A stretch of DNA of 64,000 nucleotides from Bacteroidales bacterium (GTDB lineage: Bacteria; Bacteroidota; Bacteroidia; Bacteroidales; Azobacteroidaceae), in the NCBI GenBank assembly GCA_031553755.1, contig JAVBKZ010000021.1, positions 28,251 through 92,250 of the forward strand. The letters are read 5' to 3'. The notes beneath the pieces were generated by a model, which worked only from the letters and a program-made list of their open reading frames with translations, was not told the origin of the DNA and did not search any database. This document shows positions 1-64,000 of the stretch, one piece after another. Position 1 is the stretch's first letter. Each line of letters begins with the position of its first letter. The position numbers and the translations under genes are program-made.

Positions 1-30
1 TTTATTTTTCATATGTAAATAATTGTTATG

Positions 31-94
31 CCACTAAGACTCGAAGGCACGAAGAAATATTAAATAAAAACTTTGTGACTTTGTGACTTCGTGG
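31..94. repeat. Intergenic word-periodic hairpin element (CACGAAG/CACAAAG word type)
   Basis: Left arm CCACTAAGACTCGAAGGCACGAAG (31-54) and right arm CTTTGTGACTTTGTGACTTCGTGG (71-94) are imperfect reverse complements around an A/T loop. Each arm is three tandem 8-nt words. Same word set as 3009-3129. Confidence 0.6.
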
Positions 95-107
95 TTATTT
101 CCAATCC

Positions 108-2897
108 TTAATTTGCATTAATTATTAACTTTTTGGCTGCTACAGATTTATTTGTTTGTACCTTGACAATTACAATCATATTATTTTCATATAAATCGAA
201 ACTAAAATCCGACTCATTTAATCCGCTTTGAGAATACAGTAATTTTCCGTGTAAATCATATACATCAACTTTTTGAAGATGGTCATTTATACTGCTGTTG
301 ATGTGTATTTTTTTACCTATTGCCGCTATATTTATAGTATTCGCAGATTTTATAGATGGTTGACTGTTAGGCGCTTTTACATCAGGAATATTTACCGCGG
401 CAGCAACTACAGTTCCGGTGCCGAACGCTCCATAAATCTGATTTGAAACTTTATTGTTTTCTATGAAAGGACGATAATTACCTTCAGTTGATTTTTCAAG
501 CCAAGCACTCCAACTCAAGGATTGAGAATTGCGATTGTTATAGGCATGCAATACGTTTTTGACCATCCAGCTTTTATAAGTATCAGTATCTACACCTGGC
601 ATTTCTTCGATGTATTTACGTACGTAACGCATGAGGATACCTTTAAATCCAACCAAATCTCCTCCACTTGTACATACTTTCAGTACTCCGTAACTGTCGC
701 AGAAATAACTGCCTATTGAATAATCGATTACCTTTTTTGCATCGTCTTGGTAGGTTGTAGCTTTGCCTTCAAATGTATCACCATAGCGTTCGTAAAGCAT
801 CACGGCAGCACCCAGAAAAGTTCCTTGATTGTATGTCGAAGCCCAATAATTGTATTTGTCGGTAGACTTTGTGTCATCCCACGAATCGTTTATGTGACCA
901 ATCCCTTCCGGAAGTTTCGTCAGATGTTGGCGTTGAAGTTCGTATAGTTTTTTGGCTTTGACATAGTAAGAGTCGTCTCCGGTTGCTTTAGCGATATAAC
1001 AGGCTGCTACTTCCATCGGGCCGTTAACACAAGAATTTGTAGTCGGTAATCCTTCACACCAACGTAATAGTCCTGCTGCAAAATTTCCTGCCGGAAGCAA
1101 AGCTCTATTGTATGTATAGTCAAAATATTCCTTCGCTAAACCTTTATAATTCCGCCCCTCATCACCAAACAATAAATGTGCGCGTACCATTCCGATTACC
1201 AACCAAGCCAAATCATCGTTATAATCATTGGCTTTCCATCCGGTTTCTCCAGGTCTTTTATTACTGGTAGCTCCTACATATTGTGTCGCAACAAAGTTGT
1301 CGAAGACCTCGTTATACATCATTTTGTAGTCTTCATTTTGAGTCGTTTCATACGCGTCTAACAATATTTCCATGTTTTCGGCAGTATCCCAAAATCCGGG
1401 TCTTTCAATGACATGTCCGGTTGCGGGTATGGAATTGATTTTGAAAGCAGGACTATAAGTAGCCGGCATATAAAATTTATCTTTCCACGCGTTTATAATT
1501 TCATCGCGCAACTCTACCGTAAACTCATTGGATTGTTCGTTGGCTTTGACAAATTTCCAAACTTGTCCTCTTGCTTCCGGATTATCGCTTTTGGCTCCGA
1601 GAATGATGAGAGAACCTTCTGTATCCAAAGGTTTGCGCAAGTACTGTCCGGTATAGCTAACAATGTAATAGCAATTTTCTTTGCCTTCAACCGGAGTGAG
1701 TGTCCATTGAGCAGCAGTACTTATGGTTGACTTTTGCACAACATCAGTTCCGCTTGCTGTCAAATATCTACGTGTATAAGCATTTTGAAAAATAAATTTT
1801 TGTCCGCTTTTTGTGGCTATCCAACGTTGAGAGTTTACTTCAGCATTGGTGTATGCTTTCATTTTTGTATCGGTAACGAAAGAAGAATTTTCTACCGAGA
1901 GGATTTTATTTCCCTCAAAGGGAAATATTCCGAAAGTGCCGCCGGCTTCCATAGGAGATGGGGATACTTCATCATAATCGGCAAAAAACTCGATTTCAAA
2001 AACCCGGGCAGTTCCGTTACTGCTTTGTTCCGCTTGAGTAATCGTAAACATTATATCGTCCGAAACAATATTTCCGATATAAGTATGAGTTGAAACATTT
2101 TTATTGTTTCCGGTAACATTGATAATATCTTGATATATGCCATTCTCTTTTGCTTGAAATTTGAAATTCCGGGTATTCCAAGCGGATTGATTTTCTCCTT
2201 CACCGGCATGATGTACGATTATTTTGCGGATTTTCACCGGTTCAGTAAAAGTCATACTCATCCATTTGTTGCCGGAGTTGTTTGCACACCATTTGGTATA
2301 ATAGTGGCTATCAAAAGCTTTTCCCATGGATTCTCCTTCTCCTTTTTGAGAAGAGCCTGTTACTTTGTGCGGATACACTCTTCTCATAGGAGTTGCTTCA
2401 ATCATATTTGTAGCTTTTTTTCCGAATATTTCGAACTCATAAATACGGGCAATCCCGTTGTCTGTTTGCGTTGCTTTATCTATTTGGAGGCGCAACGCGA
2501 TAGTGGTAAATGAAGCCGGTTCATGAGTAGTGGTTGATTTATTATTTCCCGTAACGGAAACAACATCAATCCATTCTCCTGCTTCATAAGTTTGTATCCT
2601 ATACTCTGATGTATTATAATCAGCGCTTTCTCCGCCTGCTTGCGCATGCTGAAGGGTCATTTTGCAAATCTCAACAGGTTCATTAAAAATGAGTTCAAGA
2701 TATTTCACCGGACTGGAATTATCACACCATTTTGTTTTTAAGTTTCCATCAAATGCTTTTGACATGGCTTCGTTCGAGTTGGCTTGACCTGAACCATTAA
2801 TTGTAAAACCAGTCAGTTTGGTATCACATTGAGCATTTACATTAAAACATGTAGTGATAATCCATAAAAATGAAATGATAAACAAATATTTATTCAT
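108..2897 (-). CDS. T9SS-targeted GH76-family alpha-1,6-mannanase-like enzyme with two F5/8-type-C (discoidin) modules and a ricin-B-like trefoil
   Basis: ORF 108-3020 trimmed to the ATG at 2897, which opens the signal peptide MNKYLFIISFLWIITTCFNVNAQ; the upstream extension overlaps hairpin repeat 3009-3033. Two discoidin-like modules (KWCDNSS..YEFEIFG and KWCANNS..FEIEFF). Beta-trefoil with three QxW motifs (QRW, AQW, QVW). GH76-like motifs NDYNDDLAWLVIGMVRAHL and STYNQGTFLGAAVMLY. C-terminal tail VDVYDLHGKLLY..IVIVKV..KKLIINAN resembles T9SS sorting domains. Confidence 0.8.
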   Translation of the reverse strand: MNKYLFIISFLWIITTCFNVNAQCDTKLTGFTINGSGQANSNEAMSKAFDGNLKTKWCDNSSPVKYLELIFNEPVEICKMTLQHAQAGGESADYNTSEYRIQTYEAGEWIDVVSVTGNNKSTTTHEPASFTTIALRLQIDKATQTDNGIARIYEFEIFGKKATNMIEATPMRRVYPHKVTGSSQKGEGESMGKAFDSHYYTKWCANNSGNKWMSMTFTEPVKIRKIIVHHAGEGENQSAWNTRNFKFQAKENGIYQDIINVTGNNKNVSTHTYIGNIVSDDIMFTITQAEQSSNGTARVFEIEFFADYDEVSPSPMEAGGTFGIFPFEGNKILSVENSSFVTDTKMKAYTNAEVNSQRWIATKSGQKFIFQNAYTRRYLTASGTDVVQKSTISTAAQWTLTPVEGKENCYYIVSYTGQYLRKPLDTEGSLIILGAKSDNPEARGQVWKFVKANEQSNEFTVELRDEIINAWKDKFYMPATYSPAFKINSIPATGHVIERPGFWDTAENMEILLDAYETTQNEDYKMMYNEVFDNFVATQYVGATSNKRPGETGWKANDYNDDLAWLVIGMVRAHLLFGDEGRNYKGLAKEYFDYTYNRALLPAGNFAAGLLRWCEGLPTTNSCVNGPMEVAACYIAKATGDDSYYVKAKKLYELQRQHLTKLPEGIGHINDSWDDTKSTDKYNYWASTYNQGTFLGAAVMLYERYGDTFEGKATTYQDDAKKVIDYSIGSYFCDSYGVLKVCTSGGDLVGFKGILMRYVRKYIEEMPGVDTDTYKSWMVKNVLHAYNNRNSQSLSWSAWLEKSTEGNYRPFIENNKVSNQIYGAFGTGTVVAAAVNIPDVKAPNSQPSIKSANTINIAAIGKKIHINSSINDHLQKVDVYDLHGKLLYSQSGLNESDFSFDLYENNMIVIVKVQTNKSVAAKKLIINAN

Positions 2898-3008
2898 GTT
2901 GTATATTTTTTCTAATTGTTTTGCTTTAATATGAAAGACCCTTTGCTCATTTATATTTTTCTCGTTTTTAAGTAACCGTTTAATTTTATAATCGGGATTT
3001 TTTTTGAG

Positions 3009-3129
3009 CCACGAAGCCACAAAGGCACAAAGTCTTTCAAACCGCTAACACAGTTAAAATTAAATTCTCCATGCTCTCCGTATCTCTATGGTAATAAAAT
3101 AAAAACTTTGTGTCTTTGTGTCTTCGTGG
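3009..3129. repeat. Intergenic word-periodic hairpin element (CACGAAG/CACAAAG word type)
   Basis: CCACGAAGCCACAAAGGCACAAAGT (3009-3033) pairs with ACTTTGTGTCTTTGTGTCTTCGTGG (3105-3129): 25 nt arms, 2 non-complementary positions, about 70 nt loop. Lies immediately downstream of the stop of the 3176-6889 gene. Confidence 0.7.
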
Positions 3130-3175
3130 CAAAAAAGACTCATTTTTAGCCTGATTCGAAATTTTCAAACAGTTT

Positions 3176-6100
3176 TTAATTCTCAATAAGCAATTTAGCT
3201 TGTTCAGTCATTTGATTTTTGGTCAACCGGATAATATAGCATCCGGATACCAGGTTTTCAGTAGGAATTCCTGAAGATTCATATTTTTCCTGTTCGTAAA
3301 CAAGTTGTCCTTGTATGGAATAAATTTTCAGGTGACCGGTTCCGTTCAGGAATACTTTATCTCCTCTTTTTGCCGGATTCGGATGAACAGTTAGCTTTTG
3401 CGTAGTAATGGATGTATTCTTTATGCTATTCGAAACTTGTTGTTTGAATATTTCAAATTCATAAAGATTGATTTTCTTTTCATCTCCCATCCGGTCGGCA
3501 GGAATTTCGAGTTTCACATAACGGGCTTCTTTGGCCGGATTGATTACCTCTGTTTTGATATTTTCAGAGCTTTTTCCTGTAACATCCACTAATTTTTCCC
3601 AGCTCAATAAGTCGGAGCTGACGGAAATTTTATATCCGTCGATATTTTGTGTAGATGAATTGATTGATTTAGCGTCATACAATTTGAATTCAGAAATTGC
3701 ATATTTGTCTTTCAGGTCAACTACTACATATTTATCGCCATTGGATGTAGTCCATTTTCCGTTAGGCGTATTTTTATTTCCATCAAATAATGCTACGGCG
3801 GCTTGCTGAATATCCGGTGATGTTTGTTGTTCCAAAACCGGTTTCCCTACACTGATTAGTTCTTTCTCGTATCTGGATTCAACCGATTTGCGGCCATAAA
3901 ACTGAAAACTGAAAATGCGGATAGTAGTGATTCCTTTTGGCACAAACTTGATATAACGCGCTTTAGTCGGAGTGATTTCTTTGATTTTGCGTGTAACTTC
4001 TCCTTGTCCTGTTTCGTGTACCACTTCTTGCCAGTCAGCAAGTCCGGTTCCGGTAGTACTTACATAGATGTAATATTCAGGAACATTTTCATATTTTTCC
4101 AATGTTTTGCAATCATCAATAACAAATTTATCCACATCGTAGAAATCCGACAATTCAATGATTACGGAATGCGATGAGGCGTTATAGCTCCACTTCTTGG
4201 TTTTATTGGCGGGAACATCTTTGTCTAACAGTAGATTTTCTGCTCCCTGGTCAGTATAACCGCCTGTGTAGGAATGAATTTTAGCGATACGCACACCTAA
4301 ACCATCATTTGGTGTAATACTGATTAATGGAGAACCACCTACGGGAGGCGTAGAGTTTGTCAGTTCCAGTGTGTTGGTCGATTGAGCCAAGTTTACCAAA
4401 GGCTCGGCACCTCCCAATGGAGCATAAATTTCCAAACTGGATTTCATCATTTTACCGTTATTCACATATTCAATTTCTTCGGCATTCATTCCTGCACGCC
4501 AGAAAAATAATTCGCGGTATGCTATTTCATCAGGAGAATCAGCTCCTGCCAACACAAATTTCTTCGGACAAAGTTTCTCGTATATTTCGCCTACTTTTAC
4601 TTTATCAACATACAACATGGTAATTCCCCAAGCATAATAATGTGTCAGGGTAATTCTTTTCCATTGTCCATCGTTTACTGCCATGGTTGTACGGATTATT
4701 TTTTCCGAAGGAGTTTCATATATCAATTTTCCATCGTCATCGATTTTCAGGAATCCGTTGCCGATTTGATTTTCAAACCAGGCAACCAATCCTTTGCCTG
4801 ACGTTTGCATATCAAATGAAATGGTAAACGGATGAACTGTATTTTCGGGAATAAGCACAATGCTTTTGTCTGTATTTTTGTTTCCTAATGGGTAGGAAGT
4901 TCTACTTATTCTCACAGGTAATGCTTTACCGGCTTCCAACGCGTCGAACAAAGAAGGCACCATGGCATAGAAAAATTCTTCGTGTCCTGCTGTATTCGGA
5001 TGCGCGTTATCGTTCATATAACCGTTTGCCCAACGTCCGGCTCCATCATCAATCGCTCCAAGCGTATTGATACTTGGTAAATCCCATTCATGAATCAACA
5101 AATTCAGTTTTTTGACATAATTATAATCTGTCGCGTTAAAATCGCCACGAGTATAATTATTGGCCATAACAGGAACAATTCCGGCATCTCTGGCTTGTTT
5201 GATAGCTTTCAACATATTATCGCGATAGCTGTTATACGCAGGTTCTCCGTTTTCGTGAATTCCTTCATTTCCCAAAGAAAGTGCATACAATACATAACTG
5301 CTGCAATTGCTCATTAAGTCGCGTTCCCAACGGTCTAAAAGGGCGCTCGTACTATTTCCCCCGATGGAAATATTGGAAGTTGTCCAATCCAACCCTAAGC
5401 CTTTTTCTTTACGTTCTTTTAATAAATTGGTGTACATGTATGCCCAACCAAAATTACTCATCGCCCCCGCGCCAACGGCTACGGATGAACCCATATAAGA
5501 AATTTTAAGGTCATTTATTTCTCCGCAGGATACACTATATGTGTAATTTTTCAAATCAATCGTAATATCATACGGACCTCCGTTCATATTCGTACGGAAA
5601 TTATCTACGGTAACACCGAATTGGGTAGCTTGTGTTTGCGAAATTACCTGATTGGTATCTTTGATTCTTTTCAGGACTTCCTGAGATGATTTATTTATCA
5701 CGAAATTAAAATACGGGTTTCCGTCAAACTCTTTTACTAATGTATGACGAGCCGACCAAACTCCATTTCCTTGGTAAGTAAGAGGAGAACCTTTGGTTAC
5801 ATCAGTTCCTCCGGGAACTGCATTTCCGACAATATCCAACGCAGTAATAGGCAGGACTGTATACGTTTTATTCGTGAGGTTGATGGTTATCCTTACCGGA
5901 CCTGTAGTTGTAGCTTGTATCGGATTTCCATTTTCGATAAGCGTTCCTGCTGTAGCTCCGGCCCCATATTGAATCGCATTGCCGTTTCCTAAATCACGAG
6001 AGAAAGTGAATGAACCTTCTTTCAATGAAGTATAAATCTCAAAGTTATTGGTAAGCATCAAATCTAACCCTGTAATCATGCGCATTTCAACCGGATTGGT

Positions 6101-6889
6101 ATCTTCCGAAGCAGAGCCGTTAAAGCTTGCAGCTCCCAATTGGCCGCTGATATGAATCTCTATTTCGTCGGAAAGTGATTTAGACCCAAAGTAGATAGTT
6201 GCTTTTACTTTTACCGTACCATTTTTTTTAGGAGATAGAACTCCTTTGTCACTGATAGCGGCAACAGATGTATTGTCTACTTCCCATTTAATTGAGCCAT
6301 AACCGGAACCTACAGGCAATATGGTTGTCGCAATTTGTGATGTCTGTCCGGCAGATGTAATATCACTACCCGAAAGTTTTATAGAAGTTGGAGCTGCTAT
6401 TTCGGTAGTGTAAATTTCAAATTTGTCCATATTCGGACCTCCAACTCCTTGCTGATTCGGATATGGAGTTATTTTTATTGTATTTTTACCTTGATTGAGG
6501 TAAATATGGGTACTCATTGATGCGACCGGAGGCGCATTCCAATCGGGAGTAGTAGTGAGATTTGTTGAAGTCGCTTCAGGAAAGTCATTTATTTTGACTG
6601 CGATAGACCTAAGTTGCATGCTCGTGTAATAGGTTTTAAACTCATAAGTACCTTCCTGAGCAATTTCCACATCTGTGAAAACTATGGAACTTCCAAAATT
6701 ATTATCCCCGACATACGCGTTTCCGGAATAACCGGCTACAGTTTTAACTTTAGCAGGTAGAGTCAGTGTTCCTGATTCAGCTTCAAGAGATTTTACCAAT
6801 GTTTGAGCTTTCAATGCCGGTATCAGCGATAAACATAATAAACTCAAAAACAAAATTTTTCTCGAAATGATAAATTTTATCCGTTCCAT
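3176..6889 (-). CDS. T9SS-targeted multidomain SGNH/GDSL-type esterase with CBM6/35-like, Big_2-like, LamG-like and two discoidin modules
   Basis: Signal peptide MERIKFIISRKILFLSLLCLSLIPALKAQ. N-terminal CBM6/35-like module (LEAESGTLTLPAKVKTVAGYSGNAYVGDN). Ig-like repeat (SIKWEVDNTSVAAISDKGVLSPKKNGTVKVKA). SGNH-like blocks (ISYMGSSVAVGAG, LSLGNEG, NAHPNTAGHEEF). LamG/ConA-like segment. Two F5/8-C-like modules (ending FSFQFYG and LYEFEIF). T9SS-like tail LTVHPNPAKRGD..GCYIIRL..AKLLIEN. Confidence 0.7.
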   Translation of the reverse strand: MERIKFIISRKILFLSLLCLSLIPALKAQTLVKSLEAESGTLTLPAKVKTVAGYSGNAYVGDNNFGSSIVFTDVEIAQEGTYEFKTYYTSMQLRSIAVKINDFPEATSTNLTTTPDWNAPPVASMSTHIYLNQGKNTIKITPYPNQQGVGGPNMDKFEIYTTEIAAPTSIKLSGSDITSAGQTSQIATTILPVGSGYGSIKWEVDNTSVAAISDKGVLSPKKNGTVKVKATIYFGSKSLSDEIEIHISGQLGAASFNGSASEDTNPVEMRMITGLDLMLTNNFEIYTSLKEGSFTFSRDLGNGNAIQYGAGATAGTLIENGNPIQATTTGPVRITINLTNKTYTVLPITALDIVGNAVPGGTDVTKGSPLTYQGNGVWSARHTLVKEFDGNPYFNFVINKSSQEVLKRIKDTNQVISQTQATQFGVTVDNFRTNMNGGPYDITIDLKNYTYSVSCGEINDLKISYMGSSVAVGAGAMSNFGWAYMYTNLLKERKEKGLGLDWTTSNISIGGNSTSALLDRWERDLMSNCSSYVLYALSLGNEGIHENGEPAYNSYRDNMLKAIKQARDAGIVPVMANNYTRGDFNATDYNYVKKLNLLIHEWDLPSINTLGAIDDGAGRWANGYMNDNAHPNTAGHEEFFYAMVPSLFDALEAGKALPVRISRTSYPLGNKNTDKSIVLIPENTVHPFTISFDMQTSGKGLVAWFENQIGNGFLKIDDDGKLIYETPSEKIIRTTMAVNDGQWKRITLTHYYAWGITMLYVDKVKVGEIYEKLCPKKFVLAGADSPDEIAYRELFFWRAGMNAEEIEYVNNGKMMKSSLEIYAPLGGAEPLVNLAQSTNTLELTNSTPPVGGSPLISITPNDGLGVRIAKIHSYTGGYTDQGAENLLLDKDVPANKTKKWSYNASSHSVIIELSDFYDVDKFVIDDCKTLEKYENVPEYYIYVSTTGTGLADWQEVVHETGQGEVTRKIKEITPTKARYIKFVPKGITTIRIFSFQFYGRKSVESRYEKELISVGKPVLEQQTSPDIQQAAVALFDGNKNTPNGKWTTSNGDKYVVVDLKDKYAISEFKLYDAKSINSSTQNIDGYKISVSSDLLSWEKLVDVTGKSSENIKTEVINPAKEARYVKLEIPADRMGDEKKINLYEFEIFKQQVSNSIKNTSITTQKLTVHPNPAKRGDKVFLNGTGHLKIYSIQGQLVYEQEKYESSGIPTENLVSGCYIIRLTKNQMTEQAKLLIEN

Positions 6890-6922
6890 GATTATTAGAT
6901 TTTTTATTTGATTCTACTCTGA

Positions 6923-9655
6923 TTATTGTACAAAAAACTTTTCTGCGTAGAAATTTTTATTGTTTTGAAAATGAACTATATAAATTCCTTTTTCTAAGTT
7001 TTTGGTGTCAATGATATCGGTGGATTTATTATAAGAAACCCTATTTCCACCCATATCATAGACAGCAACATCTTCTGAATAACCTAAATTGATGGCAATT
7101 TTTTCTCCTGCTTTGACAGCGGAAGGATTCAAATTACTTTTTTTTTTTACGACTTTTTTTATGCCGGAAGATGTGTTTTCAATGTTTACATCCGCGCTTA
7201 GTTTCATGTCTCTTGAAGAAACTCCCAATTCTAATTTGTAATTTCCAGCATCGACAACGAATTTCTTTTTCTCTACGCTGTAATAGGAGAAATCATCTTT
7301 ATTTAATTTTAGCGTGATTGTTTTTTCTTCGCCTGGTTGCAGATATACTTTTTCGTAGTTTTTCAATTCTCTTAGAGGACGTTCAACCGGAGAACCTCCT
7401 TGTTTATTTACATACAATTGAACTACTTCCGCGCCGGCCACAGCACCTGTGTTTTTGATGGTAAAATTTACTTCCACGATGTTCTCGCCTTCAGTAATTT
7501 TATTCGCTTGCATGTTTGATAATTTGAACGTTGTGTATGATAATCCATAACCGAATGGATATTGAACTGTTCTGTTCAATTTGTCAAATCCGCGATAGCC
7601 TACAAAAACGCCTTCGGTAAATTTCACATGTTTGTCGCCATCAGAATCGTGGTATGAGTTATAAGTCGGATTATCCGCCCATTGTTTTTCGAAAGTGACC
7701 GGGAGTTTTCCGGAAGGATTTATTTCTCCAAATAACACTTGAGCCATAGCAGTTCCAGCTTCTTGTCCGCCATACCAACCCCAAAGCAAGCCTTTCAGTT
7801 TGGGTTCCCAATCTTGCATGTATACGTTTCCTCCTGCATTGACTACGGCAACCATCGGTTTGGTCGATTTCTGAGCGTCTTTTATCATGCTTTCAACAGC
7901 AGATGGAAGTCCGAAAGAGCGATCGCTGGCTTCTCCTTCACTGCTTGTATTGTGTCCGATGAAGGCTACAATCAGGTCGGCCTTGTTCAATTCGTTTTCA
8001 AAACGATTGTTGTCGCCATCTTTCTGATATGAAAAATCAACTGAACCGGCTCCTCCTGCCTGGAAGTATTCCAGTTTCACGGCATATTTTTGACCTGCGG
8101 TTAAGGTCATACGGTATTTTCTTTCCCTTAATCCACCATCTTTGTACTCATCAATTACTTTTGTATTGTTGATGTATAAACTGAATCCGTCATCCCCGCT
8201 TACAATCAGGTCGTAAGTTCCCGTTTGAGTTGGACGTATTTCGCCTGTCCATCTTACAGAAAAATCATTTTTGTTTACTTTATCCAAATCACATCCGGCA
8301 GTCCATTCAAAGCCGATTCTTTTGTCGATTCTTGTCGCGACAGGAGTTCCGGATAGTTCTTTATTGTTAAAATATTCTCCGTATAAACCATTTTCTTGTG
8401 AGGTTGAAGAGGTGAATAATACATTTTGCATGTGGTCGAATTTATCTACATAAGTCACATTGACTCCTTTTTCGGTTGCCAGTTTTTTCAAACCGTCGAA
8501 ATAAGTCACAAAACTGAATGGTTTTACCAATCCGCTACCGCCTCCGGCCGCGAATATCAGGGCGTTGTTTCCGATTACTGCAATATTTTTTACCGTTTGA
8601 GGATTGATAGGAAGAATGTTATCGGTATTTTTTAACAATACAATACCGTCTTTCGAAACATCCAACGCGGTTTTTACTGTTGCCGGATTATTTAATGGAA
8701 TACTTGTATCTAATTGTTGTTTATCGAAAATGCCAAAAGCGATTAGAGTGCGTAAAATATGTTTGACTTTCAGGTTGATATCGTCCATTGAAATTTCACC
8801 CGATGCCAAATATTTACGTAACGCGTCTTCGTTTTCAATTTCATTGCCTGCCATTTCGAGGTCGAGACCGCTTTTCACTGCCGGAACGCAGTTGTGAGTA
8901 GAGCCCCAGTCGGACATTACCAATCCGTTGAATCCCCATTGGTTTCTCAATACTTCTTTCAATAACCAAGGGTCTTCTGTTGTCCATACACCATTTAACA
9001 GGTTGTAACTTGACATCACTGCTCCTACTTCCGCTTTTTGAACCGCAGATTTAAATGCGGGAAAATAGATTTCGTTCAATGTACGTTCGTCAATGTCGGA
9101 GCTTACATAATTCCGGTCATAATCCTGAAAGTTGGCCGTGAAGTGTTTGATTACTCCCATAACACCATTGGCTTGCAAACCTTTGATGTATTCGGTTGAT
9201 GTTTGCGCAGCCAAGAATGGGTCTTCTCCCATGTATTCAAAATTACGTCCGCACATCGGTCCGCGATGTATATTTACGCCAGGGCCAAGTAAAATATTTA
9301 CGCCTCTCGCTTTACAATCGGATGCTAACGCTTGTCCATATTCGTAAGCCAAATCGCGGTTCCAAGTAGAAGCAAGCATCAAGGCGCAAGGATAAGCGGT
9401 TGAAGCTCCCCAGGTTCCCAAGCCTTGAGGCCCGTCCGACATTTTTGCGGAAGAGATATTTAACCGAGGGAATGCTTTGGTGTACATCCAGTCAACTCCT
9501 CCGATGTAAATCAGTTTTTCACGGGTTGTCATGTTTTTCAACAACTCATCTGCTCTTTTTTCCACCTCGGGAGTAAACCATGATTGAGAATAGGTATAGC
9601 TCGTTATCAGCAATAATATCACTGCTAATGCATATTTTGTCAATTTTTGTTTCAT
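6923..9655 (-). CDS. GH3 beta-glucosidase-like enzyme with PA14 insertion and T9SS C-terminal tail
   Basis: Signal peptide MKQKLTKYALAVILLLITSYTYSQ. GH3 hallmarks (GVNILLGPGVNIHRGPMCGRNFEY, KHFTANFQDYDRN, LVMSDWGSTH containing the nucleophile-type SDW). PA14-like insert (GLYGEYFNNKELSGTPV..FSVRWTGEI). T9SS-like tail (VAVYDMGGNRV..GIYIVHF..EKFFVQ). Confidence 0.85.
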   Translation of the reverse strand: MKQKLTKYALAVILLLITSYTYSQSWFTPEVEKRADELLKNMTTREKLIYIGGVDWMYTKAFPRLNISSAKMSDGPQGLGTWGASTAYPCALMLASTWNRDLAYEYGQALASDCKARGVNILLGPGVNIHRGPMCGRNFEYMGEDPFLAAQTSTEYIKGLQANGVMGVIKHFTANFQDYDRNYVSSDIDERTLNEIYFPAFKSAVQKAEVGAVMSSYNLLNGVWTTEDPWLLKEVLRNQWGFNGLVMSDWGSTHNCVPAVKSGLDLEMAGNEIENEDALRKYLASGEISMDDINLKVKHILRTLIAFGIFDKQQLDTSIPLNNPATVKTALDVSKDGIVLLKNTDNILPINPQTVKNIAVIGNNALIFAAGGGSGLVKPFSFVTYFDGLKKLATEKGVNVTYVDKFDHMQNVLFTSSTSQENGLYGEYFNNKELSGTPVATRIDKRIGFEWTAGCDLDKVNKNDFSVRWTGEIRPTQTGTYDLIVSGDDGFSLYINNTKVIDEYKDGGLRERKYRMTLTAGQKYAVKLEYFQAGGAGSVDFSYQKDGDNNRFENELNKADLIVAFIGHNTSSEGEASDRSFGLPSAVESMIKDAQKSTKPMVAVVNAGGNVYMQDWEPKLKGLLWGWYGGQEAGTAMAQVLFGEINPSGKLPVTFEKQWADNPTYNSYHDSDGDKHVKFTEGVFVGYRGFDKLNRTVQYPFGYGLSYTTFKLSNMQANKITEGENIVEVNFTIKNTGAVAGAEVVQLYVNKQGGSPVERPLRELKNYEKVYLQPGEEKTITLKLNKDDFSYYSVEKKKFVVDAGNYKLELGVSSRDMKLSADVNIENTSSGIKKVVKKKSNLNPSAVKAGEKIAINLGYSEDVAVYDMGGNRVSYNKSTDIIDTKNLEKGIYIVHFQNNKNFYAEKFFVQ

Positions 9656-9686
9656 GTTTATTTTAATTAAATTATTGTTTGCTGGT

Positions 9687-9779
9687 TTTAAACACGGAGT
9701 AAAAGGAGTTCTTTCACGGAGTTCACAGAGTTTTTTAATTAAACTCCGTGAAAATTACTCTGTGTACTCCGTGTTTAAA
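9687..9779. repeat. Intergenic word-periodic hairpin element (CACGGAG/CACAGAG word type)
   Basis: TTTAAACACGGAGT (9687-9700) is the perfect complement of ACTCCGTGTTTAAA (9766-9779). Inner TTTCACGGAGTT pairs with AAACTCCGTGAAA around the loop TTTTTTAATT. Arms are tandem CACGGAGT / AAAGGAGT / CACAGAGT words. Confidence 0.75.
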
Positions 9780-9787
9780 ATTCATGA

Positions 9788-11860
9788 TTATTTTACGATT
9801 ACTTTTGTTGTGTTATTCTCAATGCTACTGTTTATTTGTACGATATAAATACCTTGACTTAAAGAGATGTCTTTTTGCGAAGAAGACAATTTGCCTTGAT
9901 TAATTTTCAAGCCTGCTATATTGTAAATAGCATAAGTTGCCGGAATATTTATATCTGACTGAATGCAAAGTTTTTTCTGTTCTGAATATATGTTGTAATG
10001 AGAACTCTTATTTACGGGTGTTACAATACCTGAACCTGTATGTTCTTTTCCAAATAATTGCCATTTGAGTAATTGTGTGTCGGGACTTCCGTTGTTGGTT
10101 TCAACATCCAACAGGAATTTGGAATAACCTTTCAAATCGTTGATGTCGAACCGCATGGTAGCGTAACGGCAAGGGAAAGCAAATTCAACTCGTCTGTCTA
10201 ATTCAACCCAACCAATTTCGTCGTTGTAACCGTTGAATGTCCATTTTGCAGGGTCACGGTCGGCGAAAGCATCAGCCGATGTCAATGTGTATGATGTTAA
10301 TTGATAAGCTTTTCCTAAATCAATTTCTACATAAAATTGTTTGCTTCCACTCATGTAATATTTACTATTCAATTTCCGGTTGAACAGGTTGTAGAATTTT
10401 TCCGACCAATCGGTTCCAAATGCTCCTTCGGGGTATCCTGTCGCGTTGGTTGTAACATTTACACCTTCGGTTATATCTTGTGGAAAGCTTTTGCCATCTG
10501 TGTTAGTCAGATAAGGAACACCAAACAATTGCCATTCAGCTACATTGATATCAGTACTTCCTTTGGCGGTCAGGCGATAATATTGCGCTGACTGTGTAGC
10601 TCCATCGCCATACGACCTGTTTATGGTAAATAAATAAGCTCCCGACAAATCGGTAGAAGAATTGGATGTTACTGTTTTCCATGTAGTGCCATTGGTCGAT
10701 GATTCTAATGTCCATTTGGTAACATCTTCGATTTCGTCAGTACCGGAAGATAACAGGTAGCCTGTGAGAAGAATCGGATATTTACATTTAGCAGTGATTT
10801 GAGTAGAAGTAACTCCTGGTACGTTATAAATGGTAAATTCGCTGTTATCAGTTACATAAGACAATGTTTCGTTGTTGTATTGTGCTGTAATTTCAGCTTC
10901 ATCTGTAAAATCGGAGATGAACGAAAGGTTTTCTACTTCCGGTTGTGGGATGGATTCGTTTGTTTGGTGTATTTCAAATTTATCCAAGTTAGGACCATCA
11001 TCATTGTATGTTCCGAAAGTGAGTTTGTTTTTCCCTTTATCCAAATAAATCAGCGTAGAAACTTCGGCAGGAGGCGCGTCATTCCAATTCTGGGAATCTT
11101 TTGTCCTTATAATTGATTTTTTGTACTGGTTGACTTTGATAGATAGATTCCTTGACGAACCCATGGAAAAAACTTTTAATTGATAAGTTCCTGTTTCCGG
11201 TATTTCGACATCAACAAATTGCAGGTGAGATTTTGCACTTTGGTTGAAGTCGCCGATATATTTTCCTCCGGATAATCCGCTGATGGTAGAACCATCTAAA
11301 GGTTTGACTTTCAGACTCCCGAATAAGCGGGCGTTTTCCGCTTCCAAAAGAATAGGAAATTCTCCGGGTTGGGCTGCGGTCAGGATTTCAAACTTATCCA
11401 TGTTTGGTCCGCCTTGTCCGGAAGGGTAAGGTGTGATTATTATTGTATTTTTCCCTTGGTTCAAATTAATGTAAACGCTCATTGTTTCTGTAGGAGGAGC
11501 ATTCCAATCGGATGTAGATTTAACTGTGGCTGAAACTACTTCCGAAAGATTATTGGCCTTGATAGCGATAGAGCGCGAACCTACGCAAGTGTAATACGTT
11601 TTAAATTCGTATCTTCCTGCTTTGTTTACTTCAACATCTGCAAAGGTAATTGCGCTTCCGGCATCATTGTCGCCCACGTATGCATTGCCCGAATAGCCGT
11701 TTACAGACTTTACTTTTGCCGGAGCTGTCAGTGTTCCGGATTCCGCTTCAAGTGAAACGACTAATTCCTGAGCTTTTAATGTTGATGATAACAACAATAA
11801 TAAAAAACTGCAAAGCAATATTTTTAACTTGATAAAATTCATTGTATTTCTATTAGTCAT
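9788..11860 (-). CDS. T9SS-targeted non-catalytic carbohydrate-binding protein (two CBM6/35-like plus two discoidin-like modules)
   Basis: The ORF starts at a GTG (11878) inside the hairpin repeat, so the ATG at 11860 is preferred (MTNRNTMNFIKLKILLCSFLLLLLSSTLKAQ); the ATG at 11842 is also possible. CBM-like modules LEAESGTLTAPAKVKSVNGYSGNAYVGDN and LEAENARLFGSLKV..SGGKYIGDF. Two F5/8-C-like modules ending AEWQLFG and LKWQLFG. T9SS-like tail (YAIYNIAGLKI..GIYIVQI..TKVIVK). No recognisable catalytic domain. Confidence 0.65.
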   Translation of the reverse strand: MTNRNTMNFIKLKILLCSFLLLLLSSTLKAQELVVSLEAESGTLTAPAKVKSVNGYSGNAYVGDNDAGSAITFADVEVNKAGRYEFKTYYTCVGSRSIAIKANNLSEVVSATVKSTSDWNAPPTETMSVYINLNQGKNTIIITPYPSGQGGPNMDKFEILTAAQPGEFPILLEAENARLFGSLKVKPLDGSTISGLSGGKYIGDFNQSAKSHLQFVDVEIPETGTYQLKVFSMGSSRNLSIKVNQYKKSIIRTKDSQNWNDAPPAEVSTLIYLDKGKNKLTFGTYNDDGPNLDKFEIHQTNESIPQPEVENLSFISDFTDEAEITAQYNNETLSYVTDNSEFTIYNVPGVTSTQITAKCKYPILLTGYLLSSGTDEIEDVTKWTLESSTNGTTWKTVTSNSSTDLSGAYLFTINRSYGDGATQSAQYYRLTAKGSTDINVAEWQLFGVPYLTNTDGKSFPQDITEGVNVTTNATGYPEGAFGTDWSEKFYNLFNRKLNSKYYMSGSKQFYVEIDLGKAYQLTSYTLTSADAFADRDPAKWTFNGYNDEIGWVELDRRVEFAFPCRYATMRFDINDLKGYSKFLLDVETNNGSPDTQLLKWQLFGKEHTGSGIVTPVNKSSHYNIYSEQKKLCIQSDINIPATYAIYNIAGLKINQGKLSSSQKDISLSQGIYIVQINSSIENNTTKVIVK

Positions 11861-11870
11861 AATTTCAATT

Positions 11871-11965
11871 TTTAACACGGAGTAAAAAGGAGTTTATTTT
11901 GTGGAGTTTTACGAAGTTTTAAATTAAACTCTGTGAATTATTCTCTGTGTTACTCCGTGTTTAAA
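11871..11965. repeat. Intergenic word-periodic hairpin element (CACGGAG word type)
   Basis: AACACGGAGTAA (11874-11885) is the perfect complement of TTACTCCGTGTT (11950-11961). Inner words GTGGAGTTTTACGAAGTTT / AAACTCTGTGAATTATTCTCTGTG. Near-identical termini to the element at 9687-9779. Confidence 0.7.
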
Positions 11966-11979
11966 TAATTTTTATTGTA

Positions 11980-14145
11980 TCACTTGATTTTTACTTCTAT
12001 TCCCTTCGATAAAGTTCCTTTTCCTTTGTAAACTTTTCCATTAAGAAGTACTTCTACATTGATATTTTTGATTTCTTTTTCTATTTTTCTTTTGCCTTCT
12101 CGGCTTGCCAATTTAACATTTACCGTATTACCGTTTTTTTCGGCAGAGAAAGTCATCAGACTGTAATCTCCACATTGGAAAGCCCATCCGTCACCGGCAT
12201 CGGTGTAGAGTTTTCCTTGTGCTTTTCCTTGTTCGTCCAAACAGACAATCAGTGTAAGCGGGTCGAAAGAGTTTTCGTTGGTATTTTGAGTAATTTTTCC
12301 GGCAGGAATAATGCTTCCGCCTCTCACTTTCAATTTAGCTTGATATTTGTCGTATAAATCACCATCGACCAAACTTAATTCTTCCCAAATTCCTAAAGGC
12401 AAAGTAGGATTTGTTGAAAATCCGGGAACAACTAATAAATTTTCTCCCATCAAAAAAGCTTCTTGCTCGCTTCTCAATCTCAAATCCTGAGGATTGGCAA
12501 AAAAGACGGGCGCCATTAATGGCATACCGGTTTGAGAAGCATCATAAAATAAGGTGTAGATATATGGAAGCAAACGATAACGGCGTTCCAACGCGATGCG
12601 TGAAGTCTTTTCGATAGATTCTCCGAAAGCCCAAGGTTCTTTGTCATTGGTTCCGGCACAAGCATGTCCGCGCACAAAAGGCATAAATACGCCGAATCCT
12701 AACCAGTTTGCCCATAAATCGCCATCGGTATTATTTAAGAATCCGCCAATATCAGGTCCGTTATAAGGTTGTCCGGATAAGCCTAAAGTAATAGACATTG
12801 GAACAGAAAGTTTCATGTGGTCTTGTCCTGCCCAGTTGTCACCAGTCCAGGTAGCCGCATAACGTTGTCCTCCAAGTAAGTTTGAACGAGTCAGGATAAA
12901 CGGACGCTTATCGGGATTCACAGCTTTGATGCCTTCCAATGAGGCTTCAACCATTAATCTTCCGTAAGCATTGTGGTATAATAAATGTGAGCCGGCAGGT
13001 AAATTACCTCCACCTCTGTGTGGAGTGTCGTAAGGCATGGTGCCTAATCGTTGACTTTCGGGCAATTCATTGTCATTCACGGCAGGTTCGTTCATGTCGT
13101 TCCAGATTCCATCCATTCCTTTTGCCAAGAAATCTTTGTAAAGTCCCGACCACCATTTCCTGACATCAGGATTTGTAAAATCAGGGAAAGCGCAGTCACC
13201 CGGCCATACTTTTCCGTGATATTCTTCTCCGTTGGGTTTTTTCACCCAAACATCGTTGGCTTTTCCCGATTGGTAAATACTATAGTTATTGTCTACTTTT
13301 ACTCCCGGGTCAATCATGTAAACCGCACGGAATCCTTTTTTATGTAAATCGTCATTCAATGCCCTTGGGTCGGGGAAGTTGGTTTGATTGAATGTGAAAA
13401 CCCGGTATCCGTCCATGTAGTCAATGTCCATCCAGATTACATCACAAGGGATATTTTTCGCACGGAAAGTGTCGGCTATTTCACGTACTCTTTGTTCGGT
13501 TCCATACGAGAAACGGCATTGGTGATAGCCTAACGTCCAACGGGCAGGCATTTGGATCGTACCTGTCATTTCGGCCAATCCTTTCAATACCGCTTGCGGA
13601 GATTCGCGGTCGATGATATATACCCGGAAAAGCGCGCCTTCCGTATTGAATTCAATTTCATCTGATTTGGTGTAAAGTTCTGATTTCCAGGAAGAGTCGA
13701 AAATAATTCCGAATGCAGTTCCATCGTTTCTGACTCCCATCACCCAAGGATGGCTTTGGTAAAGTCTTTTACCACCGTCCACTCCATAAGCTCCGGTATC
13801 TGTGTTCCATAATTTAATGTATTGTCCGTTGCGTAAAAGCGGTCCGGTAACTTCTCCGCCTCCATATAAACTGATATCTCCTGTTAATTTCAAAGAAGCG
13901 TTTGCTTTTCCATTAATTACCGTAAATTCCGGAGCCAAAGTCCAATTAGCAGGAACCGAGCCTTTGGCTGTTGGTTCTTCTTTCAGGATTAATGATGGTG
14001 TTTTTGTTTGGTCGAAACCAACCGGTATAAATTCGACAATCCGGTCGCCTACCAGTGTTGTTTTTTGTATGGATACTTTTTCCGCATTGACATTGACAAT
14101 GCAGAGAAGCAGAATGAAAAAAGGTACTAATTTTTTGAAATTCAT
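11980..14145 (-). CDS. GH31 alpha-glucosidase-like enzyme
   Basis: Signal peptide MNFKKLVPFFILLLCIVNVNAEK. GH31 signatures IPCDVIWMDIDYMDGYRVFTF and GMDGIWNDMNEPAV. Confidence 0.85.
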   Translation of the reverse strand: MNFKKLVPFFILLLCIVNVNAEKVSIQKTTLVGDRIVEFIPVGFDQTKTPSLILKEEPTAKGSVPANWTLAPEFTVINGKANASLKLTGDISLYGGGEVTGPLLRNGQYIKLWNTDTGAYGVDGGKRLYQSHPWVMGVRNDGTAFGIIFDSSWKSELYTKSDEIEFNTEGALFRVYIIDRESPQAVLKGLAEMTGTIQMPARWTLGYHQCRFSYGTEQRVREIADTFRAKNIPCDVIWMDIDYMDGYRVFTFNQTNFPDPRALNDDLHKKGFRAVYMIDPGVKVDNNYSIYQSGKANDVWVKKPNGEEYHGKVWPGDCAFPDFTNPDVRKWWSGLYKDFLAKGMDGIWNDMNEPAVNDNELPESQRLGTMPYDTPHRGGGNLPAGSHLLYHNAYGRLMVEASLEGIKAVNPDKRPFILTRSNLLGGQRYAATWTGDNWAGQDHMKLSVPMSITLGLSGQPYNGPDIGGFLNNTDGDLWANWLGFGVFMPFVRGHACAGTNDKEPWAFGESIEKTSRIALERRYRLLPYIYTLFYDASQTGMPLMAPVFFANPQDLRLRSEQEAFLMGENLLVVPGFSTNPTLPLGIWEELSLVDGDLYDKYQAKLKVRGGSIIPAGKITQNTNENSFDPLTLIVCLDEQGKAQGKLYTDAGDGWAFQCGDYSLMTFSAEKNGNTVNVKLASREGKRKIEKEIKNINVEVLLNGKVYKGKGTLSKGIEVKIK

Positions 14146-14170
14146 GATTATTGTAATTTATATTTGATAT

Positions 14171-15385
14171 TCAGTTGACGAGTGTTGCCATTCTCGCATA
14201 CATCTCTATGATTGCTCCTTGTGTCAGTAAGTCTTTTTCCGTATCAGTCGTCCTTCCGCTGAGGTCGGAGTTAAACAATCCCGTTTGGGAATCCCTGGCA
14301 TATTTCCAGGCATGATTGAGAGATTGCCTGAACGAAGTGATGTACTTCGTGTCTTTATCGACTTGGTACAATTCGGCAAATCCGCGTAACATTACGGCAT
14401 TAAACCACAGGCTTCCTTTTTTAAGAATGGTGATTGTTTCGCCGGTAGTCAATGTGTATTTTTCGAAGAAATAATTATGAGCAGATTCCGCTATTTGCTT
14501 TGCTTCATTCAGATATGTTTCGTTTTTTGTGATGTTATACAGAAGCACAGCCGCTTGCAACATTTGTCCGGAATTATAAGAATACTTCGGTTTTTCTATT
14601 GTTCCGTTTGTTTTGATGTTATCCCAATACAAATAATCAGATTTATCTTGCAAGTTATCTTTTGTCCATTTGTATAATTCTTTGGAAGTTTCCAAATAAG
14701 TATTGTCTTTTGTCGAATTATAAAGTTTTAGACCTAAAACTGCGGCAGGAGCATTCGAACAGGTGTTTTTGCTGTTTTTTTCTCCTTCTTTCCAGTAGAT
14801 TCCTCCACCGAGCACGTTGTCTTTTCCGGACATAAGGAATGTCCAAATCGTTTTGGCTTTATCCAGGTACCAAGTTTCTTTTGTTTTGTCGTATAACTCA
14901 ACCAAATCGATTCCCAACCACATGTTGTCGTCGTAAAAACGGTCGTCCCAACTATTGGCAAAACAAGCATAAGCCGCCGGGTTCTTGCTTGTATTATAGT
15001 ATATTTCAAGTCCGTTAGTAATCTTGGTTTTGTATTTGTGTTGAAATTCATAAGATGAAGGAGAATGTTGAAAAATGGTATTGTACGCGGATAAAACGGC
15101 ACCATATCCCCAAACAAAAGCATACCCCAATTCATAATCATAACTGCTGGTGTTTTTATTGGTTTTCATCAAATTGGGATATTTGTCGTACATGATTTTC
15201 ATGTCGTTATACCAATACAGTTCGAACATTTTGTCGAATGTAGCCTCGGCTCTTTGGATATAAACAGAGTCTATATCACCTTTTACCGGCGGTTTGGTAG
15301 GCGTGATATCCGCTTGTTCATCATCCGAGCAGCCATAAAAAGCCAAAGCAAGTAATGACAATAGTATATAATAATTCTTCTTCAT
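14171..15385 (-). CDS. GH76-family alpha-1,6-mannanase-like lipoprotein
   Basis: Lipoprotein signal MKKNYYILLSLLALAFYGCSDD. GH76-like motifs FYDDNMWLGIDLVELY, GGGIYWKEG, YSYNSGQMLQAAVLLY. Confidence 0.8.
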   Translation of the reverse strand: MKKNYYILLSLLALAFYGCSDDEQADITPTKPPVKGDIDSVYIQRAEATFDKMFELYWYNDMKIMYDKYPNLMKTNKNTSSYDYELGYAFVWGYGAVLSAYNTIFQHSPSSYEFQHKYKTKITNGLEIYYNTSKNPAAYACFANSWDDRFYDDNMWLGIDLVELYDKTKETWYLDKAKTIWTFLMSGKDNVLGGGIYWKEGEKNSKNTCSNAPAAVLGLKLYNSTKDNTYLETSKELYKWTKDNLQDKSDYLYWDNIKTNGTIEKPKYSYNSGQMLQAAVLLYNITKNETYLNEAKQIAESAHNYFFEKYTLTTGETITILKKGSLWFNAVMLRGFAELYQVDKDTKYITSFRQSLNHAWKYARDSQTGLFNSDLSGRTTDTEKDLLTQGAIIEMYARMATLVN

Positions 15386-15399
15386 TTTTTATTGATTTT

Positions 15400-15498
15400 A
15401 CCTCTCCCCCGCCCTCCCCACAAGGGAGGGAGCTGCTTGCGCCAGATAATATGCGTCAGCAATTCCCCTCTCTTGCGGAGAGGGGTTAGGGGAGAGGT
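15400..15498. repeat. GC-rich compound hairpin element (CCTCTCCCC / GGGGAGAGG words)
   Basis: Outer ACCTCTCCCC (15400-15409) pairs with GGGGAGAGGT (15489-15498). Inner local hairpins CCCTCCC-cacaa-GGGAGGG and CCCCTCTC-ttgc-GAGAGGGG. Strongly G/C-rich compared with the flanking AT-rich DNA. Confidence 0.7.
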
Positions 15499-15504
15499 GT
15501 ATTT

Positions 15505-16611
15505 TTATTGTTTTACAAAATGGATTGTATTATTTTCCGTATCCAATGTTATTTTATAAGTACCTGCTTGTTCTGTTGTTACTTTCCATTTCAAATCCGG
15601 ATCCCCACTATAGACCTGAGTCGCCGTTTCTGTGATAGAACCATTGGTGTTTTCTGCCATTGGTCTGAATGTCGCGGCTTCCCATCTTTTTTCAGTCAGA
15701 ATCTTCAATTCACCTGCTTTTAAAGTGGTCTGAATAGTAAATATAGCCGGATTAGCCGCATCAACAATCATTGGTACAGCGTTATCAGTACTCCATCCCG
15801 CGGTTGTCGCGTCACCAACCAAATATAAGTTTTGATACTTAACCGACTTGGTCCAGATTTTCATCTCTTTGAGTGAAAGTTGGATGCTGTATGTTCCTTC
15901 CGATTTAATTTTGAAATAATTGTCAGGATCACTTGCAGATTCTCTTTTTACCAACAGGCTGTCTTCCGCTCCTCTATTTAAAGAAGGTAACATGGATTCC
16001 TGACTATACAAAAACTTATATTCTCCCGGTTTTAATGTTCCTTTCCAAGTATATACCCTACCGTTCGAAACTTCGTTCAATTTGATGGACTTACTCATAT
16101 CCATACCCGCTTCGGTAGCGCTACCTAACATGTATAACGGCATAGATTTCGGGACGTATGTTTGTACCGACACTTGCTTGATGTCAATTTCGGGATATTG
16201 AAATTTAGGGCCTATTACTTTCGCGCAAATACGGCCTTCGATAGTTGTTTCTTGTCCTGCAACACCTCCCCATTTTTCTACGATGTAAGTATACAATTGT
16301 TCATTAGTAAAACTAACCGAATACACACCATCTTCAGTGATGATAGGGTCAATCGCTGTCTCGAAATCATCTCCGGCTTTGTCTAACCTGAATACGTACA
16401 TAAAGCTATATCCAGGTCCTATTTCGGTGGCTTTTGTCCATGTGAAAGTCAATACTTCTTCATCGGGATTGTTTTGATCCAAAACAACTTTATCTACCGA
16501 AGGAGAAAGTTTCAACTGGTCGCGTACAGGCGCTTCGTCATCATCGTTATCGCATGCCGTGAAAAAAGGCAATGCCATCAAGCATATTAAAAATTTATAT
16601 AATGTCTTCAT
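15505..16611 (-). CDS. SusE/SusF-like outer-membrane glycan-binding lipoprotein
   Basis: Lipoprotein signal MKTLYKFLICLMALPFFTACDNDD. Position immediately downstream of SusD. Beta-sandwich-like repeats (YLVGDATTAGWS..) typical of SusE/F-position proteins. Family assignment rests on context and weak motifs. Confidence 0.6.
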   Translation of the reverse strand: MKTLYKFLICLMALPFFTACDNDDDEAPVRDQLKLSPSVDKVVLDQNNPDEEVLTFTWTKATEIGPGYSFMYVFRLDKAGDDFETAIDPIITEDGVYSVSFTNEQLYTYIVEKWGGVAGQETTIEGRICAKVIGPKFQYPEIDIKQVSVQTYVPKSMPLYMLGSATEAGMDMSKSIKLNEVSNGRVYTWKGTLKPGEYKFLYSQESMLPSLNRGAEDSLLVKRESASDPDNYFKIKSEGTYSIQLSLKEMKIWTKSVKYQNLYLVGDATTAGWSTDNAVPMIVDAANPAIFTIQTTLKAGELKILTEKRWEAATFRPMAENTNGSITETATQVYSGDPDLKWKVTTEQAGTYKITLDTENNTIHFVKQ

Positions 16612-16628
16612 TGAAATATGTTTTAAAG

Positions 16629-16699
16629 TTTTAATGTTTAATGTTTAGTGTTGAACGTTGAAAGCAAATCAATTCACATTCAACATTCAACGTTCAACA
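16629..16699. repeat. Intergenic hairpin built from tandem 7-nt words (TTTAATG/TTGAACG vs TTCAACG/TTCAACA)
   Basis: TGTTGAACGTTGAA (16649-16662) is the perfect complement of TTCAACGTTCAACA (16686-16699). The left side continues as GTTTTAATGTTTAATGTTTAGTG and the right side as TTCAACATTCAACGTTCAACA. Confidence 0.65.
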
Positions 16700-16703
16700 A
16701 TTA

Positions 16704-18686
16704 TTACCATTTAGGAATTTGCTTCAAATTCGGATTTTTATCAATCTGATTTTGATGCACAGGAAGCCAATAGTTTTTGTCGCTGAAAGCCCGGGTAATA
16801 TACACTTTACGAACATAATAAGATGCCAGATCACTTTCATTATCACTATTTTTAGTGCCTTCGGCATTCATGCCATCAAAATTGCCTCTCAGCAAATCCA
16901 TTTGTTTCCATCGGCGGATATCGTCAAAACGAATAGCAAATTCGCAATTGAATTCCACACGACGTTCACGGCGGATAATATCACGCATTCCTTCTTGTGA
17001 GGTTGGAGCCGGAATTTGATCAACTCCGGGACCGTAAATCGGAATGCCAGCACGTTCTCTTATCAAGTTCACATAATGAAGAATTTCGTCTTTTTGCGAT
17101 GGATCCCATTCATTCAATGCTTCCGCGTAATTCAGGTAAGCTTCTCCCAAACGGTATAATATTCCCGGACGATAGGGTTTTACATTGTTTCGATTACTGT
17201 ATTCAGGATTCATTCTTTTTCTTAACAGATAGCCGTTTTGAGGAGCATCCCACGCATTACCCTTCGCTCCATCTATTCCATCAGTTCCTTTTTTATAGAA
17301 GTTTACATACCGGCTTGATTCACGGTAATAAGCTCCATTATAAAGTACTGACACATAAAAGCGAGGTTCCCGGTTTACATACATATTAAAAATTCCTGTA
17401 GGCACTACGGTATTAACTTCCTGTGAAGTTCTCGCGTCAGCACTTCCTTCAATCCATTTGGTTTTCCTTTTGTCGGGCTCACTTGAAAATCCTTTTTCCC
17501 TATAACCGGAAGCTTGGTTGATGATCGGTTTCCTGTCGGCAGTATAACCTGTAATGGCAGGTAACCCATTGCTCATAAAGAAGGCATCGACTATGCTTTG
17601 GGTAACCCCTAATCCTCCCGCACCACCTGAACCACCGGGAGCGGCATGGTATTGCATATCGTCCCAAGAGGTTTCAGACCGGGAGAATAGTATTTCTTTG
17701 TTACCCTGGTGATACTCTTTATAACACATATTGGAATAAGACATAAACGGATCTATTGATCCATCCTCATTGTATTCGTAATACAATTTATAATCTGCGG
17801 CATGAGCCGCGTCTATTAGTTCTTTACAAGCGATAACCGCTTTTTCCCATTTTTTAGGATCATAAGTGGAGTTAAAAATATGTTCACCTTTATTGTTTAC
17901 AAATCCGGCATAATCAGGATCTTCATTTCCATTGACTAACGGACTGGCGGCAAAAAGCAGCATTCTGGCTCTTACGGCTAATGCCATGATGGAGGTTGCT
18001 CTACCGTAAGGATATTTAAATCCGTGAGTGAGAGAAAAATCCGGATTATTAAGATAAGTGGGAGGTAATATTTTGGCGACATCCTGTAATTCCTTATCAA
18101 TCCAGTCAATTACATCGTTGTATGGATTTTGACCAATCATCAAAGTTGCCACAGGCTCATCAAAATCAGATAACCATGTTTGCAAAGGAATAGCACCATA
18201 AGTATTAACTAACAAATAATAATAATAAGCTATCAGGAAACGTGCTTCCGCTTTTAGGTTATCCACGTCAGCTTGGTAAAATTTTTGTTCAGGTAACGCT
18301 TTTAAATTCTCCAAAAAAACATAAGATTCTCTGATTTTTACAGGTAAATCGCCCCAGTAATTACCATTCCATGAGCTTTCCGAGTTCCAGTTACCTTTGA
18401 TTTTATCAATACAATCCCAATTACTGAAAGCAGACCAACCGGCAGAAGGAGAAAAATCATCGGCATAAGCGTCATAATTCCGCAATCCTTTCATGTAGGG
18501 ATCGGGGATGGAATTATACATTCCGGCCAACCAGTTTTCTATTTTAGCCCTATCATTGAAAACCATTTCCAAGGTTAATTCTCCATCGGGCGCGTTATCC
18601 AAGAAATCGGTACAAGAAGTGGCTGTGAAAACGCCAAACATCAATACTATGTATTTTAATATATTTTTTTTCATAAATATCTTCAT
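16704..18686 (-). CDS. SusD/RagB-family outer-membrane glycan-binding lipoprotein
   Basis: Lipoprotein signal ..VFTATSCTDFLD. Size, position directly after SusC, and typical C-terminal NYWLPVHQNQIDKNPNLKQIPKW-type ending. The start could instead be the ATG 12 nt downstream (MKKNIL). Confidence 0.85.
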   Translation of the reverse strand: MKIFMKKNILKYIVLMFGVFTATSCTDFLDNAPDGELTLEMVFNDRAKIENWLAGMYNSIPDPYMKGLRNYDAYADDFSPSAGWSAFSNWDCIDKIKGNWNSESSWNGNYWGDLPVKIRESYVFLENLKALPEQKFYQADVDNLKAEARFLIAYYYYLLVNTYGAIPLQTWLSDFDEPVATLMIGQNPYNDVIDWIDKELQDVAKILPPTYLNNPDFSLTHGFKYPYGRATSIMALAVRARMLLFAASPLVNGNEDPDYAGFVNNKGEHIFNSTYDPKKWEKAVIACKELIDAAHAADYKLYYEYNEDGSIDPFMSYSNMCYKEYHQGNKEILFSRSETSWDDMQYHAAPGGSGGAGGLGVTQSIVDAFFMSNGLPAITGYTADRKPIINQASGYREKGFSSEPDKRKTKWIEGSADARTSQEVNTVVPTGIFNMYVNREPRFYVSVLYNGAYYRESSRYVNFYKKGTDGIDGAKGNAWDAPQNGYLLRKRMNPEYSNRNNVKPYRPGILYRLGEAYLNYAEALNEWDPSQKDEILHYVNLIRERAGIPIYGPGVDQIPAPTSQEGMRDIIRRERRVEFNCEFAIRFDDIRRWKQMDLLRGNFDGMNAEGTKNSDNESDLASYYVRKVYITRAFSDKNYWLPVHQNQIDKNPNLKQIPKW

Positions 18687-18695
18687 TTTTATTCA

Positions 18696-21600
18696 TTAGA
18701 ATTTTAGCTGAACTCCCATAGAAAATGTTTCCATTATCGGGTATTTTAGTCCGTCGTCAGTACTTAATTCCGGGTCCCATAACTTAAATTTGGAAAAATG
18801 ACAGAGATTTGTTCCTCTCACAAATACTCGCGCATGTTCCATAGCTGCTTGCTGAATCAGCTTTTTAGAGAAAGAGTATCCTAATTCAATATTTTTAAGG
18901 CGTAACATGCTCATATCTTTCAGCCACCAGGTAGATTCCTGCGCGTTATTAGCATTGTATCCCATATGTAAACGGGGATAAAAAACATCACTACTGGGAT
19001 TATCCACAGTCCACGCGTCAGTAGCGGCATTTGTGAAAATATTTCCCCTTGCACCACTTGTTGATCCAGGCAAGAACGTATTTTCTTTTCCTATCATCCG
19101 GTAAGTGCGAGCATTTCCCTGCATAAAAAAGCCGAAATCGAAACCTTTGTAACTGGTATTCAATCCGAAACCATATACCAATTCAGGATTTTCGGTTCCC
19201 CCTATCGCAGTCTTGTCTTTTTCCGTAATTATATCATCTCCATCCATATCCCTATATTTGATGTCGCCGGGATATACACGGTCGGAAAACTTATGAACAG
19301 GTATTTCCGGTTTTAATTGTCCGGTATTTACATCAACAAAATCGTCTTCCGTAAATAAGCCATCAGCGATAAGACCAAAAATTTGTCCTACAGGTCTACC
19401 TGTGCTGGAACGATAAGTCCCTATTTTCGCGATATCTTCATCTTGTTCTATAATTTTATTTCTCGCGTAAGTAGCTGTACTTCTTACTGATAAAAACCAG
19501 TCTTTTGTAATCTGTTTGTTAATATCAAGCGATACGTCGAAACCCTTATTAGTGACCACTCCAAAATTAGCCCATGGTAAAGTAGGAAAACCTGCTGAAT
19601 TAGGGTATTGCGCCCTTTGCATAAAAATATCTTCCCTTCTTTCATGGAAAAGGTCAACTTGTAAATCGATCATTCGCCATAATCCTAATTCTATACCTAC
19701 ATTTGCTTTCTTTACGGTTTCCCATGTCAAACCAGGAACCCCAACTTCACCTTCTCTTAGTCCACCGATACCATAAAATCCGGCAGAATTTCCTAATTGA
19801 ATACCATCTGTTGTGTTGATGGTTGTAATGTAGGCAAAGCGCCTTCCATCCAACTGGTCATTTCCTGTTAAACCATAAGAACCCCTGAATTTGATTTTAT
19901 TGAAAGTATTACTCAAAGATGACATGAAAGCTTCTTCCGACATGATCCAACCTACAGCGACAGATGGGAAGAATCCATACCGTTTGCCGGGAGCGAAGTT
20001 TTCAGAACCATTGTAACCAAAATTAAATTCCGCTATATATTTGCCCGAATAAGTATATGCGGCCCTTCCCGCGATACCCTGATGGCGAAATGGTACTTTT
20101 TCTCCATTGTCGTAATCCCTTTGATTATAAAGGAACAAAGCATTGATGTAGTGTTTTGAATCAAATGTCCGATCATAGGATAAATTAGCCTCCAAATAAG
20201 TACTGTTATTTCCATATCCTGCGGAAGTTTCATATTCTAAGTTTTCCGAACCATCTGAAGGAGGATTTGGGAATTGTAATTCTCCTGTATCAAAATCTCT
20301 TCCGGTAGCTGGTAAATAATAAGATAGGTTTCCTTTTCTTTTTACAGCATTTTCGGAATAATAGTCGTAAGAAAATATTCCTTTGATTTTAAGTCCTTTC
20401 AAAAGGAATTTCAAGTCTTGTTCGGCGACAAAAAGAGATTCGAAATTGCTCTTATTGTTGCGTTGAAATCCGGTTTGAGTTAAATAAGCCCATGGATTTT
20501 GAATATTATCCGGTTTGGGAAGTTTACCATCAGCATACCGGGTCGGAATAATATGAGGTGGTGTAGTAAACGCTTCATCGAATACGGCATCTATGCTATT
20601 AAAGGGTGCATTCCGACGTTGTAAATATCCTCCTAAATTGAAAGTCAATAAGGTAGTTTTAGTCACATTGACATCTACATTGGAACGCAGGTTAAACCGG
20701 TTCAAATTGATAGAAGAATCCCAGTCTTTGGAAGGGTCTGATGTAGTTATACCTGTTTCATGGTAATAAGCTCCGATAAAAGAGTAGCGTAATTGATCAG
20801 AACCACCGCTCAAGTCAAAAGAAGCGCGGGTGTTATTCGCGGTATTGTTGGTTATGGCATCTATCCAATTTATATCAGGATACATTTCCCAGTCGTATTG
20901 CGACCTTGTTAATTTGATCCTTTCTTCAGAATACAAGGGGCCTCCTCCATCCTGAATAGAGATATTGTTTATCAATGTCATGTAATTTGCCGCGTTCAGG
21001 AATTCAGGCAATTGCTCCGGTTTGGTAATGGAGTGCTCTACTGAAACATTTATATTTGTTTTTCCGGCTTTCCCTTTTTTAGTTGTTATCAAAATAACTC
21101 CATTTGCCCCACGCACACCATATATCGCACTCGCGGAAGCATCTTTTAATACGGAGAAACCTTCTATTTCCGCGATATCTATATCGTTTAATGAACGTTC
21201 GATTCCATCGATAAGTACAAGAGGGTTTCTTGCTCCCTTGAAAGTGCTGATACCACGGATCCAGAATTCAGAGTTGTCATAACCCGGTTCTCCTGAACGT
21301 TGTACGCCAATGATACCACCTACGTTTCCTGCCAAGTCATTACTTAGAGAACGAGTAGTTGATACACTCAATTTGGCCGGTTCAATTGTATTGATTGCTC
21401 CTACAACAGAAGCTCTTTTCTGCGTACCATAGCCTACTACGACCACTTCTTTCATTTCTTGGGAAGAAATTCCCATTTTTACTTCCGAACCTTGTCCTAA
21501 CAAAGTGGCTGGAAATTCTTTTGTATTATATCCGATATAAGAAAATGAAATAATATCATTAGCATTGACTTCAAGCGAAAAATTTCCGTCAAAATCAGTA

Positions 21601-22031
21601 GTTGTTCCCTTTGACTTTCCCTTGACTGAAACCAACACTCCGATAAGGGTTTCGCCTGATTCATCCATCACTTTTCCCGATATTGTTTTAGATGTGGAAC
21701 CCGTTTCTTTTTTAGGCGTTTCCGTTTTGGGATAAAGTACTATCTGTAAATTAGAAATTTCAAACCTGACATTGGTTTTAGAAAGCATCTGTTTGATAGC
21801 ATCTTGTACAAGGGTATTTTTCGCGTCAAGACTGACTTTTTGTTTTACATCAACCTTTGCCGCGTCATAGAAGAATGTATATTTACTCGATTCTTCTATC
21901 AATTTAATTGCTTCAGATAAAGGTTTATTCTGAATTGAAATAGTAATTGTGTTCTCTTTGGGTTGTTGCGCCGCTATATTTAAGGCAAATACAAGAGATA
22001 AAAAAAGAGTAATTTTTCTTTTTATATTCAT
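18696..22031 (-). CDS. SusC/RagA-family TonB-dependent transporter with N-terminal STN signalling extension
   Basis: Signal peptide. STN-like segment (ITISIQNKPLSEAIKLIEESSKYTFFYD). Carboxypeptidase-regulatory-like domain (ISGKVMDESGETLIGVLVSVKG..TDFDGNFSLEV). Plug start (VVVGYGTQKRASVVGA). C-terminal aromatic residue (..GVQLKF). Confidence 0.9.
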   Translation of the reverse strand: MNIKRKITLFLSLVFALNIAAQQPKENTITISIQNKPLSEAIKLIEESSKYTFFYDAAKVDVKQKVSLDAKNTLVQDAIKQMLSKTNVRFEISNLQIVLYPKTETPKKETGSTSKTISGKVMDESGETLIGVLVSVKGKSKGTTTDFDGNFSLEVNANDIISFSYIGYNTKEFPATLLGQGSEVKMGISSQEMKEVVVVGYGTQKRASVVGAINTIEPAKLSVSTTRSLSNDLAGNVGGIIGVQRSGEPGYDNSEFWIRGISTFKGARNPLVLIDGIERSLNDIDIAEIEGFSVLKDASASAIYGVRGANGVILITTKKGKAGKTNINVSVEHSITKPEQLPEFLNAANYMTLINNISIQDGGGPLYSEERIKLTRSQYDWEMYPDINWIDAITNNTANNTRASFDLSGGSDQLRYSFIGAYYHETGITTSDPSKDWDSSINLNRFNLRSNVDVNVTKTTLLTFNLGGYLQRRNAPFNSIDAVFDEAFTTPPHIIPTRYADGKLPKPDNIQNPWAYLTQTGFQRNNKSNFESLFVAEQDLKFLLKGLKIKGIFSYDYYSENAVKRKGNLSYYLPATGRDFDTGELQFPNPPSDGSENLEYETSAGYGNNSTYLEANLSYDRTFDSKHYINALFLYNQRDYDNGEKVPFRHQGIAGRAAYTYSGKYIAEFNFGYNGSENFAPGKRYGFFPSVAVGWIMSEEAFMSSLSNTFNKIKFRGSYGLTGNDQLDGRRFAYITTINTTDGIQLGNSAGFYGIGGLREGEVGVPGLTWETVKKANVGIELGLWRMIDLQVDLFHERREDIFMQRAQYPNSAGFPTLPWANFGVVTNKGFDVSLDINKQITKDWFLSVRSTATYARNKIIEQDEDIAKIGTYRSSTGRPVGQIFGLIADGLFTEDDFVDVNTGQLKPEIPVHKFSDRVYPGDIKYRDMDGDDIITEKDKTAIGGTENPELVYGFGLNTSYKGFDFGFFMQGNARTYRMIGKENTFLPGSTSGARGNIFTNAATDAWTVDNPSSDVFYPRLHMGYNANNAQESTWWLKDMSMLRLKNIELGYSFSKKLIQQAAMEHARVFVRGTNLCHFSKFKLWDPELSTDDGLKYPIMETFSMGVQLKF

Positions 22032-22123
22032 AACTGTTTGTGAATTGTTTGTTGATTATTGCTCATAAATCTTTCTGTTTTTACATGATATAATTTGATT
22101 TAATCATATCTTTAAAAATTTGA

Positions 22124-23152
22124 CTATTCTTTTTTTCGCATAGGCTTTCTTGTTTTTTGTTTTAATACTAATTCTTTTTCTGTTATAAAATAATGGTCGA
22201 AAGAGTTGATACTCGACATGATTTCTATTATTTCAGAGAGAGGTTGTCCCGTTACAGTGAATGTATAGGACTGATTTTCCACGATATCAGGTTCTATTCT
22301 TATACTGATTCCATACCATTTCGATAAATATTTACAGACTTCGTGTAAACTTTTGTCTTCAAAGCGGATTCTATCTCCTGTCCATATTTTTGCTAAATCC
22401 ATATCTCCTTTGGCAACAGATAAAGTTTTGCAGTTTTTACTATATGCAGCTTCTTCGCCCGGTTTGAGAAAGATATTTTTATCAGAAGGTGTGTTCATTG
22501 AAATAGAGCCTTCAATTAAACTTACAAGTATCTTGTCATCGGAAGAATAAGAACAGACGTTGAATTCGGTACCATGAACTTTGATTGAAATCCCATTGAC
22601 ATGGACTATAAATGGAACTTTTTGATCATGCTTTACTTTAAAATAGGCTTCTCCTGTTATGTCGACTTCCCGTCGGCCTGATGTTTTATCGGAGTTATAA
22701 GTCAAAATTGTATTGGCATGCAGCATCACTTCGCTGCTGTCGGGTAGCAATATGGTGGATTTATTATTTTGAGTAGAATATGTTATATGTTCCCGGCGAC
22801 CGGAATTATATGCTTTGATAAAATAATAAGTGGAGAATGAGAGGATGAGAGCGATAGACGCGGCCACTGCAATACGGGAAAGATACCTGAAATTGATTTT
22901 CAGAGATACTTTTTTATTCTTAGAAATTTTGTCCTGATGAATTTTGGCTGAAAGTTGTTTCCAATAATATTCCACATCCGGTTCATAACCGGCAGATTTT
23001 TCCTGAACGTTTTTCCAAACGATTTCAAGTTCCCGGAATAATTCCCGGTTACAACCAATGTTTAACCATTCCTGAAAATAATTTTCATCTTTTTCAGATA
23101 AATTTTGACGGAGCTTGGATATAATTAAATCCCAAGGGATATTGTTTTCCAC
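22124..23152 (-). CDS. FecR-family transmembrane anti-sigma factor
   Basis: N-terminal cytoplasmic segment (..YFQEWLNIGCNRELFRELEIVWKNV), one TM helix (IAVAASIALILSFSTYYFI), periplasmic FecR-like domain (LPDSSEVMLHANTILTY, GEAYFKVKHDQKVPFIVHVNGISIKVHGTEFNV). The start is a GTG at 23152, directly preceded by an in-frame TAA. Confidence 0.85.
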   Translation of the reverse strand: MENNIPWDLIISKLRQNLSEKDENYFQEWLNIGCNRELFRELEIVWKNVQEKSAGYEPDVEYYWKQLSAKIHQDKISKNKKVSLKINFRYLSRIAVAASIALILSFSTYYFIKAYNSGRREHITYSTQNNKSTILLPDSSEVMLHANTILTYNSDKTSGRREVDITGEAYFKVKHDQKVPFIVHVNGISIKVHGTEFNVCSYSSDDKILVSLIEGSISMNTPSDKNIFLKPGEEAAYSKNCKTLSVAKGDMDLAKIWTGDRIRFEDKSLHEVCKYLSKWYGISIRIEPDIVENQSYTFTVTGQPLSEIIEIMSSINSFDHYFITEKELVLKQKTRKPMRKKE

Positions 23153-23264
23153 TTATGATAATTTTAAGGGTTTCTATATGTATGACACAAAAAGTGCCTT
23201 CAACCCTTACGCGAGATTGAAAAAAAGTGAAAAATTTTTTAATTGTGTGTTTTTTTATTGATTA

Positions 23265-23870
23265 TTGGTAAATATCGTTGTTTTCGACAGGGGTTTACAA
23301 TCCAGAAAAACTTATGATAAGTTTACACAAGACTGCAAATTATTTGTTACCCGTGCCAATCCTAACATTAAGTATAAGTGTGTTAAGGAAAAGGAAGTTT
23401 GTCCAATGCCCCAAGACAGTTCTGTTTGCATCGTTAGTGATACAACGGTCTATCTTTATGGTAAAAACAACGAACAAACACAATATGAATATCGCATTAT
23501 CAGGGGGATTGTTAATACCAGTGGAGAAGAAATTGTTTTTGTGTCCAACTTGTTGGAAGAAGATGCTTATTTTATTGCTCAATTATATAAACAAAGATGG
23601 GATATAGAGGTCTTTTTTAAGTTTATAAAACAGCATCTGAATGCGTCTCATTTGGTTTCCCGTAATGAGAATGGAATAAGGGTAATGATTTATATGACAA
23701 TGATTTTAGCGACATTAATCATTGTCTATAAAAAGAAAAATAACATGAAAGGATTCAAAATAGCAAAACTTAAATTTGGAATTGAATTAAACAATGAAAT
23801 TATCAAGTCTATTGTAATTTTATGTGGAGGAGATCCCAAATACGCAAAGCACATTTTCGGTAGCGGATAA
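23265..23870 (+). mobile_element. IS4-family (DDE_Tnp_1-type) transposase remnant, 5'-truncated, likely pseudogene
   Basis: The 201 aa ORF opens with a TTG and begins mid-domain (..VVFDRG..). It contains the YKQRWDIEVFFKFIKQHL signature typical of the C-terminal part of IS4-type DDE transposases. There is no N-terminal half, and only about 110 bp separate it from the anti-sigma gene. Confidence 0.7.
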
Positions 23871-24086
23871 GGTTTCGAACACGTATGGGCTGGAGACTTG
23901 CTTTTAACCCGGCGTAGGCAGGACCGAGCTAGGGAGTGTTTTGATAAGGAGAAGATTTGTATCCAGGTGCTGGTATGAAGGAAAAAAAAACAGATATAAA
24001 TCAGTATTCGGAATATCAACTGTATCAAATGTTTCTTTCATTCCTCGTGAGTTAAAATAAGTGGTAAAAATCTATCACAGATAATC

Positions 24087-24116
24087 ATTGAATTCTGCCG
24101 AATATCATTAACTTTG
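24087..24116 (+). promoter_or_regulatory. Candidate Bacteroidetes sigma-A promoter of ilvE
   Basis: TAACTTTG at 24109-24116 matches the -7 consensus TAnnTTTG. ATTG at 24087-24090 lies 18 nt upstream as a weak -33 element. Confidence 0.45.
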
Positions 24117-24187
24117 CGAGCAATGTTCCAATGAGGGAATTAGCGCATTAGCAGATCTTTTAAAATAAAAAATTAATAATTAAATAT

Positions 24188-25204
24188 ATGGAGAATATAA
24201 ATTGGTCGGATTTATCATTCGGCTACATGAAAACTGACTACAATGTCAGATGTTATTACCGCAACGGTCAGTGGGGAGAATTAGAAGTTTCAGACTCTGA
24301 ACATATCAATTTACACATGGCTGCTACTTGTTTGCATTATGGACAAGAAGCGTTCGAAGGATTGAAAGCGTTTAGGGGAAAAGACAGAAAAATCAGAATT
24401 TTCAGGATGCGTGAAAACGCTTTGCGTCTGCAATCGTCTTGTAATGGAATTATGATGCAAGAACTTCCTGTAGAAATATTTGAAAATGCAGTTGTTGAGG
24501 CAGTAAAAAGAAACGAAAGATTTATTCCTCCTTGCGAAAGCGGAGCATCTTTATATATCCGTCCCCTTTTGATAGGAACAGGTGCTCAAGTGGGGGTTAA
24601 GCCAGCCAGTGAATATCTATTCGTAGTATTTGTGACTCCTGTAGGTCCATATTTTAAAGAAGGATTCAAAACTACTCCTGTTGGCATTTTCCGTGAATAC
24701 GATAGAGCGGCGCCATTAGGAACCGGAACGTATAAAATCGGAGGAAATTATGCTGCCAGTTTGGTTCCCGGACATAAAGCCCATGAAATGGGATATTCGG
24801 CAGCTTTGTATTTAGATGCAAAAGAAAAAAAATACATTGATGAATGTGGCCCGGCCAATTTCTTTGGAATAAAAAATAATACTTACATCACTCCGGAATC
24901 ATCGTCAATTCTACCATCAATTACAAATAAAAGTTTGATGCAATTGGCCGAAGAAATAGGAATGAAGGTTGAACGTCGTCCGATTCCTATTGAAGAGTTA
25001 GCGACTTTCGAAGAAGCTGGAATGTGTGGTACTGCCGCCGTTATAAGTCCGATTCAACGTGTTGACGACGTAGACATGAAACAAACTTATGTTTTTTCTA
25101 AAGATGGCAATCCCGGCCCGATAAGTCAAAAATTATACAATAAATTAAGAGCGATACAATACGGGGAAGAAACCGATAAATACGGTTGGATTACGGTTCT
25201 TTAA
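24188..25204 (+). CDS. ilvE: Branched-chain amino acid aminotransferase (class IV)
   Basis: Full-length 338 aa with typical N-terminus (WSDLSFGYMKTDYNVR), FEGLKAF, SLYIRPLLIGTG, GTGTYKIGGNYAAS and GMCGTAAVISPI motifs. Confidence 0.85.
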   Translation: MENINWSDLSFGYMKTDYNVRCYYRNGQWGELEVSDSEHINLHMAATCLHYGQEAFEGLKAFRGKDRKIRIFRMRENALRLQSSCNGIMMQELPVEIFENAVVEAVKRNERFIPPCESGASLYIRPLLIGTGAQVGVKPASEYLFVVFVTPVGPYFKEGFKTTPVGIFREYDRAAPLGTGTYKIGGNYAASLVPGHKAHEMGYSAALYLDAKEKKYIDECGPANFFGIKNNTYITPESSSILPSITNKSLMQLAEEIGMKVERRPIPIEELATFEEAGMCGTAAVISPIQRVDDVDMKQTYVFSKDGNPGPISQKLYNKLRAIQYGEETDKYGWITVL

Positions 25205-25212
25205 TGGATTTT

Positions 25213-25368
25213 AACCGCATAAGGCACAATAGGATACATAGAAATTATTATGAGAATAAAGATTTTAGAACAATAAAGATAGATTTAGATTAAAAGACTT
25301 TAAGACTTGTCTTTTTGTCTTTGTTCTTTTGTCTAAAACCTTATGTATTCTATGTGCCTTATGTGGTT
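25213..25368. repeat. Long nested word-periodic hairpin element (CATAAGG/CACAATAGG words outside, TTTTAGA/AAAGAC words inside)
   Basis: AACCGCATAAGGCACAATAGGATACATAGA (25213-25242) pairs imperfectly with CCTTATGTATTCTATGTGCCTTATGTGGTT (25339-25368). The interior carries a second arm pair (GATTTTAGAACAATAAAGATAGATTTAGATTAAAAGAC vs GTCTTTTTGTCTTTGTTCTTTTGTCTAAAA). Confidence 0.65.
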
Positions 25369-25420
25369 TAATTGTTCATGATTGTAAATTTAAGCGGTTG
25401 CTTAATAAATGAAATAAGTT

Positions 25421-27553
25421 ATGAAAAAAATAGGACTTGTTAGCTTGTTAATAATGTTTGTTATCACAACATTCGCGCGTGAAATTGTAGTAGAAAAGCC
25501 ATTGAACAGGTTTAACGCTTATAACAATGTTGTTATAGATAAAATTGTATTGAATGACTCCGCGACAGTTTTGTACATGTCTGTTTATCATAGTCCTAAA
25601 GATTGGATCCGGATTGATACAAAAACTTATATTCGCGCCAATGGACAAAAACATGTAGTGAAATCGGCTTTGGGTATTGAATTAGGCAAAGAGGTATATT
25701 CCGATAAAACAGGTCGGACGGCATTTACACTCGCGTTTGATCCGATCGATCCCAAAACAAAAGAATTAGACTTTATTGAAAGTGATTGTGACGATTGTTT
25801 CAAAACGTGGGGAGTTCAATTGCAGGCAAATAAAATTAAACCAATCGAAATTCCTAAAAAAATCAAAAATGAAGCCATCATCAAAGAAGATGGAAAATCG
25901 CTTGAAATTCCTGTGTTGAAATCCGGAATCGCGACCTTTAAAGGACAATTGGCAGGATATATTCCCGAATTGAATTGGAAGGTCAACGTTTATGTAAACA
26001 ACCCTGTAACCGGTATCCAGGAAGAGAAAGAATGTATAGTAAACCAAAATGGTAATTTTGAAATAAAAATACCTCTGGTAACAACTATGCAAGTGCTGTT
26101 TCGTTTGCCGTTCTATAACAAATACATCCTGCTTTCTCCTCAAAAAGAATCTTCGGTTTATATTAACCTGGAGCAAAAAAATTGTCAGAGTATTAGAGAT
26201 AAGGAACAAAAATGTCCTCCAACTAAATACATTTATTTTGGAGGAGCCAACTCGTCTGTTAATAATCAGCTGGAAGACATTGGTTTAGATAAATACGAAA
26301 GAAGATTACATGATTTTCGTTCGGAAGATATTGTAGGAATGACTCCCGAACAATACAAAGAATATATCCTGAATATAACCAATAAAATAATTGATGAATT
26401 ATCTCAAAAAGGATTAACAAAAAAAGCGTTTGAATTGGCTTGTTTGGATATCCGGTTTACAGCGATGCACGAATTGATGTTTGGCGTGTATAACCTGAGA
26501 AATGCATATTTGAAAGCAAATAAATTAGATCGCAGGGATCCCGCTCCCGATTACAAAAATCCGGTTTTTGATGCGAATTATTACAGTTTCCTCAAAGATT
26601 TCTCTTTGAATAATCCGGTTTCTTTGTATAGTGAAATGTTTGGAAATGTCATAAATTCTTGTAAATACATCAATCTTGAAGGATATCTTGTTCCTTCTTT
26701 CGAAGACTTATACAAGGTGTTGGTTGAGACAGGTAAATTATCTCAGGAAGAGAAAGAATTCCTTGATTACGCAAAACAAATGGGAGAAAAAGGGCAGGAT
26801 ATAATGGCTGAAAAAAGTGAAGGCGAAAAATTGAATTATCAGAAAAAAATGACATCTATCATTACAAAATGCAATAAAGAGTTTACTGTATTTATGGAAA
26901 GATGGCAAAAAAAACGATCGACTTCGCAGTTTGCTGATATTCTGGGTACGCCCAACGGAATCGCGTTTGATTTGATGAAAACTCAAGCTTATTGCCGTAA
27001 ATTTCAAGAATATACACCGTTAGAAGAAACTGAGTTGATTGAACTTAGTCAAATCAAAAATCCGTTTTTCTATCCGTATGTAAATGAAAAAAATAAGGAA
27101 TTGTTGGCTGCAATAGAAAAAAATAAAGAAAAAAAAGGATACAATATCCATGAAGTATCAGCAGAAAGAGGGGAAGAGGCTTTTACCGAAATCGTGAAAA
27201 AATTTGAGGGAAAAGTAATTTTGTTCGATTTTTGGGCAACTTGGTGTGGCCCTTGCCGTTCGGCGATGAAACAATTCGAACCTGCCAAAAAAGAACTCAA
27301 AGAAAAAGGCGTCGTTTTTATATACCTCACAGATGAATCTTCTCCGGTAGATACTTGGAAAAATATGATTCCTGACATTTCGGGAGAACATTATAGGTTG
27401 ACAAATAATCAATTTAAGGAATTAAGGGAAAAATATGGAGCAGACGGAGTTCCTTCATATTTGATTTTGGATAAAAAAGGAGAAAAAGTCTATTTTAAAG
27501 TCGGATTTGAAGGCCCTGATGCGATAAAAAATAAATTAGAATCTGTTTTGTAA
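25421..27553 (+). CDS. Secreted TlpA/ResA-like thioredoxin-fold protein with large N-terminal domain of unknown function
   Basis: Signal peptide MKKIGLVSLLIMFVITTFA. C-terminal thioredoxin fold with FDFWATWCGPCR active-site motif. The first roughly 570 aa have no motif I recognise. Confidence 0.7.
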   Translation: MKKIGLVSLLIMFVITTFAREIVVEKPLNRFNAYNNVVIDKIVLNDSATVLYMSVYHSPKDWIRIDTKTYIRANGQKHVVKSALGIELGKEVYSDKTGRTAFTLAFDPIDPKTKELDFIESDCDDCFKTWGVQLQANKIKPIEIPKKIKNEAIIKEDGKSLEIPVLKSGIATFKGQLAGYIPELNWKVNVYVNNPVTGIQEEKECIVNQNGNFEIKIPLVTTMQVLFRLPFYNKYILLSPQKESSVYINLEQKNCQSIRDKEQKCPPTKYIYFGGANSSVNNQLEDIGLDKYERRLHDFRSEDIVGMTPEQYKEYILNITNKIIDELSQKGLTKKAFELACLDIRFTAMHELMFGVYNLRNAYLKANKLDRRDPAPDYKNPVFDANYYSFLKDFSLNNPVSLYSEMFGNVINSCKYINLEGYLVPSFEDLYKVLVETGKLSQEEKEFLDYAKQMGEKGQDIMAEKSEGEKLNYQKKMTSIITKCNKEFTVFMERWQKKRSTSQFADILGTPNGIAFDLMKTQAYCRKFQEYTPLEETELIELSQIKNPFFYPYVNEKNKELLAAIEKNKEKKGYNIHEVSAERGEEAFTEIVKKFEGKVILFDFWATWCGPCRSAMKQFEPAKKELKEKGVVFIYLTDESSPVDTWKNMIPDISGEHYRLTNNQFKELREKYGADGVPSYLILDKKGEKVYFKVGFEGPDAIKNKLESVL

Positions 27554-27583
27554 TTGTTGTTTTAATTGATAAAAAATATAGCC

Positions 27584-28771
27584 ATGAAAGCGGATAAAAT
27601 CAACCGGAGAAATTTCCTTCGCCTCTCTGCGGTAGCAGGTGCAGGGGCTTTATTCTTACCTGAAAAGTCGCGTGCTTCAACAACGGAAACACCTGATGTA
27701 AAGCAAAAAATGCCGACTCGGATGTTGGGAAAAACAGGAATTGAACTTCCTATTTTGAGTATGGGAGTGATGCGCGCGGATAATCCGAGCGTATTGCGTG
27801 CCGCCTACAATTCGGGAATTTTTCATTTTGATACGGCTCATGGTTATCAAAAAGGTAAAAATGAAGAATTAGTTGGTACCTTTTTTAAAGATAAACCGAG
27901 GGAAACATATTTTATCGCGACTAAAGTTGAAGCCGGTTATCCTCTCAAAGATAATTTCGAAACAGAAGTGGATGAAAAATTAGATTTGAGCCTAAAACGG
28001 TTACAAATGGGCTATGTCGATGTTTTTTATGCGCATGCTTTAAACAGGCCGGAAGAAGTGGCGGACGAGAGATGGATTGCTGCCTTGAAGAAAATTAAAG
28101 CGGAAGGAAAAGCGCGTTTTATAGGATTCTCTACCCACTCAAATAAAGTGGTTGCCCAAATTGACGCGGCTATCGAAGCCGGTATTTACGATGTTATTCT
28201 TCTCAGTTATAATTTCAAACTGAATGATTTGGAAGAAATAAACGCGGCAATGGAAAGAGGTGTGAAAGCCGGAATCGGATTTGTGGGAATGAAAAGTATG
28301 ACCGGAGGCGTGGAAGATGCCGAAGGAAAAAAAGTCATCAACGCGCGGGCTTGTCTGAAATGGGTTTGGCAAAACGAAAATATTACGACAATCATTCCCG
28401 GATTTTCTAATTACGATCAGTTGGACGAATGTCTCGCGGCGGTCAATAACATGCAATTAAGTACGGAAGAAAAAGAATACATTGCTTGGTTGCAAAAAGA
28501 AGAAATGATGTTCTGTCAACAATGCGAACGATGTGTATCTCAATGCAAATCTCATCTCCCGATTCCGGATATTATGCGAGCTTATATGTACACCTATGGT
28601 TACAAATATCCGGCTTTGTCGAAAGAAACATTAGCGGAATTACAGTTGCCGAAAGATGTATGTGATGGTTGTGAAAGTTGTAAAGTCACTTGTCCATCAG
28701 GGTTCAATGTGGCAGAAAAGATTGCGGCCATCAAACCGGTAATGCAAATTCCGGATGTGTTTTTGGCTTGA
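27584..28771 (+). CDS. Tat-signal aldo/keto reductase with C-terminal Cys-rich (Fe-S type) extension
   Basis: The ORF opens with a TTG at 27566; the ATG at 27584 is preferred. Twin-arginine motif RRNFLRLSAVAGAGA. AKR-like core (FHFDTAHGYQKGKNEELVG, VDVFYAH). C-terminal CQQCERCVSQC and CDGCESCKVTCP cysteine clusters. Confidence 0.7.
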   Translation: MKADKINRRNFLRLSAVAGAGALFLPEKSRASTTETPDVKQKMPTRMLGKTGIELPILSMGVMRADNPSVLRAAYNSGIFHFDTAHGYQKGKNEELVGTFFKDKPRETYFIATKVEAGYPLKDNFETEVDEKLDLSLKRLQMGYVDVFYAHALNRPEEVADERWIAALKKIKAEGKARFIGFSTHSNKVVAQIDAAIEAGIYDVILLSYNFKLNDLEEINAAMERGVKAGIGFVGMKSMTGGVEDAEGKKVINARACLKWVWQNENITTIIPGFSNYDQLDECLAAVNNMQLSTEEKEYIAWLQKEEMMFCQQCERCVSQCKSHLPIPDIMRAYMYTYGYKYPALSKETLAELQLPKDVCDGCESCKVTCPSGFNVAEKIAAIKPVMQIPDVFLA

Positions 28772-28812
28772 TAGTTAAATTAGTTGACGAGTTAACAAGT
28801 TATAAGTCAGCA

Positions 28813-28833
28813 TTAAACGTTAAACGTTAAACA
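28813..28833. repeat. Three tandem 7-nt words TTAAACG TTAAACG TTAAACA
   Basis: Read directly at 28813-28833. Preceded by 8-nt periodic words AGTTAAAT TAGTTGAC GAGTTAAC AAGTTATA. I could not find convincing arm complementarity. Confidence 0.4.
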
Positions 28834-28841
28834 GTACTTAC

Positions 28842-29708
28842 ATGCGTATATTAAAAATTTTAGTATTGTCTTTATTTTGTGGAGTCGCGTTTGCGCAAAC
28901 GCCTCAGGAATTGAAATCTTATTTACCTAAAATCGCGGGTTGGACGATTTCTGATGAGGTGGAAGTTTTTAATCCGCAAAATCTTTTCGAAAGAATCAAT
29001 GGAGCTGCTCCTTTATTTATTGAGAATAATTTCAGGGAAATGACTTCTTTATTTTACGAAAAAGGAGATAATTATATCACACTTCAAATTTATCGTCACG
29101 CGACACCGATAGATGCGTTTGGAATGTATGTTTCCGAACGTTCGGAAGATCTTCCGTTTTATCCTATCGGAGGAGAAGCGCAAGGAGATAATCTCGGATT
29201 GTATTTCTTTGTAGGAAATGTTTATGTGAAAATGTCCGGTACTGACGAATCAGACGAAAGCGGACTTATTATGAGGAAAATCGCCAAAGACTTGGCAGAT
29301 AAAATAGAACCTAATGCAACTTATCCTACAATGTTTTCCAAATTTCCGGAAAAAGAAAAAGTAAAATATTCAGAATTTTATACAACTTCTAATTATATCG
29401 GTCACGATTTCCTGAAAGGCGTTTATTCTTGCGATTATGGAAGTGAAGGCAATATTTATCAGGTATTTATCATAGATTCTAAAACGAAGGAAGATGCGCA
29501 TAACACGCTTATGCAATATGTGAAATTTACCAAACAATCTGCAGATTTTTCAGAGGGGAAATTAATATTGAAAGATAAGTATAATGGAAATGTCTCTTGT
29601 TTTTGGAAAGGACAATATATTATTGGCATTTTTAATGAAACCGGACAAGACGTACACGAAGACGCGTTGTTTGAAGAAATAACGAGACAGTTGACAGTGG
29701 AAAACTGA
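28842..29708 (+). CDS. Secreted hypothetical protein
   Basis: Signal peptide MRILKILVLSLFCGVAFAQ. 288 aa. No motif I can assign. Confidence 0.5.
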   Translation: MRILKILVLSLFCGVAFAQTPQELKSYLPKIAGWTISDEVEVFNPQNLFERINGAAPLFIENNFREMTSLFYEKGDNYITLQIYRHATPIDAFGMYVSERSEDLPFYPIGGEAQGDNLGLYFFVGNVYVKMSGTDESDESGLIMRKIAKDLADKIEPNATYPTMFSKFPEKEKVKYSEFYTTSNYIGHDFLKGVYSCDYGSEGNIYQVFIIDSKTKEDAHNTLMQYVKFTKQSADFSEGKLILKDKYNGNVSCFWKGQYIIGIFNETGQDVHEDALFEEITRQLTVEN

Positions 29709-29779
29709 TAACTGGATAGTTTCTGTTTAGATTCATTGTTAGTTGTCCACTATCAACTGTCCTCTTAATAAATTTACTT

Positions 29780-30526
29780 ATGAAATTTTTAGGAATAATT
29801 CCGGCCCGATATGCATCAACTCGTTTCCCTGGGAAACCATTGGCAGATATGTTAGGAATGCCAATGATACAACGAGTTTACGAACAAGTTGTTGGTGTGT
29901 TGGACGATGTTTGTGTTGCGACAGACGACCAACGTATCTTCGATGCGGTCGTTGCTTTTGGAGGAAAGGTAGTGATGACATCCGACCAACACCAAAGCGG
30001 TACAGACCGTTGTTATGAAGCCTTGACTAAAATCGGAGGAAACTTCGATGTCGTTGTCAACATACAAGGAGATGAGCCGTTTATTAAACCGGCTCAAATC
30101 AATTTATTACAATCTTGTTTTGAAGATGAAAAAACACAGATAGCTACACTTGTCAAGCCATTTCCTGAAAATTCGGAATTTGAAATTTTGTCTAACCCGA
30201 ATACGCCCAAAGTTGTTTTAAATAATAACATGCAAGCGATGTATTTCAGTCGTTCCGTCATTCCATTTTTCAGGGGAAAAGATAATAAAGAGTGGGCAAA
30301 AAATCATATTTATTATAAACATATAGGTTTATACGCTTATAAATCAGATGTTTTGAAAAAAATAACAAATTTGCCTCAATCGGGTTTGGAAAAAACCGAA
30401 TCGTTGGAGCAATTGCGTTGGTTGGAGAATGGATACACCATCAAAGTAGCCATAACTCACGAAGAAACAATAGGCATAGACACTCCCGAAGATTTGATTT
30501 CGGCAATCAATAAAATCAGAAAATAA
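29780..30526 (+). CDS. kdsB: 3-deoxy-manno-octulosonate cytidylyltransferase (CMP-KDO synthetase)
   Basis: MKFLGIIPARYASTRFPGKPLADM N-terminus, SGTDRCYEA, NIQGDEPF and HIGLYAY motifs. 248 aa. Confidence 0.9.
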   Translation: MKFLGIIPARYASTRFPGKPLADMLGMPMIQRVYEQVVGVLDDVCVATDDQRIFDAVVAFGGKVVMTSDQHQSGTDRCYEALTKIGGNFDVVVNIQGDEPFIKPAQINLLQSCFEDEKTQIATLVKPFPENSEFEILSNPNTPKVVLNNNMQAMYFSRSVIPFFRGKDNKEWAKNHIYYKHIGLYAYKSDVLKKITNLPQSGLEKTESLEQLRWLENGYTIKVAITHEETIGIDTPEDLISAINKIRK

Positions 30527-30529
30527 CAT

Positions 30530-30537
30530 TATATTTG
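30530..30537 (+). promoter_or_regulatory. Candidate -7 box (TATATTTG) for the saccharopine-dehydrogenase-family/bcp/recA gene string
   Basis: Exact match to TAnnTTTG, 4 nt after the kdsB stop. No clear -33 TTTG at the expected distance. Confidence 0.4.
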
Positions 30538-30554
30538 CAAATAATTTAAACCAT

Positions 30555-30587
30555 GGTCAACAGTCTTCGGTCAACAGACTATTGACA
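30555..30587 (+). other. Leader hairpin containing the direct repeat GGTCAACAG
   Basis: GGTCAACAG occurs at 30555-30563 and 30569-30577. GTCAACAGTCT (30556-30566) pairs with AGACTATTGAC (30576-30586), 10 of 11 positions, with a 9-nt loop. It lies between the -7 box and the ATG at 30618. Confidence 0.45.
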
Positions 30588-30617
30588 GTCGGCTGTAGAC
30601 AAGAAATTAATATAAAA

Positions 30618-31826
30618 ATGTCAAAAGTACTTATTATTGGCGCCGGTGGCGTTGGAACGGTAGTGGCTCACAAAGTAGCTCAAAATCATGATGTATTTAC
30701 AGATATTATGTTGGCAAGTCGTACTCTTCCCAAATGTGACGCGATTGCTGACGCAATAGGCACTAAGTACGGAAATAAGAAAATACAAACGGTTAAGGTT
30801 GATGCCGATAATGTTCCTGAATTAGTCGCATTATTAAAGCAATTTCAACCTGAACTTGTAATCAATGTGGCGCTTCCATATCAGGATTTAACCATCATGG
30901 ACGCTTGTTTGGAAGCCGGGGTGAATTATCTTGATACAGCCAATTATGAACCATTGGATGAAGCTAAGTTCGAATATAAATGGCAATGGGCTTATCAGGA
31001 AAAATTCAAAGCTGCCGGATTAACAGCCATTTTAGGTTGTGGATTTGATCCGGGAGTAAGCGGAATTTATACAGCTTATGCAGCGAAACATTATTTTAGC
31101 GAAATGCAATATTTAGATATAGTTGACTGCAATGCCGGAGACCACGGTAAAGCGTTTGCTACTAACTTCAATCCTGAAATCAATATTCGTGAAGTTACTC
31201 AAAAAGGAAAATATTGGGAAAACGGACAATGGGTTCTTACGGAACCACACGAAATTCACAAACCATTGAATTATCCGAATATCGGACCTAAAGAATCGTA
31301 TGTTATTTATCATGAAGAATTGGAATCTTTGGTAAAAAACTATCCGACTTTAAAACGGGCTCGTTTTTGGATGACTTTCGGACAAGAATATTTAACGCAC
31401 TTGCGCGTGATTCAAAACATCGGAATGGCCCGCATCGATTCGGTCATGTATAACGGAGTAGAAATCGTTCCTATTCAATTCTTGAAAGCAGTATTGCCAA
31501 ATCCCGGTGATTTGGGCGAAAATTATACCGGAGAAACTTCCATTGGTTGTCGTATCAAGGGATTAGACAAGAATGGAAAAGAAACTACATATTACGTTTA
31601 CAATAACTGTCAACACGAAGAAGCGTACAAAGAAACCGGATCACAAGGAGTTAGCTACACAACCGGAGTTCCGGCAATGATTGGAGCCATGATGTTTGTA
31701 AAAGGATTGTGGAAAAAACCGGGAGTTTTCAATGTGGAAGAGTTTGATCCGGATCCGTTTATGGAACAACTCAACAAACAAGGTTTACCCTGGCACGAAG
31801 TTTTTAATGAAGATTTGGAAGTTTAA
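30618..31826 (+). CDS. Saccharopine dehydrogenase-family protein, likely carboxy(nor)spermidine dehydrogenase
   Basis: The ORF opens with a TTG at 30582; the ATG at 30618 gives the Rossmann N-terminus MSKVLIIGAGGVGTVVAHKVAQ. About 400 aa, typical of this family. Confidence 0.7.
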   Translation: MSKVLIIGAGGVGTVVAHKVAQNHDVFTDIMLASRTLPKCDAIADAIGTKYGNKKIQTVKVDADNVPELVALLKQFQPELVINVALPYQDLTIMDACLEAGVNYLDTANYEPLDEAKFEYKWQWAYQEKFKAAGLTAILGCGFDPGVSGIYTAYAAKHYFSEMQYLDIVDCNAGDHGKAFATNFNPEINIREVTQKGKYWENGQWVLTEPHEIHKPLNYPNIGPKESYVIYHEELESLVKNYPTLKRARFWMTFGQEYLTHLRVIQNIGMARIDSVMYNGVEIVPIQFLKAVLPNPGDLGENYTGETSIGCRIKGLDKNGKETTYYVYNNCQHEEAYKETGSQGVSYTTGVPAMIGAMMFVKGLWKKPGVFNVEEFDPDPFMEQLNKQGLPWHEVFNEDLEV

Positions 31827-31843
31827 CTAAAAATATAATCAGG

Positions 31844-32086
31844 ATGGAATTCTTATTCTTTTTATTGATTGGAGCCATTTCAGGATGGTTAGCCGGACAG
31901 TTATTCAAAGGTTCCGGATTTGGTTTGCTTGGCAATATTGTTGTCGGAGTAGTTGGAAGTATAGTCGGTGGTTGGCTTGCCGGTAAATTAAAAATTGGAG
32001 GCGATGGTTTATTGTGGCAGATTGTGATTGCGGTAGCCGGAGCTTGGGTAATTTTATTTATCGTAGGCATATTTAAAAAGAAGTAA
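31844..32086 (+). CDS. GlsB/YeaQ/YmgE-family small membrane stress protein
   Basis: 80 aa, Gly-rich TM segments. GAISGWLAGQLFKGSGFGLLGNIVVGVVGSIVGGWLAG is typical of the family. Confidence 0.75.
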   Translation: MEFLFFLLIGAISGWLAGQLFKGSGFGLLGNIVVGVVGSIVGGWLAGKLKIGGDGLLWQIVIAVAGAWVILFIVGIFKKK

Positions 32087-32115
32087 AAATAGAATTCATC
32101 CCGACTGTTTTTATT

Positions 32116-32210
32116 GAACACTGGGTATAAGGAGTTTATTTCACTATTGACTCATCACTTGATGTCAGAATTCCATTCTGTGAATAGTTACTCCGTGTAA
32201 CCCAGTGCTT
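32116..32210. repeat. Intergenic word-periodic hairpin element (CACTGGGT/AAGGAGT vs ACTCCGTG/ACCCAGTG)
   Basis: GAACACTGGGTATAAGGAGTTTATTTCAC (32116-32144) pairs imperfectly with CTGTGAATAGTTACTCCGTGTAACCCAGTGCTT (32178-32210). Shares the (C)ACGGAGT word with the elements at 9687 and 11871. Confidence 0.6.
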
Positions 32211-32265
32211 AAAGTCTATTGAGAATGTTTATCTAATTTTTGGGTTGTAAAAAAGTATTATAAAA

Positions 32266-32718
32266 ATGAATATAGGAGATAAAATTCCCGAAATATTAGG
32301 GAAAGATCAAAACGGAAACGAAATCAAAGCCTCTGATTATAAAGGGAAAAAATTGGTGCTTTATTTTTATCCCAAAGACAATACTTCTGGATGTACCGCC
32401 GAAGCATGTAGTTTGCGCGATGGTTATGCTGAATTGCGCAAAGCCGGGTATGAAATTTTAGGCGTAAGCGTAGACGATGAAAAGTCTCACAGGAAATTTA
32501 TAGAAAAACAAAATTTACCTTTTAACCTGATTGCGGATACAGAAAAAAGTTTAGTTGAAAAATTCGGAGTTTGGGGAGAAAAAAGTATGTATGGTCGCAA
32601 ATATATGGGAACATTCAGAACTACATTTTTGATAAATGAAAATGGAATTATAGAAAAAATTATCGAACCAAAACAAATAAAAACCGGCGATCATGCCAAT
32701 CAAATATTAAATCATTAA
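32266..32718 (+). CDS. bcp: Thioredoxin-dependent thiol peroxidase (bacterioferritin comigratory protein, peroxiredoxin)
   Basis: 150 aa. LVLYFYPKDNTSGCTAEAC active-site region, GVSVDDEKSHRKF. Confidence 0.85.
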   Translation: MNIGDKIPEILGKDQNGNEIKASDYKGKKLVLYFYPKDNTSGCTAEACSLRDGYAELRKAGYEILGVSVDDEKSHRKFIEKQNLPFNLIADTEKSLVEKFGVWGEKSMYGRKYMGTFRTTFLINENGIIEKIIEPKQIKTGDHANQILNH

Positions 32719-32724
32719 ATAAAT

Positions 32725-33762
32725 ATGTCAGAAAAAAAAGAAAACGCGGAAATCAATTTTAATAAACAGATTCCCAACGCGGAAAAACTGAAAGCCTTGC
32801 GCAATGCGATGGATAAAATTGAAAAAAATTTCGGAAAAGGTTCTATCATGAAAATGGGAGATAGTGTTGTAGAAGAAATCGCGGTTATCCCCACCGGTTC
32901 GATTGGCTTGAATTCGGCTTTAGGAGTAGGAGGTTATCCTCGAGGAAGAGTCATTGAAATCTATGGTCCGGAATCTTCAGGAAAAACAACTTTAGCGATT
33001 CATGCGATTGCTGAAGCCCAAAAAGCCGGAGGTATTGCCGCTTTTATAGATGCTGAACATGCTTTCGACCGTTTCTATGCCGAAAAATTAGGTGTAGATA
33101 TTGAAAATCTTTGGATTTCCCAACCTGATTCAGGAGAACAAGCTTTGGAAATTGCGGAACAATTGATTCGTTCTTCGGCTGTTGATATTGTAGTAATCGA
33201 TTCAGTCGCCGCATTAACTCCCAAAGCCGAATTAGAAGGAGAAATGGGCGAATCTAAAATGGGATTACAAGCCCGTTTGATGTCGCAAGCGCTGAGAAAA
33301 TTGACAGCGGCAATCAGCAAAACAAATACGACTTGTGTTTTCATTAATCAATTACGTGATAAGATCGGAGTGTCATTTGGAAATCCCGAAACAACTACCG
33401 GAGGTAACGCGCTCAAATTCTACGCGTCTGTCCGTTTGGATATCAGAAAAGCTACGGCGATCAAAGACGGAGAAGATGTGAAAGGAAATGTAACCCGTGT
33501 GAAAGTAATTAAAAACAAGGTTGCTCCTCCTTTCAAAAAAGCGGAATTCGATATTATGTTCGGAGAAGGAATTTCTAAAGTAGGAGAAATCATTGATTTG
33601 GGAGTGGAACACAATATCATCAAAAAAAGCGGTTCTTGGTATAGTTATGAAGATACTAAATTAGGACAAGGACGCGAAGCTGCCAAAGATTGTCTGAGAG
33701 ATAATCCCGAATTGGCCGAAAAATTAGAGCGACTTTTAGCGGAAGCGTTGGCGAAAAAATAA
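32725..33762 (+). CDS. recA: Recombinase RecA
   Basis: Walker [28 protein letters not shown] and [11 protein letters not shown] motifs. 345 aa. Confidence 0.97.
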
Positions 33763-33800
33763 TCAATAAATTTATTGAAATAGAACACAATTAAGAAACA

Positions 33801-33918
33801 GTCTAAAAAGTCATATTTGAATGTTTGTCATTGCGGACTTGATCCGCAATCTCTTGAAAATCAACAATGATTCATTTGAAGATCCCGCGTCAAGCGCGGG
33901 ATGACAGGCTTTTTAGAC
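33801..33918. terminator. Compound palindromic element between convergent recA and mltG (probable bidirectional terminator or repeat)
   Basis: Outer GTCTAAAAAG (33801-33810) is the perfect complement of CTTTTTAGAC (33909-33918). Inner hairpins are ATTGCGGA-cttga-TCCGCAAT (33830-33850) and ATCCCGCG-tcaag-CGCGGGAT (33882-33902). Confidence 0.6.
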
Positions 33919-33957
33919 AGCCTCATTGGAACTGTATAATACGTTTTTTTGATTTAT

Positions 33958-34989
33958 TCATCTGATACCATTCCTATTCAAAGCATTCCTGTATTTTTCT
34001 GCGTTTCGACAATGTTCCGACCAAGTTGACGCAAAATTATGTTTTCCTGAGAAATCTTCTTTTGCGCACATATAAAGATAGTTATGGTGCGCGTAATTCA
34101 AAACGCCATCTATGCCTTTAATAGATGGAATCCGTATTGGTCCCGGAGGCAATCCCTGATATTTATATGTATTGTATGGCGAATCTTCAGAAAGATGAAC
34201 ATTCAATACCCTTTTGATGGAAAAATCACCCACCGCAAATTTTACGGTAGGATCGGCTTGAAGCAACATTCCCTGTTCCAATCTGTTGATATATAGTCCG
34301 GCAACAACCGGATATTCGCTTCCGGATGCCGTTTCTTCCTCCACGATAGACGCTAAAATAGAAACTTGTATTGGTGATAAAGGGATTGATTGAGCTTTTT
34401 GCAATCGTTCCGGAGTCCAAAAACGATCATATTCTTTTTTCATTTTATCCATGAAACTTTTAATCGGAACATTCCAATACATTTCATAAGTATTTGGAAT
34501 AAATAAGCAAAGAATCGTATTGGTGTCAAAATTCAATTGGCTACAAGAAATCGAGTCGTTCAGTTGTTGTAATAATTCCCCTTCACCAAACATCAATTGA
34601 TTTCCGATGCGTTTTGCAAAATCTTCCTTTAACCGGATATTATTGAATGTTATCCTGCAAGGAGTTTGCCGTCCGTTTACTAAAACCTGTAATAAATCCT
34701 TACAATTCATTCCCGGATTGACTGCATAACGTCCGGTTTTCATTTTTTGAGGATATTTTAACGTAGAAGCCAATTGTTTGAAAGTGCCTATATCTTTCAT
34801 TTTGGCCGTTGTTTCTAATTGAAACAATAAGTCATTAAAATCTTTACGTTCATCGATATATACATAAACAGTATTGTCTATATTAAAAAAAGAAGAAAAT
34901 AATTTATTATAGATAATTCCTCCTGCTATAAAGATGATTATCAATAAGGAAATAATGATTCCAAGAGTTTTTTTACCCGATTTATTCAT
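33958..34989 (-). CDS. mltG: Endolytic murein transglycosylase MltG (YceG-like)
   Basis: N-terminal TM anchor (LGIIISLLIIIFIAGGII). YceG-like motifs (ILASIVEEETA, LQADPTV, SPYNTYKYQGLPPGPI). Confidence 0.85.
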   Translation of the reverse strand: MNKSGKKTLGIIISLLIIIFIAGGIIYNKLFSSFFNIDNTVYVYIDERKDFNDLLFQLETTAKMKDIGTFKQLASTLKYPQKMKTGRYAVNPGMNCKDLLQVLVNGRQTPCRITFNNIRLKEDFAKRIGNQLMFGEGELLQQLNDSISCSQLNFDTNTILCLFIPNTYEMYWNVPIKSFMDKMKKEYDRFWTPERLQKAQSIPLSPIQVSILASIVEEETASGSEYPVVAGLYINRLEQGMLLQADPTVKFAVGDFSIKRVLNVHLSEDSPYNTYKYQGLPPGPIRIPSIKGIDGVLNYAHHNYLYMCAKEDFSGKHNFASTWSEHCRNAEKYRNALNRNGIR

Positions 34990-35069
34990 TCTAAAATTTT
35001 TGAATCAGTATGATTATAGTGCAAAGTTACAATTCTAAACATTATCTATTGAAAATAGTAGGCAAAAAC

Positions 35070-35100
35070 TTTGAAAAGTTTAAAGATTCTTTTATCTTTG
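35070..35100 (+). promoter_or_regulatory. Bacteroidetes sigma-A promoter of tRNA-Ser
   Basis: -33 TTTG (35070-35073), 19 nt spacer, -7 TATCTTTG (35093-35100) matching TAnnTTTG. The tRNA starts about 33 nt downstream. Confidence 0.7.
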
Positions 35101-35132
35101 CACCGCTGTTTACAAAAACAGAGAAAAGTATT

Positions 35133-35219
35133 GGAAGTGTGGGTGAGTGGCTGAAACCACCAGTTTGCTAAACTGACGTACGGGTAACTGTACCGGGGGT
35201 TCGAATCCCCCCGCTTCCG
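35133..35219 (+). tRNA. tRNA-Ser (anticodon GCU), type II with long variable arm
   Basis: Acceptor GGAAGTG/CGCTTCC (one G-U pair). Anticodon loop TTGCTAA. Long variable arm GTAC-gggtaact-GTAC. T-arm GGGGG-TTCGAAT-CCCCC. Discriminator G. CCA not encoded. Confidence 0.9.
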
Positions 35220-35231
35220 CAAATCAAGAGA

Positions 35232-35266
35232 AATCCTGCAAATTTAAAATTTGTGGGATTTTTTGG
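35232..35266 (+). terminator. Intrinsic terminator after tRNA-Ser
   Basis: AATCCTGCAAAT (35232-35243) pairs with ATTTGTGGGATT (35249-35260), 12 bp including 2 G-U pairs, followed by TTTTGG. Confidence 0.7.
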
Positions 35267-35518
35267 TTTAAAAAAGGTTTGATGAGCCAAATTCTGTTAT
35301 TAAAAATTTCCCAATAAGACTTTTCTATTTCCCAAAATTTGATTCCCTTTTATGAATTTTGAAAAAAACGAATCATTTTACACATCTGGCAATATAATTT
35401 ACATGTTGATTCTTTTTTCCTACACAATCTAAATTTATGTCGATTTTTATACTCTTTTCTGAATAATATTCGTTATTGGTGCCTGATTACAATATTCATT
35501 GGGTCGTTTAATCTGTAA

Positions 35519-35537
35519 TTAACCCATTAATTAACCC
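35519..35537 (+). promoter_or_regulatory. Heptamer direct repeat TTAACCC-ATTAA-TTAACCC (candidate activator operator)
   Basis: Two exact TTAACCC heptamers whose starts are 12 nt apart. The repeat ends 22 nt upstream of the -7-like box AAAATTTG (35560-35567). The same 19-mer, with one spacer change, occurs at 58699-58717. Confidence 0.6.
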
Positions 35538-35634
35538 TATTGAAGTTATAATTGAACAGAAAATTTGTATTGAATTAATAATATTCATAAAGGTTGTAAC
35601 CTTAATGGTAATTTTTTATTGTCATTTTTACAGA

Positions 35635-35651
35635 GTTAACATAAGGGTTAA
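35635..35651 (-). promoter_or_regulatory. Inverted, partially conserved third copy of the TTAACCC-N5-TTAAC motif
   Basis: The reverse complement of 35635-35651 reads TTAACCC-TTATG-TTAAC, with the same 12-nt register. It lies 60-76 nt upstream of the ATG at 35711. Confidence 0.4.
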
Positions 35652-35710
35652 ATCTGATATAATTGTCAATTGATTAAAAAAATAATGAATAATCTAAATA
35701 ATAAAATATC

Positions 35711-37741
35711 ATGAATGTAAAATTGAAGTTGTGTTTGTTAATTGTGTCGTTGGTTTTGTTTAACCTTAATATTTTTTCAGCAATTGGGATTGAAAAAGCA
35801 GTGACTTCTATCTCGTTAAAAGTTCCGGGAAATCATTCAAAAGAATATAGTTTAACACCTCAACTTTTAAGAACCGGAGAATATAATCTGGTTAGTTCAG
35901 AAAAAGAATTTCCTGCAATTATTTCTCAAACAATAGAAAAAAGTGGAGGATCCGATCGAATTATAACGAAAATTAAAGCGGATGAAGACATTTACTTCAA
36001 TTTTGCTCAAAAAATAGAAAGTGGTTTTAACCACAACGACTGTCAGTTTTACATGCCCGGATTTTGGTACAGACGCAATCTTCGTTCTCCCAAAGAAGCG
36101 CCATCTTTTCATACTTCCGACAGTTGGATTTTCCGTGAAGACAGATTAAGTACTCCGTTAACAGGAATATATAATGAAAAAACAGGAGAATACATTACTG
36201 TTATTAGGATTGATGACTTCAAAAATGAGGCTTTGACCACCCACAAAGAAGGCGAAGTTATCGTTTCCGGAAAAACATCCATCGGTTACACCGGATTTGA
36301 AAATATAAACGGTCAATCTGCTCTTTCATTTGGATTTCCATACCATGAAGCCCCTAAAACATATATGAGAAAATTGACATTAAGTCCTGAAATATGCGCG
36401 TTTCAATGCTTGAAAAAAGGAGAATCACTAACGCTTGTATGGGAAGTTAACAAAAATAAAGTAAGTGACTTTTCTGAGTTCATTTCTAAAGTTTGGGAAT
36501 ATTCTTATGATCTTAATAAGCCTCAAGTTGTGAATACTCCTTACACCTCTGATGTCATGAAAGATGTAATAAGCAATTTTTTTACTCAAAGTTATGTTGA
36601 TAATAAAGCGTTGAAATATACTTCCGGCGTACACTTGCATATTGATGATTGTAAAAGTACAGGTATTGCTGAAGTTGGGTTTGTGGGTCGTGTTTTACTG
36701 AACGCTTTCAACGCGATGGAATATGGAGAACAAAAAAATCGTCCTGAATTAGTGAAAAATAGCCAAAAAATATTCGAAAGTTACCTTGGAAATGGCTTGA
36801 CTAATTCCGGATTTTTTAGAGAAGTTGTAGATTTTAAAAATAATTCAGAAGAACGCAACCTCAGTATACGCCGCCAGTCGGAAGGGCTTTACGCTATACT
36901 TTATTATCTTCAGTATGAAAAGAAACAAGGTCGTAAACATTCGGAATGGGAGCAAAAAGTGAAAAATATGTTAGATCTGATATTGAAATTACAGAAAGAA
37001 GACGGAAGTTTTCCCCGTAAATTTAAAGATGATTTAAATATTGTGGACAACAGCGGAGGAAGTACACCTTCGGCTACTCCCATGTTAGTGTTGGCATCCA
37101 AATATTTTAATGACAAAAAATATATGGAAAGCGCTAAAAAAACGGCGCGATATCTTGAAAAAGAAATTATCTCGAAAGCGGACTATTTTTCTTCTACCCT
37201 TGACGCGAATTGCGAAGACAAAGAAGCCTCATATTATGCTTCAACCGCTTTATATCATCTTTCATTATTTACTAAAGGGAAAGAAAGCCAATATTATAGC
37301 GATTTGGCAAAAAAATCAGCTTATTTCTGCCTGACATGGTATTATACTTGGGATGTTCCTTTCGCTCAAGGACAAATGTTGGGAGATGTAGGTTTAAAAT
37401 CTCGTGGTTGGGGAAATGTATCGGTTGAAAATAACCACATTGATGTTTATATTTTTGATTTTGCTACAGTTCTTAATTGGTTAGCAAATAAATACAACGA
37501 ACCTCGTTTTTCTGATTTTTCAAAAGTAATCACAACATCCATGTGCCAATTACTTCCTTATGAAGGACATCTATGTGAAATTGCCAAGAAAGGTTATTAT
37601 CCGGAAGTTGTTCAACATACCAATTGGGATTATGGTAAAAATGGCAAAGGTTTTTATAATGATATTTTTGCTCCGGGTTGGACAGTCGCCTCACTTTGGG
37701 AAATGTTGTCTCCCGAAAGAATACAATTATTCTTAAAATAA
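35711..37741 (+). CDS. Secreted hypothetical protein (676 aa), C-terminal half possibly alpha/alpha-toroid-like
   Basis: Signal/anchor MNVKLKLCLLIVSLVLFNLNIFSA. No catalytic motif recognised. The helix-rich C-terminal half with LQKEDGSFPRKF and repeated aromatic-rich helices resembles (alpha/alpha)6 barrels. This is inference only. Confidence 0.5.
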   Translation: MNVKLKLCLLIVSLVLFNLNIFSAIGIEKAVTSISLKVPGNHSKEYSLTPQLLRTGEYNLVSSEKEFPAIISQTIEKSGGSDRIITKIKADEDIYFNFAQKIESGFNHNDCQFYMPGFWYRRNLRSPKEAPSFHTSDSWIFREDRLSTPLTGIYNEKTGEYITVIRIDDFKNEALTTHKEGEVIVSGKTSIGYTGFENINGQSALSFGFPYHEAPKTYMRKLTLSPEICAFQCLKKGESLTLVWEVNKNKVSDFSEFISKVWEYSYDLNKPQVVNTPYTSDVMKDVISNFFTQSYVDNKALKYTSGVHLHIDDCKSTGIAEVGFVGRVLLNAFNAMEYGEQKNRPELVKNSQKIFESYLGNGLTNSGFFREVVDFKNNSEERNLSIRRQSEGLYAILYYLQYEKKQGRKHSEWEQKVKNMLDLILKLQKEDGSFPRKFKDDLNIVDNSGGSTPSATPMLVLASKYFNDKKYMESAKKTARYLEKEIISKADYFSSTLDANCEDKEASYYASTALYHLSLFTKGKESQYYSDLAKKSAYFCLTWYYTWDVPFAQGQMLGDVGLKSRGWGNVSVENNHIDVYIFDFATVLNWLANKYNEPRFSDFSKVITTSMCQLLPYEGHLCEIAKKGYYPEVVQHTNWDYGKNGKGFYNDIFAPGWTVASLWEMLSPERIQLFLK

Positions 37742-37793
37742 TCAATCACAAATTCTACAAAAAACTATTATACCCTTATTTATTTTTAAAATC

Positions 37794-40004
37794 ATGAAGA
37801 AAAAATTACTATCGTTAGGAATTAGTGCGATACTTGCTCTGGCAGCGACAGCACAAGATGTTGATTACACAAGTTTAATTAAAAACAACAGTTTTGAATA
37901 CGCATGGGAAAATCAACTCGCAGAACCAGGTATTGATGGTTGGATAACCACAGGTTCTGGTACTTGGCGACCTTTTGCTGCAACAGATGAAAACCACCAA
38001 AAATTTTATGGATGGAATGTAACTGATTGGAGTATAAGAGCGGGTGGTGGCAACTCTCAGTCGTTAGATAAATCCGCTAATGCGACTAAAGTTGGGGATT
38101 TTAATATTGTAATTTATGGCAATGGAAAGATTGGCTCGTTATGGGAATTGTCCCAGGTTATCAGTAAAGATGATCTTCCTGCAGGAATTTACAAAGTGCA
38201 AGCTCGTTTGGCGGTTAATGTTACCGGAACTAAACCTCGATTGACAAGTCAGCGTTTGTTTGCCAACCAAAGTGTACAATATCATGGACCTCAGACAACT
38301 TATACAAAAAATTTGACTACTGGAGAAGTCAATACTTTCGCAGGTTATCCTGGTACTGACGGATCTCTTGATGAAATGACGGTATATACAACAATTGGAG
38401 AAAATGACAGTTTAAAAATAGGTATTCGTACAGGATGTGTAAAACCAGATGGAACATTTGAAACAGGTAATATTGATCCTTTTTGGGGATGTTTTAAAGC
38501 CGACTATTTCCGTATTACAAGAATGAGTGACAACACAGACTATGTACCTTTTACGAAGCTTACTTCATTGTCTTTGAAAAATGGAGGACTCACATTAATT
38601 CCGGCTTTCAATCCTGAAATTAAAAATTATACGGTTTATCTTCCGGAAGGAACAACAACTGTAACTCCAATCGCAACAGCTCCGGCAGGAGGTGTCATAA
38701 CAGGTAATGGTGAAGTAACTTTAAATGGAGGATCTGGTACTTCTACAATTTTGGTTACAGCACCCAACGGAACAACTATAGGAACTTATACCATAAATTA
38801 TATAGTTTATACTTTTACAAATGCTGTTGATTGTTCTAATCTGATAACCAACAACAGTTTTGAATATGCTTGGGAAAATCAGCTTGCCGGAGAAGGAGAT
38901 GCTGCTCTTCCTGCAAATGGTTGGAAAAATGGCAATACTTGGCGTCCTAAGTACACTGCAAATACTAGTATTTATAATACATTTTATGGATGGGAGGTAA
39001 CAGATTGGAGCATGAGAAATGGTACTAACGATGCACAGTCGCTAGAAAAAGATGGTTATCCTAAAGATCAAAATTTTGATATCGCTATTATGGGGAATAA
39101 TTTCTTCAGTGGTGAATTGTGGGAAATGTATCAAGTTATCGACAAAAATGCCCTTTCTGCCGGAACATACAAAGTACAAGCTCGTTTGGCAGTTGATGGT
39201 CCTAAACAACGGACTACCCAACGTTTATTTGCCAACAATAAAGTGCAATATCATGGAACAGAAGAGCAATATGTAAATAACAAATACCTATTAGGAAACG
39301 AAGTCGCTACTTTTGCAGGCTATTCAGGTATTGTCAATGTTCTTGAAGAAATGAAAGTGTATGTTACTATCGGCGAAGATGACGATTTGATGATTGGTAT
39401 CCGATCTGGAAATAAAAAAACGGACGGAACATTTAATACAACTGCTACAGATCCGGTATGGGGTGGGTTCAAAGCTGATTATTTCCGCTTGATAAAAATT
39501 GACCCTGCTCAAGCGGCAGATGCCACGTTAAGCGGCATAACTTTAAATCCAAACGCTACATTTGTTCCAAATTTCAGTCCTCAAACTACATCCTATAATG
39601 TACAGTTGCCAGTTGGAACAAATTCTGTTACTCCTATGCTTCTTCCAACTATTCCTGATGCCAAAATTACAGGTGTTGGCGCGGTAGATGTGAGTTCCGG
39701 ATCGGGAGTTTCAACAATTGAAGTAACGGCTCTTAATGGTACAACAAAAAAAATATATACAATCAATTATTCAGCAGGACCTGTTACTGGCTTTAAAGAA
39801 GCAAAAGCCGTAGATTGTACATACAGTGTTGTTGACAGAAGATTGTCAGTTTTTGGAGTAGATGCTTATAGCGTATATTCTATAAACGGAGTAAAAATAG
39901 CCGATGTACGTAATAACGCCGAAAGGACTATTGTTGCTCTTGCTCAAGGAATTTATATTGTAAAAACAGCAAATAATCAAACGCTGAAAGTTATCGTAAG
40001 ATAA
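37794..40004 (+). CDS. T9SS-targeted protein with two tandem copies of a (CBM4/9-like jelly roll + cadherin-like beta-sandwich) unit
   Basis: Signal peptide MKKKLLSLGISAILALAATAQ. The units start VDYTSLIKNNSFEYAWENQL and VDCSNLITNNSFEYAWENQL. Cadherin-like segments (LTSLSLKNGGLTLIPAFNPEIKNYTVYLPEGTTTVTP and LSGITLNPNATFVPNFSPQTTSYNVQLPVGTNSVTP). T9SS-like tail (YSVYSINGVKI..GIYIVKT..LKVIVR). Confidence 0.65.
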   Translation: MKKKLLSLGISAILALAATAQDVDYTSLIKNNSFEYAWENQLAEPGIDGWITTGSGTWRPFAATDENHQKFYGWNVTDWSIRAGGGNSQSLDKSANATKVGDFNIVIYGNGKIGSLWELSQVISKDDLPAGIYKVQARLAVNVTGTKPRLTSQRLFANQSVQYHGPQTTYTKNLTTGEVNTFAGYPGTDGSLDEMTVYTTIGENDSLKIGIRTGCVKPDGTFETGNIDPFWGCFKADYFRITRMSDNTDYVPFTKLTSLSLKNGGLTLIPAFNPEIKNYTVYLPEGTTTVTPIATAPAGGVITGNGEVTLNGGSGTSTILVTAPNGTTIGTYTINYIVYTFTNAVDCSNLITNNSFEYAWENQLAGEGDAALPANGWKNGNTWRPKYTANTSIYNTFYGWEVTDWSMRNGTNDAQSLEKDGYPKDQNFDIAIMGNNFFSGELWEMYQVIDKNALSAGTYKVQARLAVDGPKQRTTQRLFANNKVQYHGTEEQYVNNKYLLGNEVATFAGYSGIVNVLEEMKVYVTIGEDDDLMIGIRSGNKKTDGTFNTTATDPVWGGFKADYFRLIKIDPAQAADATLSGITLNPNATFVPNFSPQTTSYNVQLPVGTNSVTPMLLPTIPDAKITGVGAVDVSSGSGVSTIEVTALNGTTKKIYTINYSAGPVTGFKEAKAVDCTYSVVDRRLSVFGVDAYSVYSINGVKIADVRNNAERTIVALAQGIYIVKTANNQTLKVIVR

Positions 40005-40015
40005 AAAATACATTA

Positions 40016-40070
40016 TTAGCACACAGAATACCTGAATATTAATAGTAATCTGTGTGCTAATTTTACTTTC
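40016..40070 (+). terminator. Intrinsic terminator
   Basis: TTAGCACACAGA (40016-40027) is the perfect complement of TCTGTGTGCTAA (40049-40060), followed by TTTTACTTTC. Confidence 0.7.
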
Positions 40071-40124
40071 AGTACAACTTTCATCTTTTACAAGAATTAT
40101 GTAAGAACCTAAAATAAAAATAGG

Positions 40125-42146
40125 ATGAAAATAAAAATACCATTTAGTATTATCTTCATATTGAGGAGTAAAATTACATTTATTCTTGCTCTTTTTATTT
40201 TTTCTTTAATTTTTACTAACTGTACAGAAGAATCAGACCATTTTTCTGATAAAGAAGAAGAGGAGGTTGTAACTCCCAATACAGCAAGGTTGCTTAGTGG
40301 TAATAAGAATATGCCTACAGGTGGTATGATTACAACTGAATACAAAGACTCTCCTGTTGCATCAACCATAGATAAACTGGTAGATGATAATGTCAATACT
40401 CTTTTTTCCACTCCTCATAAGAAATTTTATATACATTGGGACGGATATCAGTCTGTCATAGTAAATCATTACACCTTGACTTCGGGCGGTGATCGCTCTA
40501 TGGATCCTAAATCATGGACTCTTTCCGCGTCGTATAATAACATGTCTTGGATTGTAGTTGACAATCAGACCAATCAGGTTTTTACAAATACAGGAGAAAC
40601 GAAATCATATAGTTTTACTAACAAAACCACGTATAGATATTATAAGTTGGATATTACAGCCAACAATGGAGGTTCTTCAACTCAAATAGCAGAGTGGACT
40701 TTGGAAAAAAAAGAAAATCCGGACTTGCCTAATTCCGAAAATGTTGAAGTACAAAATACCAATGTACCCACAGCGGGAATTATTACTTCGCAGTACAGCG
40801 ACTCGCCCGAAGAGTCTAATATCCTTAAAATCATTGATTCAAACAATAATACAAAGTTTGTAACTCATCACAAGGAGTTTTATATTTTGTGGGAAGGTAG
40901 CGCAAAAGCGATGGTTACTTATTACGCGTTCACGTCTGCCGCTGAAAATCCGGAAATGGATCCTGAATCGTGGACTTTTTCTGCATCAAACGATAAGGAG
41001 TCGTGGACGGTCTTAGATACACAAAAAGAACAATTGTTTAAAACCAGAGGTGAAAAGAAAGAATATTATTTTAACAATACAATTGCTTATAAATTCTACA
41101 AATTAAATGTATTGAGTAATAAAGGTGGTGAATCCACACAAATAGCTGAGTGGAAAATGAGGGCTTTCCCCTCCAGTATGACTGACTTGATGACTTATTC
41201 AAATGGAAGGACATACTCATCACAGACTCCGATGGGCACAAAATTTCAGAATAGGCATGTTACCACAGCCGCGGATAAAATCTGGTTGTCCACCGCTTCA
41301 AATGAACCAGCGCTACTCAATTCAGCGTCGAGTCTCACTCAATGGAAAGAATTCGCGGTAACTCTTTATCCCTACAATGTTCCAATGCCTGCCGATGTGA
41401 ATCAACATGGTGTTGGCGACTGTTGCGCATTGGCTGTTTTTGCCTCATTTGCTTATATCTATCCCAATTTTATAAAAGATATAATTACAGATAATGGAGA
41501 CAAAACATATACCGTTGCCATGTTTGATCCACAAGGAAATCCTGTGGATGTAACAGTATCTTCTAAATTTTTGGCTGACAAAAATGGAACGATAGGAGCT
41601 GTAACCGGTAAAAATAACCGGGTGACTTGGGCTACCATACTCGAAAAAGCAATGATGAAATGGCAAAATATCTATAAAGTAAATGAAGATATTGGAGGAA
41701 TAGGTACCGAACATGTCGCACCGCTTTTTACCGGAGATGGTGACAGTTTCGCTTTTTCAGCGAACAAGTTGAATTCCGAACAGCTTTTACGAGCTGTGAT
41801 TGTGTCTCTCATTCAAGGTAAGATTGTTGTCGGTGGATTCACGAAAGGTGGAGTTGCCGTCAGCGGTAACCACAAAACTGTATCGGGACATGCTTTTACC
41901 ATGATGCATTCGTTAAACAAAACAGCTTTGTTCTCCATGCGTAATCCATGGGGAGGAGAAGAAGATGGGGTCTTAAATATTCCAGATAACGATATTATTC
42001 CACCAATGATTGATGTGCGTATTGTGAATCCGGGCAAAGCGGCAAAATATGCCAAAGGATCCACTGATCCCTATACACCTCCTAATTACGCTCCTTCCGA
42101 GAATCGCATTCGGGTCGCGGAAGAATTACTGAGATCAGGGATGTAA
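40125..42146 (+). CDS. Calpain-like (peptidase family C2) cysteine protease lipoprotein with two N-terminal discoidin (F5/8-C) modules
   Basis: Lipobox-like ..FSLIFTNCTEE. Two discoidin-like modules, each ending STQIAEW(T/K). C-terminal domain has the calpain-type triad context NQHGVGDCCALAVFAS (Cys), VSGHAFTMMH (His) and MRNPWGGEEDG (Asn). Confidence 0.7.
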   Translation: MKIKIPFSIIFILRSKITFILALFIFSLIFTNCTEESDHFSDKEEEEVVTPNTARLLSGNKNMPTGGMITTEYKDSPVASTIDKLVDDNVNTLFSTPHKKFYIHWDGYQSVIVNHYTLTSGGDRSMDPKSWTLSASYNNMSWIVVDNQTNQVFTNTGETKSYSFTNKTTYRYYKLDITANNGGSSTQIAEWTLEKKENPDLPNSENVEVQNTNVPTAGIITSQYSDSPEESNILKIIDSNNNTKFVTHHKEFYILWEGSAKAMVTYYAFTSAAENPEMDPESWTFSASNDKESWTVLDTQKEQLFKTRGEKKEYYFNNTIAYKFYKLNVLSNKGGESTQIAEWKMRAFPSSMTDLMTYSNGRTYSSQTPMGTKFQNRHVTTAADKIWLSTASNEPALLNSASSLTQWKEFAVTLYPYNVPMPADVNQHGVGDCCALAVFASFAYIYPNFIKDIITDNGDKTYTVAMFDPQGNPVDVTVSSKFLADKNGTIGAVTGKNNRVTWATILEKAMMKWQNIYKVNEDIGGIGTEHVAPLFTGDGDSFAFSANKLNSEQLLRAVIVSLIQGKIVVGGFTKGGVAVSGNHKTVSGHAFTMMHSLNKTALFSMRNPWGGEEDGVLNIPDNDIIPPMIDVRIVNPGKAAKYAKGSTDPYTPPNYAPSENRIRVAEELLRSGM

Positions 42147-42148
42147 AA

Positions 42149-42172
42149 ATAACGTTTCCTCTGAAATGTTAT
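42149..42172 (+). terminator. Weak hairpin after the calpain-like gene
   Basis: ATAACGTTT-cctctg-AAATGTTAT, 9 bp with one G-U pair. No clear T-tract. Confidence 0.3.
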
Positions 42173-42210
42173 ATACATAAATAAATTTAACAAAGAATGA
42201 TAAAATAATA

Positions 42211-45200
42211 ATGAAAACACAGAAACTTAAAATTATTGCTTTTTGCCTTTCGGCTATTCTTTTTGCAAATACTGTGAAAGCGGAAGAACCGAACATTGTT
42301 GTAGACGGAAATGCTCGTTTTACTGTACTTACTCCAAGTTTAATAAGAACAGAATATTCTGGTGATGGAGTCTTCGAAAACAAGAAAAGCTATAACATTG
42401 TGGATCATAACTTGACTTCCACTTCCTATACGACAAAAGTAAACGATGGTTGGCGTGAAATTGAAACAGAAAAGCTATTACTTCGTTACAAACAAAACTC
42501 AGGAGCTTTTGATTCCACCAATTTAGTTATCAATTTAAAAGAACGGCTAACCTATGCAAAACCTTGGGTTTCAACAACAGGGAGTAGCTTTTTTCAGAGT
42601 GAAGCCGAAAAACTTAAACTCTATGGAGGCGCGACGACAGCTACTGATCATAAAAACTATACAGGTACCGGATTTGTCGCAGGACTTAAGTATGTCGGAG
42701 CGGGAATGCAATGGTCAATGAATAATGATATATTCGCAGGAGAATATATCATCTCTTTAAGATATTGTAGCGGCAAAGGAGCTCAAACCATTAGTTTATA
42801 TATAGATGGAGTGAGAACACAAATACAATTGGAGGCAACAGCCGATTGGGATACATGGAAAACCTTCACAAAAAAAATAGATTTAGCCAAAGGGTCACAT
42901 ACTTTCAAAGTGCAATGTGACGCTGAAGATACCTACAACGTCAATTTCGATTGGGTAAGTGTATTGCCAAATATTGGTATAAATCAAATTTGTGAAGCTG
43001 AAAATGCCAATCTTGAAGGAGGCGCTTCAAACGCGAGTAATCATGCGGGATTCAGTGGAACAGGCTTTGTCGCAGGATTGAAAGTTGTAGGAGCCAAAAT
43101 TACATGGAACGTAAACAACTCTTTGTCTGCAGGAAATTACACGCTTACAATTAAATACACGAATGGCATTCCGGCCGACAATCAACATATTGCCCGGACA
43201 ATAAGTTTATACATAAACAACGTAAAAACTCAAATCACACTTGAACCTACAGCGGATTGGGCAACATGGGGATTTTTCACAAAAACAGTTCCATTGATTG
43301 CGGGACAAAACACCATCGTTTTATCATGTGATACCGGCGACTCGTACAATGTAAATATTGACTGGCTAACCCTTACTCAGGTGGAAGGAGAATTACCGAA
43401 AGAAAATATTATCCCTGTATCATCCAGTTCAAATCTGGGAGCATGGTCGCGTGGATTAGATGAGAAAAAAGGATCAATTCCTTTGTGGGATGGAATTTTA
43501 AGCCGCGATGGTTGGTACTTGTTAGATGATAGCCAAACAGCGTTGCAAGATGGAGAAGGTTGGGTGGTCGATCGTCCGGTTCATGCCGGAGGCTATTTAG
43601 ATGGTTATTTCTTTGGATATGGAAATGATTATCAAACTGCTTTAAAAGAATTTTACAAGATAACAGGAAATCCGGTTTTACTTCCTAAATGGGCTTTTGG
43701 AGTCTGGTATTCAATCAATTCGGAAACATACACGAATGCTGCTTATTACAAAAATACATTATTACCAAAATTCCGTTCAGAGAAACTTCCGTTAGATGTG
43801 TTGGTAGTTGATACCGACTGGAAAACTCCAGAACGTTGGAATGGTTGGAATTGGATTAGCACGAATTTCCCAGATCCACAAGGATTTATGGATTGGACAA
43901 AAGAACAAAATTTGGTCATCCCATTAAATGTTCATCCGACCATTCAGAATAATGATCCGAGATTCGCTCAAACAAATACCACAGCGGGAGGATTAATCCA
44001 AAATGGCAGTAGGTATCATTTTGATTTTACCAATAAAAAGCATACGAAAGCTTATTTTGATTTGCATGAACCATTTAATAGTCAAGGAGTTCGTTTCTGG
44101 TGGTTTGATCAAGCAGAAACTCCAAACTCTCAAGTGGCCGGAGTACCAGCAGATACATGGATAAATGGTCTGTATGCCAAATATGCAAATGATCAAAATT
44201 TGCGTGGGTTTGCATTTTCACGGATTGGCTCAGGGCATGCCGGTTATAGTGATAGCAGAACTCCCGGAATCGCATGGTCGGAACACCGTTACACATTGCA
44301 TTTTACCGGTGATACATACAACGAATGGAGTATGCTTGCTTTTCAATCTACTTTCACGATCAAGGAAGCCAATATAGGTATTCCATACGTTTCACATGAT
44401 TTAGGTAGTTATCATGGAAATCATTTAAGTGATGACATGTATATGCGCTGGGTACAATTTGGAACTTTCCAACCGATTTTCCGTTTGCATTCCAAACGAG
44501 GAGAACGTTTACCTTGGCAATATCCTAATGTAGCTCAACAGGCAACTGAGTTTATTCGTTTACGTGAAGCGTTGGTTCCCTATACCTATTCTTTAGCTCA
44601 CGAATCATCAACAGGTGGTATGCCCATTGTAAGAGGAATGTATTTTTATTATCCAGAAGCAGCAGAATCTTATACATTTGATAAACAATATTTTTATGGA
44701 GAAAAAATGCTTGTATCTCCGATTGTAACTGCCGGAGCTACAGCTTCGACACAAGTTTGGTTTCCTGAAGGCACTTGGATTAATTATTTTACCAATGAAA
44801 AAATAGCTGGGCCAAAAACACAAAACATAACTGCCGATTATAGTACAATGCCTGTTTTTGTGAAAGCCGGAGGTATTATTCCATTGGCGCCATATTCCGA
44901 TTGCGTTAGTCAAATGACTGCAGAATCTCTTATCTTAAAAGTATATGCAGGAGACGATGGTGAATTTACCTTGTATGAAGATGAAGGAGAAAATTTGAAT
45001 TATCAAAATAGTAAATACGCATTAACAAAATGTATATACAAAGAACAAGACAGAAAATTCTCAATCAAAGCATCTCAGGGAGATTATACGGGAGCCGCTA
45101 AACAACGCGCGTATGATATTGGATTTTATAATGCCGTTATTCCTGAAAGAATCTTAGTGAATGGAGTTCAACTGAATCGAATAGCGGCTGCATCCGGAGA

Positions 45201-45555
45201 AGGTTGGTGGGTTGTTAATGACGCGGTTTACATTCATTTGGATAAACGTGCGGTTACTTCTGATATTGAAGTAGTTTTCAATGGTGTTTCTTCTGCCTTG
45301 CCTTCGGAAATTATAAATCAGGAAATAAAATTATATCCGAATCCGGCAATAGACCAATTTACTATTGAATTGGGTGATATGATGAATGAAGTGTCTGTAG
45401 TACGCATTTATGATTTTTTTGGAAAAATTATGTTTAATAAATCAGTTGTTGGAGAAAAAATAATAATAAATGCTCATACTTTTGCTAAAGGAATTTATTT
45501 TGTAGAGATCGATAAAGGAGTAAATAGATATACTCAAAAATTAATTATTAAGTAG
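42211..45555 (+). CDS. T9SS-targeted GH31 enzyme with two inserted CBM6/35-like modules
   Basis: Signal peptide MKTQKLKIIAFCLSAILFANTVKA. CBM35-like modules (SEAEKLKLYGGATTATDHKNYTGTGFVAG and CEAENANLEGGASNASNHAGFSGTGFVAG). GH31-like core (KWAFGVWYS, LPLDVLVVDTDWK, RFWWFDQAE, HFTGD). T9SS tail (IKLYPNPAIDQF..GIYFVEI..QKLIIK). Confidence 0.8.
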   Translation: MKTQKLKIIAFCLSAILFANTVKAEEPNIVVDGNARFTVLTPSLIRTEYSGDGVFENKKSYNIVDHNLTSTSYTTKVNDGWREIETEKLLLRYKQNSGAFDSTNLVINLKERLTYAKPWVSTTGSSFFQSEAEKLKLYGGATTATDHKNYTGTGFVAGLKYVGAGMQWSMNNDIFAGEYIISLRYCSGKGAQTISLYIDGVRTQIQLEATADWDTWKTFTKKIDLAKGSHTFKVQCDAEDTYNVNFDWVSVLPNIGINQICEAENANLEGGASNASNHAGFSGTGFVAGLKVVGAKITWNVNNSLSAGNYTLTIKYTNGIPADNQHIARTISLYINNVKTQITLEPTADWATWGFFTKTVPLIAGQNTIVLSCDTGDSYNVNIDWLTLTQVEGELPKENIIPVSSSSNLGAWSRGLDEKKGSIPLWDGILSRDGWYLLDDSQTALQDGEGWVVDRPVHAGGYLDGYFFGYGNDYQTALKEFYKITGNPVLLPKWAFGVWYSINSETYTNAAYYKNTLLPKFRSEKLPLDVLVVDTDWKTPERWNGWNWISTNFPDPQGFMDWTKEQNLVIPLNVHPTIQNNDPRFAQTNTTAGGLIQNGSRYHFDFTNKKHTKAYFDLHEPFNSQGVRFWWFDQAETPNSQVAGVPADTWINGLYAKYANDQNLRGFAFSRIGSGHAGYSDSRTPGIAWSEHRYTLHFTGDTYNEWSMLAFQSTFTIKEANIGIPYVSHDLGSYHGNHLSDDMYMRWVQFGTFQPIFRLHSKRGERLPWQYPNVAQQATEFIRLREALVPYTYSLAHESSTGGMPIVRGMYFYYPEAAESYTFDKQYFYGEKMLVSPIVTAGATASTQVWFPEGTWINYFTNEKIAGPKTQNITADYSTMPVFVKAGGIIPLAPYSDCVSQMTAESLILKVYAGDDGEFTLYEDEGENLNYQNSKYALTKCIYKEQDRKFSIKASQGDYTGAAKQRAYDIGFYNAVIPERILVNGVQLNRIAAASGEGWWVVNDAVYIHLDKRAVTSDIEVVFNGVSSALPSEIINQEIKLYPNPAIDQFTIELGDMMNEVSVVRIYDFFGKIMFNKSVVGEKIIINAHTFAKGIYFVEIDKGVNRYTQKLIIK

Positions 45556-45565
45556 GAATAAACGC

Positions 45566-45598
45566 AAAAAAGGTTTATCAACCTTATTTGTTGATTTG
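45566..45598 (+). terminator. Candidate intrinsic terminator after GH31
   Basis: AAGGTT-tatc-AACCTT (45570-45585) followed by ATTTGTTGATTTG. Confidence 0.45.
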
Positions 45599-45633
45599 TA
45601 GTCTCAATGTTTTTTTAATCAAAGATGAATCAA

Positions 45634-45655
45634 CCGGCCTCGGTTAAGAGGCCGG
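45634..45655 (+). other. GC-rich hairpin 20 nt upstream of the TldD-like start codon
   Basis: CCGGCCTC-ggttaa-GAGGCCGG, a perfect 8 bp G/C-rich stem in an AT-rich spacer. No T-tract follows. Confidence 0.5.
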
Positions 45656-45674
45656 TAGTAAATATGTATTTATA

Positions 45675-47369
45675 ATGAAAAAAATAATCTATTTATTGTT
45701 GTTAATCATTTGCTTAACAAATGCTTACGCCCAAGATCCATTATTGGATATTTTGAAGAAGGAAGCAGATAGAAACCTGTCTGTATTAAGTAAAGAAGAA
45801 ACTCCAGCCTATTATATAAGCTATCGAGTATATGATACGGAAAATTATTCTATAAGTGCTAATCTTGGTAACCTGATGAATAGTAATTTTTATAGAGAAA
45901 GACCTTTCTTAGCGACCGTCAGAGTTGGAAGTCATGAGCTTGATAATACACGCGAATTAAGAGGAAATAGCAGGACTTTCAATAATAACTTTTCTTATAA
46001 TCTCTTGATTTTTGATAATGACAGTAAAGTAATACAAACTACGCTTTGGAGGAAAACCGATGAATTATACAAAAATGCCGTAAAAGATTATGCCAAAGTC
46101 AAAGCGAATATGGCTGTTACCGTAGCTTTAGAAGATAAATCTGATGATTTTTCAAAAGAAACTTCTGTGCAATATTATGAAAAACCAATATTGTTTAAAT
46201 CTCTTTCATTTGATGTGAAAGGGTGGGAGGATAAACTGAAAAAATATAGCAATGTTTTTACTTCCAATAAAGAAATATTGTCAGGTAGCGCGAATTTACA
46301 AGCACAACTCTGTCGGCGTTATTTTGTCGATACCGATGGAACAAAAGTAGTAGAAAACACGATCTCGTATCGCTTGTCGCTATCTGCTAATACTGTTGCT
46401 GAAGACGGAATGAATATTCCTCTCTATAAATCATATTTTGCACTCAAACCCGAAGATCTTCCTTCGGAAGAAAAAATATTAGCAGATATAAAGGAATTGG
46501 TAAACATGATCGTTCGTTTGAAAAACGCGCCTGTCGCGGAATCGTTTACTGGTCCTGCTTTGATGACATCGGAAGCGTCCAGTGTGTTTTTTCATGAAAT
46601 TTTCGGACATAGGATTGAGGGCGCTCGCCTGAAAATGGAAACAGATGCACAGACATTCAAAAACAAGATCGGAGAACTGGTTTTACCCGAAGACATCTCT
46701 GTTATTTTCGACCCGAAACTTGAAAATTATAAAGGATTTGATTTGTCGGGAAGTTACAAATACGACGATGAAGGAATTAAAGGCCAACGTGTAACAATTG
46801 TTGAAAATGGAATATTGAAGTCTTTTCTTATGAGTAGAGTTCCGATTACAGGATTCCCAAAATCGAACGGACATGGACGTGGCATGATTTATTTTAATAC
46901 AGTTACCCGGCAATCAAATATGTTTATAGAGTCTTCTAAACCTAAAACTATAAAAGAATTGAGGGGTATGGTTATCGAAGAAGCTAAAAATACGGGTAAA
47001 TCCTATGGATATCTTTTTGATGATGTATCGGGAGGATTTACGACTACCGGAAGATATATGCCAAATTCATTCAACGTAACTCCTTTGGTCGTTTACCGGA
47101 TTTATGTAGATGGCCGTCCTGATGAATTAGTCAGGGGAGTTGACCTTGTAGGAACGCCTCTCGCTATGTTTTCTCAAATTACGGCTTGTGGGAATGACCT
47201 TGGAATTTTTAATGGATATTGTGGAGCTGAGTCAGGTTCGATACCAGTATCTTGTGTTTCACCTTCTATTTTTGTAAAAATGGTAGAAACTCAAAAAAGG
47301 GTTAAATCTCAAAATCAACCACCTATATTGGAAAGGCCTGTTTCATCCATTATTTCATCTTCTAAATAA
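45675..47369 (+). CDS. Signal-peptide-bearing TldD-like metallopeptidase (TldD/PmbA family, HExxxH present)
   Basis: Signal peptide MKKIIYLLLLIICLTNAYAQ. HEIFGHRIEG zinc-binding motif as in TldD. Family-typical GIKGQRVTIVENGILKSFL and C-terminal region. Confidence 0.7.
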   Translation: MKKIIYLLLLIICLTNAYAQDPLLDILKKEADRNLSVLSKEETPAYYISYRVYDTENYSISANLGNLMNSNFYRERPFLATVRVGSHELDNTRELRGNSRTFNNNFSYNLLIFDNDSKVIQTTLWRKTDELYKNAVKDYAKVKANMAVTVALEDKSDDFSKETSVQYYEKPILFKSLSFDVKGWEDKLKKYSNVFTSNKEILSGSANLQAQLCRRYFVDTDGTKVVENTISYRLSLSANTVAEDGMNIPLYKSYFALKPEDLPSEEKILADIKELVNMIVRLKNAPVAESFTGPALMTSEASSVFFHEIFGHRIEGARLKMETDAQTFKNKIGELVLPEDISVIFDPKLENYKGFDLSGSYKYDDEGIKGQRVTIVENGILKSFLMSRVPITGFPKSNGHGRGMIYFNTVTRQSNMFIESSKPKTIKELRGMVIEEAKNTGKSYGYLFDDVSGGFTTTGRYMPNSFNVTPLVVYRIYVDGRPDELVRGVDLVGTPLAMFSQITACGNDLGIFNGYCGAESGSIPVSCVSPSIFVKMVETQKRVKSQNQPPILERPVSSIISSSK

Positions 47370-47378
47370 ACAACAATT

Positions 47379-49034
47379 ATGAATCTACAATATAAAAAAT
47401 TCTTTGTTTTTGGAGTATTTCTGTTTTTGAATATATCCTTCATTTGTTCGCAAAAAGAACAGGCTGTTATTGATCTTATGAAAACCGAAGTGGATCGTAA
47501 TCTTTCAGGATTGAAAATTGAAAATCTTCTTCCTCCTTTTTATATCCGGTATGTGATTTTGGATAACGAATTCTTGGATATGTCAGCTTCCGGAGGATTT
47601 ATATCACAATCCAATACGAGTAAAAGCCGTTATGGATTACCTTTTGTATTGGTGGGCGATTTTTTTCGCAACAATGTCAGTTATGTTTCCAATAGTGTCC
47701 CAATGTTTTTTATAAGTACTGAAGATTCAGGTATCGCGACCGGTATCTGGAATGGCTTGGATAATAAATACAAACAGGCTGCAGAAGATTTTGAGGCTAA
47801 AAAAGCGGTACTTAGCCAAGAAAATCAAACAATGGCACAGCAAAAGGTTGCAGATTATGAGGATACTCCTTGTCCTGATTTATTGTTGAAACCAGCAAAA
47901 ATGAATATGGACCCTATTTATTGGGAAAATTATATACGGAAAGGTTCGGAAGTTTTTAATAAATATCCTGAAATTATTTCTTCTCAAGTTTCAGTTGCCC
48001 ATAGAAATACGATGGCCTATTGCTATGATACAAAAAAAGGTAAATATGCAATTCCAAATTCTTATTACAAAATTACTGTAAATATTTCTATTTTGAATGA
48101 TAATGGACAGGTGTTGAATGACGATTGGCCGATTGAATATTCATATTTTGAATCGGTCCCGGATTTGAAATCATTTATCTCTTTATGTGAACAATATGCC
48201 GATGATATGATGAAGAGACGAAATGCTCCAATGGTAACTGATCCATATATAGGGCCTGTTTTGTTTGAAAATCATGCCGCGATGCAAACTTATGTTATGC
48301 AGTTTTTTTATAACCAGTCGTTGATGGCTCAAAAGAAACAAATTTTTTCACAAGGAAATAGTAATATTCCTTCTCCCGGACAGTCGATGGAAGACATGAT
48401 AGGAAAGCAGATCATATCTCCAAGTTTGAATATTGTTTCATTAACCGGTACTGAGAGTTACAATGGTGTCAAACTGGATGGATATTATCCGATGGATTTG
48501 GAAGGTGTTGTTCCTGACAAAGAACTGTTTTTGGTGAAGAAAGGAGTTCTGAAGACATTATTGAACAGAAGAATCCCTACATTAAAGGTTCCTCACACCA
48601 ATGGTCATGCACGGTTTAATGTTTTTTCAAGGCAAACAATTATTGCTCCCGGAAATATACATGTTTACAGCGATGAAGCAATTCCTCTTAGCGATTTGAA
48701 ACACAAATTGATTGCCGCTGCCAAAGAAGAAAATTTGGAATATGCATATATTGTTCGTAGAATGAGACCTAATTTGGTACTTTCTATTTACAAAATATAT
48801 GTAGAAGATGGACGGGAAGAATTGGTTCGAGGAGCTATGATTCAAGGACTAAACCTTAGATCTTTCAAAAAAATATTGGGGGTTTCGAAAGAAGAATTTT
48901 TCTATAACCATACAGGTCTTGGCCAGATAGCGACTTATATAGTTCCTTACGGTATATTATTTGAAGAAATGGAAGTTTTGAGAGATAATAAAATATCCTT
49001 GAAACCACCTTATGTAGTTCCTCAACCCAATTGA
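47379..49034 (+). CDS. Signal-peptide-bearing PmbA/TldE-like partner protein (no HExxxH seen)
   Basis: Signal-like N-terminus MNLQYKKFFVFGVFLFLNISFICSQ. Overall colinearity with the preceding gene (ETDRNLS-type N-terminus, KKGVLKTLLNRR.., VRGAMIQGL..) but no metal-binding motif. 9 nt gap to the TldD-like gene. Confidence 0.6.
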   Translation: MNLQYKKFFVFGVFLFLNISFICSQKEQAVIDLMKTEVDRNLSGLKIENLLPPFYIRYVILDNEFLDMSASGGFISQSNTSKSRYGLPFVLVGDFFRNNVSYVSNSVPMFFISTEDSGIATGIWNGLDNKYKQAAEDFEAKKAVLSQENQTMAQQKVADYEDTPCPDLLLKPAKMNMDPIYWENYIRKGSEVFNKYPEIISSQVSVAHRNTMAYCYDTKKGKYAIPNSYYKITVNISILNDNGQVLNDDWPIEYSYFESVPDLKSFISLCEQYADDMMKRRNAPMVTDPYIGPVLFENHAAMQTYVMQFFYNQSLMAQKKQIFSQGNSNIPSPGQSMEDMIGKQIISPSLNIVSLTGTESYNGVKLDGYYPMDLEGVVPDKELFLVKKGVLKTLLNRRIPTLKVPHTNGHARFNVFSRQTIIAPGNIHVYSDEAIPLSDLKHKLIAAAKEENLEYAYIVRRMRPNLVLSIYKIYVEDGREELVRGAMIQGLNLRSFKKILGVSKEEFFYNHTGLGQIATYIVPYGILFEEMEVLRDNKISLKPPYVVPQPN

Positions 49035-49063
49035 TATTTTTTGAATTTTTAAAATTATATAAT

Positions 49064-51850
49064 ATGAGATTCCCTAAATTTATAAATAGCAACAGACTAT
49101 TTTGCCTCATTTTTTTTGTGTTTGCAACATCTTTCGTATTTGCTCAAAAACCGGTACCCTATTTGCAAACACCTACACCAAATTCTATTTGGGTTAATTG
49201 GCGTACAACTATTTCTTTAGAGAGTAAAGTATTGTATGGAGAATCAGCATCTTCTCTCGATGAAATAGCAACCGGTGATACGCAAACATTGACAGATCCC
49301 GGCGATAATTACACCAAAAATTATTATTACCACGGAGTTCAACTTACAAATTTGAAACCCGGTACACGGTATTTTTATAAAGTAGTGAGCGAATCTGAAA
49401 CATCAGATGTTTATAGTTTTAAAACATCTCCGGCCGATGGCTCAACCAGTATTTATCGCTTTATTATTTTGGGAGATCACCAACTATATGATGATCGTTA
49501 CGAACGCCTGATGAAAGCGGCTAAAGCTAAAGCTGAAGAAAAATACGGAACACCTATTGAAGATCATATAAATCTGATTACCAATGTGGGAGATCAGGTA
49601 GATAAAGGAACTTTGAAGCAATATGAAGAAGTACACTTCAAACGTTCGGAATCACTTTCTCCCAACCTTCCGATCCTAACCATTGTTGGAAATCACGAAA
49701 CTTATGGAACTCTCGGATTAAATGCTTACGCGGCACATTATTTTTATGATAATATCGAATATAAAGGAATCAAAAGCGGTAGTGAGTTTTACTATGCAAC
49801 GCAACAAGGCAGGGCCTTATTTTTGATGTTAAGTAGTGAAGGTATTCACACGAATAATACTCAACTTAGTTGGGCAAAGCAAGTTATTGAAACCGCGAAA
49901 AATGATCCTAATATTGATTGGATTTTTAGTTATAATCACCGTCCATTGCAAGCCGAACAATATATTGGAGATATTTCAACTTGGGTTGTGAATCAAATCA
50001 TGCCACTGTTGAATACTACCGAAAAATCGGTCATGAATGTTTCCGGACATCACCATCTCTATCACAGAGGGCAATTAAGGGATTATCCGACTTATCATAT
50101 TATTACGGGCGGTGCAGCATGGGATCAACGTTGGGGACAATCTACTGAAAAAGATTTTGACGATGTGCAAAAAACGATTGATTATTGGCCTTTTCAGATT
50201 GTAGAATTGAATCCTGCCGAAAAATCAATGTATGTGGAAACCTATGTAATAGGTAATCAAGTGGAGACATTCAGTCAAGCGATTTTAGTTGATTCTTTTT
50301 CAAGAAAATTCGGACAAAAACGACCGAATAAACCATCTGTTCTTCCATTAACAAATGAAACCATTGAATTGCCTTATACTTTCCAAAGTAGTCCTTATTC
50401 CACCGAAAGCGGATATGAATATAACAGCGTTCAGTTTCAAGTTTCTTCATCTTCTGATTTTCAGAAACTGGAGTTTGACTTGATTCGTGATTATGAAAAT
50501 ATTTATGGCGCTCATCCTTCAGGATGTGTTCTGACGGATATAAATAAAGGTGTTGATATTTTCAAACAAGAAATTGCTAAAAATAAATTATACAACGGAA
50601 ATCATTATATCCGTGTGCGTCATCGCGATAAAAATGCGGAATGGTCGGAATGGTCAGATCCCGTATCATTTACTACCATCAATGGATTATCCGGAGAATG
50701 TTCGTTGATTTCTGCTAAAAGGATTTATGCAAGTGGTGAAAACTTAAATTTCTCTTTTTCCAATGCAAGAAATGAATCCAATCAATGGGTAGGAATTTAT
50801 AAAGAAACTCAAACACCCGGTTCAAGCTCTCCTTCCATTATTTGGAAGTATATGGGAGGCGAATCAGGGACTGTTATTTTCGATAAATCGACATCAAAAT
50901 TCGACCAAGTAACATCAGGTGTTTATTATGCCGCGTTATTCAAAGATGGAGGATATGAAGTCATCGCGAAATCGGGATTGTTTTATGTAGGAATAGTTCC
51001 TTACTTGGAAAGCGATAAACTTAAATATAATGTTGGAGAAGCTATTACTGTCGGAATTCATAATGCTCCGAAATTGACAAATGATTGGATTGGTATTTAT
51101 AAAATGGGACAAACGCCCGGGCCAAGTCCTCAGCCCGCAGCTTCTGCTTGGGGATATGTTAAAAACGCGACAGATAACGCGTTGAAAATTCAATCGGCAA
51201 GCTTGAGCAAGGGATATTATTTCATTACTTATATGATGCAAGATAAGTATTTTGAGCCGGGAGACCGTATTTTTATCCAAGTTGGAGAAGAAATATCAAC
51301 TCTATCATTAGATAAAACTACTTACTACAAAGATGAACCTATTGTTTTTCATTATGCCGATGGACCGGGTACTCCGAAAGATTATATCGGAATTTATAAA
51401 GAAGGAGATGTCTATGGTGTCGATGAACTAACTACTTACCTATATGTGTATGGAGAAGTTACCGGTGATTTGAGTTGGGATAAAAAAATATCAGGAGAAT
51501 TACTTCCTGAAGGAAATTATTACGCGTACTTCTTTACAAACGACAGTTATGACGCTGTTTCCAACAAAGTTACATTTACTGTTAGTCATAACGTAAATTC
51601 CGGATTAAAACAATTTTCTTCGGGAGAAGGTGTGAAAATATTTCCTAATCCGGCAAAATCACAGATAAGTGTAGAACTTGAAAATAAATTACAGGCAGAT
51701 ATCACAGCCTTTCTTTATGATATTTCTGGAAATTTAATAAAGAGCTATCTTTTTGATAAACAGAGTAATGTAATTAATGTTTCAGGTTTCCCTTCAGGAA
51801 TTTATTCTTTGAAAATAGAAGATAGGGTAGCAAAAATTATAATTCAATAA
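49064..51850 (+). CDS. T9SS-targeted purple-acid-phosphatase-like metallophosphoesterase with three C-terminal W(I/V)GIYK repeat modules
   Basis: The ORF opens with a TTG at 49031; the ATG at 49064 gives the signal peptide MRFPKFINSNRLFCLIFFVFATSFVFAQ. FN3-like PAP N-domain (WVNWRT..YYHGVQLTNLKPGTRYFYKV). Metallophosphoesterase motifs ILGDHQ, VGDQVDKG, VGNHE, SGHHHLYHR. Three roughly 100-aa modules marked WVGIYKETQTPG, WIGIYKMGQTPG and YIGIYKEGDVYG. T9SS tail (VKIFPNPAKSQ..GIYSLKI..KIIIQ). Confidence 0.75.
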   Translation: MRFPKFINSNRLFCLIFFVFATSFVFAQKPVPYLQTPTPNSIWVNWRTTISLESKVLYGESASSLDEIATGDTQTLTDPGDNYTKNYYYHGVQLTNLKPGTRYFYKVVSESETSDVYSFKTSPADGSTSIYRFIILGDHQLYDDRYERLMKAAKAKAEEKYGTPIEDHINLITNVGDQVDKGTLKQYEEVHFKRSESLSPNLPILTIVGNHETYGTLGLNAYAAHYFYDNIEYKGIKSGSEFYYATQQGRALFLMLSSEGIHTNNTQLSWAKQVIETAKNDPNIDWIFSYNHRPLQAEQYIGDISTWVVNQIMPLLNTTEKSVMNVSGHHHLYHRGQLRDYPTYHIITGGAAWDQRWGQSTEKDFDDVQKTIDYWPFQIVELNPAEKSMYVETYVIGNQVETFSQAILVDSFSRKFGQKRPNKPSVLPLTNETIELPYTFQSSPYSTESGYEYNSVQFQVSSSSDFQKLEFDLIRDYENIYGAHPSGCVLTDINKGVDIFKQEIAKNKLYNGNHYIRVRHRDKNAEWSEWSDPVSFTTINGLSGECSLISAKRIYASGENLNFSFSNARNESNQWVGIYKETQTPGSSSPSIIWKYMGGESGTVIFDKSTSKFDQVTSGVYYAALFKDGGYEVIAKSGLFYVGIVPYLESDKLKYNVGEAITVGIHNAPKLTNDWIGIYKMGQTPGPSPQPAASAWGYVKNATDNALKIQSASLSKGYYFITYMMQDKYFEPGDRIFIQVGEEISTLSLDKTTYYKDEPIVFHYADGPGTPKDYIGIYKEGDVYGVDELTTYLYVYGEVTGDLSWDKKISGELLPEGNYYAYFFTNDSYDAVSNKVTFTVSHNVNSGLKQFSSGEGVKIFPNPAKSQISVELENKLQADITAFLYDISGNLIKSYLFDKQSNVINVSGFPSGIYSLKIEDRVAKIIIQ

Positions 51851-51858
51851 AATTTCAT

Positions 51859-53496
51859 ATGAGATTTTGCTTAAAAATAGTAGTATTAGTCGGGTTTGGA
51901 TTGTTTTCTCTCAGTTTGTTTGCTGAAGAAATATCCATCAAAGTAACTAAAAAATATTTGAATTTTCCTATTTCACACAAACAGGAAAGAGCAAGAATGA
52001 CAATCATTTCAAAAAATAAACCGGATTTGTCAGTTGTAATACGTCTTGCAGCCGAAGATTGTGATTATTGGGTGTTTAAAGATGTTTCAGCGTTGAAAGG
52101 AGAAACAATTAAGATTAGTTATGAAGGCAATGCGAAAGGATTAAGTAAAATATATCAGGATGATATAATTGCAGGGCAGGACTCCTTATACAAAGAAAAA
52201 AATCGACCTCAATTTCACTTTACGACACAACGAGGATGGATTAATGATCCTAACGGATTGATCTATTACGAAGGCGAATATCATTTGTTTTATCAACACA
52301 ATCCTTACGAACGGGATTGGGAGAATATGCATTGGGGACACGCTGTCAGTAAAGATTTGATTCATTGGAACGAATTACCCAGTGCGCTTTATCCTGATAA
52401 TTTAGGAGCAATGTTTTCCGGTTCTGCCATTATTGATTATGATAATACTTCCGGATTTGGTAAAGGAAAAACACCGCCTATGGTTGTTGCCTATACGGCG
52501 GCGGCTCCGGATAGGCAAACTCAATGTATAGCGTACAGCCATGATAAAGGCCGTAGTTTTATCAAATATACAAACAATCCGGTAATTGATTCAAAAGAAA
52601 AATGGAACAGTGTAGACACACGAGACCCGAAAGTGTTTTGGTATAAACCCGGAAAACATTGGGTAATGGTACTCAACGAACGAGATGGGCATTCAATTTA
52701 TAATTCTGTAGATCTGAAAGATTGGAAGTTTGAAAGCCATATAACAGGATTCTGGGAATGTCCGGAATTGTTTGAATTGGCTGTAGATGGTAATCTCAAT
52801 AATACCAAATGGGTAATGTATGGAGCATCCGGTACATACATGCTTGGAGCATTTGATGGAAAAGTATTTACACCCGAATCCGGAAAATATTTATATACCA
52901 AAGGTTCTATATACGCGGCTCAGACCTTTACTAATATGCCGGATGGTAGACGTGTGCAAATCGGTTGGGGGCGTATAAGCCATCCGAATATGCCTTTTAA
53001 CGGAATGATGTTGCTCCCAACCGAACTGAAACTTCGTTCCACAAAAAATGGATCAAGACTGTTTAATATGCCGGTAGAGGAGGTTAAACAGCTTTTAAAA
53101 CTTCAAAAAAGTTGGAAATCTTTGACTTCGGAGGAAGCGAATGCGAAGATGAAAGAATTTAATAATGTCGATTTTCTGAAAATAAAAGCGAAGATAAAAT
53201 TGTCGCATGCTACAAGCACAGGTCTCGATCTTTTCTCGCAGAGAATTATTGATTACGATATGAATTCAAATCTCGTAAACGGAACTTTTTATTCGCCCGA
53301 TGATATGACGAGTATGGAAATTTTGGCCGATATATATATAGATAAAACATCAATAGAAGTGTTTATTGATGGAGGTGCATATTCTTATTCCATGGAAAAG
53401 AAACCAAATCAAAACAACAAAGATGGATTTCATTTCTGGGGAAATAATATTGAGGTGAAGGAATTGGAAGTTTATTCGGTTAATTCAATTTGGTAG
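51859..53496 (+). CDS. GH32 beta-fructofuranosidase / fructan hydrolase
   Basis: Signal peptide. GH32 catalytic motifs WINDPNGLIYYEGEYHLFYQHNP, RDPKVFW and FWECPELF. Confidence 0.9.
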   Translation: MRFCLKIVVLVGFGLFSLSLFAEEISIKVTKKYLNFPISHKQERARMTIISKNKPDLSVVIRLAAEDCDYWVFKDVSALKGETIKISYEGNAKGLSKIYQDDIIAGQDSLYKEKNRPQFHFTTQRGWINDPNGLIYYEGEYHLFYQHNPYERDWENMHWGHAVSKDLIHWNELPSALYPDNLGAMFSGSAIIDYDNTSGFGKGKTPPMVVAYTAAAPDRQTQCIAYSHDKGRSFIKYTNNPVIDSKEKWNSVDTRDPKVFWYKPGKHWVMVLNERDGHSIYNSVDLKDWKFESHITGFWECPELFELAVDGNLNNTKWVMYGASGTYMLGAFDGKVFTPESGKYLYTKGSIYAAQTFTNMPDGRRVQIGWGRISHPNMPFNGMMLLPTELKLRSTKNGSRLFNMPVEEVKQLLKLQKSWKSLTSEEANAKMKEFNNVDFLKIKAKIKLSHATSTGLDLFSQRIIDYDMNSNLVNGTFYSPDDMTSMEILADIYIDKTSIEVFIDGGAYSYSMEKKPNQNNKDGFHFWGNNIEVKELEVYSVNSIW

Positions 53497-53536
53497 AGTT
53501 TAGGTAAATTTTTAAAATAAAGAATATAAAGAGACG

Positions 53537-56050
53537 ATGTTTAAAAGATTTTTTTTAGTAGTGCCGAGGATACTATTCTTTTTTATAGGTATTTCAATTT
53601 TTTCCGGATGTAAAGAAAAATTTGATTATATACCGAATACTTTGCGTGCGCCGGCTTACCCGCTTGTGACTATTGATACGTATACGAATGGTTGGTTGTT
53701 TGGAGATACATTGTATAAAGAACAAATTTGTCATAATACGGGAAGAAAATTTCCATTGTTGGGATTAATACGTGTTGATGGTAAGAATTTTCGATTTATG
53801 GGCAATGTTGAAAATGCTATTTATGCCCCTTTGGCTGATGTTTCAGAACAAGGAGAGTGGGAAGGGAAATATACATTTGTTGAACCCGATAAAAATTGGA
53901 TTTCGGCTAATTATGATGATGATAAATGGGCGACAGGAAAAGGTGCGTTTGGTTACTTTGATATTAATAAAGTAACGCCTATAGTACGAACTTCTTGGAA
54001 AGGGCAACACATTTGGGTAAGAAGAGAACTTACCTTAGAAGAAGATTTGGCCGGAAAAGAAGTTTATTTGCAATTTTCGAATGATGATGCCGCAGAAATA
54101 TATATAAACGGCGTTGAAGTAGTTAACACTGGTAATGTTGTGAAAATGAATGAAAGAATCAAACTTTCAGATGAAGTTGTCGCGACTCTTCGCAAAGGTA
54201 AAAATATCATGGCCGCTCATTGTATGAATAGGATGAGAAATGCCATAATAGATTTTGGATTAAGCGTTAGTCAACCGGTATTTCCTTCATTAGAACAAAC
54301 AGCGACTCAAAAATCAGTTGAAGTACAACCTACACAGACAATTTATACATTTACTTGTGATTCTGTCAACTTAAAATTAACATTTACAGCTCCTTTATTG
54401 ATGAATGATTTGGAATTGTTATCTCGTCCGGTAAATTACATTTCATACGAAGTTATTTCTAAAGACGCTAAGAAACATGATGTTGAATTATATTTTGAAG
54501 CAGGGCCTGAATGGTCATTAAGCTCAGATTATCAGGAATGTAAGAGTGAATCATTTGAAAAAGATAATCTTGTTTTTCTTAAAACCGGTTCTGTAGCGCA
54601 AGAAGTACTGAATAAAAGAACCATTCCTTATATAGATTGGGGATATTTTTACCTTGTTTCAAAAAAGACAGATACTTATTCCGGTGTTGGCGATTATTGT
54701 GAAATGAGAACTGATTTTTGTTCCAAAGGTTTTGTTAAAAAATCACAAAAAAAATCACCAAACAAAAAAAATCACATAGCAGTCAGTCATTCTCTTGGAA
54801 AAGTGAAAGATTCAAAAAGCGGTTTTGTCATGCTTGGATATGACGATGTATATTCCGTACAATATTTCGGACAAAAATTGCGTCCCTATTGGAATCGTTC
54901 CGCGGATAAGAACATATTACAAATGTTTGAACTTGCGGAAAAAGAATACAAAAAAATACAAAAACAATGTAACCAATTTGATGTGGAAATGTTGAATTAT
55001 GCTTCAAAATGCGGCGGAAAAGAATATGCCGAACTTTGCGCGTTAGCATACAGGCAATCAGTTTCGGCACATAAATTGCTTGAAGCTCCTAATGGGGATT
55101 TATTATTTTTATCTCACACACTAGAAAAAACAGCGACTGTAGACGTTACATATCCGTCTGCGCCTTTGTTTTTATTATATAATGTAGAACTATTGAAAGC
55201 AATGTTGAACCCGATATTTCATTATGTAGAAAATGAAAATTGGAACTACCCTTTCGCTCCTCATGATATAGGAGAATATCCTTATGCTGATGGTCAGACT
55301 TCTGATTATTATCGTCTTCCGGTTGAAGAGTCGGGTAATATGCTCATCCTTACTGCTGCGATTGCGTCTATGGAAGGTAATGCCGATTATGCGAAAAAAC
55401 ATTGGAACACTTTGTCCAAGTGGGCGGATTATCTTTTTAATGAAGGGTTTGATCCGGCCAAACAACTATCTACGGATGTTTTTGCCGGATATACCACTCA
55501 CGATACTAATTTATCAATTAAAGCAATACTTGGCATAGCTTCGTATGCCCGTTTAGCAGACATGTTGGGAAAAAATGAAATTGCGAAAAAATATTCGATG
55601 GAAGCGCGTTCATTGGCTTTGAAATGGACTAAAATGGCTGATAATGGAGATTATTACCGGTTTGCGTTCGATCAACCGGATACGTGGAGTCAAAAATACA
55701 ACTTGGTTTGGGATAAAATAATGAAAATAGATGTATTTCCTCATGAAGTACGTGAAAAAGAAGTGGCCCATTATCTGAAGAAACAAAATGAATATGGATT
55801 ACCTTTAGATAGTCGACATTTGTATACAAAGGCGGACTGGATCGTTTGGAGCGCGACATTATCTCCTAATATTGAAACTTTTCAAGAATTTATAATTCTT
55901 CTTCATAAATATGTAGATGAAACACCGGTCAGAAGGCCCATGGCGGATTGGTATTGGACAAATACCTTTGAAAATCCCGATTTTCATGCGCGTTCTGTAG
56001 TCGGCGCTTTTTTTATAAAAATGATGGAAGATAAATTAATTAATAAATAA
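53537..56050 (+). CDS. DUF4965/DUF5127/DUF1793 (glutaminase-A-like) lipoprotein with inserted galactose-binding-like jelly roll
   Basis: Lipobox ISIFSGCKE. LRAPAYPLVTIDTYTNGW N-terminus. Insert with W..IWVRRELTL..YLQFSNDDAAEIYINGVEV. C-terminal helical region (YPSAPLFLLYN, VEESGNMLILTAAIA, YNLVWDK, YGLPLDSRHLYTKADWIVW) as in glutaminase-A-like proteins. Confidence 0.7.
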   Translation: MFKRFFLVVPRILFFFIGISIFSGCKEKFDYIPNTLRAPAYPLVTIDTYTNGWLFGDTLYKEQICHNTGRKFPLLGLIRVDGKNFRFMGNVENAIYAPLADVSEQGEWEGKYTFVEPDKNWISANYDDDKWATGKGAFGYFDINKVTPIVRTSWKGQHIWVRRELTLEEDLAGKEVYLQFSNDDAAEIYINGVEVVNTGNVVKMNERIKLSDEVVATLRKGKNIMAAHCMNRMRNAIIDFGLSVSQPVFPSLEQTATQKSVEVQPTQTIYTFTCDSVNLKLTFTAPLLMNDLELLSRPVNYISYEVISKDAKKHDVELYFEAGPEWSLSSDYQECKSESFEKDNLVFLKTGSVAQEVLNKRTIPYIDWGYFYLVSKKTDTYSGVGDYCEMRTDFCSKGFVKKSQKKSPNKKNHIAVSHSLGKVKDSKSGFVMLGYDDVYSVQYFGQKLRPYWNRSADKNILQMFELAEKEYKKIQKQCNQFDVEMLNYASKCGGKEYAELCALAYRQSVSAHKLLEAPNGDLLFLSHTLEKTATVDVTYPSAPLFLLYNVELLKAMLNPIFHYVENENWNYPFAPHDIGEYPYADGQTSDYYRLPVEESGNMLILTAAIASMEGNADYAKKHWNTLSKWADYLFNEGFDPAKQLSTDVFAGYTTHDTNLSIKAILGIASYARLADMLGKNEIAKKYSMEARSLALKWTKMADNGDYYRFAFDQPDTWSQKYNLVWDKIMKIDVFPHEVREKEVAHYLKKQNEYGLPLDSRHLYTKADWIVWSATLSPNIETFQEFIILLHKYVDETPVRRPMADWYWTNTFENPDFHARSVVGAFFIKMMEDKLINK

Positions 56051-56058
56051 ATAAAGCG

Positions 56059-56076
56059 AATTACATACATGTAATT
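56059..56076. promoter_or_regulatory. Perfect 8+8 palindrome AATTACAT-AC-ATGTAATT immediately upstream of the regulator gene
   Basis: Read directly. The 2-nt spacer is too short for an RNA hairpin loop, so a dimeric protein site is more plausible than a terminator. It ends 15 nt before the ATG at 56091. Confidence 0.4.
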
Positions 56077-56090
56077 TACTGTTGAAAGTT

Positions 56091-58616
56091 ATGTTTGGAA
56101 AAAAATACATAATACTTATAATTATCCTGTTATATTCTTTTCATTTGTTTTCGAAGAAACAAATTAATGGACTTTTGTTCTCTTCAAGCGAGGAAAGAAT
56201 AAATGATCGTACCTCTTTGATTTTATTTGACGATAGTCCTTTGAAATTGAAAGATGCTTTTCGAATTGATTTCGATTTAGCGATATGGGATATTAAACAG
56301 TTTGGCTATATACTACGGATAATAAACGAAAATAAGCAAGAGATTAATTTTTCGTTTGTGAATTTCTATGGTGAAGATAAAATTTATTTAGATTTTCATA
56401 GCCCGATAACACACGAATCTGTTCAAATACCATTTTCGGTACAAGACATTGAGGAAAAACGTTGGTTGCCAATCAGCATTATTTTCGATCTTAAAAAAGA
56501 TCGGGCTGAGGTTGTCTCAAAAGACTCTTCTTATATATGTAAATCGATCGGTTTGCAAAATCCCTCCCGCATAAAATTGGCTTTTGGATTATACGGACTC
56601 AATTTGGATGTACCACAAATGGCAATCCGGGATATTCGGATTGGAGAAGTAGGTGGAAGAATACACAACGTTCCCTTGGATGGATTAAGGAACGAAATTG
56701 TACATGATGACAATGGCAAGGTAAGAGGGATTTCTAAAAATCCTAAGTGGTTGGTATATAAACATTATTATTGGGAAGAGAAAGCTGTATTTGAATCCGA
56801 CCCTACTACCGGAATAGCTTATGATTCGAGCCGGAATAATGTTATTGTAGTAGATAAAGATGCTATCTTCAGCTATTCGATGAGATATGATAATGAAAGA
56901 AAAGTTCTCATAAAAGATTTTCCTTTCGCGTTGAATTCGGGTGAAGCTATTTATGATGATAAAACGAACTTGTTGTATGTCTATAATTTAGAACAAAAAA
57001 CGCCGGATAGCCCAACTATGGCTATTATCAATATGGTAAATAATAAAATAGAATATAAACATGCCTCCATGAGTCACCGTCTATATCATCACAATGCTTT
57101 TATGGGCACTGAAAAAAAAGGTTTTTATATTTTCGGAGGTTATGGCAATCATTCATATTCGAATAAAATATTAAAATATAACATTCAAACAGATAGTTGG
57201 GAACAAGTGGATTTTACCGGAGATGAAATATATTCCCGATACTTTTCAGCCTCAGGTCAAGGGAAAGAGCCATCGCAAATATTGATTATGGGTGGAATAG
57301 GAAACGAATCCGGTAAACAAGAACATGGAGGACGGCATTTGTCTGATTTGTTTTCATTAGATATCGAAACAAAACAGGTAAAAAAGATATGGGATATAAA
57401 AGATGTCCATTCGGGTTTTGTTCCTTGTAGTAATTTGATACTCAGTGAAGACAGTACACATTTTTTTACTCTATGTTATCCACAGCATGAAGTAAATTCA
57501 ACATTGCAATTATATAAATTCCGACTTTCCGATGGAAGCTATGAAGTTGTAAGTGATACGATTCATATCAATGCGGAACAAATGGAAACATCAGTTTATT
57601 TGTTCTATAATAAACAATTGAAAGAATTTTATACTGTTATCAGAGAAAATAATGTGGATAGAAAAGCAAAAATATTGATATATTCACTCTTGTCTCCTCC
57701 CGTAAATTTTTCAGAATTAAAATCAGAAGAAAATCAGTCAATATTTTATTGGGTTCTATTTTCATCTTTATTTCTTATAATCGCTATATCAGCCATCGTG
57801 TTATTGTTACGGAAAAAAAGACGTAGAACGGAATTATTGGCCTTGTTAGAAAAAAATTATCAGGAGGAAAAAAAGTCTCAATCAAAAAAAGAAGTAGATA
57901 AGAAAAATGCGATTTTTATTTTTGGAAATTTTGCTGTGTATGATAAAAATAACAGAGAAATAAGTTATCGGTTTAGCTCGAAATTAAAATCGCTTTTCGC
58001 GTTGATACTTTTTTACAGTATTGAAGATGATGGAGTTTCAACGGATATGATGTCTTTTTCATTGTGGCCGGACAAAGACCTTAACGGCGCAAAAAATACA
58101 AGAGGAGTCACAATTAACAGACTGAGAAATATTCTTGCTGATATTTCAGGGATAACGCTGTTTCATCAAAACTCTAAATGGTATTTCTCATTTGATTCTG
58201 ATTTCTATTGTGATTATTTAGAATACCGGAAAAGTATCAAAAATATTAAAAAAGAAATGATCGATGAAGATGAGTGTATGTCTAATTTGTCGGATATAAT
58301 AAACAGAGGACCCTTTTTCCAAAATATACAGGAAGATTGGATTGATAGTTACAAACATGAATATGAGAGTGAAATAGAAAATATACTTTGGAATTATATA
58401 GTCAAATTAAATGAAAGCAAAAAATATGTGAAAGTAATTGAGTATTCTGAATTATATTTCATCATAGATTCCTTGAATGAAGATGTTCTTAGACTATGTA
58501 TACATGCCATGCAAAAAATAGGCAAAAAAGAGCAAGCTATTACACTGTATAATAAATTTGTTGCGAATTATAAAAAATTAATGGGAGAAGACCCGATTTT
58601 ATCTCAACCAATGTAA
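56091..58616 (+). CDS. Membrane-spanning one-component regulator: periplasmic lectin-like + Kelch-type sensor, one TM helix, cytoplasmic OmpR/SARP-type winged helix + BTAD-like domain
   Basis: The ORF opens with a TTG at 56082; the ATG at 56091 is preferred. N-terminal anchor KKYIILIIILLYSFHLF. ConA/LamG-like segment (INGLLFSS..FRIDFDLAIW..LAFGLYG). Kelch-like repeats (FYIFGGYGNHSYSNKILKYNIQTDSWEQV, ILIMGGIGNESG..LSDLFSLDIETKQVKKIW). TM helix IFYWVLFSSLFLIIAISAIVLLL followed by RKKRRR. wHTH-like IFIFGNFAVYDKNNREI..LKSLFALILFYS..VSTDMMSFSLWPD..TRGVTINRLRNIL. Helical BTAD-like end (..LRLCIHAMQKIGKKEQAITLYNKFVANYKKLMGEDP). Confidence 0.65.
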   Translation: MFGKKYIILIIILLYSFHLFSKKQINGLLFSSSEERINDRTSLILFDDSPLKLKDAFRIDFDLAIWDIKQFGYILRIINENKQEINFSFVNFYGEDKIYLDFHSPITHESVQIPFSVQDIEEKRWLPISIIFDLKKDRAEVVSKDSSYICKSIGLQNPSRIKLAFGLYGLNLDVPQMAIRDIRIGEVGGRIHNVPLDGLRNEIVHDDNGKVRGISKNPKWLVYKHYYWEEKAVFESDPTTGIAYDSSRNNVIVVDKDAIFSYSMRYDNERKVLIKDFPFALNSGEAIYDDKTNLLYVYNLEQKTPDSPTMAIINMVNNKIEYKHASMSHRLYHHNAFMGTEKKGFYIFGGYGNHSYSNKILKYNIQTDSWEQVDFTGDEIYSRYFSASGQGKEPSQILIMGGIGNESGKQEHGGRHLSDLFSLDIETKQVKKIWDIKDVHSGFVPCSNLILSEDSTHFFTLCYPQHEVNSTLQLYKFRLSDGSYEVVSDTIHINAEQMETSVYLFYNKQLKEFYTVIRENNVDRKAKILIYSLLSPPVNFSELKSEENQSIFYWVLFSSLFLIIAISAIVLLLRKKRRRTELLALLEKNYQEEKKSQSKKEVDKKNAIFIFGNFAVYDKNNREISYRFSSKLKSLFALILFYSIEDDGVSTDMMSFSLWPDKDLNGAKNTRGVTINRLRNILADISGITLFHQNSKWYFSFDSDFYCDYLEYRKSIKNIKKEMIDEDECMSNLSDIINRGPFFQNIQEDWIDSYKHEYESEIENILWNYIVKLNESKKYVKVIEYSELYFIIDSLNEDVLRLCIHAMQKIGKKEQAITLYNKFVANYKKLMGEDPILSQPM

Positions 58617-58698
58617 AAAAATATTTATATATCAACACGCTTGCTATTTTTGTGAAAAATATCATAAAATAGCCGGATTAATGTTTTTTAAGAGTTTA

Positions 58699-58717
58699 TT
58701 AACCCATTATTTAACCC
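58699..58717 (+). promoter_or_regulatory. Heptamer direct repeat TTAACCC-ATTAT-TTAACCC (second copy of candidate operator)
   Basis: Identical to 35519-35537 except for one spacer base. Preceded in both cases by A (ATTAACCC). It ends 21 nt upstream of the -7 box at 58739. Confidence 0.6.
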
Positions 58718-58738
58718 AAATAGTAATACTGTATATTA

Positions 58739-58746
58739 TATATTTG
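58739..58746 (+). promoter_or_regulatory. -7 box TATATTTG of the second DUF4965 gene; no -33 TTTG at the expected position
   Basis: Exact TAnnTTTG match 53 nt upstream of the ATG at 58799. The -33 position is flanked or occupied by the heptamer repeat. Confidence 0.5.
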
Positions 58747-58798
58747 GTAATAATTTAAATAAATTTTTATATTATTGACTTTAGAGCTAAATTTACAC

Positions 58799-61279
58799 AT
58801 GAAAAAAAATCTTCCAATTTTATTATTAAGCATCATTTTGCTTATCTCATGCGGAAACAACAAATGTGAATTTGTTAAAAATGATTTGCGAGCTCCGGCT
58901 TATCCGCTTATTACGATTGACCCTTACACAAGTGGATGGTCATTTACGGATAATTTGTATGATGGATCAGTGAAACACTGGACAGGGAAGGACTTTCCTT
59001 TAATCGGACAAATAAAGGTAGATGGAGAAACTTATCGTTTCATGGGAATTGAAGAATTGGAATTGAATCCGCTCGTGCCGACTTCGGAACAAGGTGACTG
59101 GAGTGGAAAATATACAGAATCTAAACCGGCTAACGACTGGATCAAAAATAATTTTGATGATTCGAAATGGAAAAGCGCGAAAGGCGCTTTTGGTACTACG
59201 CACAATGAACCTACATCGAAAACACATTGGGAATCAGAACATATATGGATAAGACGTGCAGTTACTATTGACCAGGATTTGAAAGGAAAAAACATATATC
59301 TTGAATATTCAAACGATGATGGCGCTGAATTTTATATCAATGGAATTTTGGCTTTTGAAACCGGAAATACTTGTAACAAAAATAAAATGGCGAAACTTTC
59401 TCCCGAAGTTGTGAACTCGCTTGTTGTGGGAGAAAACCTTATCACGGCGCATTGTCATAATCCGGTAGCTAACGGATTAATTGATTTTGGATTATTGGTC
59501 GAAAAAGAAAAACAAAACGCCATGAAACAAACCGCGGTTCAGAAATCAGTAGATGTTCAGGCGATGCAAACCCGTTACAAATTCACTTGTGGAACTGTAG
59601 ATTTGAATTTGACTTTCACTGCTCCGCTGTTTATGAACAATTTAGATTTAATGACTCGTCCGGTAAACTATATTACTTATGAAGTAATTTCGAATGATAA
59701 ACAAGCGCATGAAGTAGAAATTTATTTTGAAGCGTCTCCTCAATGGGCGTTAGATCAACCATATCAACAAGCAGTCAGTGAGCGTTTTGAAGAAGATGGT
59801 TTGGTATTTATGAAAACAGGAAGTGTCGACCAAAATGTCTTGGTTAAATTTGGCGATGATGTCCGTATAGATTGGGGATATTTTTATATGGCTTCCGAAA
59901 AAGAAAATACAAAAACCGACATTGGCAATGGCGAATCTTTAAGAAATGCTTTCATAAGTGGAAATTATAACAACAATACCAAAGGAGAAAATGAAAATGC
60001 GAAATTAGCATTGGTAAAAAAACTCGGAAAAACGAAACAATCTTCCGGAAAAATAATGATTGGTTATGACGATATTTATTCCATTCAATACTTCGGAGAA
60101 AATTTACGTCCTTATTGGAACCGCAATAACAACGAAACGATTCTTTCTCAATTCAAGAAAGCAAATAAGGAATATGAAAAATTGATGAAAGAATGTTGTG
60201 AGTTCGACAATGATTTAATGAAAAAAGCCACAGCGTCCGGAGGAAAGAAATATGCCGAACTTTGTGTTTTAGCATACCGTCAGGCAATTTCGGCTCACAA
60301 ATTAGTGCAAGCTCCTAATGGCGATTTATTATTCTTATCGAAAGAAAATAATAGCAATGGTTCTATCGGAACAGTAGATATCACATATCCATCTGCTCCT
60401 TTATTCCTGTGTTACAATATTGAGTTAGCTAAAGGATTGATGAATCATATTTTTTATTACAGTGAAAGTGGAAAATGGGCCAAGCCTTTTCCTTCTCATG
60501 ATGTAGGTACTTACCCTCGTGCAAACGGACAAACTTATGGAGGAGATATGCCAGTGGAAGAATCCGGAAATATGTTGATATTGGCCGGCGTTATTGCCAA
60601 GTTGGAAGGAAATGCCGATTACGCGAAAAAACATTGGAATGTATTGTCGGTTTGGGCTGATTATTTGGCGGAAAAAGGATTAGATCCGGAAAATCAACTT
60701 TGTACGGATGACTTTGCCGGACACTTCGCGCACAATACCAACCTTTCTATTAAAGCCATTTTAGGAGTAGCTTCTTATGGTCATCTGGCAGATATGCTCG
60801 GAGATAAATCAGTTGCTGAGAAATATATTTCAAAAGCTCGTGAAATGGCGCAGGAATGGGCTAAAATGTCGGATGATGGAGATCATTACAGACTGACTTT
60901 TGATAAGCCCGGAACATGGAGCCAAAAATATAATCTTGTTTGGGATAAATTGCTTAAATACGACATTTTCCCGAAAGAAATAGCTGAAAAAGAAATAAAA
61001 TATTATCTCACGAAACAAAATCAATATGGTTTGCCGCTCGACAATAGAGAAAGCTATACAAAAGCCGACTGGATTATATGGACTGCTACCATGGCGAATG
61101 ACAATGCTACTTTTGAGAAATTTATAGATCCGCTTTATTTATTTATGAATGAAACAAAAGATCGCATTCCTATGTCTGATTGGGTATTCACGGATAAACC
61201 CTATCATCGCGGTTTTCGTGCGCGTTCGGTTGTAGGCGGATACTACATAAAAATGCTTGAAGAAAAATTAATGAAATAA
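58799..61279 (+). CDS. DUF4965/DUF5127/DUF1793 (glutaminase-A-like) lipoprotein, paralog of 53537-56050
   Basis: The ORF opens at 58775; the ATG at 58799 gives MKKNLPILLLSIILLISCGNN (lipobox). Colinear with 53537-56050 over the whole length (LRAPAYPLITIDPYTSGW, IWIRRAVTI..YLEYSNDDGAEFYINGI, YPSAPLFLCYN, VEESGNMLILAGVIA, YNLVWDK, YGLPLDNRESYTKADWIIW). Confidence 0.7.
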   Translation: MKKNLPILLLSIILLISCGNNKCEFVKNDLRAPAYPLITIDPYTSGWSFTDNLYDGSVKHWTGKDFPLIGQIKVDGETYRFMGIEELELNPLVPTSEQGDWSGKYTESKPANDWIKNNFDDSKWKSAKGAFGTTHNEPTSKTHWESEHIWIRRAVTIDQDLKGKNIYLEYSNDDGAEFYINGILAFETGNTCNKNKMAKLSPEVVNSLVVGENLITAHCHNPVANGLIDFGLLVEKEKQNAMKQTAVQKSVDVQAMQTRYKFTCGTVDLNLTFTAPLFMNNLDLMTRPVNYITYEVISNDKQAHEVEIYFEASPQWALDQPYQQAVSERFEEDGLVFMKTGSVDQNVLVKFGDDVRIDWGYFYMASEKENTKTDIGNGESLRNAFISGNYNNNTKGENENAKLALVKKLGKTKQSSGKIMIGYDDIYSIQYFGENLRPYWNRNNNETILSQFKKANKEYEKLMKECCEFDNDLMKKATASGGKKYAELCVLAYRQAISAHKLVQAPNGDLLFLSKENNSNGSIGTVDITYPSAPLFLCYNIELAKGLMNHIFYYSESGKWAKPFPSHDVGTYPRANGQTYGGDMPVEESGNMLILAGVIAKLEGNADYAKKHWNVLSVWADYLAEKGLDPENQLCTDDFAGHFAHNTNLSIKAILGVASYGHLADMLGDKSVAEKYISKAREMAQEWAKMSDDGDHYRLTFDKPGTWSQKYNLVWDKLLKYDIFPKEIAEKEIKYYLTKQNQYGLPLDNRESYTKADWIIWTATMANDNATFEKFIDPLYLFMNETKDRIPMSDWVFTDKPYHRGFRARSVVGGYYIKMLEEKLMK

Positions 61280-61285
61280 AATATT

Positions 61286-61391
61286 AGCCACGGAATATAC
61301 ATAAGGATACTTTGTGTTTTTAATAGATTGAATCCCAATGAAACAAGTTAATTGATAATTTTCCGCATAATCACAGTATATTCCGTGTGCT
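61286..61391. repeat. Intergenic word-periodic hairpin element (CACGGAA/CATAAGG words)
   Basis: CACGGAATATAC (within 61286-61316) is the perfect complement of GTATATTCCGTG (within 61363-61391). The flanking words CATAAGGATACTTTGTG and CCGCATAATCACAG resemble words of the other elements. Confidence 0.5.
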
Positions 61392-61415
61392 TTTAAAATA
61401 TCCTTATAGTACGGC

Positions 61416-63728
61416 ATGAAAAAGAAAAAGTTTAATTCGATCATCTTAATTTTAACTGTATTTTTTGCTCTGAATACAAAAGCGAATAATCCGGTTAATT
61501 ATGTGAATCCATTGATGGGAACCTTGTCGAAGCATTCGTTTTCAAATGGAAACACTTATCCGGTAATAGCTTTACCTTGGGGAATGAATTTTTGGGTACC
61601 TCAAACCGGTGATATGGGAGATGGATGGTCGTATACTTATACTTCGGATAAGATAAAAGGATTCAAGCAAACTCACCAGCCAAGTCCGTGGATAAATGAT
61701 TACGGACAATTTTCCATTATGCCGGTAACTGGGAAAGCGGTTTTTGACCAAAATGCGAGAGCCAGTTGGTTTTCGCACAAAGCTGAAATTGCTAAACCTC
61801 ATTACTATAAGGTATATTTGGCAGATCATGATGTCGTAACCGAATTAACTCCTACAGAACGCGCTGTTATGTTTCGTTTTACTTTTCCGGAAAATGAAAA
61901 TTCATATATTGTTATAGATGCGTTTGACAAAGGCTCATATATGAAAATATTTCCTGAAGAAAATAAAATAATAGGTTACACAACGAAAAACAATGGAGGA
62001 GTTCCTGATAATTTCAAGAACTATTTTGTAATCAAGTTTGATAAACCATTTAGTTATATCGCTTCGGTAAGTGACGGTAAGATAAGCAAAGACCTCACAG
62101 AAAGTAATTCGAATCACGCGGGCGCTATTATAGGTTTTTCTACAAAAAAAGGAGAAAAAGTACATGCTAAAATCGCGTCTTCTTTCATTAGTTTTGAACA
62201 AGCTGAAATAAACCTGAAAGAATTAGGAAAAGACAGTTTTGAACAAGTTGTCGAAAAAGGAAAAAAAAGATGGAATGAGGTATTGGGAAAAATTCAGGTA
62301 GAAGACGATAATATAGACAATTTGCGTACTTTCTATTCTTGTCTTTATCGTTCGGTTTTGTTTCCGCGTGCGTTCTATGAATATGACGCGACAGGAAAAA
62401 TAGTCCATTATAGTCCATATAACGGAGAAGTATTACCCGGTTATATGTTTACCGATACTGGATTTTGGGATACGTTCCGTTGTCTTTTTCCTTTCCTCAA
62501 TTTACTATATCCTTCAATGAACGAAAAAATGCAGGAAGGATTAGTCAATGTATATAAAGAAAGCGGATTCCTTCCGGAGTGGGCAAGCCCGGGCCATAGG
62601 GGTTGTATGGTTGGAAATAATTCCGCTTCAATTGTAGCTGACGCTTATTTAAAAGGATTGAAAAATTATGATATAGAAACTCTTTGGAAAGCTGTTAATC
62701 ATGGAGCGAATGCTGTTCATCCGAAAATCAGTTCGACAGGAAGATACGGATACGAATATTACAATAAATTAGGTTATGTTCCTTATGATGCCGGAATCAA
62801 TGAAAATGCCGCGCGTACATTGGAATACGCTTATGATGATTGGTGTATTTATCAATTGGGACAAGCTTTGGGAAAGCCTAAAAAGGAAATAGACATTTAT
62901 GCCAAACGAGCCATGAATTATAAAAATTTATATGATTCCGAATACAAATTAATGCGTGGGAAAAATCAGGATGGAACATTTCAATCTCCATTCAATCCAT
63001 TGAAATGGGGAGATGCCTTTACCGAAGGAAACAGTTGGCATTACACATGGTCGGTTTTTCACGACCCTCAGGGATTGATTAATCTGATGGGAGGAAAAAA
63101 GGAATTTAACCAAATGATGGATTCTGTATTCAATGTTCCGCCATTGTTTGATGAAAGTTATTATGGAAGTGTAATACACGAAATCCGAGAAATGCAGGTT
63201 GTAAATATGGGAAATTATGCGCATGGCAATCAACCCATCCAACACATGATTTACTTGTATAACTATTCGGGTGAACCTTGGAAAGCTCAGTATTGGATAC
63301 GCGAGGTGTTGGATAAGTTGTATTTGGCAACTCCCGATGGATATTGCGGAGATGAAGACAACGGACAAACTTCGGCCTGGTATGTTTTCTCTGCTTTAGG
63401 ATTTTATCCTGTATGCCCCGGAGCTAATCAATACATTTTAGGAACCCCTTTATTTAAGAAAACGACATTGAATTTGGAGAATGGGAACCAAGTTACGATT
63501 GAAGCCCCAAATAATGATAAAAATAGAAGATATATTCAGTCGATGAATTTCAATAATACTTCGTATAATAAAAATTACCTGAAACACGAAGATTTGAAGC
63601 AGGGAGCAAAAATAAAGTTTATCATGTCCGAAACGCCGAATATGCGGCGAGGCATCAATGAAGAAGATTTTCCGTATTCGTTTACGAATGAATTGTTAAA
63701 GGAAAAGAAAAGTAATAAAACGAAATAA
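61416..63728 (+). CDS. GH92 alpha-mannosidase
   Basis: Signal peptide. GH92 motifs VNPLMGT..GNTYPVIALPWGMNFW, GNQPIQHMIYLYNYSGEPWKAQ, YCGDEDNGQTSAWYVFSALGFYPVCPG. Confidence 0.9.
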   Translation: MKKKKFNSIILILTVFFALNTKANNPVNYVNPLMGTLSKHSFSNGNTYPVIALPWGMNFWVPQTGDMGDGWSYTYTSDKIKGFKQTHQPSPWINDYGQFSIMPVTGKAVFDQNARASWFSHKAEIAKPHYYKVYLADHDVVTELTPTERAVMFRFTFPENENSYIVIDAFDKGSYMKIFPEENKIIGYTTKNNGGVPDNFKNYFVIKFDKPFSYIASVSDGKISKDLTESNSNHAGAIIGFSTKKGEKVHAKIASSFISFEQAEINLKELGKDSFEQVVEKGKKRWNEVLGKIQVEDDNIDNLRTFYSCLYRSVLFPRAFYEYDATGKIVHYSPYNGEVLPGYMFTDTGFWDTFRCLFPFLNLLYPSMNEKMQEGLVNVYKESGFLPEWASPGHRGCMVGNNSASIVADAYLKGLKNYDIETLWKAVNHGANAVHPKISSTGRYGYEYYNKLGYVPYDAGINENAARTLEYAYDDWCIYQLGQALGKPKKEIDIYAKRAMNYKNLYDSEYKLMRGKNQDGTFQSPFNPLKWGDAFTEGNSWHYTWSVFHDPQGLINLMGGKKEFNQMMDSVFNVPPLFDESYYGSVIHEIREMQVVNMGNYAHGNQPIQHMIYLYNYSGEPWKAQYWIREVLDKLYLATPDGYCGDEDNGQTSAWYVFSALGFYPVCPGANQYILGTPLFKKTTLNLENGNQVTIEAPNNDKNRRYIQSMNFNNTSYNKNYLKHEDLKQGAKIKFIMSETPNMRRGINEEDFPYSFTNELLKEKKSNKTK

Positions 63729-63743
63729 TTAGATATAATTTAC

Positions 63744-64000
63744 ATGAAAAAGATTTTTTTAGTTTTAGTGACCTTTTTTACTTGCGCGAATGTAATTAAT
63801 GCCCAATGGTCTCCTGCAGGAGATAAAATCAAAACAAAATGGGCGGAAACGTTAAATCCGGATAACGTATTACCTGAATATCCTCGTCCGATAATGGAAC
63901 GTCAGGATTGGATAAATTTAAATGGATTGTGGGATTATGCAATCAAATCAATCGGAGAAAGTAAACCGGAAAAATTCGATGGTAAAATATTAGTACCCTT
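63744..64000 (+). CDS. GH2-family glycosidase, N-terminal fragment (runs off the window)
   Basis: My own translation from the ATG at 63744: MKKIFLVLVTFFTCANVINAQWSPAGDKIKTKWAETLNPDNVLPEYPRPIMERQDWINLNGLWDYAIK. The EYPRP..R..W..LNGLWDY pattern is typical of Bacteroidetes GH2 N-termini. Confidence 0.5.
   Translation, partial: MKKIFLVLVTFFTCANVINAQWSPAGDKIKTKWAETLNPDNVLPEYPRPIMERQDWINLNGLWDYAIKSIGESKPEKFDGKILVP

Follow-up and report, generated by a model that had tools for sequence, protein, structure and literature searches.

Two arrays of heptameric direct repeats in a 64,000-nucleotide stretch of Bacteroidales DNA (herein the window) are, with a probability that we put at roughly 0.8, the operators of a regulator encoded at 56082-58616 of the same stretch: a membrane-tethered Kelch-SARP activator of polysaccharide-utilization genes that would also control its own gene. 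We infer the pairing of motif and regulator from their adjacency and from fold analogy. The regulator-plus-operator pair is conserved in sugar-utilization loci across the phylum Bacteroidota and, as far as we have found, is apparently undescribed. Current accounts of how Bacteroidota control their polysaccharide-utilization loci (PULs) invoke hybrid two-component systems, SusR-like proteins, and ECF sigma/anti-sigma pairs. The name "SARP-OmpR" appears as a regulator class of predicted PULs in one review sentence, which cites automatic PUL prediction (PMC7641319); in the literature we found no characterized member, motif, operator, or mechanism for this type of regulator, and the occurrences of TTAACCC were PCR primers.

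The exact pattern TTAACCC-N5-TTAACCC has two copies in the window, at 35519-35537 (site 1) and 58699-58717 (site 2); both are intergenic and head plus-strand transcription units, and a tRNA-Ser(GCT) gene lies upstream of site 1 at 35133-35220. A preliminary description of this DNA, made without database searches, had quoted the repeats together with an inverted copy, promoter boxes, a hairpin, and the tRNA, and all of these are present in the sequence. It had also reported that the 20-mer of site 1 (ATTAACCCATTAATTAACCC, 35518-35537, plus strand) recurs at 58698-58717 (ATTAACCCATTATTTAACCC) with one substitution in the spacer, 21 nt before a perfect TAnnTTTG box, which we confirmed. At one mismatch or fewer the bipartite pattern gives three matches in the window against 0.04 expected, and 0 of 100 shuffled sequences reach three; at two or fewer, the three matches compare with 0.64 expected. 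The single heptamer is not enriched in the window (9 copies; 10.9 expected). Pairs of 20-mers with at most one mismatch number nine in the whole window, and the others lie mostly between or within coding regions, for example between two paralogous GtaA-like genes. When the window was scanned with a weight matrix for three heptamers, site 1 (31.2 bits) and site 2 (30.7 bits) ranked above the third match (14.2 bits), with shuffled sequence at 10.5 to 20.0 bits and a training set that in part consists of these two sites.

A reading of the two sites as a chance recurrence, or as the functionless remnant of a local duplication, can draw on the fact that AT-rich intergenic DNA yields short repeats and on the unremarkable number of single heptamers. 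Three matches where 0.04 are expected at one mismatch, and flanking sequences of sites 1 and 2 that are unrelated to each other, speak against both versions; the motif is moreover kept at corresponding positions of orthologous DNA and in different classes of the phylum. The conservation data effectively refute this reading already, and we assign it a negligible probability.

Each site is built from three direct heptamers rather than two. The preliminary description had taken the element to be a pair; both of its heptamers are real, and those that it overlooked are TTAATCT at site 1 and GTAATAC at site 2. Site 1 thus comprises a distal heptamer H1' (TTAATCT, 35508-35514), followed by H2' (TTAACCC, 35519-35525) and the proximal H3' (TTAACCC, 35531-35537), all on the plus strand, with start-to-start distances of 11 and 12 nt. 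Site 2, on the same strand, comprises H1 (TTAACCC, 58699-58705, recovered by both the pattern scan and a four-genome alignment), H2 (TTAACCC, 58711-58717), and a degenerate proximal H3 (GTAATAC, 58723-58729; family consensus TTAATAC), with a period of 12 and 12 nt. The final heptamer is separated by 9 nt from a TAnn(A/T)TTG box of the -7 type at both sites, as it is at orthologous sites; the box is TATAATTG at 35547-35554 (plus strand) for site 1 and TATATTTG at 58739-58746 (plus strand), 21 nt past the exact repeat, for site 2. A further heptamer, inverted, begins 24 nt before the start of the first direct one in each case: at site 1 it occupies 35484-35490 on the minus strand (plus strand TGATTAC, reverse complement GTAATCA) and at site 2 58675-58681, again on the minus strand (plus strand GGATTAA, reverse complement TTAATCC). 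These upstream inverted heptamers and the TATAATTG box had likewise escaped the preliminary description.

Orthologous intergenic DNA was compared among the window and three other Bacteroidales genomes (L001, L003, and L004) whose regulators are 60 to 65% identical to that of the window. L003 carries the closest regulator in the contig collection, at 65% identity; a further 11-kb contig (L002) is identical to the window over the regulator region. At both sites, conservation in L001, L003, and L004 is confined to the inverted heptamer, the three direct heptamers, and the -7 box. In the four-genome alignment the inverted heptamer of site 1 lies in an invariant block, (G)ATTACAA.ATT, and that of site 2 in conserved ATTAAT followed by TTTTT; TTAATC of H1', GTAATA of H3, and TA..ATTG of the site 1 box are invariant. 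This alignment bears on the choice of the site 1 promoter box, which the preliminary description had identified as AAAATTTG. That sequence is indeed present 22 nt past the repeat (35560-35567, plus strand), but its first base is not T and it is not conserved in L001, L003, and L004, where the conserved box is TATAATTG; AAAATTTG is probably not the promoter box.

The Bacteroidetes sigma-A box TAnnTTTG corresponds to -12 to -5 (PMC9723704). Compared with sigma-A promoters, the -7 box is perfect at site 2 (TATATTTG) and has one mismatch at site 1 (TATAATTG), and on this basis transcription is predicted to start near 35559 at site 1 and near 58751 at site 2. The middle heptamers (H2' and H2) would then fall at about -40 to -34 and the proximal ones (H3' and H3) at about -28 to -22. 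TTTG at -33 is absent from both sites, and heptamers occupy that position.

The regulator gene (plus strand, 844 codons from a TTG, with a likely ATG start at 56091) encodes a protein whose predicted domains are, in order, an N-terminal helix, a beta-sandwich (residues 31 through 220), a Kelch propeller (residues 232 through 537), a transmembrane helix (residues about 554 through 596), and a SARP-type winged helix with a BTAD (residues 610 through 834). The model of the full-length protein has a pLDDT of 83.7; Kelch families were matched in sequence and Kelch folds in the structure search, where the full-length model matched nothing but generic Kelch propellers, which gave no clue to a ligand. 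The SARP-like cytoplasmic domain, predicted to bind DNA and activate transcription (57909-58583, plus strand), was modeled with a pLDDT of 90.3, and its sole Foldseek matches at E < 1e-3 are AfsR (8hvr and 8k60) and EmbR (2fez and 2ff4), over 240 to 248 columns with TM scores of about 0.6 and identities of 13 to 15%. The AfsR structures are the best matches; EmbR (2fez) follows with an E of about 6e-6. In the model, residues 610 through 704 form a winged helix of beta-strands, three helices, and a wing hairpin, and a BTAD-like helical bundle (residues 711 through 834) superposes on AfsR and EmbR.

Sequence profiles give fainter signals. Of 19 family members, 13 match Pfam BTAD (best E, 3e-6), the protein of the window falling below the cut-off (E of 0.006 to 0.017), and 9 match Pfam Trans_reg_C weakly (best E, 0.014); a profile search of PDB sequences with the cytoplasmic domain returned designed TPR proteins only and no SARP. 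The kinship of the modeled domain to SARPs is visible at the level of fold and not as significant sequence similarity to characterized SARPs. A profile of the cytoplasmic domain collects proteins in about 900 clusters at 50% identity; their lengths are almost always about 800 to 880 residues. The recognition helix, AKN(T/I)(R/K)GVT(I/F)N(R/H)LR, is nearly invariant across the family, and no residue in it clearly covaries with TTAACCC or GTAACCC between clades.

Linkage between motif and regulator extends over the phylum. The two co-occur in Bacteroidia, Sphingobacteriia, and Chitinophagia. Among 81 regulator loci, which were collected via the regulator, include related genomes as non-independent samples, and are dominated in number by Mucilaginibacter, 53 carry TAACCC-N6-TAACCC on the plus strand no more than 1.5 kb past the regulator stop codon, a density about 39 times that elsewhere in the same loci. 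With the three-heptamer matrix at a threshold of at least 22 bits, a site is found in 60 of the 81. All but one of the 66 matrix matches lie outside the regulator gene and on the strand that points away from it, the exception being inside the gene; these 65 divide into 56 downstream, 5 upstream in the same direction, and 4 upstream and divergent, with none on the minus strand downstream. No array is present within 10 kb in 21 of the 81 loci, including the whole of a Mucilaginibacter paralog group. A reciprocal scan of metagenomes for the triple motif yielded 61 loci, 54 of them with enough upstream sequence, and in 41 of these testable loci a regulator homolog ends 68 to 917 nt upstream on the same strand. 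The remaining 13 testable loci and the 7 that are too short have the same extended promoter architecture.

The layout of the family sites matches that of the window. The distance from the second heptamer to TAnnnTTG is 21 nt in 44 sites and 20 nt in 7, a heptamer period of 12 nt is commoner than one of 11 nt, and 77 of 92 sites have GGTTA 21 to 30 nt before H1, with a consensus GGTTAAT at -22 to -16 from H1. Copies of TAACC in Mucilaginibacter leaders were considered as operators and set aside; they stand directly before the susC start codon and resemble leader conservation.

Since the linkage evidence is correlative, a different factor, such as an alternative sigma or a global carbohydrate regulator, might recognize the conserved block while the Kelch-SARP gene merely travels with it; the 13 of 54 testable metagenomic sites without a regulator gene nearby could be read in this way, and a FecR-type anti-sigma gene lies elsewhere in the window (22124-23152). 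Sites without a nearby regulator are, however, expected in regulons with several promoters, and site 1 itself is 20 kb from the regulator gene. The downstream box is of the sigma-A type TAnnTTTG and not an ECF-type promoter, three phased direct repeats are typical of winged-helix activators, and the regulator is the only gene common to the motif-bearing loci of Bacteroidia, Sphingobacteriia, and Chitinophagia. We consider a separate factor unlikely. Among the scanned proteins of the plus-strand cluster in the window, no transcription-factor domains were found besides those of the regulator.

The proposed recognition of the arrays by the Kelch-SARP protein agrees with the geometry of known SARP operators. 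SARPs bind direct repeats with a period of 11 or 22 bp, and 8 bp separate the -10 element from the 3' repeat; the afs box extends from -40 to -19, overlapping the -35 element, and some SARP sites have three heptamers (PMC10936776, PMC10972967). With the Bacteroidetes box placed at -12 to -5 (PMC9723704), H2 and H3 fall where the two AfsR repeats lie. The Streptomyces SARPs (AfsR, ActII-ORF4, DnrI, and PimR) have the same fold as the regulator of the window, an OmpR-type winged helix and then a BTAD, and their operators likewise consist of two or three heptameric direct repeats, spaced by about one helical turn, over the upstream promoter element; the distance from the 3' repeat to the -10/-7 element is fixed, at 8 bp in the published SARP rule and 9 nt here. 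The preliminary description had likened the heptamers, which are direct, spaced by about a helical turn, and positioned at -33/-35, to an activator site with the SARP-like regulator of the cluster as the candidate protein, and the genome comparison, the predicted fold, and this published geometry strongly support that reading.

The Streptomyces systems also differ from the one described here. Those proteins belong to Actinobacteria and to antibiotic clusters, whereas the regulator of the window belongs to Bacteroidota and lies among glycan-utilization genes; their SARP domain is N-terminal in a soluble protein, whereas here it is C-terminal and is preceded by a periplasmic Kelch sensor and a transmembrane helix. 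The classical repeat period is 11 nt and mostly 12 nt here, the heptamer is TCGAGCG or CGGCAAG there and TTAACCC here, and the partner promoter is of the Bacteroidetes -33/-7 type, unlike that of the Streptomyces SARPs. EmbR of Mycobacterium tuberculosis likewise combines a SARP-type winged helix and BTAD with an extra domain for signal input; unlike the regulator of the window, it depends for its input on a cytoplasmic FHA domain and Ser/Thr kinases and has neither a membrane span nor a periplasmic sensor. In ToxR and CadC, a winged-helix DNA-binding domain is tethered to the inner membrane together with a periplasmic sensor in one polypeptide, and PhoB/OmpR-type boxes are tandem direct repeats near -35. 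The topology here is the reverse of that of ToxR and CadC, with the sensor N-terminal and the DNA-binding domain C-terminal, and the protein differs from ToxR/CadC and PhoB/OmpR in that it has a BTAD and neither a receiver domain nor phosphorylation. The role of an envelope-spanning sensor that is encoded beside susC/susD-type or glycoside hydrolase genes and controls them is also that of SusR, hybrid two-component systems, and ECF sigma/anti-sigma pairs (PMC7641319), which differ in both the DNA-binding module and the sensor.

The same position on the promoter might serve repression. If the regulator acted on the arrays as a repressor, or in a dual manner, its occupancy of -52 to -22 would block RNA polymerase until a signal released the protein; the overlap of the arrays with the core promoter is compatible with such a role, and DNA looping or a roadblock could be aided by the extra inverted heptamers, which are found upstream of each array and also in the leader of site 1. 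Characterized SARPs, by contrast, are activators at exactly this position (PMC10936776, PMC10972967). The promoters have a -7 box and lack TTTG at -33, which fits activator-dependent promoters, and the direct repeats keep a single orientation with respect to the -7 box, as would suit oriented contacts with RNA polymerase. We judge repression to be distinctly improbable, and activation is the reading that we carry forward.

The genes behind the two sites indicate what would be activated. The unit headed by site 1 (35711-56050) is entirely on the plus strand with gaps of no more than 120 nt, and encodes, in order, a 676-residue protein of unknown family, a cadherin-like protein with a weak match to a T9SS sorting tail (NCBIfam, below cut-off), a calpain-like peptidase, a GH31 protein with CBMs and a T9SS tail, a TldD/PmbA-like pair, a purple acid phosphatase with a T9SS tail, a GH32 protein, and a GtaA-like protein; the regulator gene follows as the final gene. 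The first gene, of unknown family, is also found 3' of site 1 in L001, L003, and L004. Site 2 heads a shorter plus-strand unit (58799-63728) of a GtaA-like lipoprotein gene (likely ATG at 58799, end at 61279) and a gene for a GH92 alpha-mannosidase-family protein (61416-63728). GtaA-like and GH92 genes stand behind heptamer arrays elsewhere too, for example in L010 and L017, and Bacteroidales sites in general are followed by GtaA-like, GH92, or susC/D genes; in the Sphingobacteriia and Chitinophagia loci, 76 of 80 sites have a susC-like gene after them within 1.5 kb.

In the mechanism that we propose, the regulator would be a one-component transmembrane protein with the beta-sandwich and Kelch propeller in the periplasm, one helix through the membrane, and the SARP-type domain in the cytoplasm, and a glycan-derived signal would be sensed outside the cytoplasm. 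Several SARP domains may then assemble head-to-tail on three direct heptamers, [T/G]TAA[C/T][C/A]C, 11 to 12 nt apart. The heptamers, at about -52 to -46, -40 to -34, and -28 to -22, would take up the position at which a -33 element is lacking. Protomers bound there would retain sigma-A region 4 together with RNA polymerase on a promoter that has no upstream element of its own, as shown for AfsR, and so activate transcription. From site 2 this would drive downstream glycan degradation (GtaA-like and GH92 proteins in the window, susC/susD operons in relatives) and from site 1 a long operon; as the regulator gene is the last of that operon, positive autoregulation would follow.

We lean, with somewhat less assurance, toward a broader proposal in which Kelch-SARP proteins form a fourth envelope-spanning class of PUL regulators in Bacteroidota, sensing glycans in the periplasm and activating directly from the membrane, with three SARP domains head-to-tail and a fourth on the inverted heptamer. 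If this is true, SARP "sigma adaptation" is an ancient mechanism that also operates with Bacteroidota sigma-A, a very different protein; the repeat-promoter geometry shared by Actinobacteria and Bacteroidota is relevant to the way in which SARP-type activators engage RNA polymerase. "SARP-OmpR," so far an annotation class only, gains a domain architecture, a candidate operator of about 75 bp in a defined register to the -7 box, and a predicted regulon of GtaA-like, GH92, and susC/D genes together with autoregulation. One motif allows regulon prediction in many genomes and, because the same system is present in cultivable Mucilaginibacter and Pedobacter, for example in Mucilaginibacter sp. NFX135 (locus L032) and Pedobacter sp. 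L105 (locus L068), the prediction is directly testable. The regulator-operator pair could also serve as an orthogonal signal-inducible system for the engineering of Bacteroidota.

The leader of site 1 contains additional elements that had been noted in the preliminary description. The small hairpin AAGGTT-gta-AACCTT (35590-35604, plus strand) and its T-run are present, yet they do not resemble a terminator: a terminator scan of the leader returned no terminator-like sites, the leader fold is no more stable than shuffled sequence (minimum free energy z-score, -0.32), and the hairpin is not conserved in the four-genome alignment. An Rfam search of 35100-35800 found no family besides the tRNA and a below-threshold match overlapping it.

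An inverted bipartite copy in the same leader (35633-35651, minus strand; TTAACCC-TTATG-TTAACTC) had been proposed to bracket the promoter together with the forward repeat. The copy exists, with one mismatch; it is missing in the L001 and L003 leaders, and L004 keeps a lone GGGTTAC, so the bracketing is unsupported. The inverted element that is conserved is the heptamer upstream of each array. Invertible promoters are common in Bacteroidales, and near-identical inverted bipartite copies (35519-35537 and 35633-35651) about 95 nt apart, with promoter-like sequence between them, could be taken for the recombination sites of such a promoter. Beyond the poor conservation of the inverted copy, only 14 specified bases match and the spacers differ, no recombinase domain was found among the scanned neighboring ORFs, and no mobile-element gene was seen in the window other than a DDE transposase fragment at a distance of 12 kb. 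The forward copy is accounted for by the conserved operator and the site at 58699 has no inverted partner; inversion is accordingly very unlikely. For the minus strand, no -7 box lies in the right register for the leader copy. The copy is nevertheless real and statistically unusual (0.04 such matches expected per window), and a second TATAATTG box (35656-35663) follows it after 4 nt.

The window is AT-rich (37% G+C), and its -7 box promoter type and gene content are those of a Bacteroidales member. The repeat is found in the 490 nt that separate tRNA-Ser(GCT) (35133-35220) from the opening gene of a long plus-strand cluster (35711-63728). Every string quoted in the preliminary description was located in the window at its given position. 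The first bipartite copy, ATTAACCCATTAATTAACCC (35518-35537, plus strand), recurs as a 20-mer with one spacer change (58698-58717, plus strand), and an inverted copy with one mismatch is found at 35633-35651 (minus strand). The single heptamer TTAACCC is not enriched in the window (9 copies versus 10.9 expected); the bipartite pattern, with at most one mismatch, occurs three times versus 0.04 expected, a count that 0 of 100 shuffles reach. Duplication was rejected as the origin of the two forward copies because the surrounding intergenic DNA is otherwise unrelated. Directly after tRNA-Ser, an AT-rich hairpin (aatcctgcaaattt / aaatttgtgggatt, then TTTTT; 35236-35266), missed by our terminator scan because it has few G-C pairs, is probably the terminator of that gene and would insulate the first array from upstream transcription.

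A family consensus built on 99 non-redundant sites, with position 0 at the first base of the most distal direct heptamer (H1), comprises an inverted heptamer GGTTAAT (-22 to -16), an A/T tract, H1 TTAACCC (0-6), H2 TTAACCC (12-18), H3 TTAATAC (24-30) and a box tAtnaTTG (40-47); H2 stands 21 nt from the box at 44 sites and 20 nt from it at 7. Both arrays in the window share this one architecture. Site 2 has the inverted heptamer GGATTAA (58675-58681, plus-strand reading), the plus-strand heptamers TTAACCC (58699-58705), TTAACCC (58711-58717) and GTAATAC (58723-58729) and, 9 nt after the last, the -7 box TATATTTG (58739-58746, plus strand). Site 1 has TGATTAC (35484-35490, plus-strand reading), then TTAATCT (35508-35514), TTAACCC (35519-35525) and TTAACCC (35531-35537) on the plus strand, with the box TATAATTG 9 nt beyond (35547-35554, plus strand); the weak heptamer is thus proximal at site 2 and distal at site 1. 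Both heptamers of the element first described are real, but the element is larger, with a third heptamer and an upstream inverted heptamer. Scanned with the three-heptamer matrix, the whole window yielded only sites 1 and 2 (31.2 and 30.7 bits); the third-ranked match scored 14.2 bits and shuffles at most 20.0.

Three other Bacteroidales genomes carry the orthologous regulator locus (L001, L003 and L004). L001, a JGI contig encoding a regulator 63% identical to that of the window, has exact TTAACCC-N5-TTAACCC copies at both orthologous positions, one ahead of the gene orthologous to the unknown first gene, the other just past the regulator gene. L003 and L004 share this arrangement; the middle heptamer of site 1 is GTAACCC in L004, and the H1-H2 period of site 2 is 11 nt in L003. 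In the four-genome intergenic alignments the only conserved blocks are (G)ATTAC/ATTAAT upstream, the heptamers and the TA..(A/T)TTG box. The register of site 1 is fixed by TTAATC and TA..ATTG, invariant in all four genomes, whereas AAAATTTG, previously taken as its -7 box, is not conserved and was rejected. Elsewhere in the family, GTAACCC occurs as a heptamer variant in one Paludibacter-like clade, and a few sites differ in their period (11 nt) or in their number of repeats (more than three; e.g., homologue loci L003, L006, L017 and L079 for either departure).

Linkage of the array to the regulator was measured in 81 loci, chosen via the regulator from a collection with one genome per species, with counts dominated by related Mucilaginibacter genomes. 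In 53/81 loci, TAACCC-N6-TAACCC (at most one mismatch) occurs on the plus strand no more than 1.5 kb past the regulator gene; the rest of the loci (1.48 Mb, both strands) contains 35 matches, so enrichment after the regulator is about 39-fold. The three-heptamer matrix (at least 22 bits) places a site in 60/81 loci, with 66 matches: 56 on the plus strand and downstream, 5 upstream that point the same way, 4 upstream and divergent, 1 inside the regulator gene and none downstream on the minus strand. Mucilaginibacter, Pedobacter, Puia and Dinghuibacter are represented among these loci, with regulators only 30 to 33% identical to that of the window. In the reciprocal test, scanning a metagenome collection for TTAACCC-N5-TTAACCC-N5-KTAATAY gave 61 loci, 54 with enough upstream DNA; a regulator homologue ends 68 to 917 nt upstream on the same strand in 41 of these. 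The same extended promoter is present in the remaining 13 and in the 7 loci that were too short, and these are best read as further regulon promoters, like site 1.

The regulator (gene 56082-58616) was dissected from its translation and a full-length model (pLDDT 83.7). An N-terminal hydrophobic helix is followed by a modelled β-sandwich (residues 31 through 220), a Kelch propeller (residues 232 through 537; Pfam and fold matches), a single long hydrophobic helix with RKKRRR after it (residues about 554 through 601) and a C-terminal domain of 225 residues. Modelled alone (pLDDT 90.3, pTM 0.83), this domain has as its sole structural matches at E <1e-3 the SARP domains of AfsR (8hvr, 8k60) and EmbR (2fez, 2ff4), over 240 to 248 columns at TM about 0.6 and 13 to 15% identity. 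The earlier label "SARP-like" thus holds for fold and architecture, but the sequence evidence is weaker: BTAD matches 13/19 family members (in the window's own regulator it falls below the Pfam cut-off), Trans_reg_C matches 9/19 weakly, and a profile search of PDB sequences with the domain returned TPR proteins only. As modelled, the regulator is a membrane-spanning one-component protein with its SARP module on the cytoplasmic side, an architecture that differs from that known in Streptomyces. Members of this family are numerous and stereotyped; there are 216 matches in Bacteroidales, Sphingobacteriales and Chitinophagales, and a profile of the cytoplasmic domain gathers 896 clusters at 50% identity (E <= 1e-30), nearly all about 800 to 880 residues long with the domain C-terminal.

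The Bacteroidetes sigma-A box TAnnTTTG lies at -12 to -5 (PMC9723704); counted from the predicted transcription starts, the heptamers therefore lie at about -52 to -46, -40 to -34 and -28 to -22, and no TTTG occupies the -33 position at these sites. According to published work (PMC10936776, PMC10972967), SARPs bind direct repeats whose period is 11 or 22 bp, with 8 bp between the 3' repeat and the -10 element; two protomers sit side by side and touch sigma region 4, the beta flap tip helix, the beta' zinc-binding domain and the alpha C-terminal domain; three heptamers occur at some sites; and the AfsR box extends from -40 to -19, overlapping the -35 element. The positions of H2 and H3 coincide with the two AfsR repeats, although the period is 12 nt rather than 11. 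By analogy, we infer that SARP domains, tethered to the membrane, would line up on the array and bring RNA polymerase to a promoter without a -33 element; through site 1 the regulator would activate its own gene, and through site 2 it would control downstream degradative genes.

The inverted copy in the leader of site 1 (35633-35651) is statistically unlikely to be there by chance, and forward and inverted copies together could mark an inversion switch; this is unlikely, since the inverted copy is not conserved (the orthologous leaders of L001 and L003 have no counterpart) and the neighbouring ORFs that were scanned yielded no recombinase domain. The inverted copy has no -7 box in register on the minus strand. 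A second TATAATTG (35656-35663) follows the inverted heptamers at a distance of 4 nt, and 35636-35663 matches TTGACA-16-TATAAT (sigma-70-like) at 11 of 12 positions, with an upstream TG; judged from sequence, it could be a basal promoter of the operon that includes the regulator gene. The hairpin AAGGTT-gta-AACCTT (35590-35604) with its T-run, also singled out earlier, was not terminator-like in the scan, and the leader folds no better than shuffles.

All cluster genes are on the plus strand. The first encodes a 676-residue protein of no known family (35711-37741), followed by genes for a cadherin-like protein whose match to a type IX secretion (T9SS) sorting tail is weak (NCBIfam, below cut-off), a calpain-like peptidase, a GH31 that bears carbohydrate-binding modules and a T9SS tail, a pair of TldD/PmbA-like proteins, a T9SS-tailed purple acid phosphatase, a GH32, a GtaA-like protein (53537-56050) and the regulator. 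No intergenic gap between 35711 and 58616 exceeds 120 nt, so that site 1 stands at the head of a unit ending in the regulator gene. Site 2, in the 158-nt gap just after that gene (182 nt up to the likely ATG at 58799), heads a pair encoding a second GtaA-like protein (58775-61279) and a GH92. The paralogous GtaA-like genes (DUF4964-DUF5127-GtaA six-hairpin) thus flank the regulator gene; one lies directly upstream of it in 19/24 Bacteroidales-like loci (see L001-L021), which makes this a conserved gene pair. We found no paper on bacterial members of this group under these DUF names. The first-gene product is a conserved secreted protein of ~675 residues, 76 to 80% identical among the four genomes (L001 2579-4591; L003 1771-3795; L004 4016-6058); it has no Pfam or NCBIfam family, and faint GH88/LanC-like (α/α)6 hints (E ~1e-3) suggest that it may be an undescribed glycoside hydrolase.

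A susC-like gene lies within 1.5 kb after 76/80 Sphingobacteriia/Chitinophagia sites (Pfam for L032), and GtaA-like, GH92 or susC/D genes follow the site in Bacteroidales-like loci; the protein is thus probably a regulator of polysaccharide utilization loci. GH92 and GtaA-like genes hint at mannose-containing glycans, e.g., fungal ones; the Kelch fold matches gave no clue to the ligand. The operators of Streptomyces SARPs are textbook knowledge. The SARP fold (in the model) and SARP operator logic (in the sequence) recur here and we rate them as known; phylum, domain architecture, targets and heptamer differ, and we rate these as new. One sentence of a review names "SARP-OmpR" proteins as a regulator class in predicted PULs (PMC7641319); full-text literature yielded no characterized member, operator or Kelch-transmembrane-SARP architecture, and subscription journals may hold prior work.

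The array was not found in 21/81 loci, among them a whole Mucilaginibacter paralogue group in which a highly conserved ~230-nt block follows the regulator instead (L037 about 12610-12850; L038, L040, L041, L047, L049, L051, L055, L062, L063, L073 and L077). With its own perfect TATATTTG box, tRNA-like 3' part (GGTTCGATTCC...CCCTGCA) and terminator-like end, the block looks like a small RNA gene; Rfam gave no match at E <= 0.01 and ARAGORN no call. In Mucilaginibacter, a recurrent near-match TTAACCTGTTTTTTAACCC (one to two mismatches) within the regulator coding sequence (near position 11480, e.g., in L022, L024, L025, L026 and L032) probably stems from a conserved peptide, ..INLFFNP.., rather than from an operator. 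A second inverted GGTTAAT precedes H1 by 31 to 40 nt in 39/92 Sphingobacteriia/Chitinophagia sites, and a GGTTTAACC-like element lies at +70 to +89 of the transcribed leader in such sites (e.g., L091, L099 and L125), which suggests that the leader carries an element of its own or that further protomers bind.

Apart from the plus-strand cluster, large ORFs form a run on the minus strand (3176-23152) that ends with a FecR-type anti-sigma gene (22124-23152), adjoined by a DDE transposase fragment (23265-23870); the window scan found no heptamer array in either. Judged by size, the 1111- and 660-residue ORFs (16704-22031) may be a susC/susD pair. A 24-mer, AAATAAAAACTTTGTGACTTTGTG, occurs twice (62-85 and 3097-3120, at most one mismatch), and two consecutive minus-strand genes each have one copy shortly past the stop codon; read on the minus strand, it comprises two CACAAAGT units and then a T-run.

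Follow-up and report, generated by a model that had tools for sequence, protein, structure and literature searches.

The closest precedent for the gene cluster described here is the T9SS-dependent yeast α-mannan system of B. salyersiae, which comprises PUL52 and a SusC/D-less "CAZyme cluster" (Buzun et al., bioRxiv 10.1101/2022.07.15.500217). Similar to our cluster, one mannan-induced locus of B. salyersiae has no SusC/D, and the two systems are alike in a very large GH76 enzyme with a ricin lectin and CBM6 and in the families GH92, GH2, and GH3; the GH76-CBM6-RicinB-T9SS architecture of our cluster matches that of Bs04077. A first-pass annotation of this DNA had set the architecture apart from canonical PULs, which is correct as regards the missing SusC/D pair, but the B. 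salyersiae precedent means that the architecture is not new. The B. salyersiae system is under HTCS control, whereas the regulator of our cluster is predicted to be of the Kelch-TM-SARP type; no GH38, GH125, or GH97 was detected in our window, and the extras of our cluster are DUF4965 proteins, the g01 family, a GH32, a calpain-like protease, a TldD/PmbA pair, and a PAP phosphatase. The MAN-PULs and the HMNG PUL72 of B. thetaiotaomicron (Cuskin et al. 2015, PMC4978465; PMC11180146) share the GH76/GH92 logic of α-mannan breakdown, but they have canonical SusC/D, HTCS or ECF control, a "selfish" periplasmic mode, and no T9SS cargo, whereas the visible part of our cluster contains no SusC/D and its enzymes are predicted to be exported by the T9SS.

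The DNA analyzed (the window) is a stretch of 64,000 nucleotides from an uncultured Bacteroidales bacterium, whose nearest relatives come from termite and other gut metagenomes. Positions 35711-64000 hold 12 complete open reading frames (ORFs) and one 5' fragment, all on the + strand and separated by gaps of -4 to 158 bp, in agreement with the 13 co-directional genes with short gaps of the first-pass annotation; domain calls with Pfam and NCBIfam profiles also agree with its gene and domain inventory. A tRNA-Ser(GCT) gene (35133-35220, + strand; ARAGORN) is located directly 5' of the cluster and marks its 5' boundary. The cluster does not end at 64000, where the earlier inventory, itself right, had stopped: the identical metagenome contig L001 extends it by at least two further genes, i.e., the remainder of a GH2 (606 aa in full) and a 1451-aa RicinB-GH76-CBM6-5xF5/8C-T9SS protein. 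Two independent assemblies end 31 nt past the GH76 gene in a (TAAAAGA)n repeat, which is where our view stops. The order of g01 to g06 is identical in a second sample (L278).

We favor, with moderate confidence, the reading that this region forms one end of a CAZyme cluster that comprises 15 genes or more, with a conserved core that most likely acts against fungal mannan, with its own regulator (g10), and with protease and phosphatase modules added in the lineage. The core would consist of g01, g02, g04, g08, g09, g11, g12, g13, and the downstream GH76-T9SS gene.

The g04 protein (42211-45555) has two CBM6/35 modules, a GH31 domain, and a T9SS tail (Por_Secre_tail); its nearest solved structure is an α-xylosidase (7wj9, E = 1e-94), and its orthologues (65-67%) adjoin g01 or GH76-T9SS genes in L083, L282, and L283. 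The g08 protein (51859-53496) is a β-fructofuranosidase-like GH32 with the motifs WINDPNG, RDP, and EC, is closest to the exo-inulinase structure 8i12 (E = 2e-72), and has orthologues (71-75%) that adjoin DUF4965 and regulator genes in L082 and L230. The exo-fructosidase-like GH32 and the GH31 closest to α-xylosidase show no obvious fit with α-mannan. Two lipoproteins, g09 (53537-56050), a putative glycosidase, and g11 (58775-61279, with the start likely at 58799), share the domains DUF4964, DUF5127, and GtaA (DUF4965). A g09 homologue is found directly 5' of the regulator gene in all close relatives, and g11-type DUF4965 genes adjoin a BT3990-like GH92 in 56 of 80 metagenome loci and 31 of 80 genome loci, often with GH76, GH2, and SusC nearby.

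The GH92 α-mannosidase g12 (61416-63728) is closely related to BT3990 (α-1,2) of B. thetaiotaomicron, with a score of 1345 bits across 733 residues against PDB entry 2wvx. The last gene in the window, g13 (63744-64000), is the 5' end of the 606-aa GH2 and runs off the window, with the GH76-T9SS gene next. This GH2 matches 9j6n/9j6m ("Beta-D-galactofuranosidase 2") with E = 2e-148, and its closest structure, 7sf2 (E = 1.6e-281), is unannotated. The pairing of GH76 and GH92 by which α-mannan systems are recognized is present: the T9SS protein downstream and two genes upstream of the cluster carry GH76 domains. GH125 and GH38, which are typical of mannan systems, were not found within the window; both occur in the related cluster L283.

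The secreted 676-aa protein g01 (35711-37741) belongs to a large family with no Pfam family, and its more than 6500 homologues are all annotated as "hypothetical." The AF2 model (pTM 0.78) has an N-terminal β-sandwich followed by an (α/α)6 barrel, and its best Foldseek matches are PL27, GH94, GH116, and GH63. Orthologues with 76-80% identity stand first in related clusters, and the B. uniformis homologue is located inside a GH88/GH2/GH130/GH43 operon; g01 is a candidate for an unclassified CAZyme. The adjacent g02 (37794-40004) has an internal duplication, cadherin-like β-sandwich domains, and a weak T9SS tail, the last below threshold (TIGR04183, 19.9 bits against a cut-off of 23). Similar modules adjoin regulators and glycoside hydrolases in L083, L085, L090, and L282, and g02 is probably a glycan-binding cargo protein. 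A hairpin (40015-40061, + strand) with a 13-bp stem followed by UUUUAC (folding z = -4.2) is a possible terminator or processing site 3' of g02.

T9SS type A cargo was recognized by a C-terminal Por_Secre_tail (PF18962/TIGR04183) scoring above the family threshold. With a cut-off of 27 bits, g04 (49.1 bits), g07 (45.4 bits), and the GH76 protein (39.1 bits) are predicted cargo by their tails; no T9SS machinery genes were found in the window. The three T9SS tails (g02, weak, g04, and g07) and three lipoproteins counted at first pass were recovered, the latter as three lipoboxes.

The first-pass annotation reported no HTCS, SusR, or ECF system, but reading this as the absence of a regulator would be wrong, as g10 (56082-58616), listed there as a membrane regulator, is predicted to be a Kelch-TM-SARP one-component regulator. 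A signal anchor is followed by a conserved N-terminal domain and a Kelch β-propeller, both predicted to be periplasmic, a transmembrane helix near residues 556-578, the sequence RKKRRR, and a predicted cytoplasmic part composed of a winged helix and a BTAD (SARP) domain. BTAD was detected in 13 of 17 C-termini of the family (best E = 1.7e-8), and 11 of the 17 gave weak matches to Trans_reg_C; g10 itself is below the Pfam cut-off for BTAD (17.4 against 22.1 bits). The AF2 model of the C-terminal 247 residues has a pLDDT of 89.9, and all six Foldseek matches with E < 1e-3 are AfsR or EmbR (TM 0.57-0.62, over alignments of 238-247 columns), which supports a SARP fold at the level of predicted structure. 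The winged helix and BTAD are shared with the SARPs AfsR and EmbR (TM 0.60), whereas g10 differs from them in its membrane anchor and in the large Kelch propeller, a predicted periplasmic sensor, that precedes the SARP domain. "SARP-OmpR" is listed as a class of PUL-associated regulators (PMC7641319), and no characterized member of the Kelch-TM-SARP subfamily was found in the literature searched. Compared by topology alone, g10 resembles SusR (PMC3878776) in that a sensor in the periplasm is linked across the membrane to a DNA-binding domain in the cytoplasm. Both genes are located inside a glycan-utilization cluster, and the predicted operators of both are direct repeats, but 67-77 bp separate the two boxes of the predicted SusR sites (PMC3878776), whereas the candidate g10 sites are adjacent 12-bp repeats. 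As a dedicated sensor-regulator, g10 would give the cluster its own control system.

Only two exact copies of the repeat TTAACCC-N5-TTAACCC are present in the window, one ahead of g01 and one ahead of g11, and none were found in 100 shuffles. Candidate operator 1 (35507-35537, + strand; TTAATCT-N5-TTAACCC-N5-TTAACCC) consists of three direct repeats spaced by 12 bp, 174 bp upstream of the g01 ATG, and an inverted copy of the repeat pair with one mismatch is located 60 bp upstream of g01 (35633-35651, - strand). Candidate operator 2 and the g11 promoter (58699-58746, + strand) comprise TTAACCC-N5-TTAACCC (58699-58717), GTAATA, and the -7 box TATATTTG (58739-58746). L082 and L083 retain operator 1 ahead of their g01 homologues, the stretch with operator 2 and the g11 promoter can be aligned with the promoter between regulator and SusC in L082, and the layout of operator 2 is also seen in L282, L283, and L256. 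Of the distinct sites with no or one mismatch in the approximately 4.4 Mb of loci retrieved, nearly all are intergenic, and these either precede homologues of g01, SusC, GH92, GH2, or GH31 or adjoin those of the regulator. In six lineages, promoters that resemble targets carry the repeats 21-24 nt upstream of the -7 boxes. Its recurrence ahead of the orthologous operons of relatives marks the repeat as a candidate operator, and co-occurrence makes g10 the candidate protein that binds it. SARP sites are direct repeats on one DNA face that abut the upstream promoter element (PMC11301090), and the candidate TTAACCC sites resemble them in both respects. They differ from actinobacterial SARP sites (PMC11301090) in their 12-bp period and in the spacing to the promoter box, and the cluster promoter is of the Bacteroidetes type (TAnnTTTG), unlike that of SARP systems. 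The window scan found no operator upstream of g03, g05, or g12 and no copy in a PUL at 108-23152. Strong hairpins follow g02, g04, and g11; these, together with the lack of an operator before g03, g05, and g12, make it uncertain that the two marked promoters alone control the cluster.

The related clusters differ in gene order. L082 reads g01 (76%)-GH43-GH32 (75%)-DUF4965 (66%)-regulator (61%)-SusC-SusD-two SGBPs-DUF4965 (74%), and L083 reads g01 (80%)-GH31cbmT9SS (66%)-DUF4965 (68%)-regulator (69%)-g02-like. L282 and L283 have GH2 (86-87%)-...-GH76-T9SS (62-68%)-...-GH31cbmT9SS (65-67%), plus GH125, GH38, and GH43, with no SusC/D within 10 kb. Two sets of genes stay together among the relatives, i.e., g01, GH31-CBM-T9SS, GH32, DUF4965, and the regulator in one and DUF4965, the BT3990-like GH92, the galactofuranosidase-like GH2, and GH76 in the other, and these glycosidase groupings usually adjoin SusC/D. 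Among these relatives, the glycosidases, the DUF4965 proteins, and the regulator form a conserved association, to which the calpain, TldD/PmbA, and PAP genes do not appear to belong.

As stated in the first-pass annotation, the visible part has no SusC/SusD: the domain search found none in any ORF of 35711-64000 or in the 5.8 kb beyond, a stretch that is thus not a canonical PUL. In L082, the promoter that matches that of g11 is followed by genes for SusC, SusD, and two surface glycan-binding proteins, and only then by the g11 homologue. Our cluster lacks this SusC-to-SGBP block, so that imported fragments would have to enter through another transporter. A complete, separate canonical PUL (108-23152, - strand) is located 12.5 kb upstream of the cluster in the same window, and encodes a FecR anti-sigma factor, STN-SusC, SusD, SusE/F, GH76, GH31, and a CBM35 protein, as well as GH3-PA14-T9SS, GDSL-F5/8C-T9SS, and GH76-F5/8C proteins.

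The remaining genes encode proteases and a phosphatase. The lipoprotein g03 (40125-42146) combines two F5/8C (CBM32-like) modules with a calpain C2 cysteine protease domain (PF00648, 46.8 bits), and its translation contains the Cys, His, and Asn motifs GDCC, GHAF, and RNPWG, which together predict a calpain (peptidase C2). Cys, His, and Asn motifs in the calpain domain are a feature shared with known bacterial calpains, among them Tpr of P. gingivalis (PMC4631099), from which g03 differs in the fusion to two CBM32-like modules and a lipobox. A search of genome contigs found no relatives of g03, which is lineage specific. Similar to the heterodimeric metalloprotease TldD/TldE (PmbA) of E. coli, the g05/g06 pair (45675-49034) has the HExxxH motif (HEIFGH) in the TldD-like g05 and not in its PmbA-like partner g06, and PF19289 (PmbA_TldD C-terminal domain) was detected in both with E values of 2.7e-28 and 1.1e-11. 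In contrast to the E. coli proteins, g05 and g06 both carry signal peptides, so that both are predicted to be extracytoplasmic, and their scores are far under the NCBIfam equivalog cut-offs, which points to distant secreted relatives rather than orthologues of E. coli TldD/E. The g07 protein (49031-51850, with the true start likely the ATG at about 49064) has Pur_ac_phosph_N, Metallophos, and Por_Secre_tail domains, and its PF16656 (65.2 bits) and PF00149 (37.1 bits) matches fit the domain order of a purple-acid-phosphatase-like metallophosphoesterase.

The first-pass annotation had proposed that these proteases and the phosphatase join the glycosidases against a fungal phosphomannoprotein. 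Its preference for a fungal mannan or mannoprotein glycan stands as the best guess, whereas the integrated machine, in which proteolysis, dephosphorylation, and deglycosylation would be coupled to dismantle a phosphorylated fungal glycoprotein, is in our view unlikely. The short gaps between g05 and g10 (9, -4, 8, 40, and 31 bp) speak for it, since they make cotranscription of TldD/PmbA/PAP with the GH32-DUF4965-regulator genes probable, as do the F5/8C modules of the calpain lipoprotein, which are homologous to the five in the GH76-T9SS enzyme (28-30% identity, E = 2e-32), the arrangement of g01 to g06 repeated in L278, and the mannan systems of B. thetaiotaomicron and B. salyersiae, which handle mannose-1-phosphate linkages. 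However, no protease or phosphatase gene was found in the related clusters L082-L086, L282, and L283. In each of 80 loci, the TldD/PmbA pair is kept while the remaining cluster genes are missing, and in the closest relatives it is beside housekeeping genes; g05/g06 is an independent two-gene module, as judged from these neighborhoods. The closest homologue of g07 (67%) is in a cluster of TonB receptor, phosphoesterase, and alkaline phosphatase genes, a phosphate-scavenging context, there is no operator upstream of g03 or g05, and in characterized systems GH38 enzymes or phosphatases dedicated to the task, rather than enzymes of the PAP type, remove mannose-phosphate. The CBM32-calpain lipoprotein, the TldD/PmbA pair, and the T9SS PAP-like enzyme thus appear to be additions in this lineage, which may be co-expressed with the GH32-DUF4965-regulator genes, given gaps of 40 bp or less from g05 to g10, and yet would be outside the conserved system.

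Fungal mannan is the best guess for the substrate because of the BT3990-like GH92, the galactofuranosidase-like GH2, the downstream GH76-T9SS gene, and the GH76 PUL 12.5 kb upstream. A target of other origin, such as fructan, xyloglucan, or α-glucan side chains from plants or bacteria, or the high-mannose N-glycans of any eukaryote, would suit the GH32, a typical exo-fructosidase, the GH31 closest to α-xylosidase, and the B. uniformis g01 homologue in its GH88/GH2/GH130/GH43 operon, and high-mannose N-glycans are a substrate of the B. thetaiotaomicron enzyme BT3990 (PMC11180146), to which g12 is closely related. We nevertheless regard such a target as quite improbable, since the endo-α-1,6-mannanase family GH76 occurs three times in and around the cluster, the galactofuranosidase-like GH2 is present, and relatives add GH125 and GH38. 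To our knowledge, Galf is absent from plants and animals. That unrelated operons merely lie head-to-tail on one strand, with neither regulation nor substrate in common, is equally improbable: mosaic content, variable gene order among relatives, hairpins between sub-blocks, and heterogeneous predicted specificities (fructosidase, α-xylosidase-like, and mannosidase) would fit, but g01 and g11 have the same operator upstream, as do GH2-GH76, GH31-T9SS, GH92, and SusC operons in relatives, and the association of the GH families is repeated across many genomes.

In the favored reading, that of a conserved core with added modules, core enzymes that are secreted (T9SS), surface exposed (lipoprotein), and periplasmic would strip and cut fungal α-mannan or galactomannan, or the glycans of fungal mannoproteins. 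The periplasmic Kelch propeller of g10 would sense a breakdown product, and its SARP domain would bind the 12-bp-spaced TTAACCC repeats and activate the g01 and g11 promoters, as their conservation suggests. Fragments may be imported through the transporter of the GH76 SusC/D PUL 12.5 kb upstream.

A more far-reaching combination, in which the lineage genes have been recruited to the regulon, Kelch-TM-SARP proteins are a widespread class of activators, and g01 and the DUF4965 proteins are new glycoside hydrolase families, is doubtful as a whole. If it were true, one membrane sensor would turn on a combined "glycoprotein utilization" program, in which the CBM32-targeted calpain lipoprotein and the secreted TldD/PmbA pair would digest the protein part of fungal mannoproteins, the T9SS phosphatase would take off the phosphate, and the T9SS glycosidases would remove the mannan. 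Kelch-TM-SARP proteins with TTAACCC operators would then be widespread, uncharacterized glycan-sensing one-component activators of Bacteroidota, and g01 and the DUF4965 proteins would represent new glycoside hydrolase families with fungal glycan substrates.

Between positions 35711 and 64000, the forward strand of the window carries 12 complete genes and a 5' gene fragment, separated by -4 to 158 bp. This ORF listing, together with domain scans, confirmed that the cluster described in the first-pass annotation is real and mostly accurately described, its gene inventory being matched nearly item by item. The first gene, g01 (35711-37741), encodes a secreted protein of 676 amino acids without a Pfam family, and g02 encodes a protein with an internal duplication, a cadherin-like domain, and a T9SS tail whose 19.9 bits fall short of the cut-off of 23 bits. 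The g03 product (40125-42146) is a lipoprotein in which two CBM32-like F5/8C modules are fused to a calpain C2 cysteine protease domain, whose Cys, His, and Asn motifs are readable in the translation. It is followed by two CBM6/35 modules, a GH31, and a Por_Secre_tail in g04; a TldD-like protein with the motif HEIFGH (g05) and a PmbA-like protein (g06), both with signal peptides; a purple-acid-phosphatase-like (PAP) metallophosphoesterase with a Por_Secre_tail (g07); a GH32 (g08); two DUF4964/DUF5127/GtaA (DUF4965) lipoproteins (g09 and g11); a GH92 (g12); and the start of a GH2 (g13). The mechanical ORF starts of g07 and g11, both TTG, precede better candidate ATGs (49031-49064 and 58775-58799), which stand directly before a signal peptide or lipobox (MRFPKF... 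in g07 and MKKNLPILLL... in g11). Because the ATG of g07 is the better candidate, g06 and g07 may in fact be 29 bp apart instead of overlapping by 4 bp. In L001, an identical metagenome contig, the cluster goes on with the whole GH2 (606 amino acids) and then a RicinB-GH76-CBM6-5xF5/8C-Por_Secre_tail protein of 1451 amino acids. Two independent assemblies of the same population end 31 nt past the stop codon of this GH76-T9SS gene in a (TAAAAGA)n heptamer repeat (L001, 13816-13846; L281, 6600-6630), and this tandem repeat or a repeated element probably follows the gene.

The g12 product aligns at 1345 bits over 733 residues with PDB entry 2wvx, which is BT3990, an alpha-1,2-mannosidase of the Bacteroides thetaiotaomicron high-mannose N-glycan pathway (PMC11180146). 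The g13 product matches an unannotated GH2 structure (7sf2; E = 1.6e-281) and a "beta-D-galactofuranosidase 2" (9j6n; E = 2e-148). GH76 is the endo-alpha-1,6-mannanase family. Taken together, these homologies suggest fungal alpha-mannan, galactomannan, or mannoprotein glycans as the likely substrate, and the fungal-mannan idea of the first-pass annotation is plausible and now better supported. The GH32 and GH31 suit such a substrate less well: g08 resembles a normal exo-fructosidase, and the closest match of the g04 GH31 is an alpha-xylosidase. A role of the GH32 as a furanosidase for Galf was set aside, since its motifs and best matches are those typical of fructosidases.

The glycosidase part of the cluster is conserved in relatives. 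In one related locus (L082), the gene order is g01 (76% identity), GH43, GH32 (75%), DUF4965 (66%), regulator (61%), SusC, SusD, two SGBPs, and DUF4965 (74%); the SusC/SusD/SGBP block is absent from the cluster in the window at the matching promoter. A second locus (L083) has g01 (80%), GH31 with CBM and T9SS tail (66%), DUF4965 (68%), regulator (69%), and a g02-like gene, and the DUF4965-regulator pair recurs in L085 and L086. Orthologues of the GH76-T9SS gene belong to T9SS-rich clusters that have no SusC/D within 10 kb and that also hold the GH2 (86-87%) and the GH31-CBM-T9SS gene (65-67%) and, in L283, GH125 and GH38. In 56 of 80 loci from metagenomes and 31 of 80 from genomes, the second DUF4965 gene (g11 type) adjoins a GH92 (approximately 75% identity), often with GH76-like genes, SusC, and GH2 (50-72%) nearby, in Bacteroides, Dysgonomonas, Sphingobacterium, Muribaculaceae, and Alistipes. 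This DUF4965-GH92 (BT3990-like) pair (window 58775-63728; L118-L277) is strikingly conserved, at 63-72% and approximately 75% identity, in Bacteroidota of the human gut, rumen, and soil, usually beside SusC/D and GH76-like genes. Such conservation of the pair implies that DUF4965 proteins may have a specific role in mannoside degradation.

The first-pass annotation had read the proteases, phosphatase, and glycosidases as one machine attacking a phosphorylated glycoconjugate, and had asked whether the gene set co-occurs elsewhere. The glycosidase part is kept together, as described; however, calpain, TldD/PmbA, and PAP were absent from all of the related clusters seen. TldD and PmbA stay together in all 80 of 80 loci, which come from Bacteroidota, Kapabacteria, and Acidobacteria, and the only other cluster genes there are one distant regulator homologue and one GH92. 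Among the genes next to the closest relatives of the pair (54-62% identity) are those for acetyl-CoA carboxylase, cytochrome c assembly, and radical-SAM proteins, as well as rpoB. In a termite-gut Tannerella MAG (L007, 2700-5954), the TldD-like and PmbA-like halves occur in a single ORF of 1084 amino acids, an apparent gene fusion, followed by a flotillin gene and a distant homologue of the Kelch regulator. For PAP, the closest homologue (67%) has a calcineurin-like phosphoesterase on one side and an alkaline phosphatase on the other, with TonB-dependent receptors flanking them, which is a phosphate-scavenging context. A close-relative, single-sequence pattern scan of 185,579 species-representative genomes gave no relative of the g03 calpain lipoprotein; calpains are reportedly uncommon in bacteria (PMC4631099). 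On the other hand, a functional link of these added modules is possible because g05 to g10 are tightly packed (gaps of at most 40 bp) and the two F5/8C modules of g03 are homologous to the five of the GH76-T9SS enzyme (28-30% identity; E = 2e-32). The mixture is probably a local rearrangement and not a new type of system; the comparative evidence supports neither the phosphorylated-glycoconjugate machine nor the proposed non-canonical architecture.

The visible part of the cluster is not a canonical polysaccharide utilization locus (PUL), because the defining SusC/D pair is missing inside it. The reported absence of SusC/D holds for this part, but not for the window, in which the domain scan found a complete PUL on the reverse strand (108-23152) with a FecR anti-sigma factor, STN-domain SusC, SusD, SusE/F, GH76, GH31, a CBM35 protein, GH3-PA14-T9SS, GDSL-F5/8C-T9SS, and GH76-F5/8C. 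No ECF sigma gene adjoins its FecR gene in the neighboring stretch 23153-24187. Since a truncated DDE transposase fragment (23265-23870) stands where the sigma gene is expected, the trans-envelope signaling pair of this PUL may be broken. Housekeeping genes including recA, kdsB, and bcp separate the PUL from the cluster, and a tRNA-Ser(GCT) gene (35133-35220) lies approximately 490 bp upstream of g01 and 300 bp upstream of the first candidate operator described below. The genes preceding g01 homologues differ in every relative examined, and the cluster may therefore sit at a variable, tRNA-flanked site.

The regulator g10 consists of a signal anchor, a conserved N-terminal domain and Kelch beta-propeller, one transmembrane helix followed by RKKRRR, and, at about residues 598-844, a C-terminal domain of 250 amino acids. 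Its 216 detected homologues, from termite-gut Bacteroidales, Paludibacter, Dysgonomonas, and Mucilaginibacter, are called SARP-family activators where they are named at all; a close-relative pattern scan for g10 among genome_contigs gave nothing. The C termini of the family contain BTAD in 13 of 17 members and, weakly, Trans_reg_C in 11 of 17, and BTAD in g10 itself is below the Pfam cut-off. In a Foldseek search with the AlphaFold model of the C-terminal domain (pLDDT = 89.9, pTM = 0.83), the SARPs AfsR and EmbR were the sole significant matches (TM-score of approximately 0.60, E = 2e-6 to 5e-5) and covered nearly the whole domain. A profile search of the PDB with the C terminus returned designed TPR proteins only; the SARP likeness emerged only at the fold level. 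On the basis of its domain parts, BTAD in the family, and this modeled fold, g10 is assigned as a putative one-component regulator that spans the membrane and has a SARP output domain. SusR is described as having the same topology (PMC3878776), and "SARP-OmpR" proteins are already among catalogued PUL-associated regulators (PMC7641319); no characterized member of the g10 subfamily was found in the literature searched.

The window of 64 kb contains just two exact copies of the direct repeat TTAACCC-N5-TTAACCC. They lie on the forward strand at 35519-35537 and 58699-58717, upstream of g01 and g11, respectively, where the cluster has its two longest spacers; none of 100 shuffles gave an exact repeat. 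In approximately 4.4 Mb of fetched loci, nearly every exact or one-mismatch copy falls between genes. Such copies precede g01 homologues (L082 and L083), the SusC gene that immediately follows the regulator (L082), GH92 genes adjacent to regulator homologues in two Dysgonomonas species, the GH2...GH76-T9SS operon (L282), and a GH31-CBM-T9SS gene (L283); a further one-mismatch copy adjoins a regulator homologue of a Paludibacter MAG (L207). Exact or near-exact matches in L088 and L241 were discarded as they are inside coding sequence, and an apparent operator-PAP homologue link in L088 was rejected on the same ground. At many sites, a degenerate third repeat precedes the pair, again at a spacing of 12 bp; an 11-bp period was rejected because it gave only offset, mismatched matches. 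A Bacteroidetes -7 box (TAnnTTTG) follows 21-24 nt downstream of the sites. Bacteroidetes promoters depart from the sigma-70 consensus, and a sigma-70 promoter and terminator scan, with counts equal to those of shuffles, was dropped in favor of the TAnnTTTG search. The layout resembles that of SARP operators, which are likewise described as direct repeats on one helical face abutting an upstream promoter element (PMC11301090). From the co-occurrence of repeats and regulator, we infer that g10 may bind the TTAACCC repeats. The spacer between the regulator and g11 can be aligned with the L082 promoter that separates the regulator from SusC, the match taking in the operator, a GTAATA box, and the -7 box; the same promoter would therefore drive SusC in L082 and g11 in the window. 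An inverted, one-mismatch copy of the repeat pair (35633-35651, reverse strand) lies between the first operator and the g01 start codon and also occurs in a second sample (L278, 440-458); autoregulation and looping are possible roles. Co-transcription of all cluster genes is uncertain, because strong hairpins follow g02, g04, and g11, and no operator lies upstream of g03, g05, or g12.

More than 6500 homologues of g01 (64-80% identity) were detected in Bacteroides, Parabacteroides, and termite-gut taxa; the family lacks a Pfam domain and is called hypothetical in every source. Its predicted fold, a beta-sandwich with an (alpha/alpha)6 barrel, loosely resembles PL27, GH94, GH116, and GH63 enzymes (TM-scores of 0.2-0.35), and a PDB sequence search returned weak LanC-like matches only. 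The Bacteroides uniformis homologue (L279/L280, 10001-12034) comes last among the enzymes of a GH88-GH2-FAD oxidoreductase-GH130-GH88-GH43-GH43 operon and is followed by an aldose epimerase gene. The g01 proteins represent a candidate unclassified CAZyme family. For DUF4965, no solved structure was detectable by PDB sequence search; an activity-based probe for glycosidases labeled a fungal member, and a Streptomyces member lacked glutaminase activity and was only weakly active as a beta-galactosidase (PMC9668830). Conserved synteny and the predicted shared regulation tie both families, g01 and DUF4964/5127/4965, to mannan-active enzymes, and new glycoside hydrolase activities may well be sought in them.

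The closest precedent is the yeast-mannan system of Bacteroides salyersiae, in which at least 10 PUL proteins have T9SS tails, including a giant GH76-CBM6-ricin protein, and which contains GH92, GH2, and GH3 (bioRxiv 10.1101/2022.07.15.500217). The cluster differs from it in having a Kelch-SARP regulator instead of an HTCS, in the presence of g01, DUF4965, and GH32 genes, and in the added protease and phosphatase genes. It would work like a T9SS-linked mannan CAZyme cluster. Membrane-bound SARP-type regulators are already in PUL catalogues, and what the analysis adds is the predicted operator, the 12-bp-spaced TTAACCC repeats, and its regulon, a testable prediction for this regulator family. 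These, with the putative linkage of two abundant uncharacterized families, g01 and DUF4965, to mannan degradation, are its most useful products. If true, the cluster would be another case in gut Bacteroidales of extracellular attack on fungal cell-wall mannan through the type 9 secretion system, in contrast to the purely SusC/D-centered "selfish" mode, and this extracellular mode bears on the guts of fungus-feeding and wood-feeding insects and on cross-feeding.

Follow-up and report, generated by a model that had tools for sequence, protein, structure and literature searches.

The SARP transcription factors of Actinomycetota (AfsR, ActII-ORF4, DnrI and, in Mycobacterium, EmbR) are the closest described counterparts of the system analysed here, with which they share the combination of a winged helix and a BTAD domain and the use of tandem heptamer-type repeats placed about one helical turn apart. 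The SARPs characterised so far act as activators and occupy repeats of this type across the -35 region; in their targets, direct repeats are 11 or 22 bp apart, the 3' repeat lying 8 bp from the -10 element (PMC10936776). At the afsS promoter, two AfsR protomers are placed next to each other on a pair of 11-bp repeats that extend from -40 to -19 over a poor -35 element, and AfsR contacts sigma region 4, the beta flap, beta' and the alpha-CTD (PMC10936776).

The regulator described below also resembles, in part, two other groups of winged-helix proteins. ToxR, CadC and TcpP are single-pass proteins with a periplasmic sensor and an N-terminal OmpR-type winged helix, without a BTAD, which recognise direct repeats close to the -35 region without leaving the membrane. 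Our regulator is likewise a predicted single-pass membrane protein that joins a periplasmic sensor to an OmpR-type winged helix, but its topology is reversed, the DNA-binding domain being C-terminal, its sensor domains are different ones and it has a BTAD. With PhoB and OmpR at pho-box promoters, direct repeats carry tandem winged-helix protomers, which take the place of a missing -35 element and make contact with sigma region 4. A similar arrangement would stand in place of the -35 element in our system, but here there is neither a receiver domain nor phosphorylation, a BTAD is present and the signal would enter via the same polypeptide.

To our knowledge, the regulation of polysaccharide utilisation loci (PULs) is understood for a few regulator types only, namely SusR, hybrid two-component systems, ECF pairs and GntR. 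PMC7641319 presents SusR, hybrid two-component systems and ECF pairs as PUL regulator types and mentions, citing Terrapon et al. 2015, a predicted class of PUL regulators called 'SARP-OmpR'. As in the three former systems, as PMC7641319 describes them, an inner-membrane oligosaccharide sensor would be encoded here beside the SusC/SusD and glycoside hydrolase genes that it controls; unlike in them, the output domain has a predicted SARP fold. The 'SARP-OmpR' class has in common with our regulator a SARP/OmpR-type DNA-binding domain encoded in or beside PULs, and it probably consists of the same proteins. In the searchable literature we found no operator, promoter architecture, domain analysis, structure or experiment for this class, nor any description of a Kelch-SARP regulator or of its motif, the matches to TTAACCC being 16S primers.

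We analysed a promoter region, hereafter site 2, in a window of 64,000 nucleotides (the whole stretch of DNA under study). It is surrounded by the following genes:

53537-56050, plus strand: DUF4964/DUF5127/GtaA gene, immediately 5' of the regulator gene
56082-58616, plus strand: regulator gene, coding for a predicted signal peptide, LamG-like domain, Kelch propeller, transmembrane (TM) helix and cytoplasmic SARP domain (winged helix-turn-helix plus BTAD)
58799-61279, plus strand: first target gene, coding for a lipoprotein with DUF4964/DUF5127/GtaA_6_Hairpin domains (family formerly called DUF4965)
61416-63728, plus strand: GH92 alpha-mannosidase-family gene, after a 136-nt gap behind the first target

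Judging from sequence comparison, positions 58678-58746 most probably (we estimate about 0.8) constitute a complete SARP-type operator-promoter, in which an activator site replaces the -33 element of a glycan-utilisation promoter. Its elements are:

58678-58682, plus strand: R0, distal box TTAAT within GGATTAATG, starting 21 nt 5' of R1 (about -73 to -69)
58699-58705, plus strand: R1, perfect heptamer TTAACCC (about -52 to -46), a conserved column block among 49 aligned sites
58711-58717, plus strand: R2, perfect heptamer TTAACCC, 12 bp after R1 (about -40 to -34)
58723-58729, plus strand: R3, degenerate heptamer GTAATAC, 12 bp after R2 and 9 nt ahead of the -7 box (about -28 to -22)
58739-58746, plus strand: -7 box TATATTTG, in full agreement with the TAnnTTTG of Bacteroidota sigma-A promoters, implying a start near 58751

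The part from 58698 to 58746 lies 82 nt past the stop of ORF 56082-58616 and 53 nt ahead of ATG 58799. The initial annotation had seen here the 20-mer ATTAACCCATTATTTAACCC (58698-58717), separated by 21 nt (58718-58738) from a perfect -7 box (58739-58746) that lacks a -33 element, and we confirmed this description in all its parts: there is no TTG or TTTG at 17-21 nt 5' of the box, and 58712-58724, which reads TAACCCAAATAGT, is devoid of TTG. The place otherwise expected for the -33 element is occupied by R2, together with the spacer between R2 and R3. Both heptamers recognised in that annotation are real, but it overlooked R0 (58678-58682) and R3 (58723-58729), which bring the number of boxes to four. 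A T-tract (58684-58689) directly follows the TTAAT of R0. The -7 consensus TAnnTTTG belongs to Bacteroidota sigma-A, not to ECF factors, and the mapping of flavobacterial transcription starts places it at -12 to -5 (PMC9723704); because of this placement, the start is predicted near 58751, and the promoter coordinates of R0 to R3 are counted from there. As is to be expected in Bacteroidota, scanning 58500-58900 with the sigma-70 consensus gave no useful result. Terminator prediction found none separating the regulator gene from site 2, such that read-through could contribute to the expression of 58799-61279.

The copy at 58698-58717 is identical in 19 of its 20 positions to a second one at 35518-35537. 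With up to three mismatches allowed, these two are the only occurrences of the 20-mer in the window, for which 0.09 were expected, and none of 100 shuffles reached two. Similarly, the double heptamer with a 5-nt spacer and at most one mismatch is found three times in the window (0.04 expected), the third copy being the inverted one at 35633-35651; a scan with a 7-nt spacer gave no match, the true spacer being of 5 nt. That the two copies are a chance match or the functionless relic of a local duplication would be in line with the frequency of the lone heptamer TTAACCC, which is not enriched in the window (9 observed, 10.9 expected), and with the abundance of TAnnTTTG-like strings in AT-rich DNA. 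Nevertheless, the shuffles, and the fact that the unit is kept across Bacteroidota classes whereas its spacers and flanks have diverged, make this explanation extremely improbable, and conservation across the phylum effectively refutes it.

To score complete units, we built a 72-column matrix that runs from R0 through the -7 box and was trained on 35 foreign sites only. Site 2, anchored at 58711, obtained 39.5 bits (training range 32.9-80.4; window mean -76.5, sd 16). The other promoter, site 1, obtained 22.4 bits with its perfect heptamers taken as R2 and R3, but -3.7 bits in the register initially proposed, and the next best position of the window after both sites -6.8 bits. The window thus appears by this score to contain exactly two such promoters, offset by one repeat from each other. 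The earlier claim that they share motif, spacing and register was therefore correct as regards the copied motif but wrong as regards the register. In the matrix layout, site 1 is composed as follows:

35486-35554, plus strand: site 1, whole unit, in the shifted register
35486-35492, plus strand: R0, ATTACAA
35507-35513, plus strand: R1, TTTAATC
35519-35525, plus strand: R2, TTAACCC
35531-35537, plus strand: R3, TTAACCC, 9 nt from the box
35547-35554, plus strand: -7 box TATAATTG
35633-35651, minus strand: TTAACCCTTATGTTAACTC, a double heptamer in inverted orientation, situated 3' of the site 1 promoter and ahead of ATG 35711

The inverted double heptamer lies about 80 nt 3' of the site 1 box and 60 nt ahead of ATG 35711. 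Reading of the minus strand revealed no -7 box at the right distance from it; it might act as a downstream operator or as a site for looping.

In a scan covering one genome per species, 301 relatives were detected, and 80 loci (from Paludibacter, Mucilaginibacter, Puia, Dysgonomonas, Sphingobacterium, Alistipes, Ohtaekwangia and others; individual loci are designated by L numbers) were taken for analysis. With at most one mismatch and a period of 11-12, double heptamers occurred 54 times in the 92 kb situated within 600 bp of the ends of the regulator gene (0.586 per kb) versus five times in the other 945 kb of these loci (0.0053 per kb), a 110-fold enrichment beside the regulator gene in 80 genomes encoding homologues. 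The sites adopt two arrangements, either 3' of the regulator gene on the same strand or 5' of it on the opposite strand, where they serve a divergent gene. Anchored on the second heptamer, 49 sites yielded the consensus [T/G]TAACCC-N4/5-TTAACCC-N5-TTAAyAC-N9-TAnnTTTG. R2 is the most invariant block of this alignment (columns conserved in 48-49 of the 49 sites), R3 follows it at 12 bp with the consensus TTAAyAC and a TAA core in 45-48 sites, and extension of the alignment upstream brought out R0 in the genome loci as G-TTAA(T/C) followed by a T-tract, 20-21 nt 5' of R1. A -7-like box stands 20-21 nt after R2 in 33 of the 49 sites (in Mucilaginibacter it reads TATCATTG or TATACTTG), and only one of these 33 has a TTG at -33 spacing.

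Phylogenetic footprinting, which the initial annotation had suggested as a check, was favourable. Among the closest orthologues (65% protein identity in L001/L201, 63% in L202 and 60% in L002), the window layout is kept, with R3 as GTAATAT or GTAATAC, then 9 nt and a perfect TAnnTTTG, and although spacers and flanks have diverged, L001, L002 and L202 retain both heptamers at the same spacing and at 21 nt from the box. This conservation extends further, to about 50 loci (from Paludibacter, Mucilaginibacter, Puia, Dysgonomonas, Sphingobacterium, Alistipes and others), always beside the regulator gene.

The geometry of these units recalls that of SARP targets without being identical to it. R2 and R3, at about -40 to -22, are where the AfsR repeats sit, replacing a good -35 element, and 9 nt separate R3 from the box (8 in L005), compared with the 8 bp of the SARP rule. 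The other distances are near the rule of 11 or 22 bp without coinciding with it: R2 follows R1 at 12 bp in 37 of 49 sites and at 11 bp in the remaining 12, and R0 and R1 are 20-21 bp, about two helical turns, apart. SARP sites have two or three boxes, whereas there are four here. Furthermore, actinomycete SARPs belong to antibiotic clusters, whereas the present units occur in Bacteroidota, at promoters of the -7/-33 type and with glycan-utilisation genes.

Around 25 of the 80 loci had no site detected within 6 kb of the regulator gene (among them L025-L028, L033, L035, L037, L039, L044, L045, L053-L055, L064, L068, L071, L074 and L076, with homologues 30-33% identical). These loci may use another motif or have remote targets only; a de novo search for exact 8-mer direct repeats beside the regulator gene, in loci without the motif, gave nothing convincing. 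The matrix scan, for its part, recovered further sites in L003, L004, L005, L016, L049 and L065.

The association also held in the reverse direction. A gene-blind metagenome search with the pattern TTAACCC-N5-TTAACCC-N5-KTAAYA returned 120 matches, 64 with a -7-like box 20-22 nt after R2 and 56 without. Of the 64 boxed matches, 43 are preceded on the same strand by a regulator homologue whose end lies 67-916 bp away, versus none of the 56 unboxed ones (Fisher p ~1e-16), and all 43 regulator-adjacent sites thus carry the box. R0, which lay outside the search pattern, accompanies all 43 regulator-adjacent sites and 20 of 21 boxed sites with no visible regulator, as opposed to 0 of 55 unboxed matches. 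The 56 unboxed matches were set aside as unrelated; most of them consist of tandem repeats with a 12-bp unit, (TTAACCCATAAC)n and (TTAACCCCATCT)n for instance, and stem from marine and other samples (L086, L100, L118, L181, L125, L135, L137 and others), and none of the tandem-repeat matches has a -7 box, an R0 box or a regulator.

A paralogous regulator clade of about 40% identity (L008-L013, L017 and L019) is accompanied by a related motif, GTAACCC-N5-GTAACCC-N5-ATAATCA, at the same distance to the box and with R0 as AATTAC (for example, L008 8717-8770). Both variants coexist in one MAG, represented by L001 (TTAACCC) and L013 (GTAACCC), which implies that the motif variant follows the regulator and not the host. 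This argues, at the level of sequence, that the regulator reads the heptamer, and suggests a single-base specificity switch between paralogous regulons, TTAACCC versus GTAACCC. As for the protein side of such a switch, no simple residue change in the recognition helix was found to track the T/G variant: NTRG versus NIRG was considered as the determinant and rejected, as Mucilaginibacter proteins with NIKG also use TTAACCC.

These comparisons bear on whether another transcription factor or an alternative sigma factor might read the four-box unit, the Kelch-SARP gene being simply clustered with it. Binding by the Kelch-SARP protein is a deduction, and in 14 boxed metagenome sites, 700 bp or more of the sequence ahead contain no regulator gene. 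Yet the open reading frames behind regulator-less boxed sites code for SusC-like (7 of 9) or GH76 (2 of 9) proteins, the same classes as elsewhere, as would be the case for remote members of the regulon; remote promoters of the same regulon thus seem to exist, as in the window. In addition, no other gene is constant, since the neighbours vary across loci while the regulator stays, the T or G at the first position follows the regulator paralogue within one MAG, and TAnnTTTG is of sigma-A and not ECF type (PMC9723704). We accordingly hold a different reader to be quite unlikely, and retain the Kelch-SARP protein as the candidate that binds R0 to R3.

The regulator gene encodes a product of 844 residues from a mechanically assigned TTG start at 56082; the ATG at 56091 (MFGKKYIIL...), which gives a typical signal peptide, is the likelier start. 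In the database copy of this protein (P0001), the start is called 21 residues shorter. The signal-like N-terminus is followed by about 210 residues without a Pfam match, then by the Kelch propeller, and a single strong hydrophobic helix (residues 552-578) precedes the stretch RKKRRR, from which the C-terminal ~240 residues are predicted to be cytoplasmic according to the positive-inside rule. Pfam and NCBIfam scans returned Kelch-type domains only, and no histidine kinase, receiver, AraC, SusR-type HTH or sigma-70 r2/r4 domain, and a sequence search of the PDB likewise gave Kelch matches. Sequence searches were too weak to settle the nature of the C-terminal domain: its BTAD match falls below the Pfam cut-off (E 0.007; 17.2 bits versus 22.1), and its profile retrieved only TPR proteins from the PDB. 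By contrast, an AlphaFold2 model of the cytoplasmic domain, built with 22 homologues (pLDDT 92.8), matched in Foldseek against the PDB, at E <1e-3, only the SARP domain of AfsR (8hvr and 8k60, both transcription initiation complexes) and EmbR (2fez, 2ff4), with a best value of 6.8e-7 for 8hvr_I, full-length alignments of about 240 columns and TM scores of 0.58-0.65. Since the predicted fold matches AfsR and EmbR alone, the model identifies the C-terminal domain as a SARP domain, an OmpR-type winged helix directly followed by an all-helical BTAD. No other ORF of the window has a SARP domain, and the JGI annotation of homologues reads 'DNA-binding SARP family transcriptional activator'.

The model of the periplasmic N-terminal domain (pLDDT 87.8) shows a LamG/LNS/pentraxin lectin-type fold, and its structural matches include a putative carbohydrate-binding protein of Bacteroides ovatus. 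With LamG and Kelch domains outside, a TM helix and a SARP fold inside, the regulator is, according to these models, a membrane-tethered one-component protein with a LamG and Kelch sensor and a SARP output. Known SARPs, by comparison, are soluble and bear the SARP domain at the N-terminus, whereas here it is C-terminal and tethered to the membrane behind LamG and Kelch domains.

The genes placed under these promoters are those of glycan utilisation. Among 42 scanned ORFs 3' of sites, 21 are SusC-like, six GH76 and six GtaA-like, and across the loci the genes behind the sites comprise SusC/SusD, GH76, GtaA-like and cadherin-like ones, so that SusC/SusD pairs and glycoside hydrolases, by which a PUL regulon is recognised, are found among the presumably controlled genes. 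At site 2 the predicted targets are a GtaA-like and a GH92 gene instead of SusC/SusD, and the DUF4964/DUF5127/GtaA family is located directly 3' of sites in five other loci. As the downstream genes vary, the regulator is the common denominator of the sites. The GH92 gene is probably co-transcribed with 58799-61279, because both are on the same strand and separated by 136 nt. The combination of GH76 and GH92 is a signature of alpha-mannan loci, and a fungal-mannan-type substrate seems likely from gene content.

On the other side of the regulator gene, the GtaA-like gene immediately precedes it at a distance of about 35 nt, both in the window and in each of the four close loci read (L201-L204), and the pair is probably one operon; the genes 3' of the regulator differ between these genomes. 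The regulator is also the last gene of a co-directional string with short gaps (35711-58616) behind site 1, which makes positive autoregulation through site 1 plausible. Comparative evidence strongly favours what the initial annotation had proposed, one regulon with two promoters in the window, and conservation, association with the regulator gene and the SARP fold likewise favour its view of an operator at an activator-dependent promoter.

From what is shown, namely a conserved sequence that is associated with the regulator gene and the modelled fold of the regulator, we infer binding, activation rather than repression, the nature of the ligand and the transcription start as follows. The periplasmic LamG-like and Kelch domains would probably sense a glycan breakdown product, and ligand binding would lead to oligomerisation of the tethered SARP domains on R0-R3, where they would bind R0, R1, R2 and R3 as side-by-side protomers. 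The R2 and R3 protomers, at about -40 to -22, would replace the missing -33 element, and the bound regulator would recruit or position the sigma-A polymerase on the -7 box for initiation near 58751, the transcript covering the DUF4964/DUF5127/GtaA gene and the GH92 gene. The 35486-35554 promoter, behind which a co-directional string of about 23 kb includes the regulator gene itself, is probably under its control too.

The adjacent regulator might instead be a repressor or a dual-function switch whose occupancy of -52 to -22 blocks the polymerase until the ligand releases it. The boxes do overlap the polymerase-binding region, the -7 box is perfect, so that basal activity without an activator is conceivable, and the inverted double heptamer 3' of the site 1 promoter has a placement typical of repression. 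However, characterised SARPs activate from exactly this position (PMC10936776), the -33 element is consistently missing, a mark of activator dependence, and the phasing of R3 to the box, fixed in 33 of 49 sites, fits polymerase contacts and not simple occlusion. Repression is therefore unlikely in our opinion. The interpretation of site 2 as a SARP activator site has its own counter-evidence in the roughly 25 of 80 loci that lack a site, the 12-bp period, the degenerate R3 and the sub-threshold BTAD match.

Taken together, the data are compatible with a broader scheme, which as a whole we judge slightly more credible than its negation: a phylum-wide set of ligand-gated, membrane-tethered SARP activators would control Bacteroidota glycan-utilisation loci, probably for fungal-type alpha-mannan; a fixed operator, R0-N14-R1-N5-R2-N5-R3-N9-TAnnTTTG, would stand in for the -33 element; and paralogues in one genome would be insulated from each other by a single base, TTAACCC versus GTAACCC. 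If this is true, the 12-bp period and the distal R0 would imply a tetramer-like higher-order assembly at the membrane, unlike the AfsR dimer, and the 'sigma adaptation' mechanism of SARPs would be extended to the unusual sigma-A of Bacteroidota.

The cis-element itself is genuine and strongly conserved. Activation by SARPs is known; what is new is its proposed membrane-tethered form in Bacteroidota, where four boxes and a 12-bp period characterise a promoter of the -7/-33 type. SARP-mode activation would thereby extend beyond the antibiotic clusters of actinomycetes. The 'SARP-OmpR' class, so far a database label, gains a cis-element defined at the level of bases, a predicted start, a domain model and a structural analogue in AfsR. 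Scanning with the motif could predict regulons in hundreds of Bacteroidota genomes, and the units described here suggest inducible promoter parts for Bacteroidota genetic tools.

Some additional features of these loci deserve mention. Variant promoters with one perfect heptamer (R2) occur in L001 (9403-9450), L003 (3152-3210, minus strand) and L204 (about 1120-1180, minus strand); they have GTAACCT or TTAATCT as R3, a perfect -7 box and a conserved GATTACAGCTTTTT ahead, and those of L003 and L204 face away from the GtaA-like/regulator pair, towards a GH43 gene in L204. In the window, the genes between the two promoters, from 37794 to 51850, are rich in secreted enzymes, without a SusC/SusD pair: several encode T9SS-sorted proteins (a cadherin-like protein, a GH31 with CBM6/35 and a purple acid phosphatase), and others two TldD/PmbA-like proteins, a GH32 and a protease of calpain-like type that bears an F5/8 type C domain. 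Finally, a tRNA-Ser(GCT) gene (35133-35220) is situated within the 720-bp gap that directly precedes the cluster's first promoter, and the gene cluster may have been inserted beside it.
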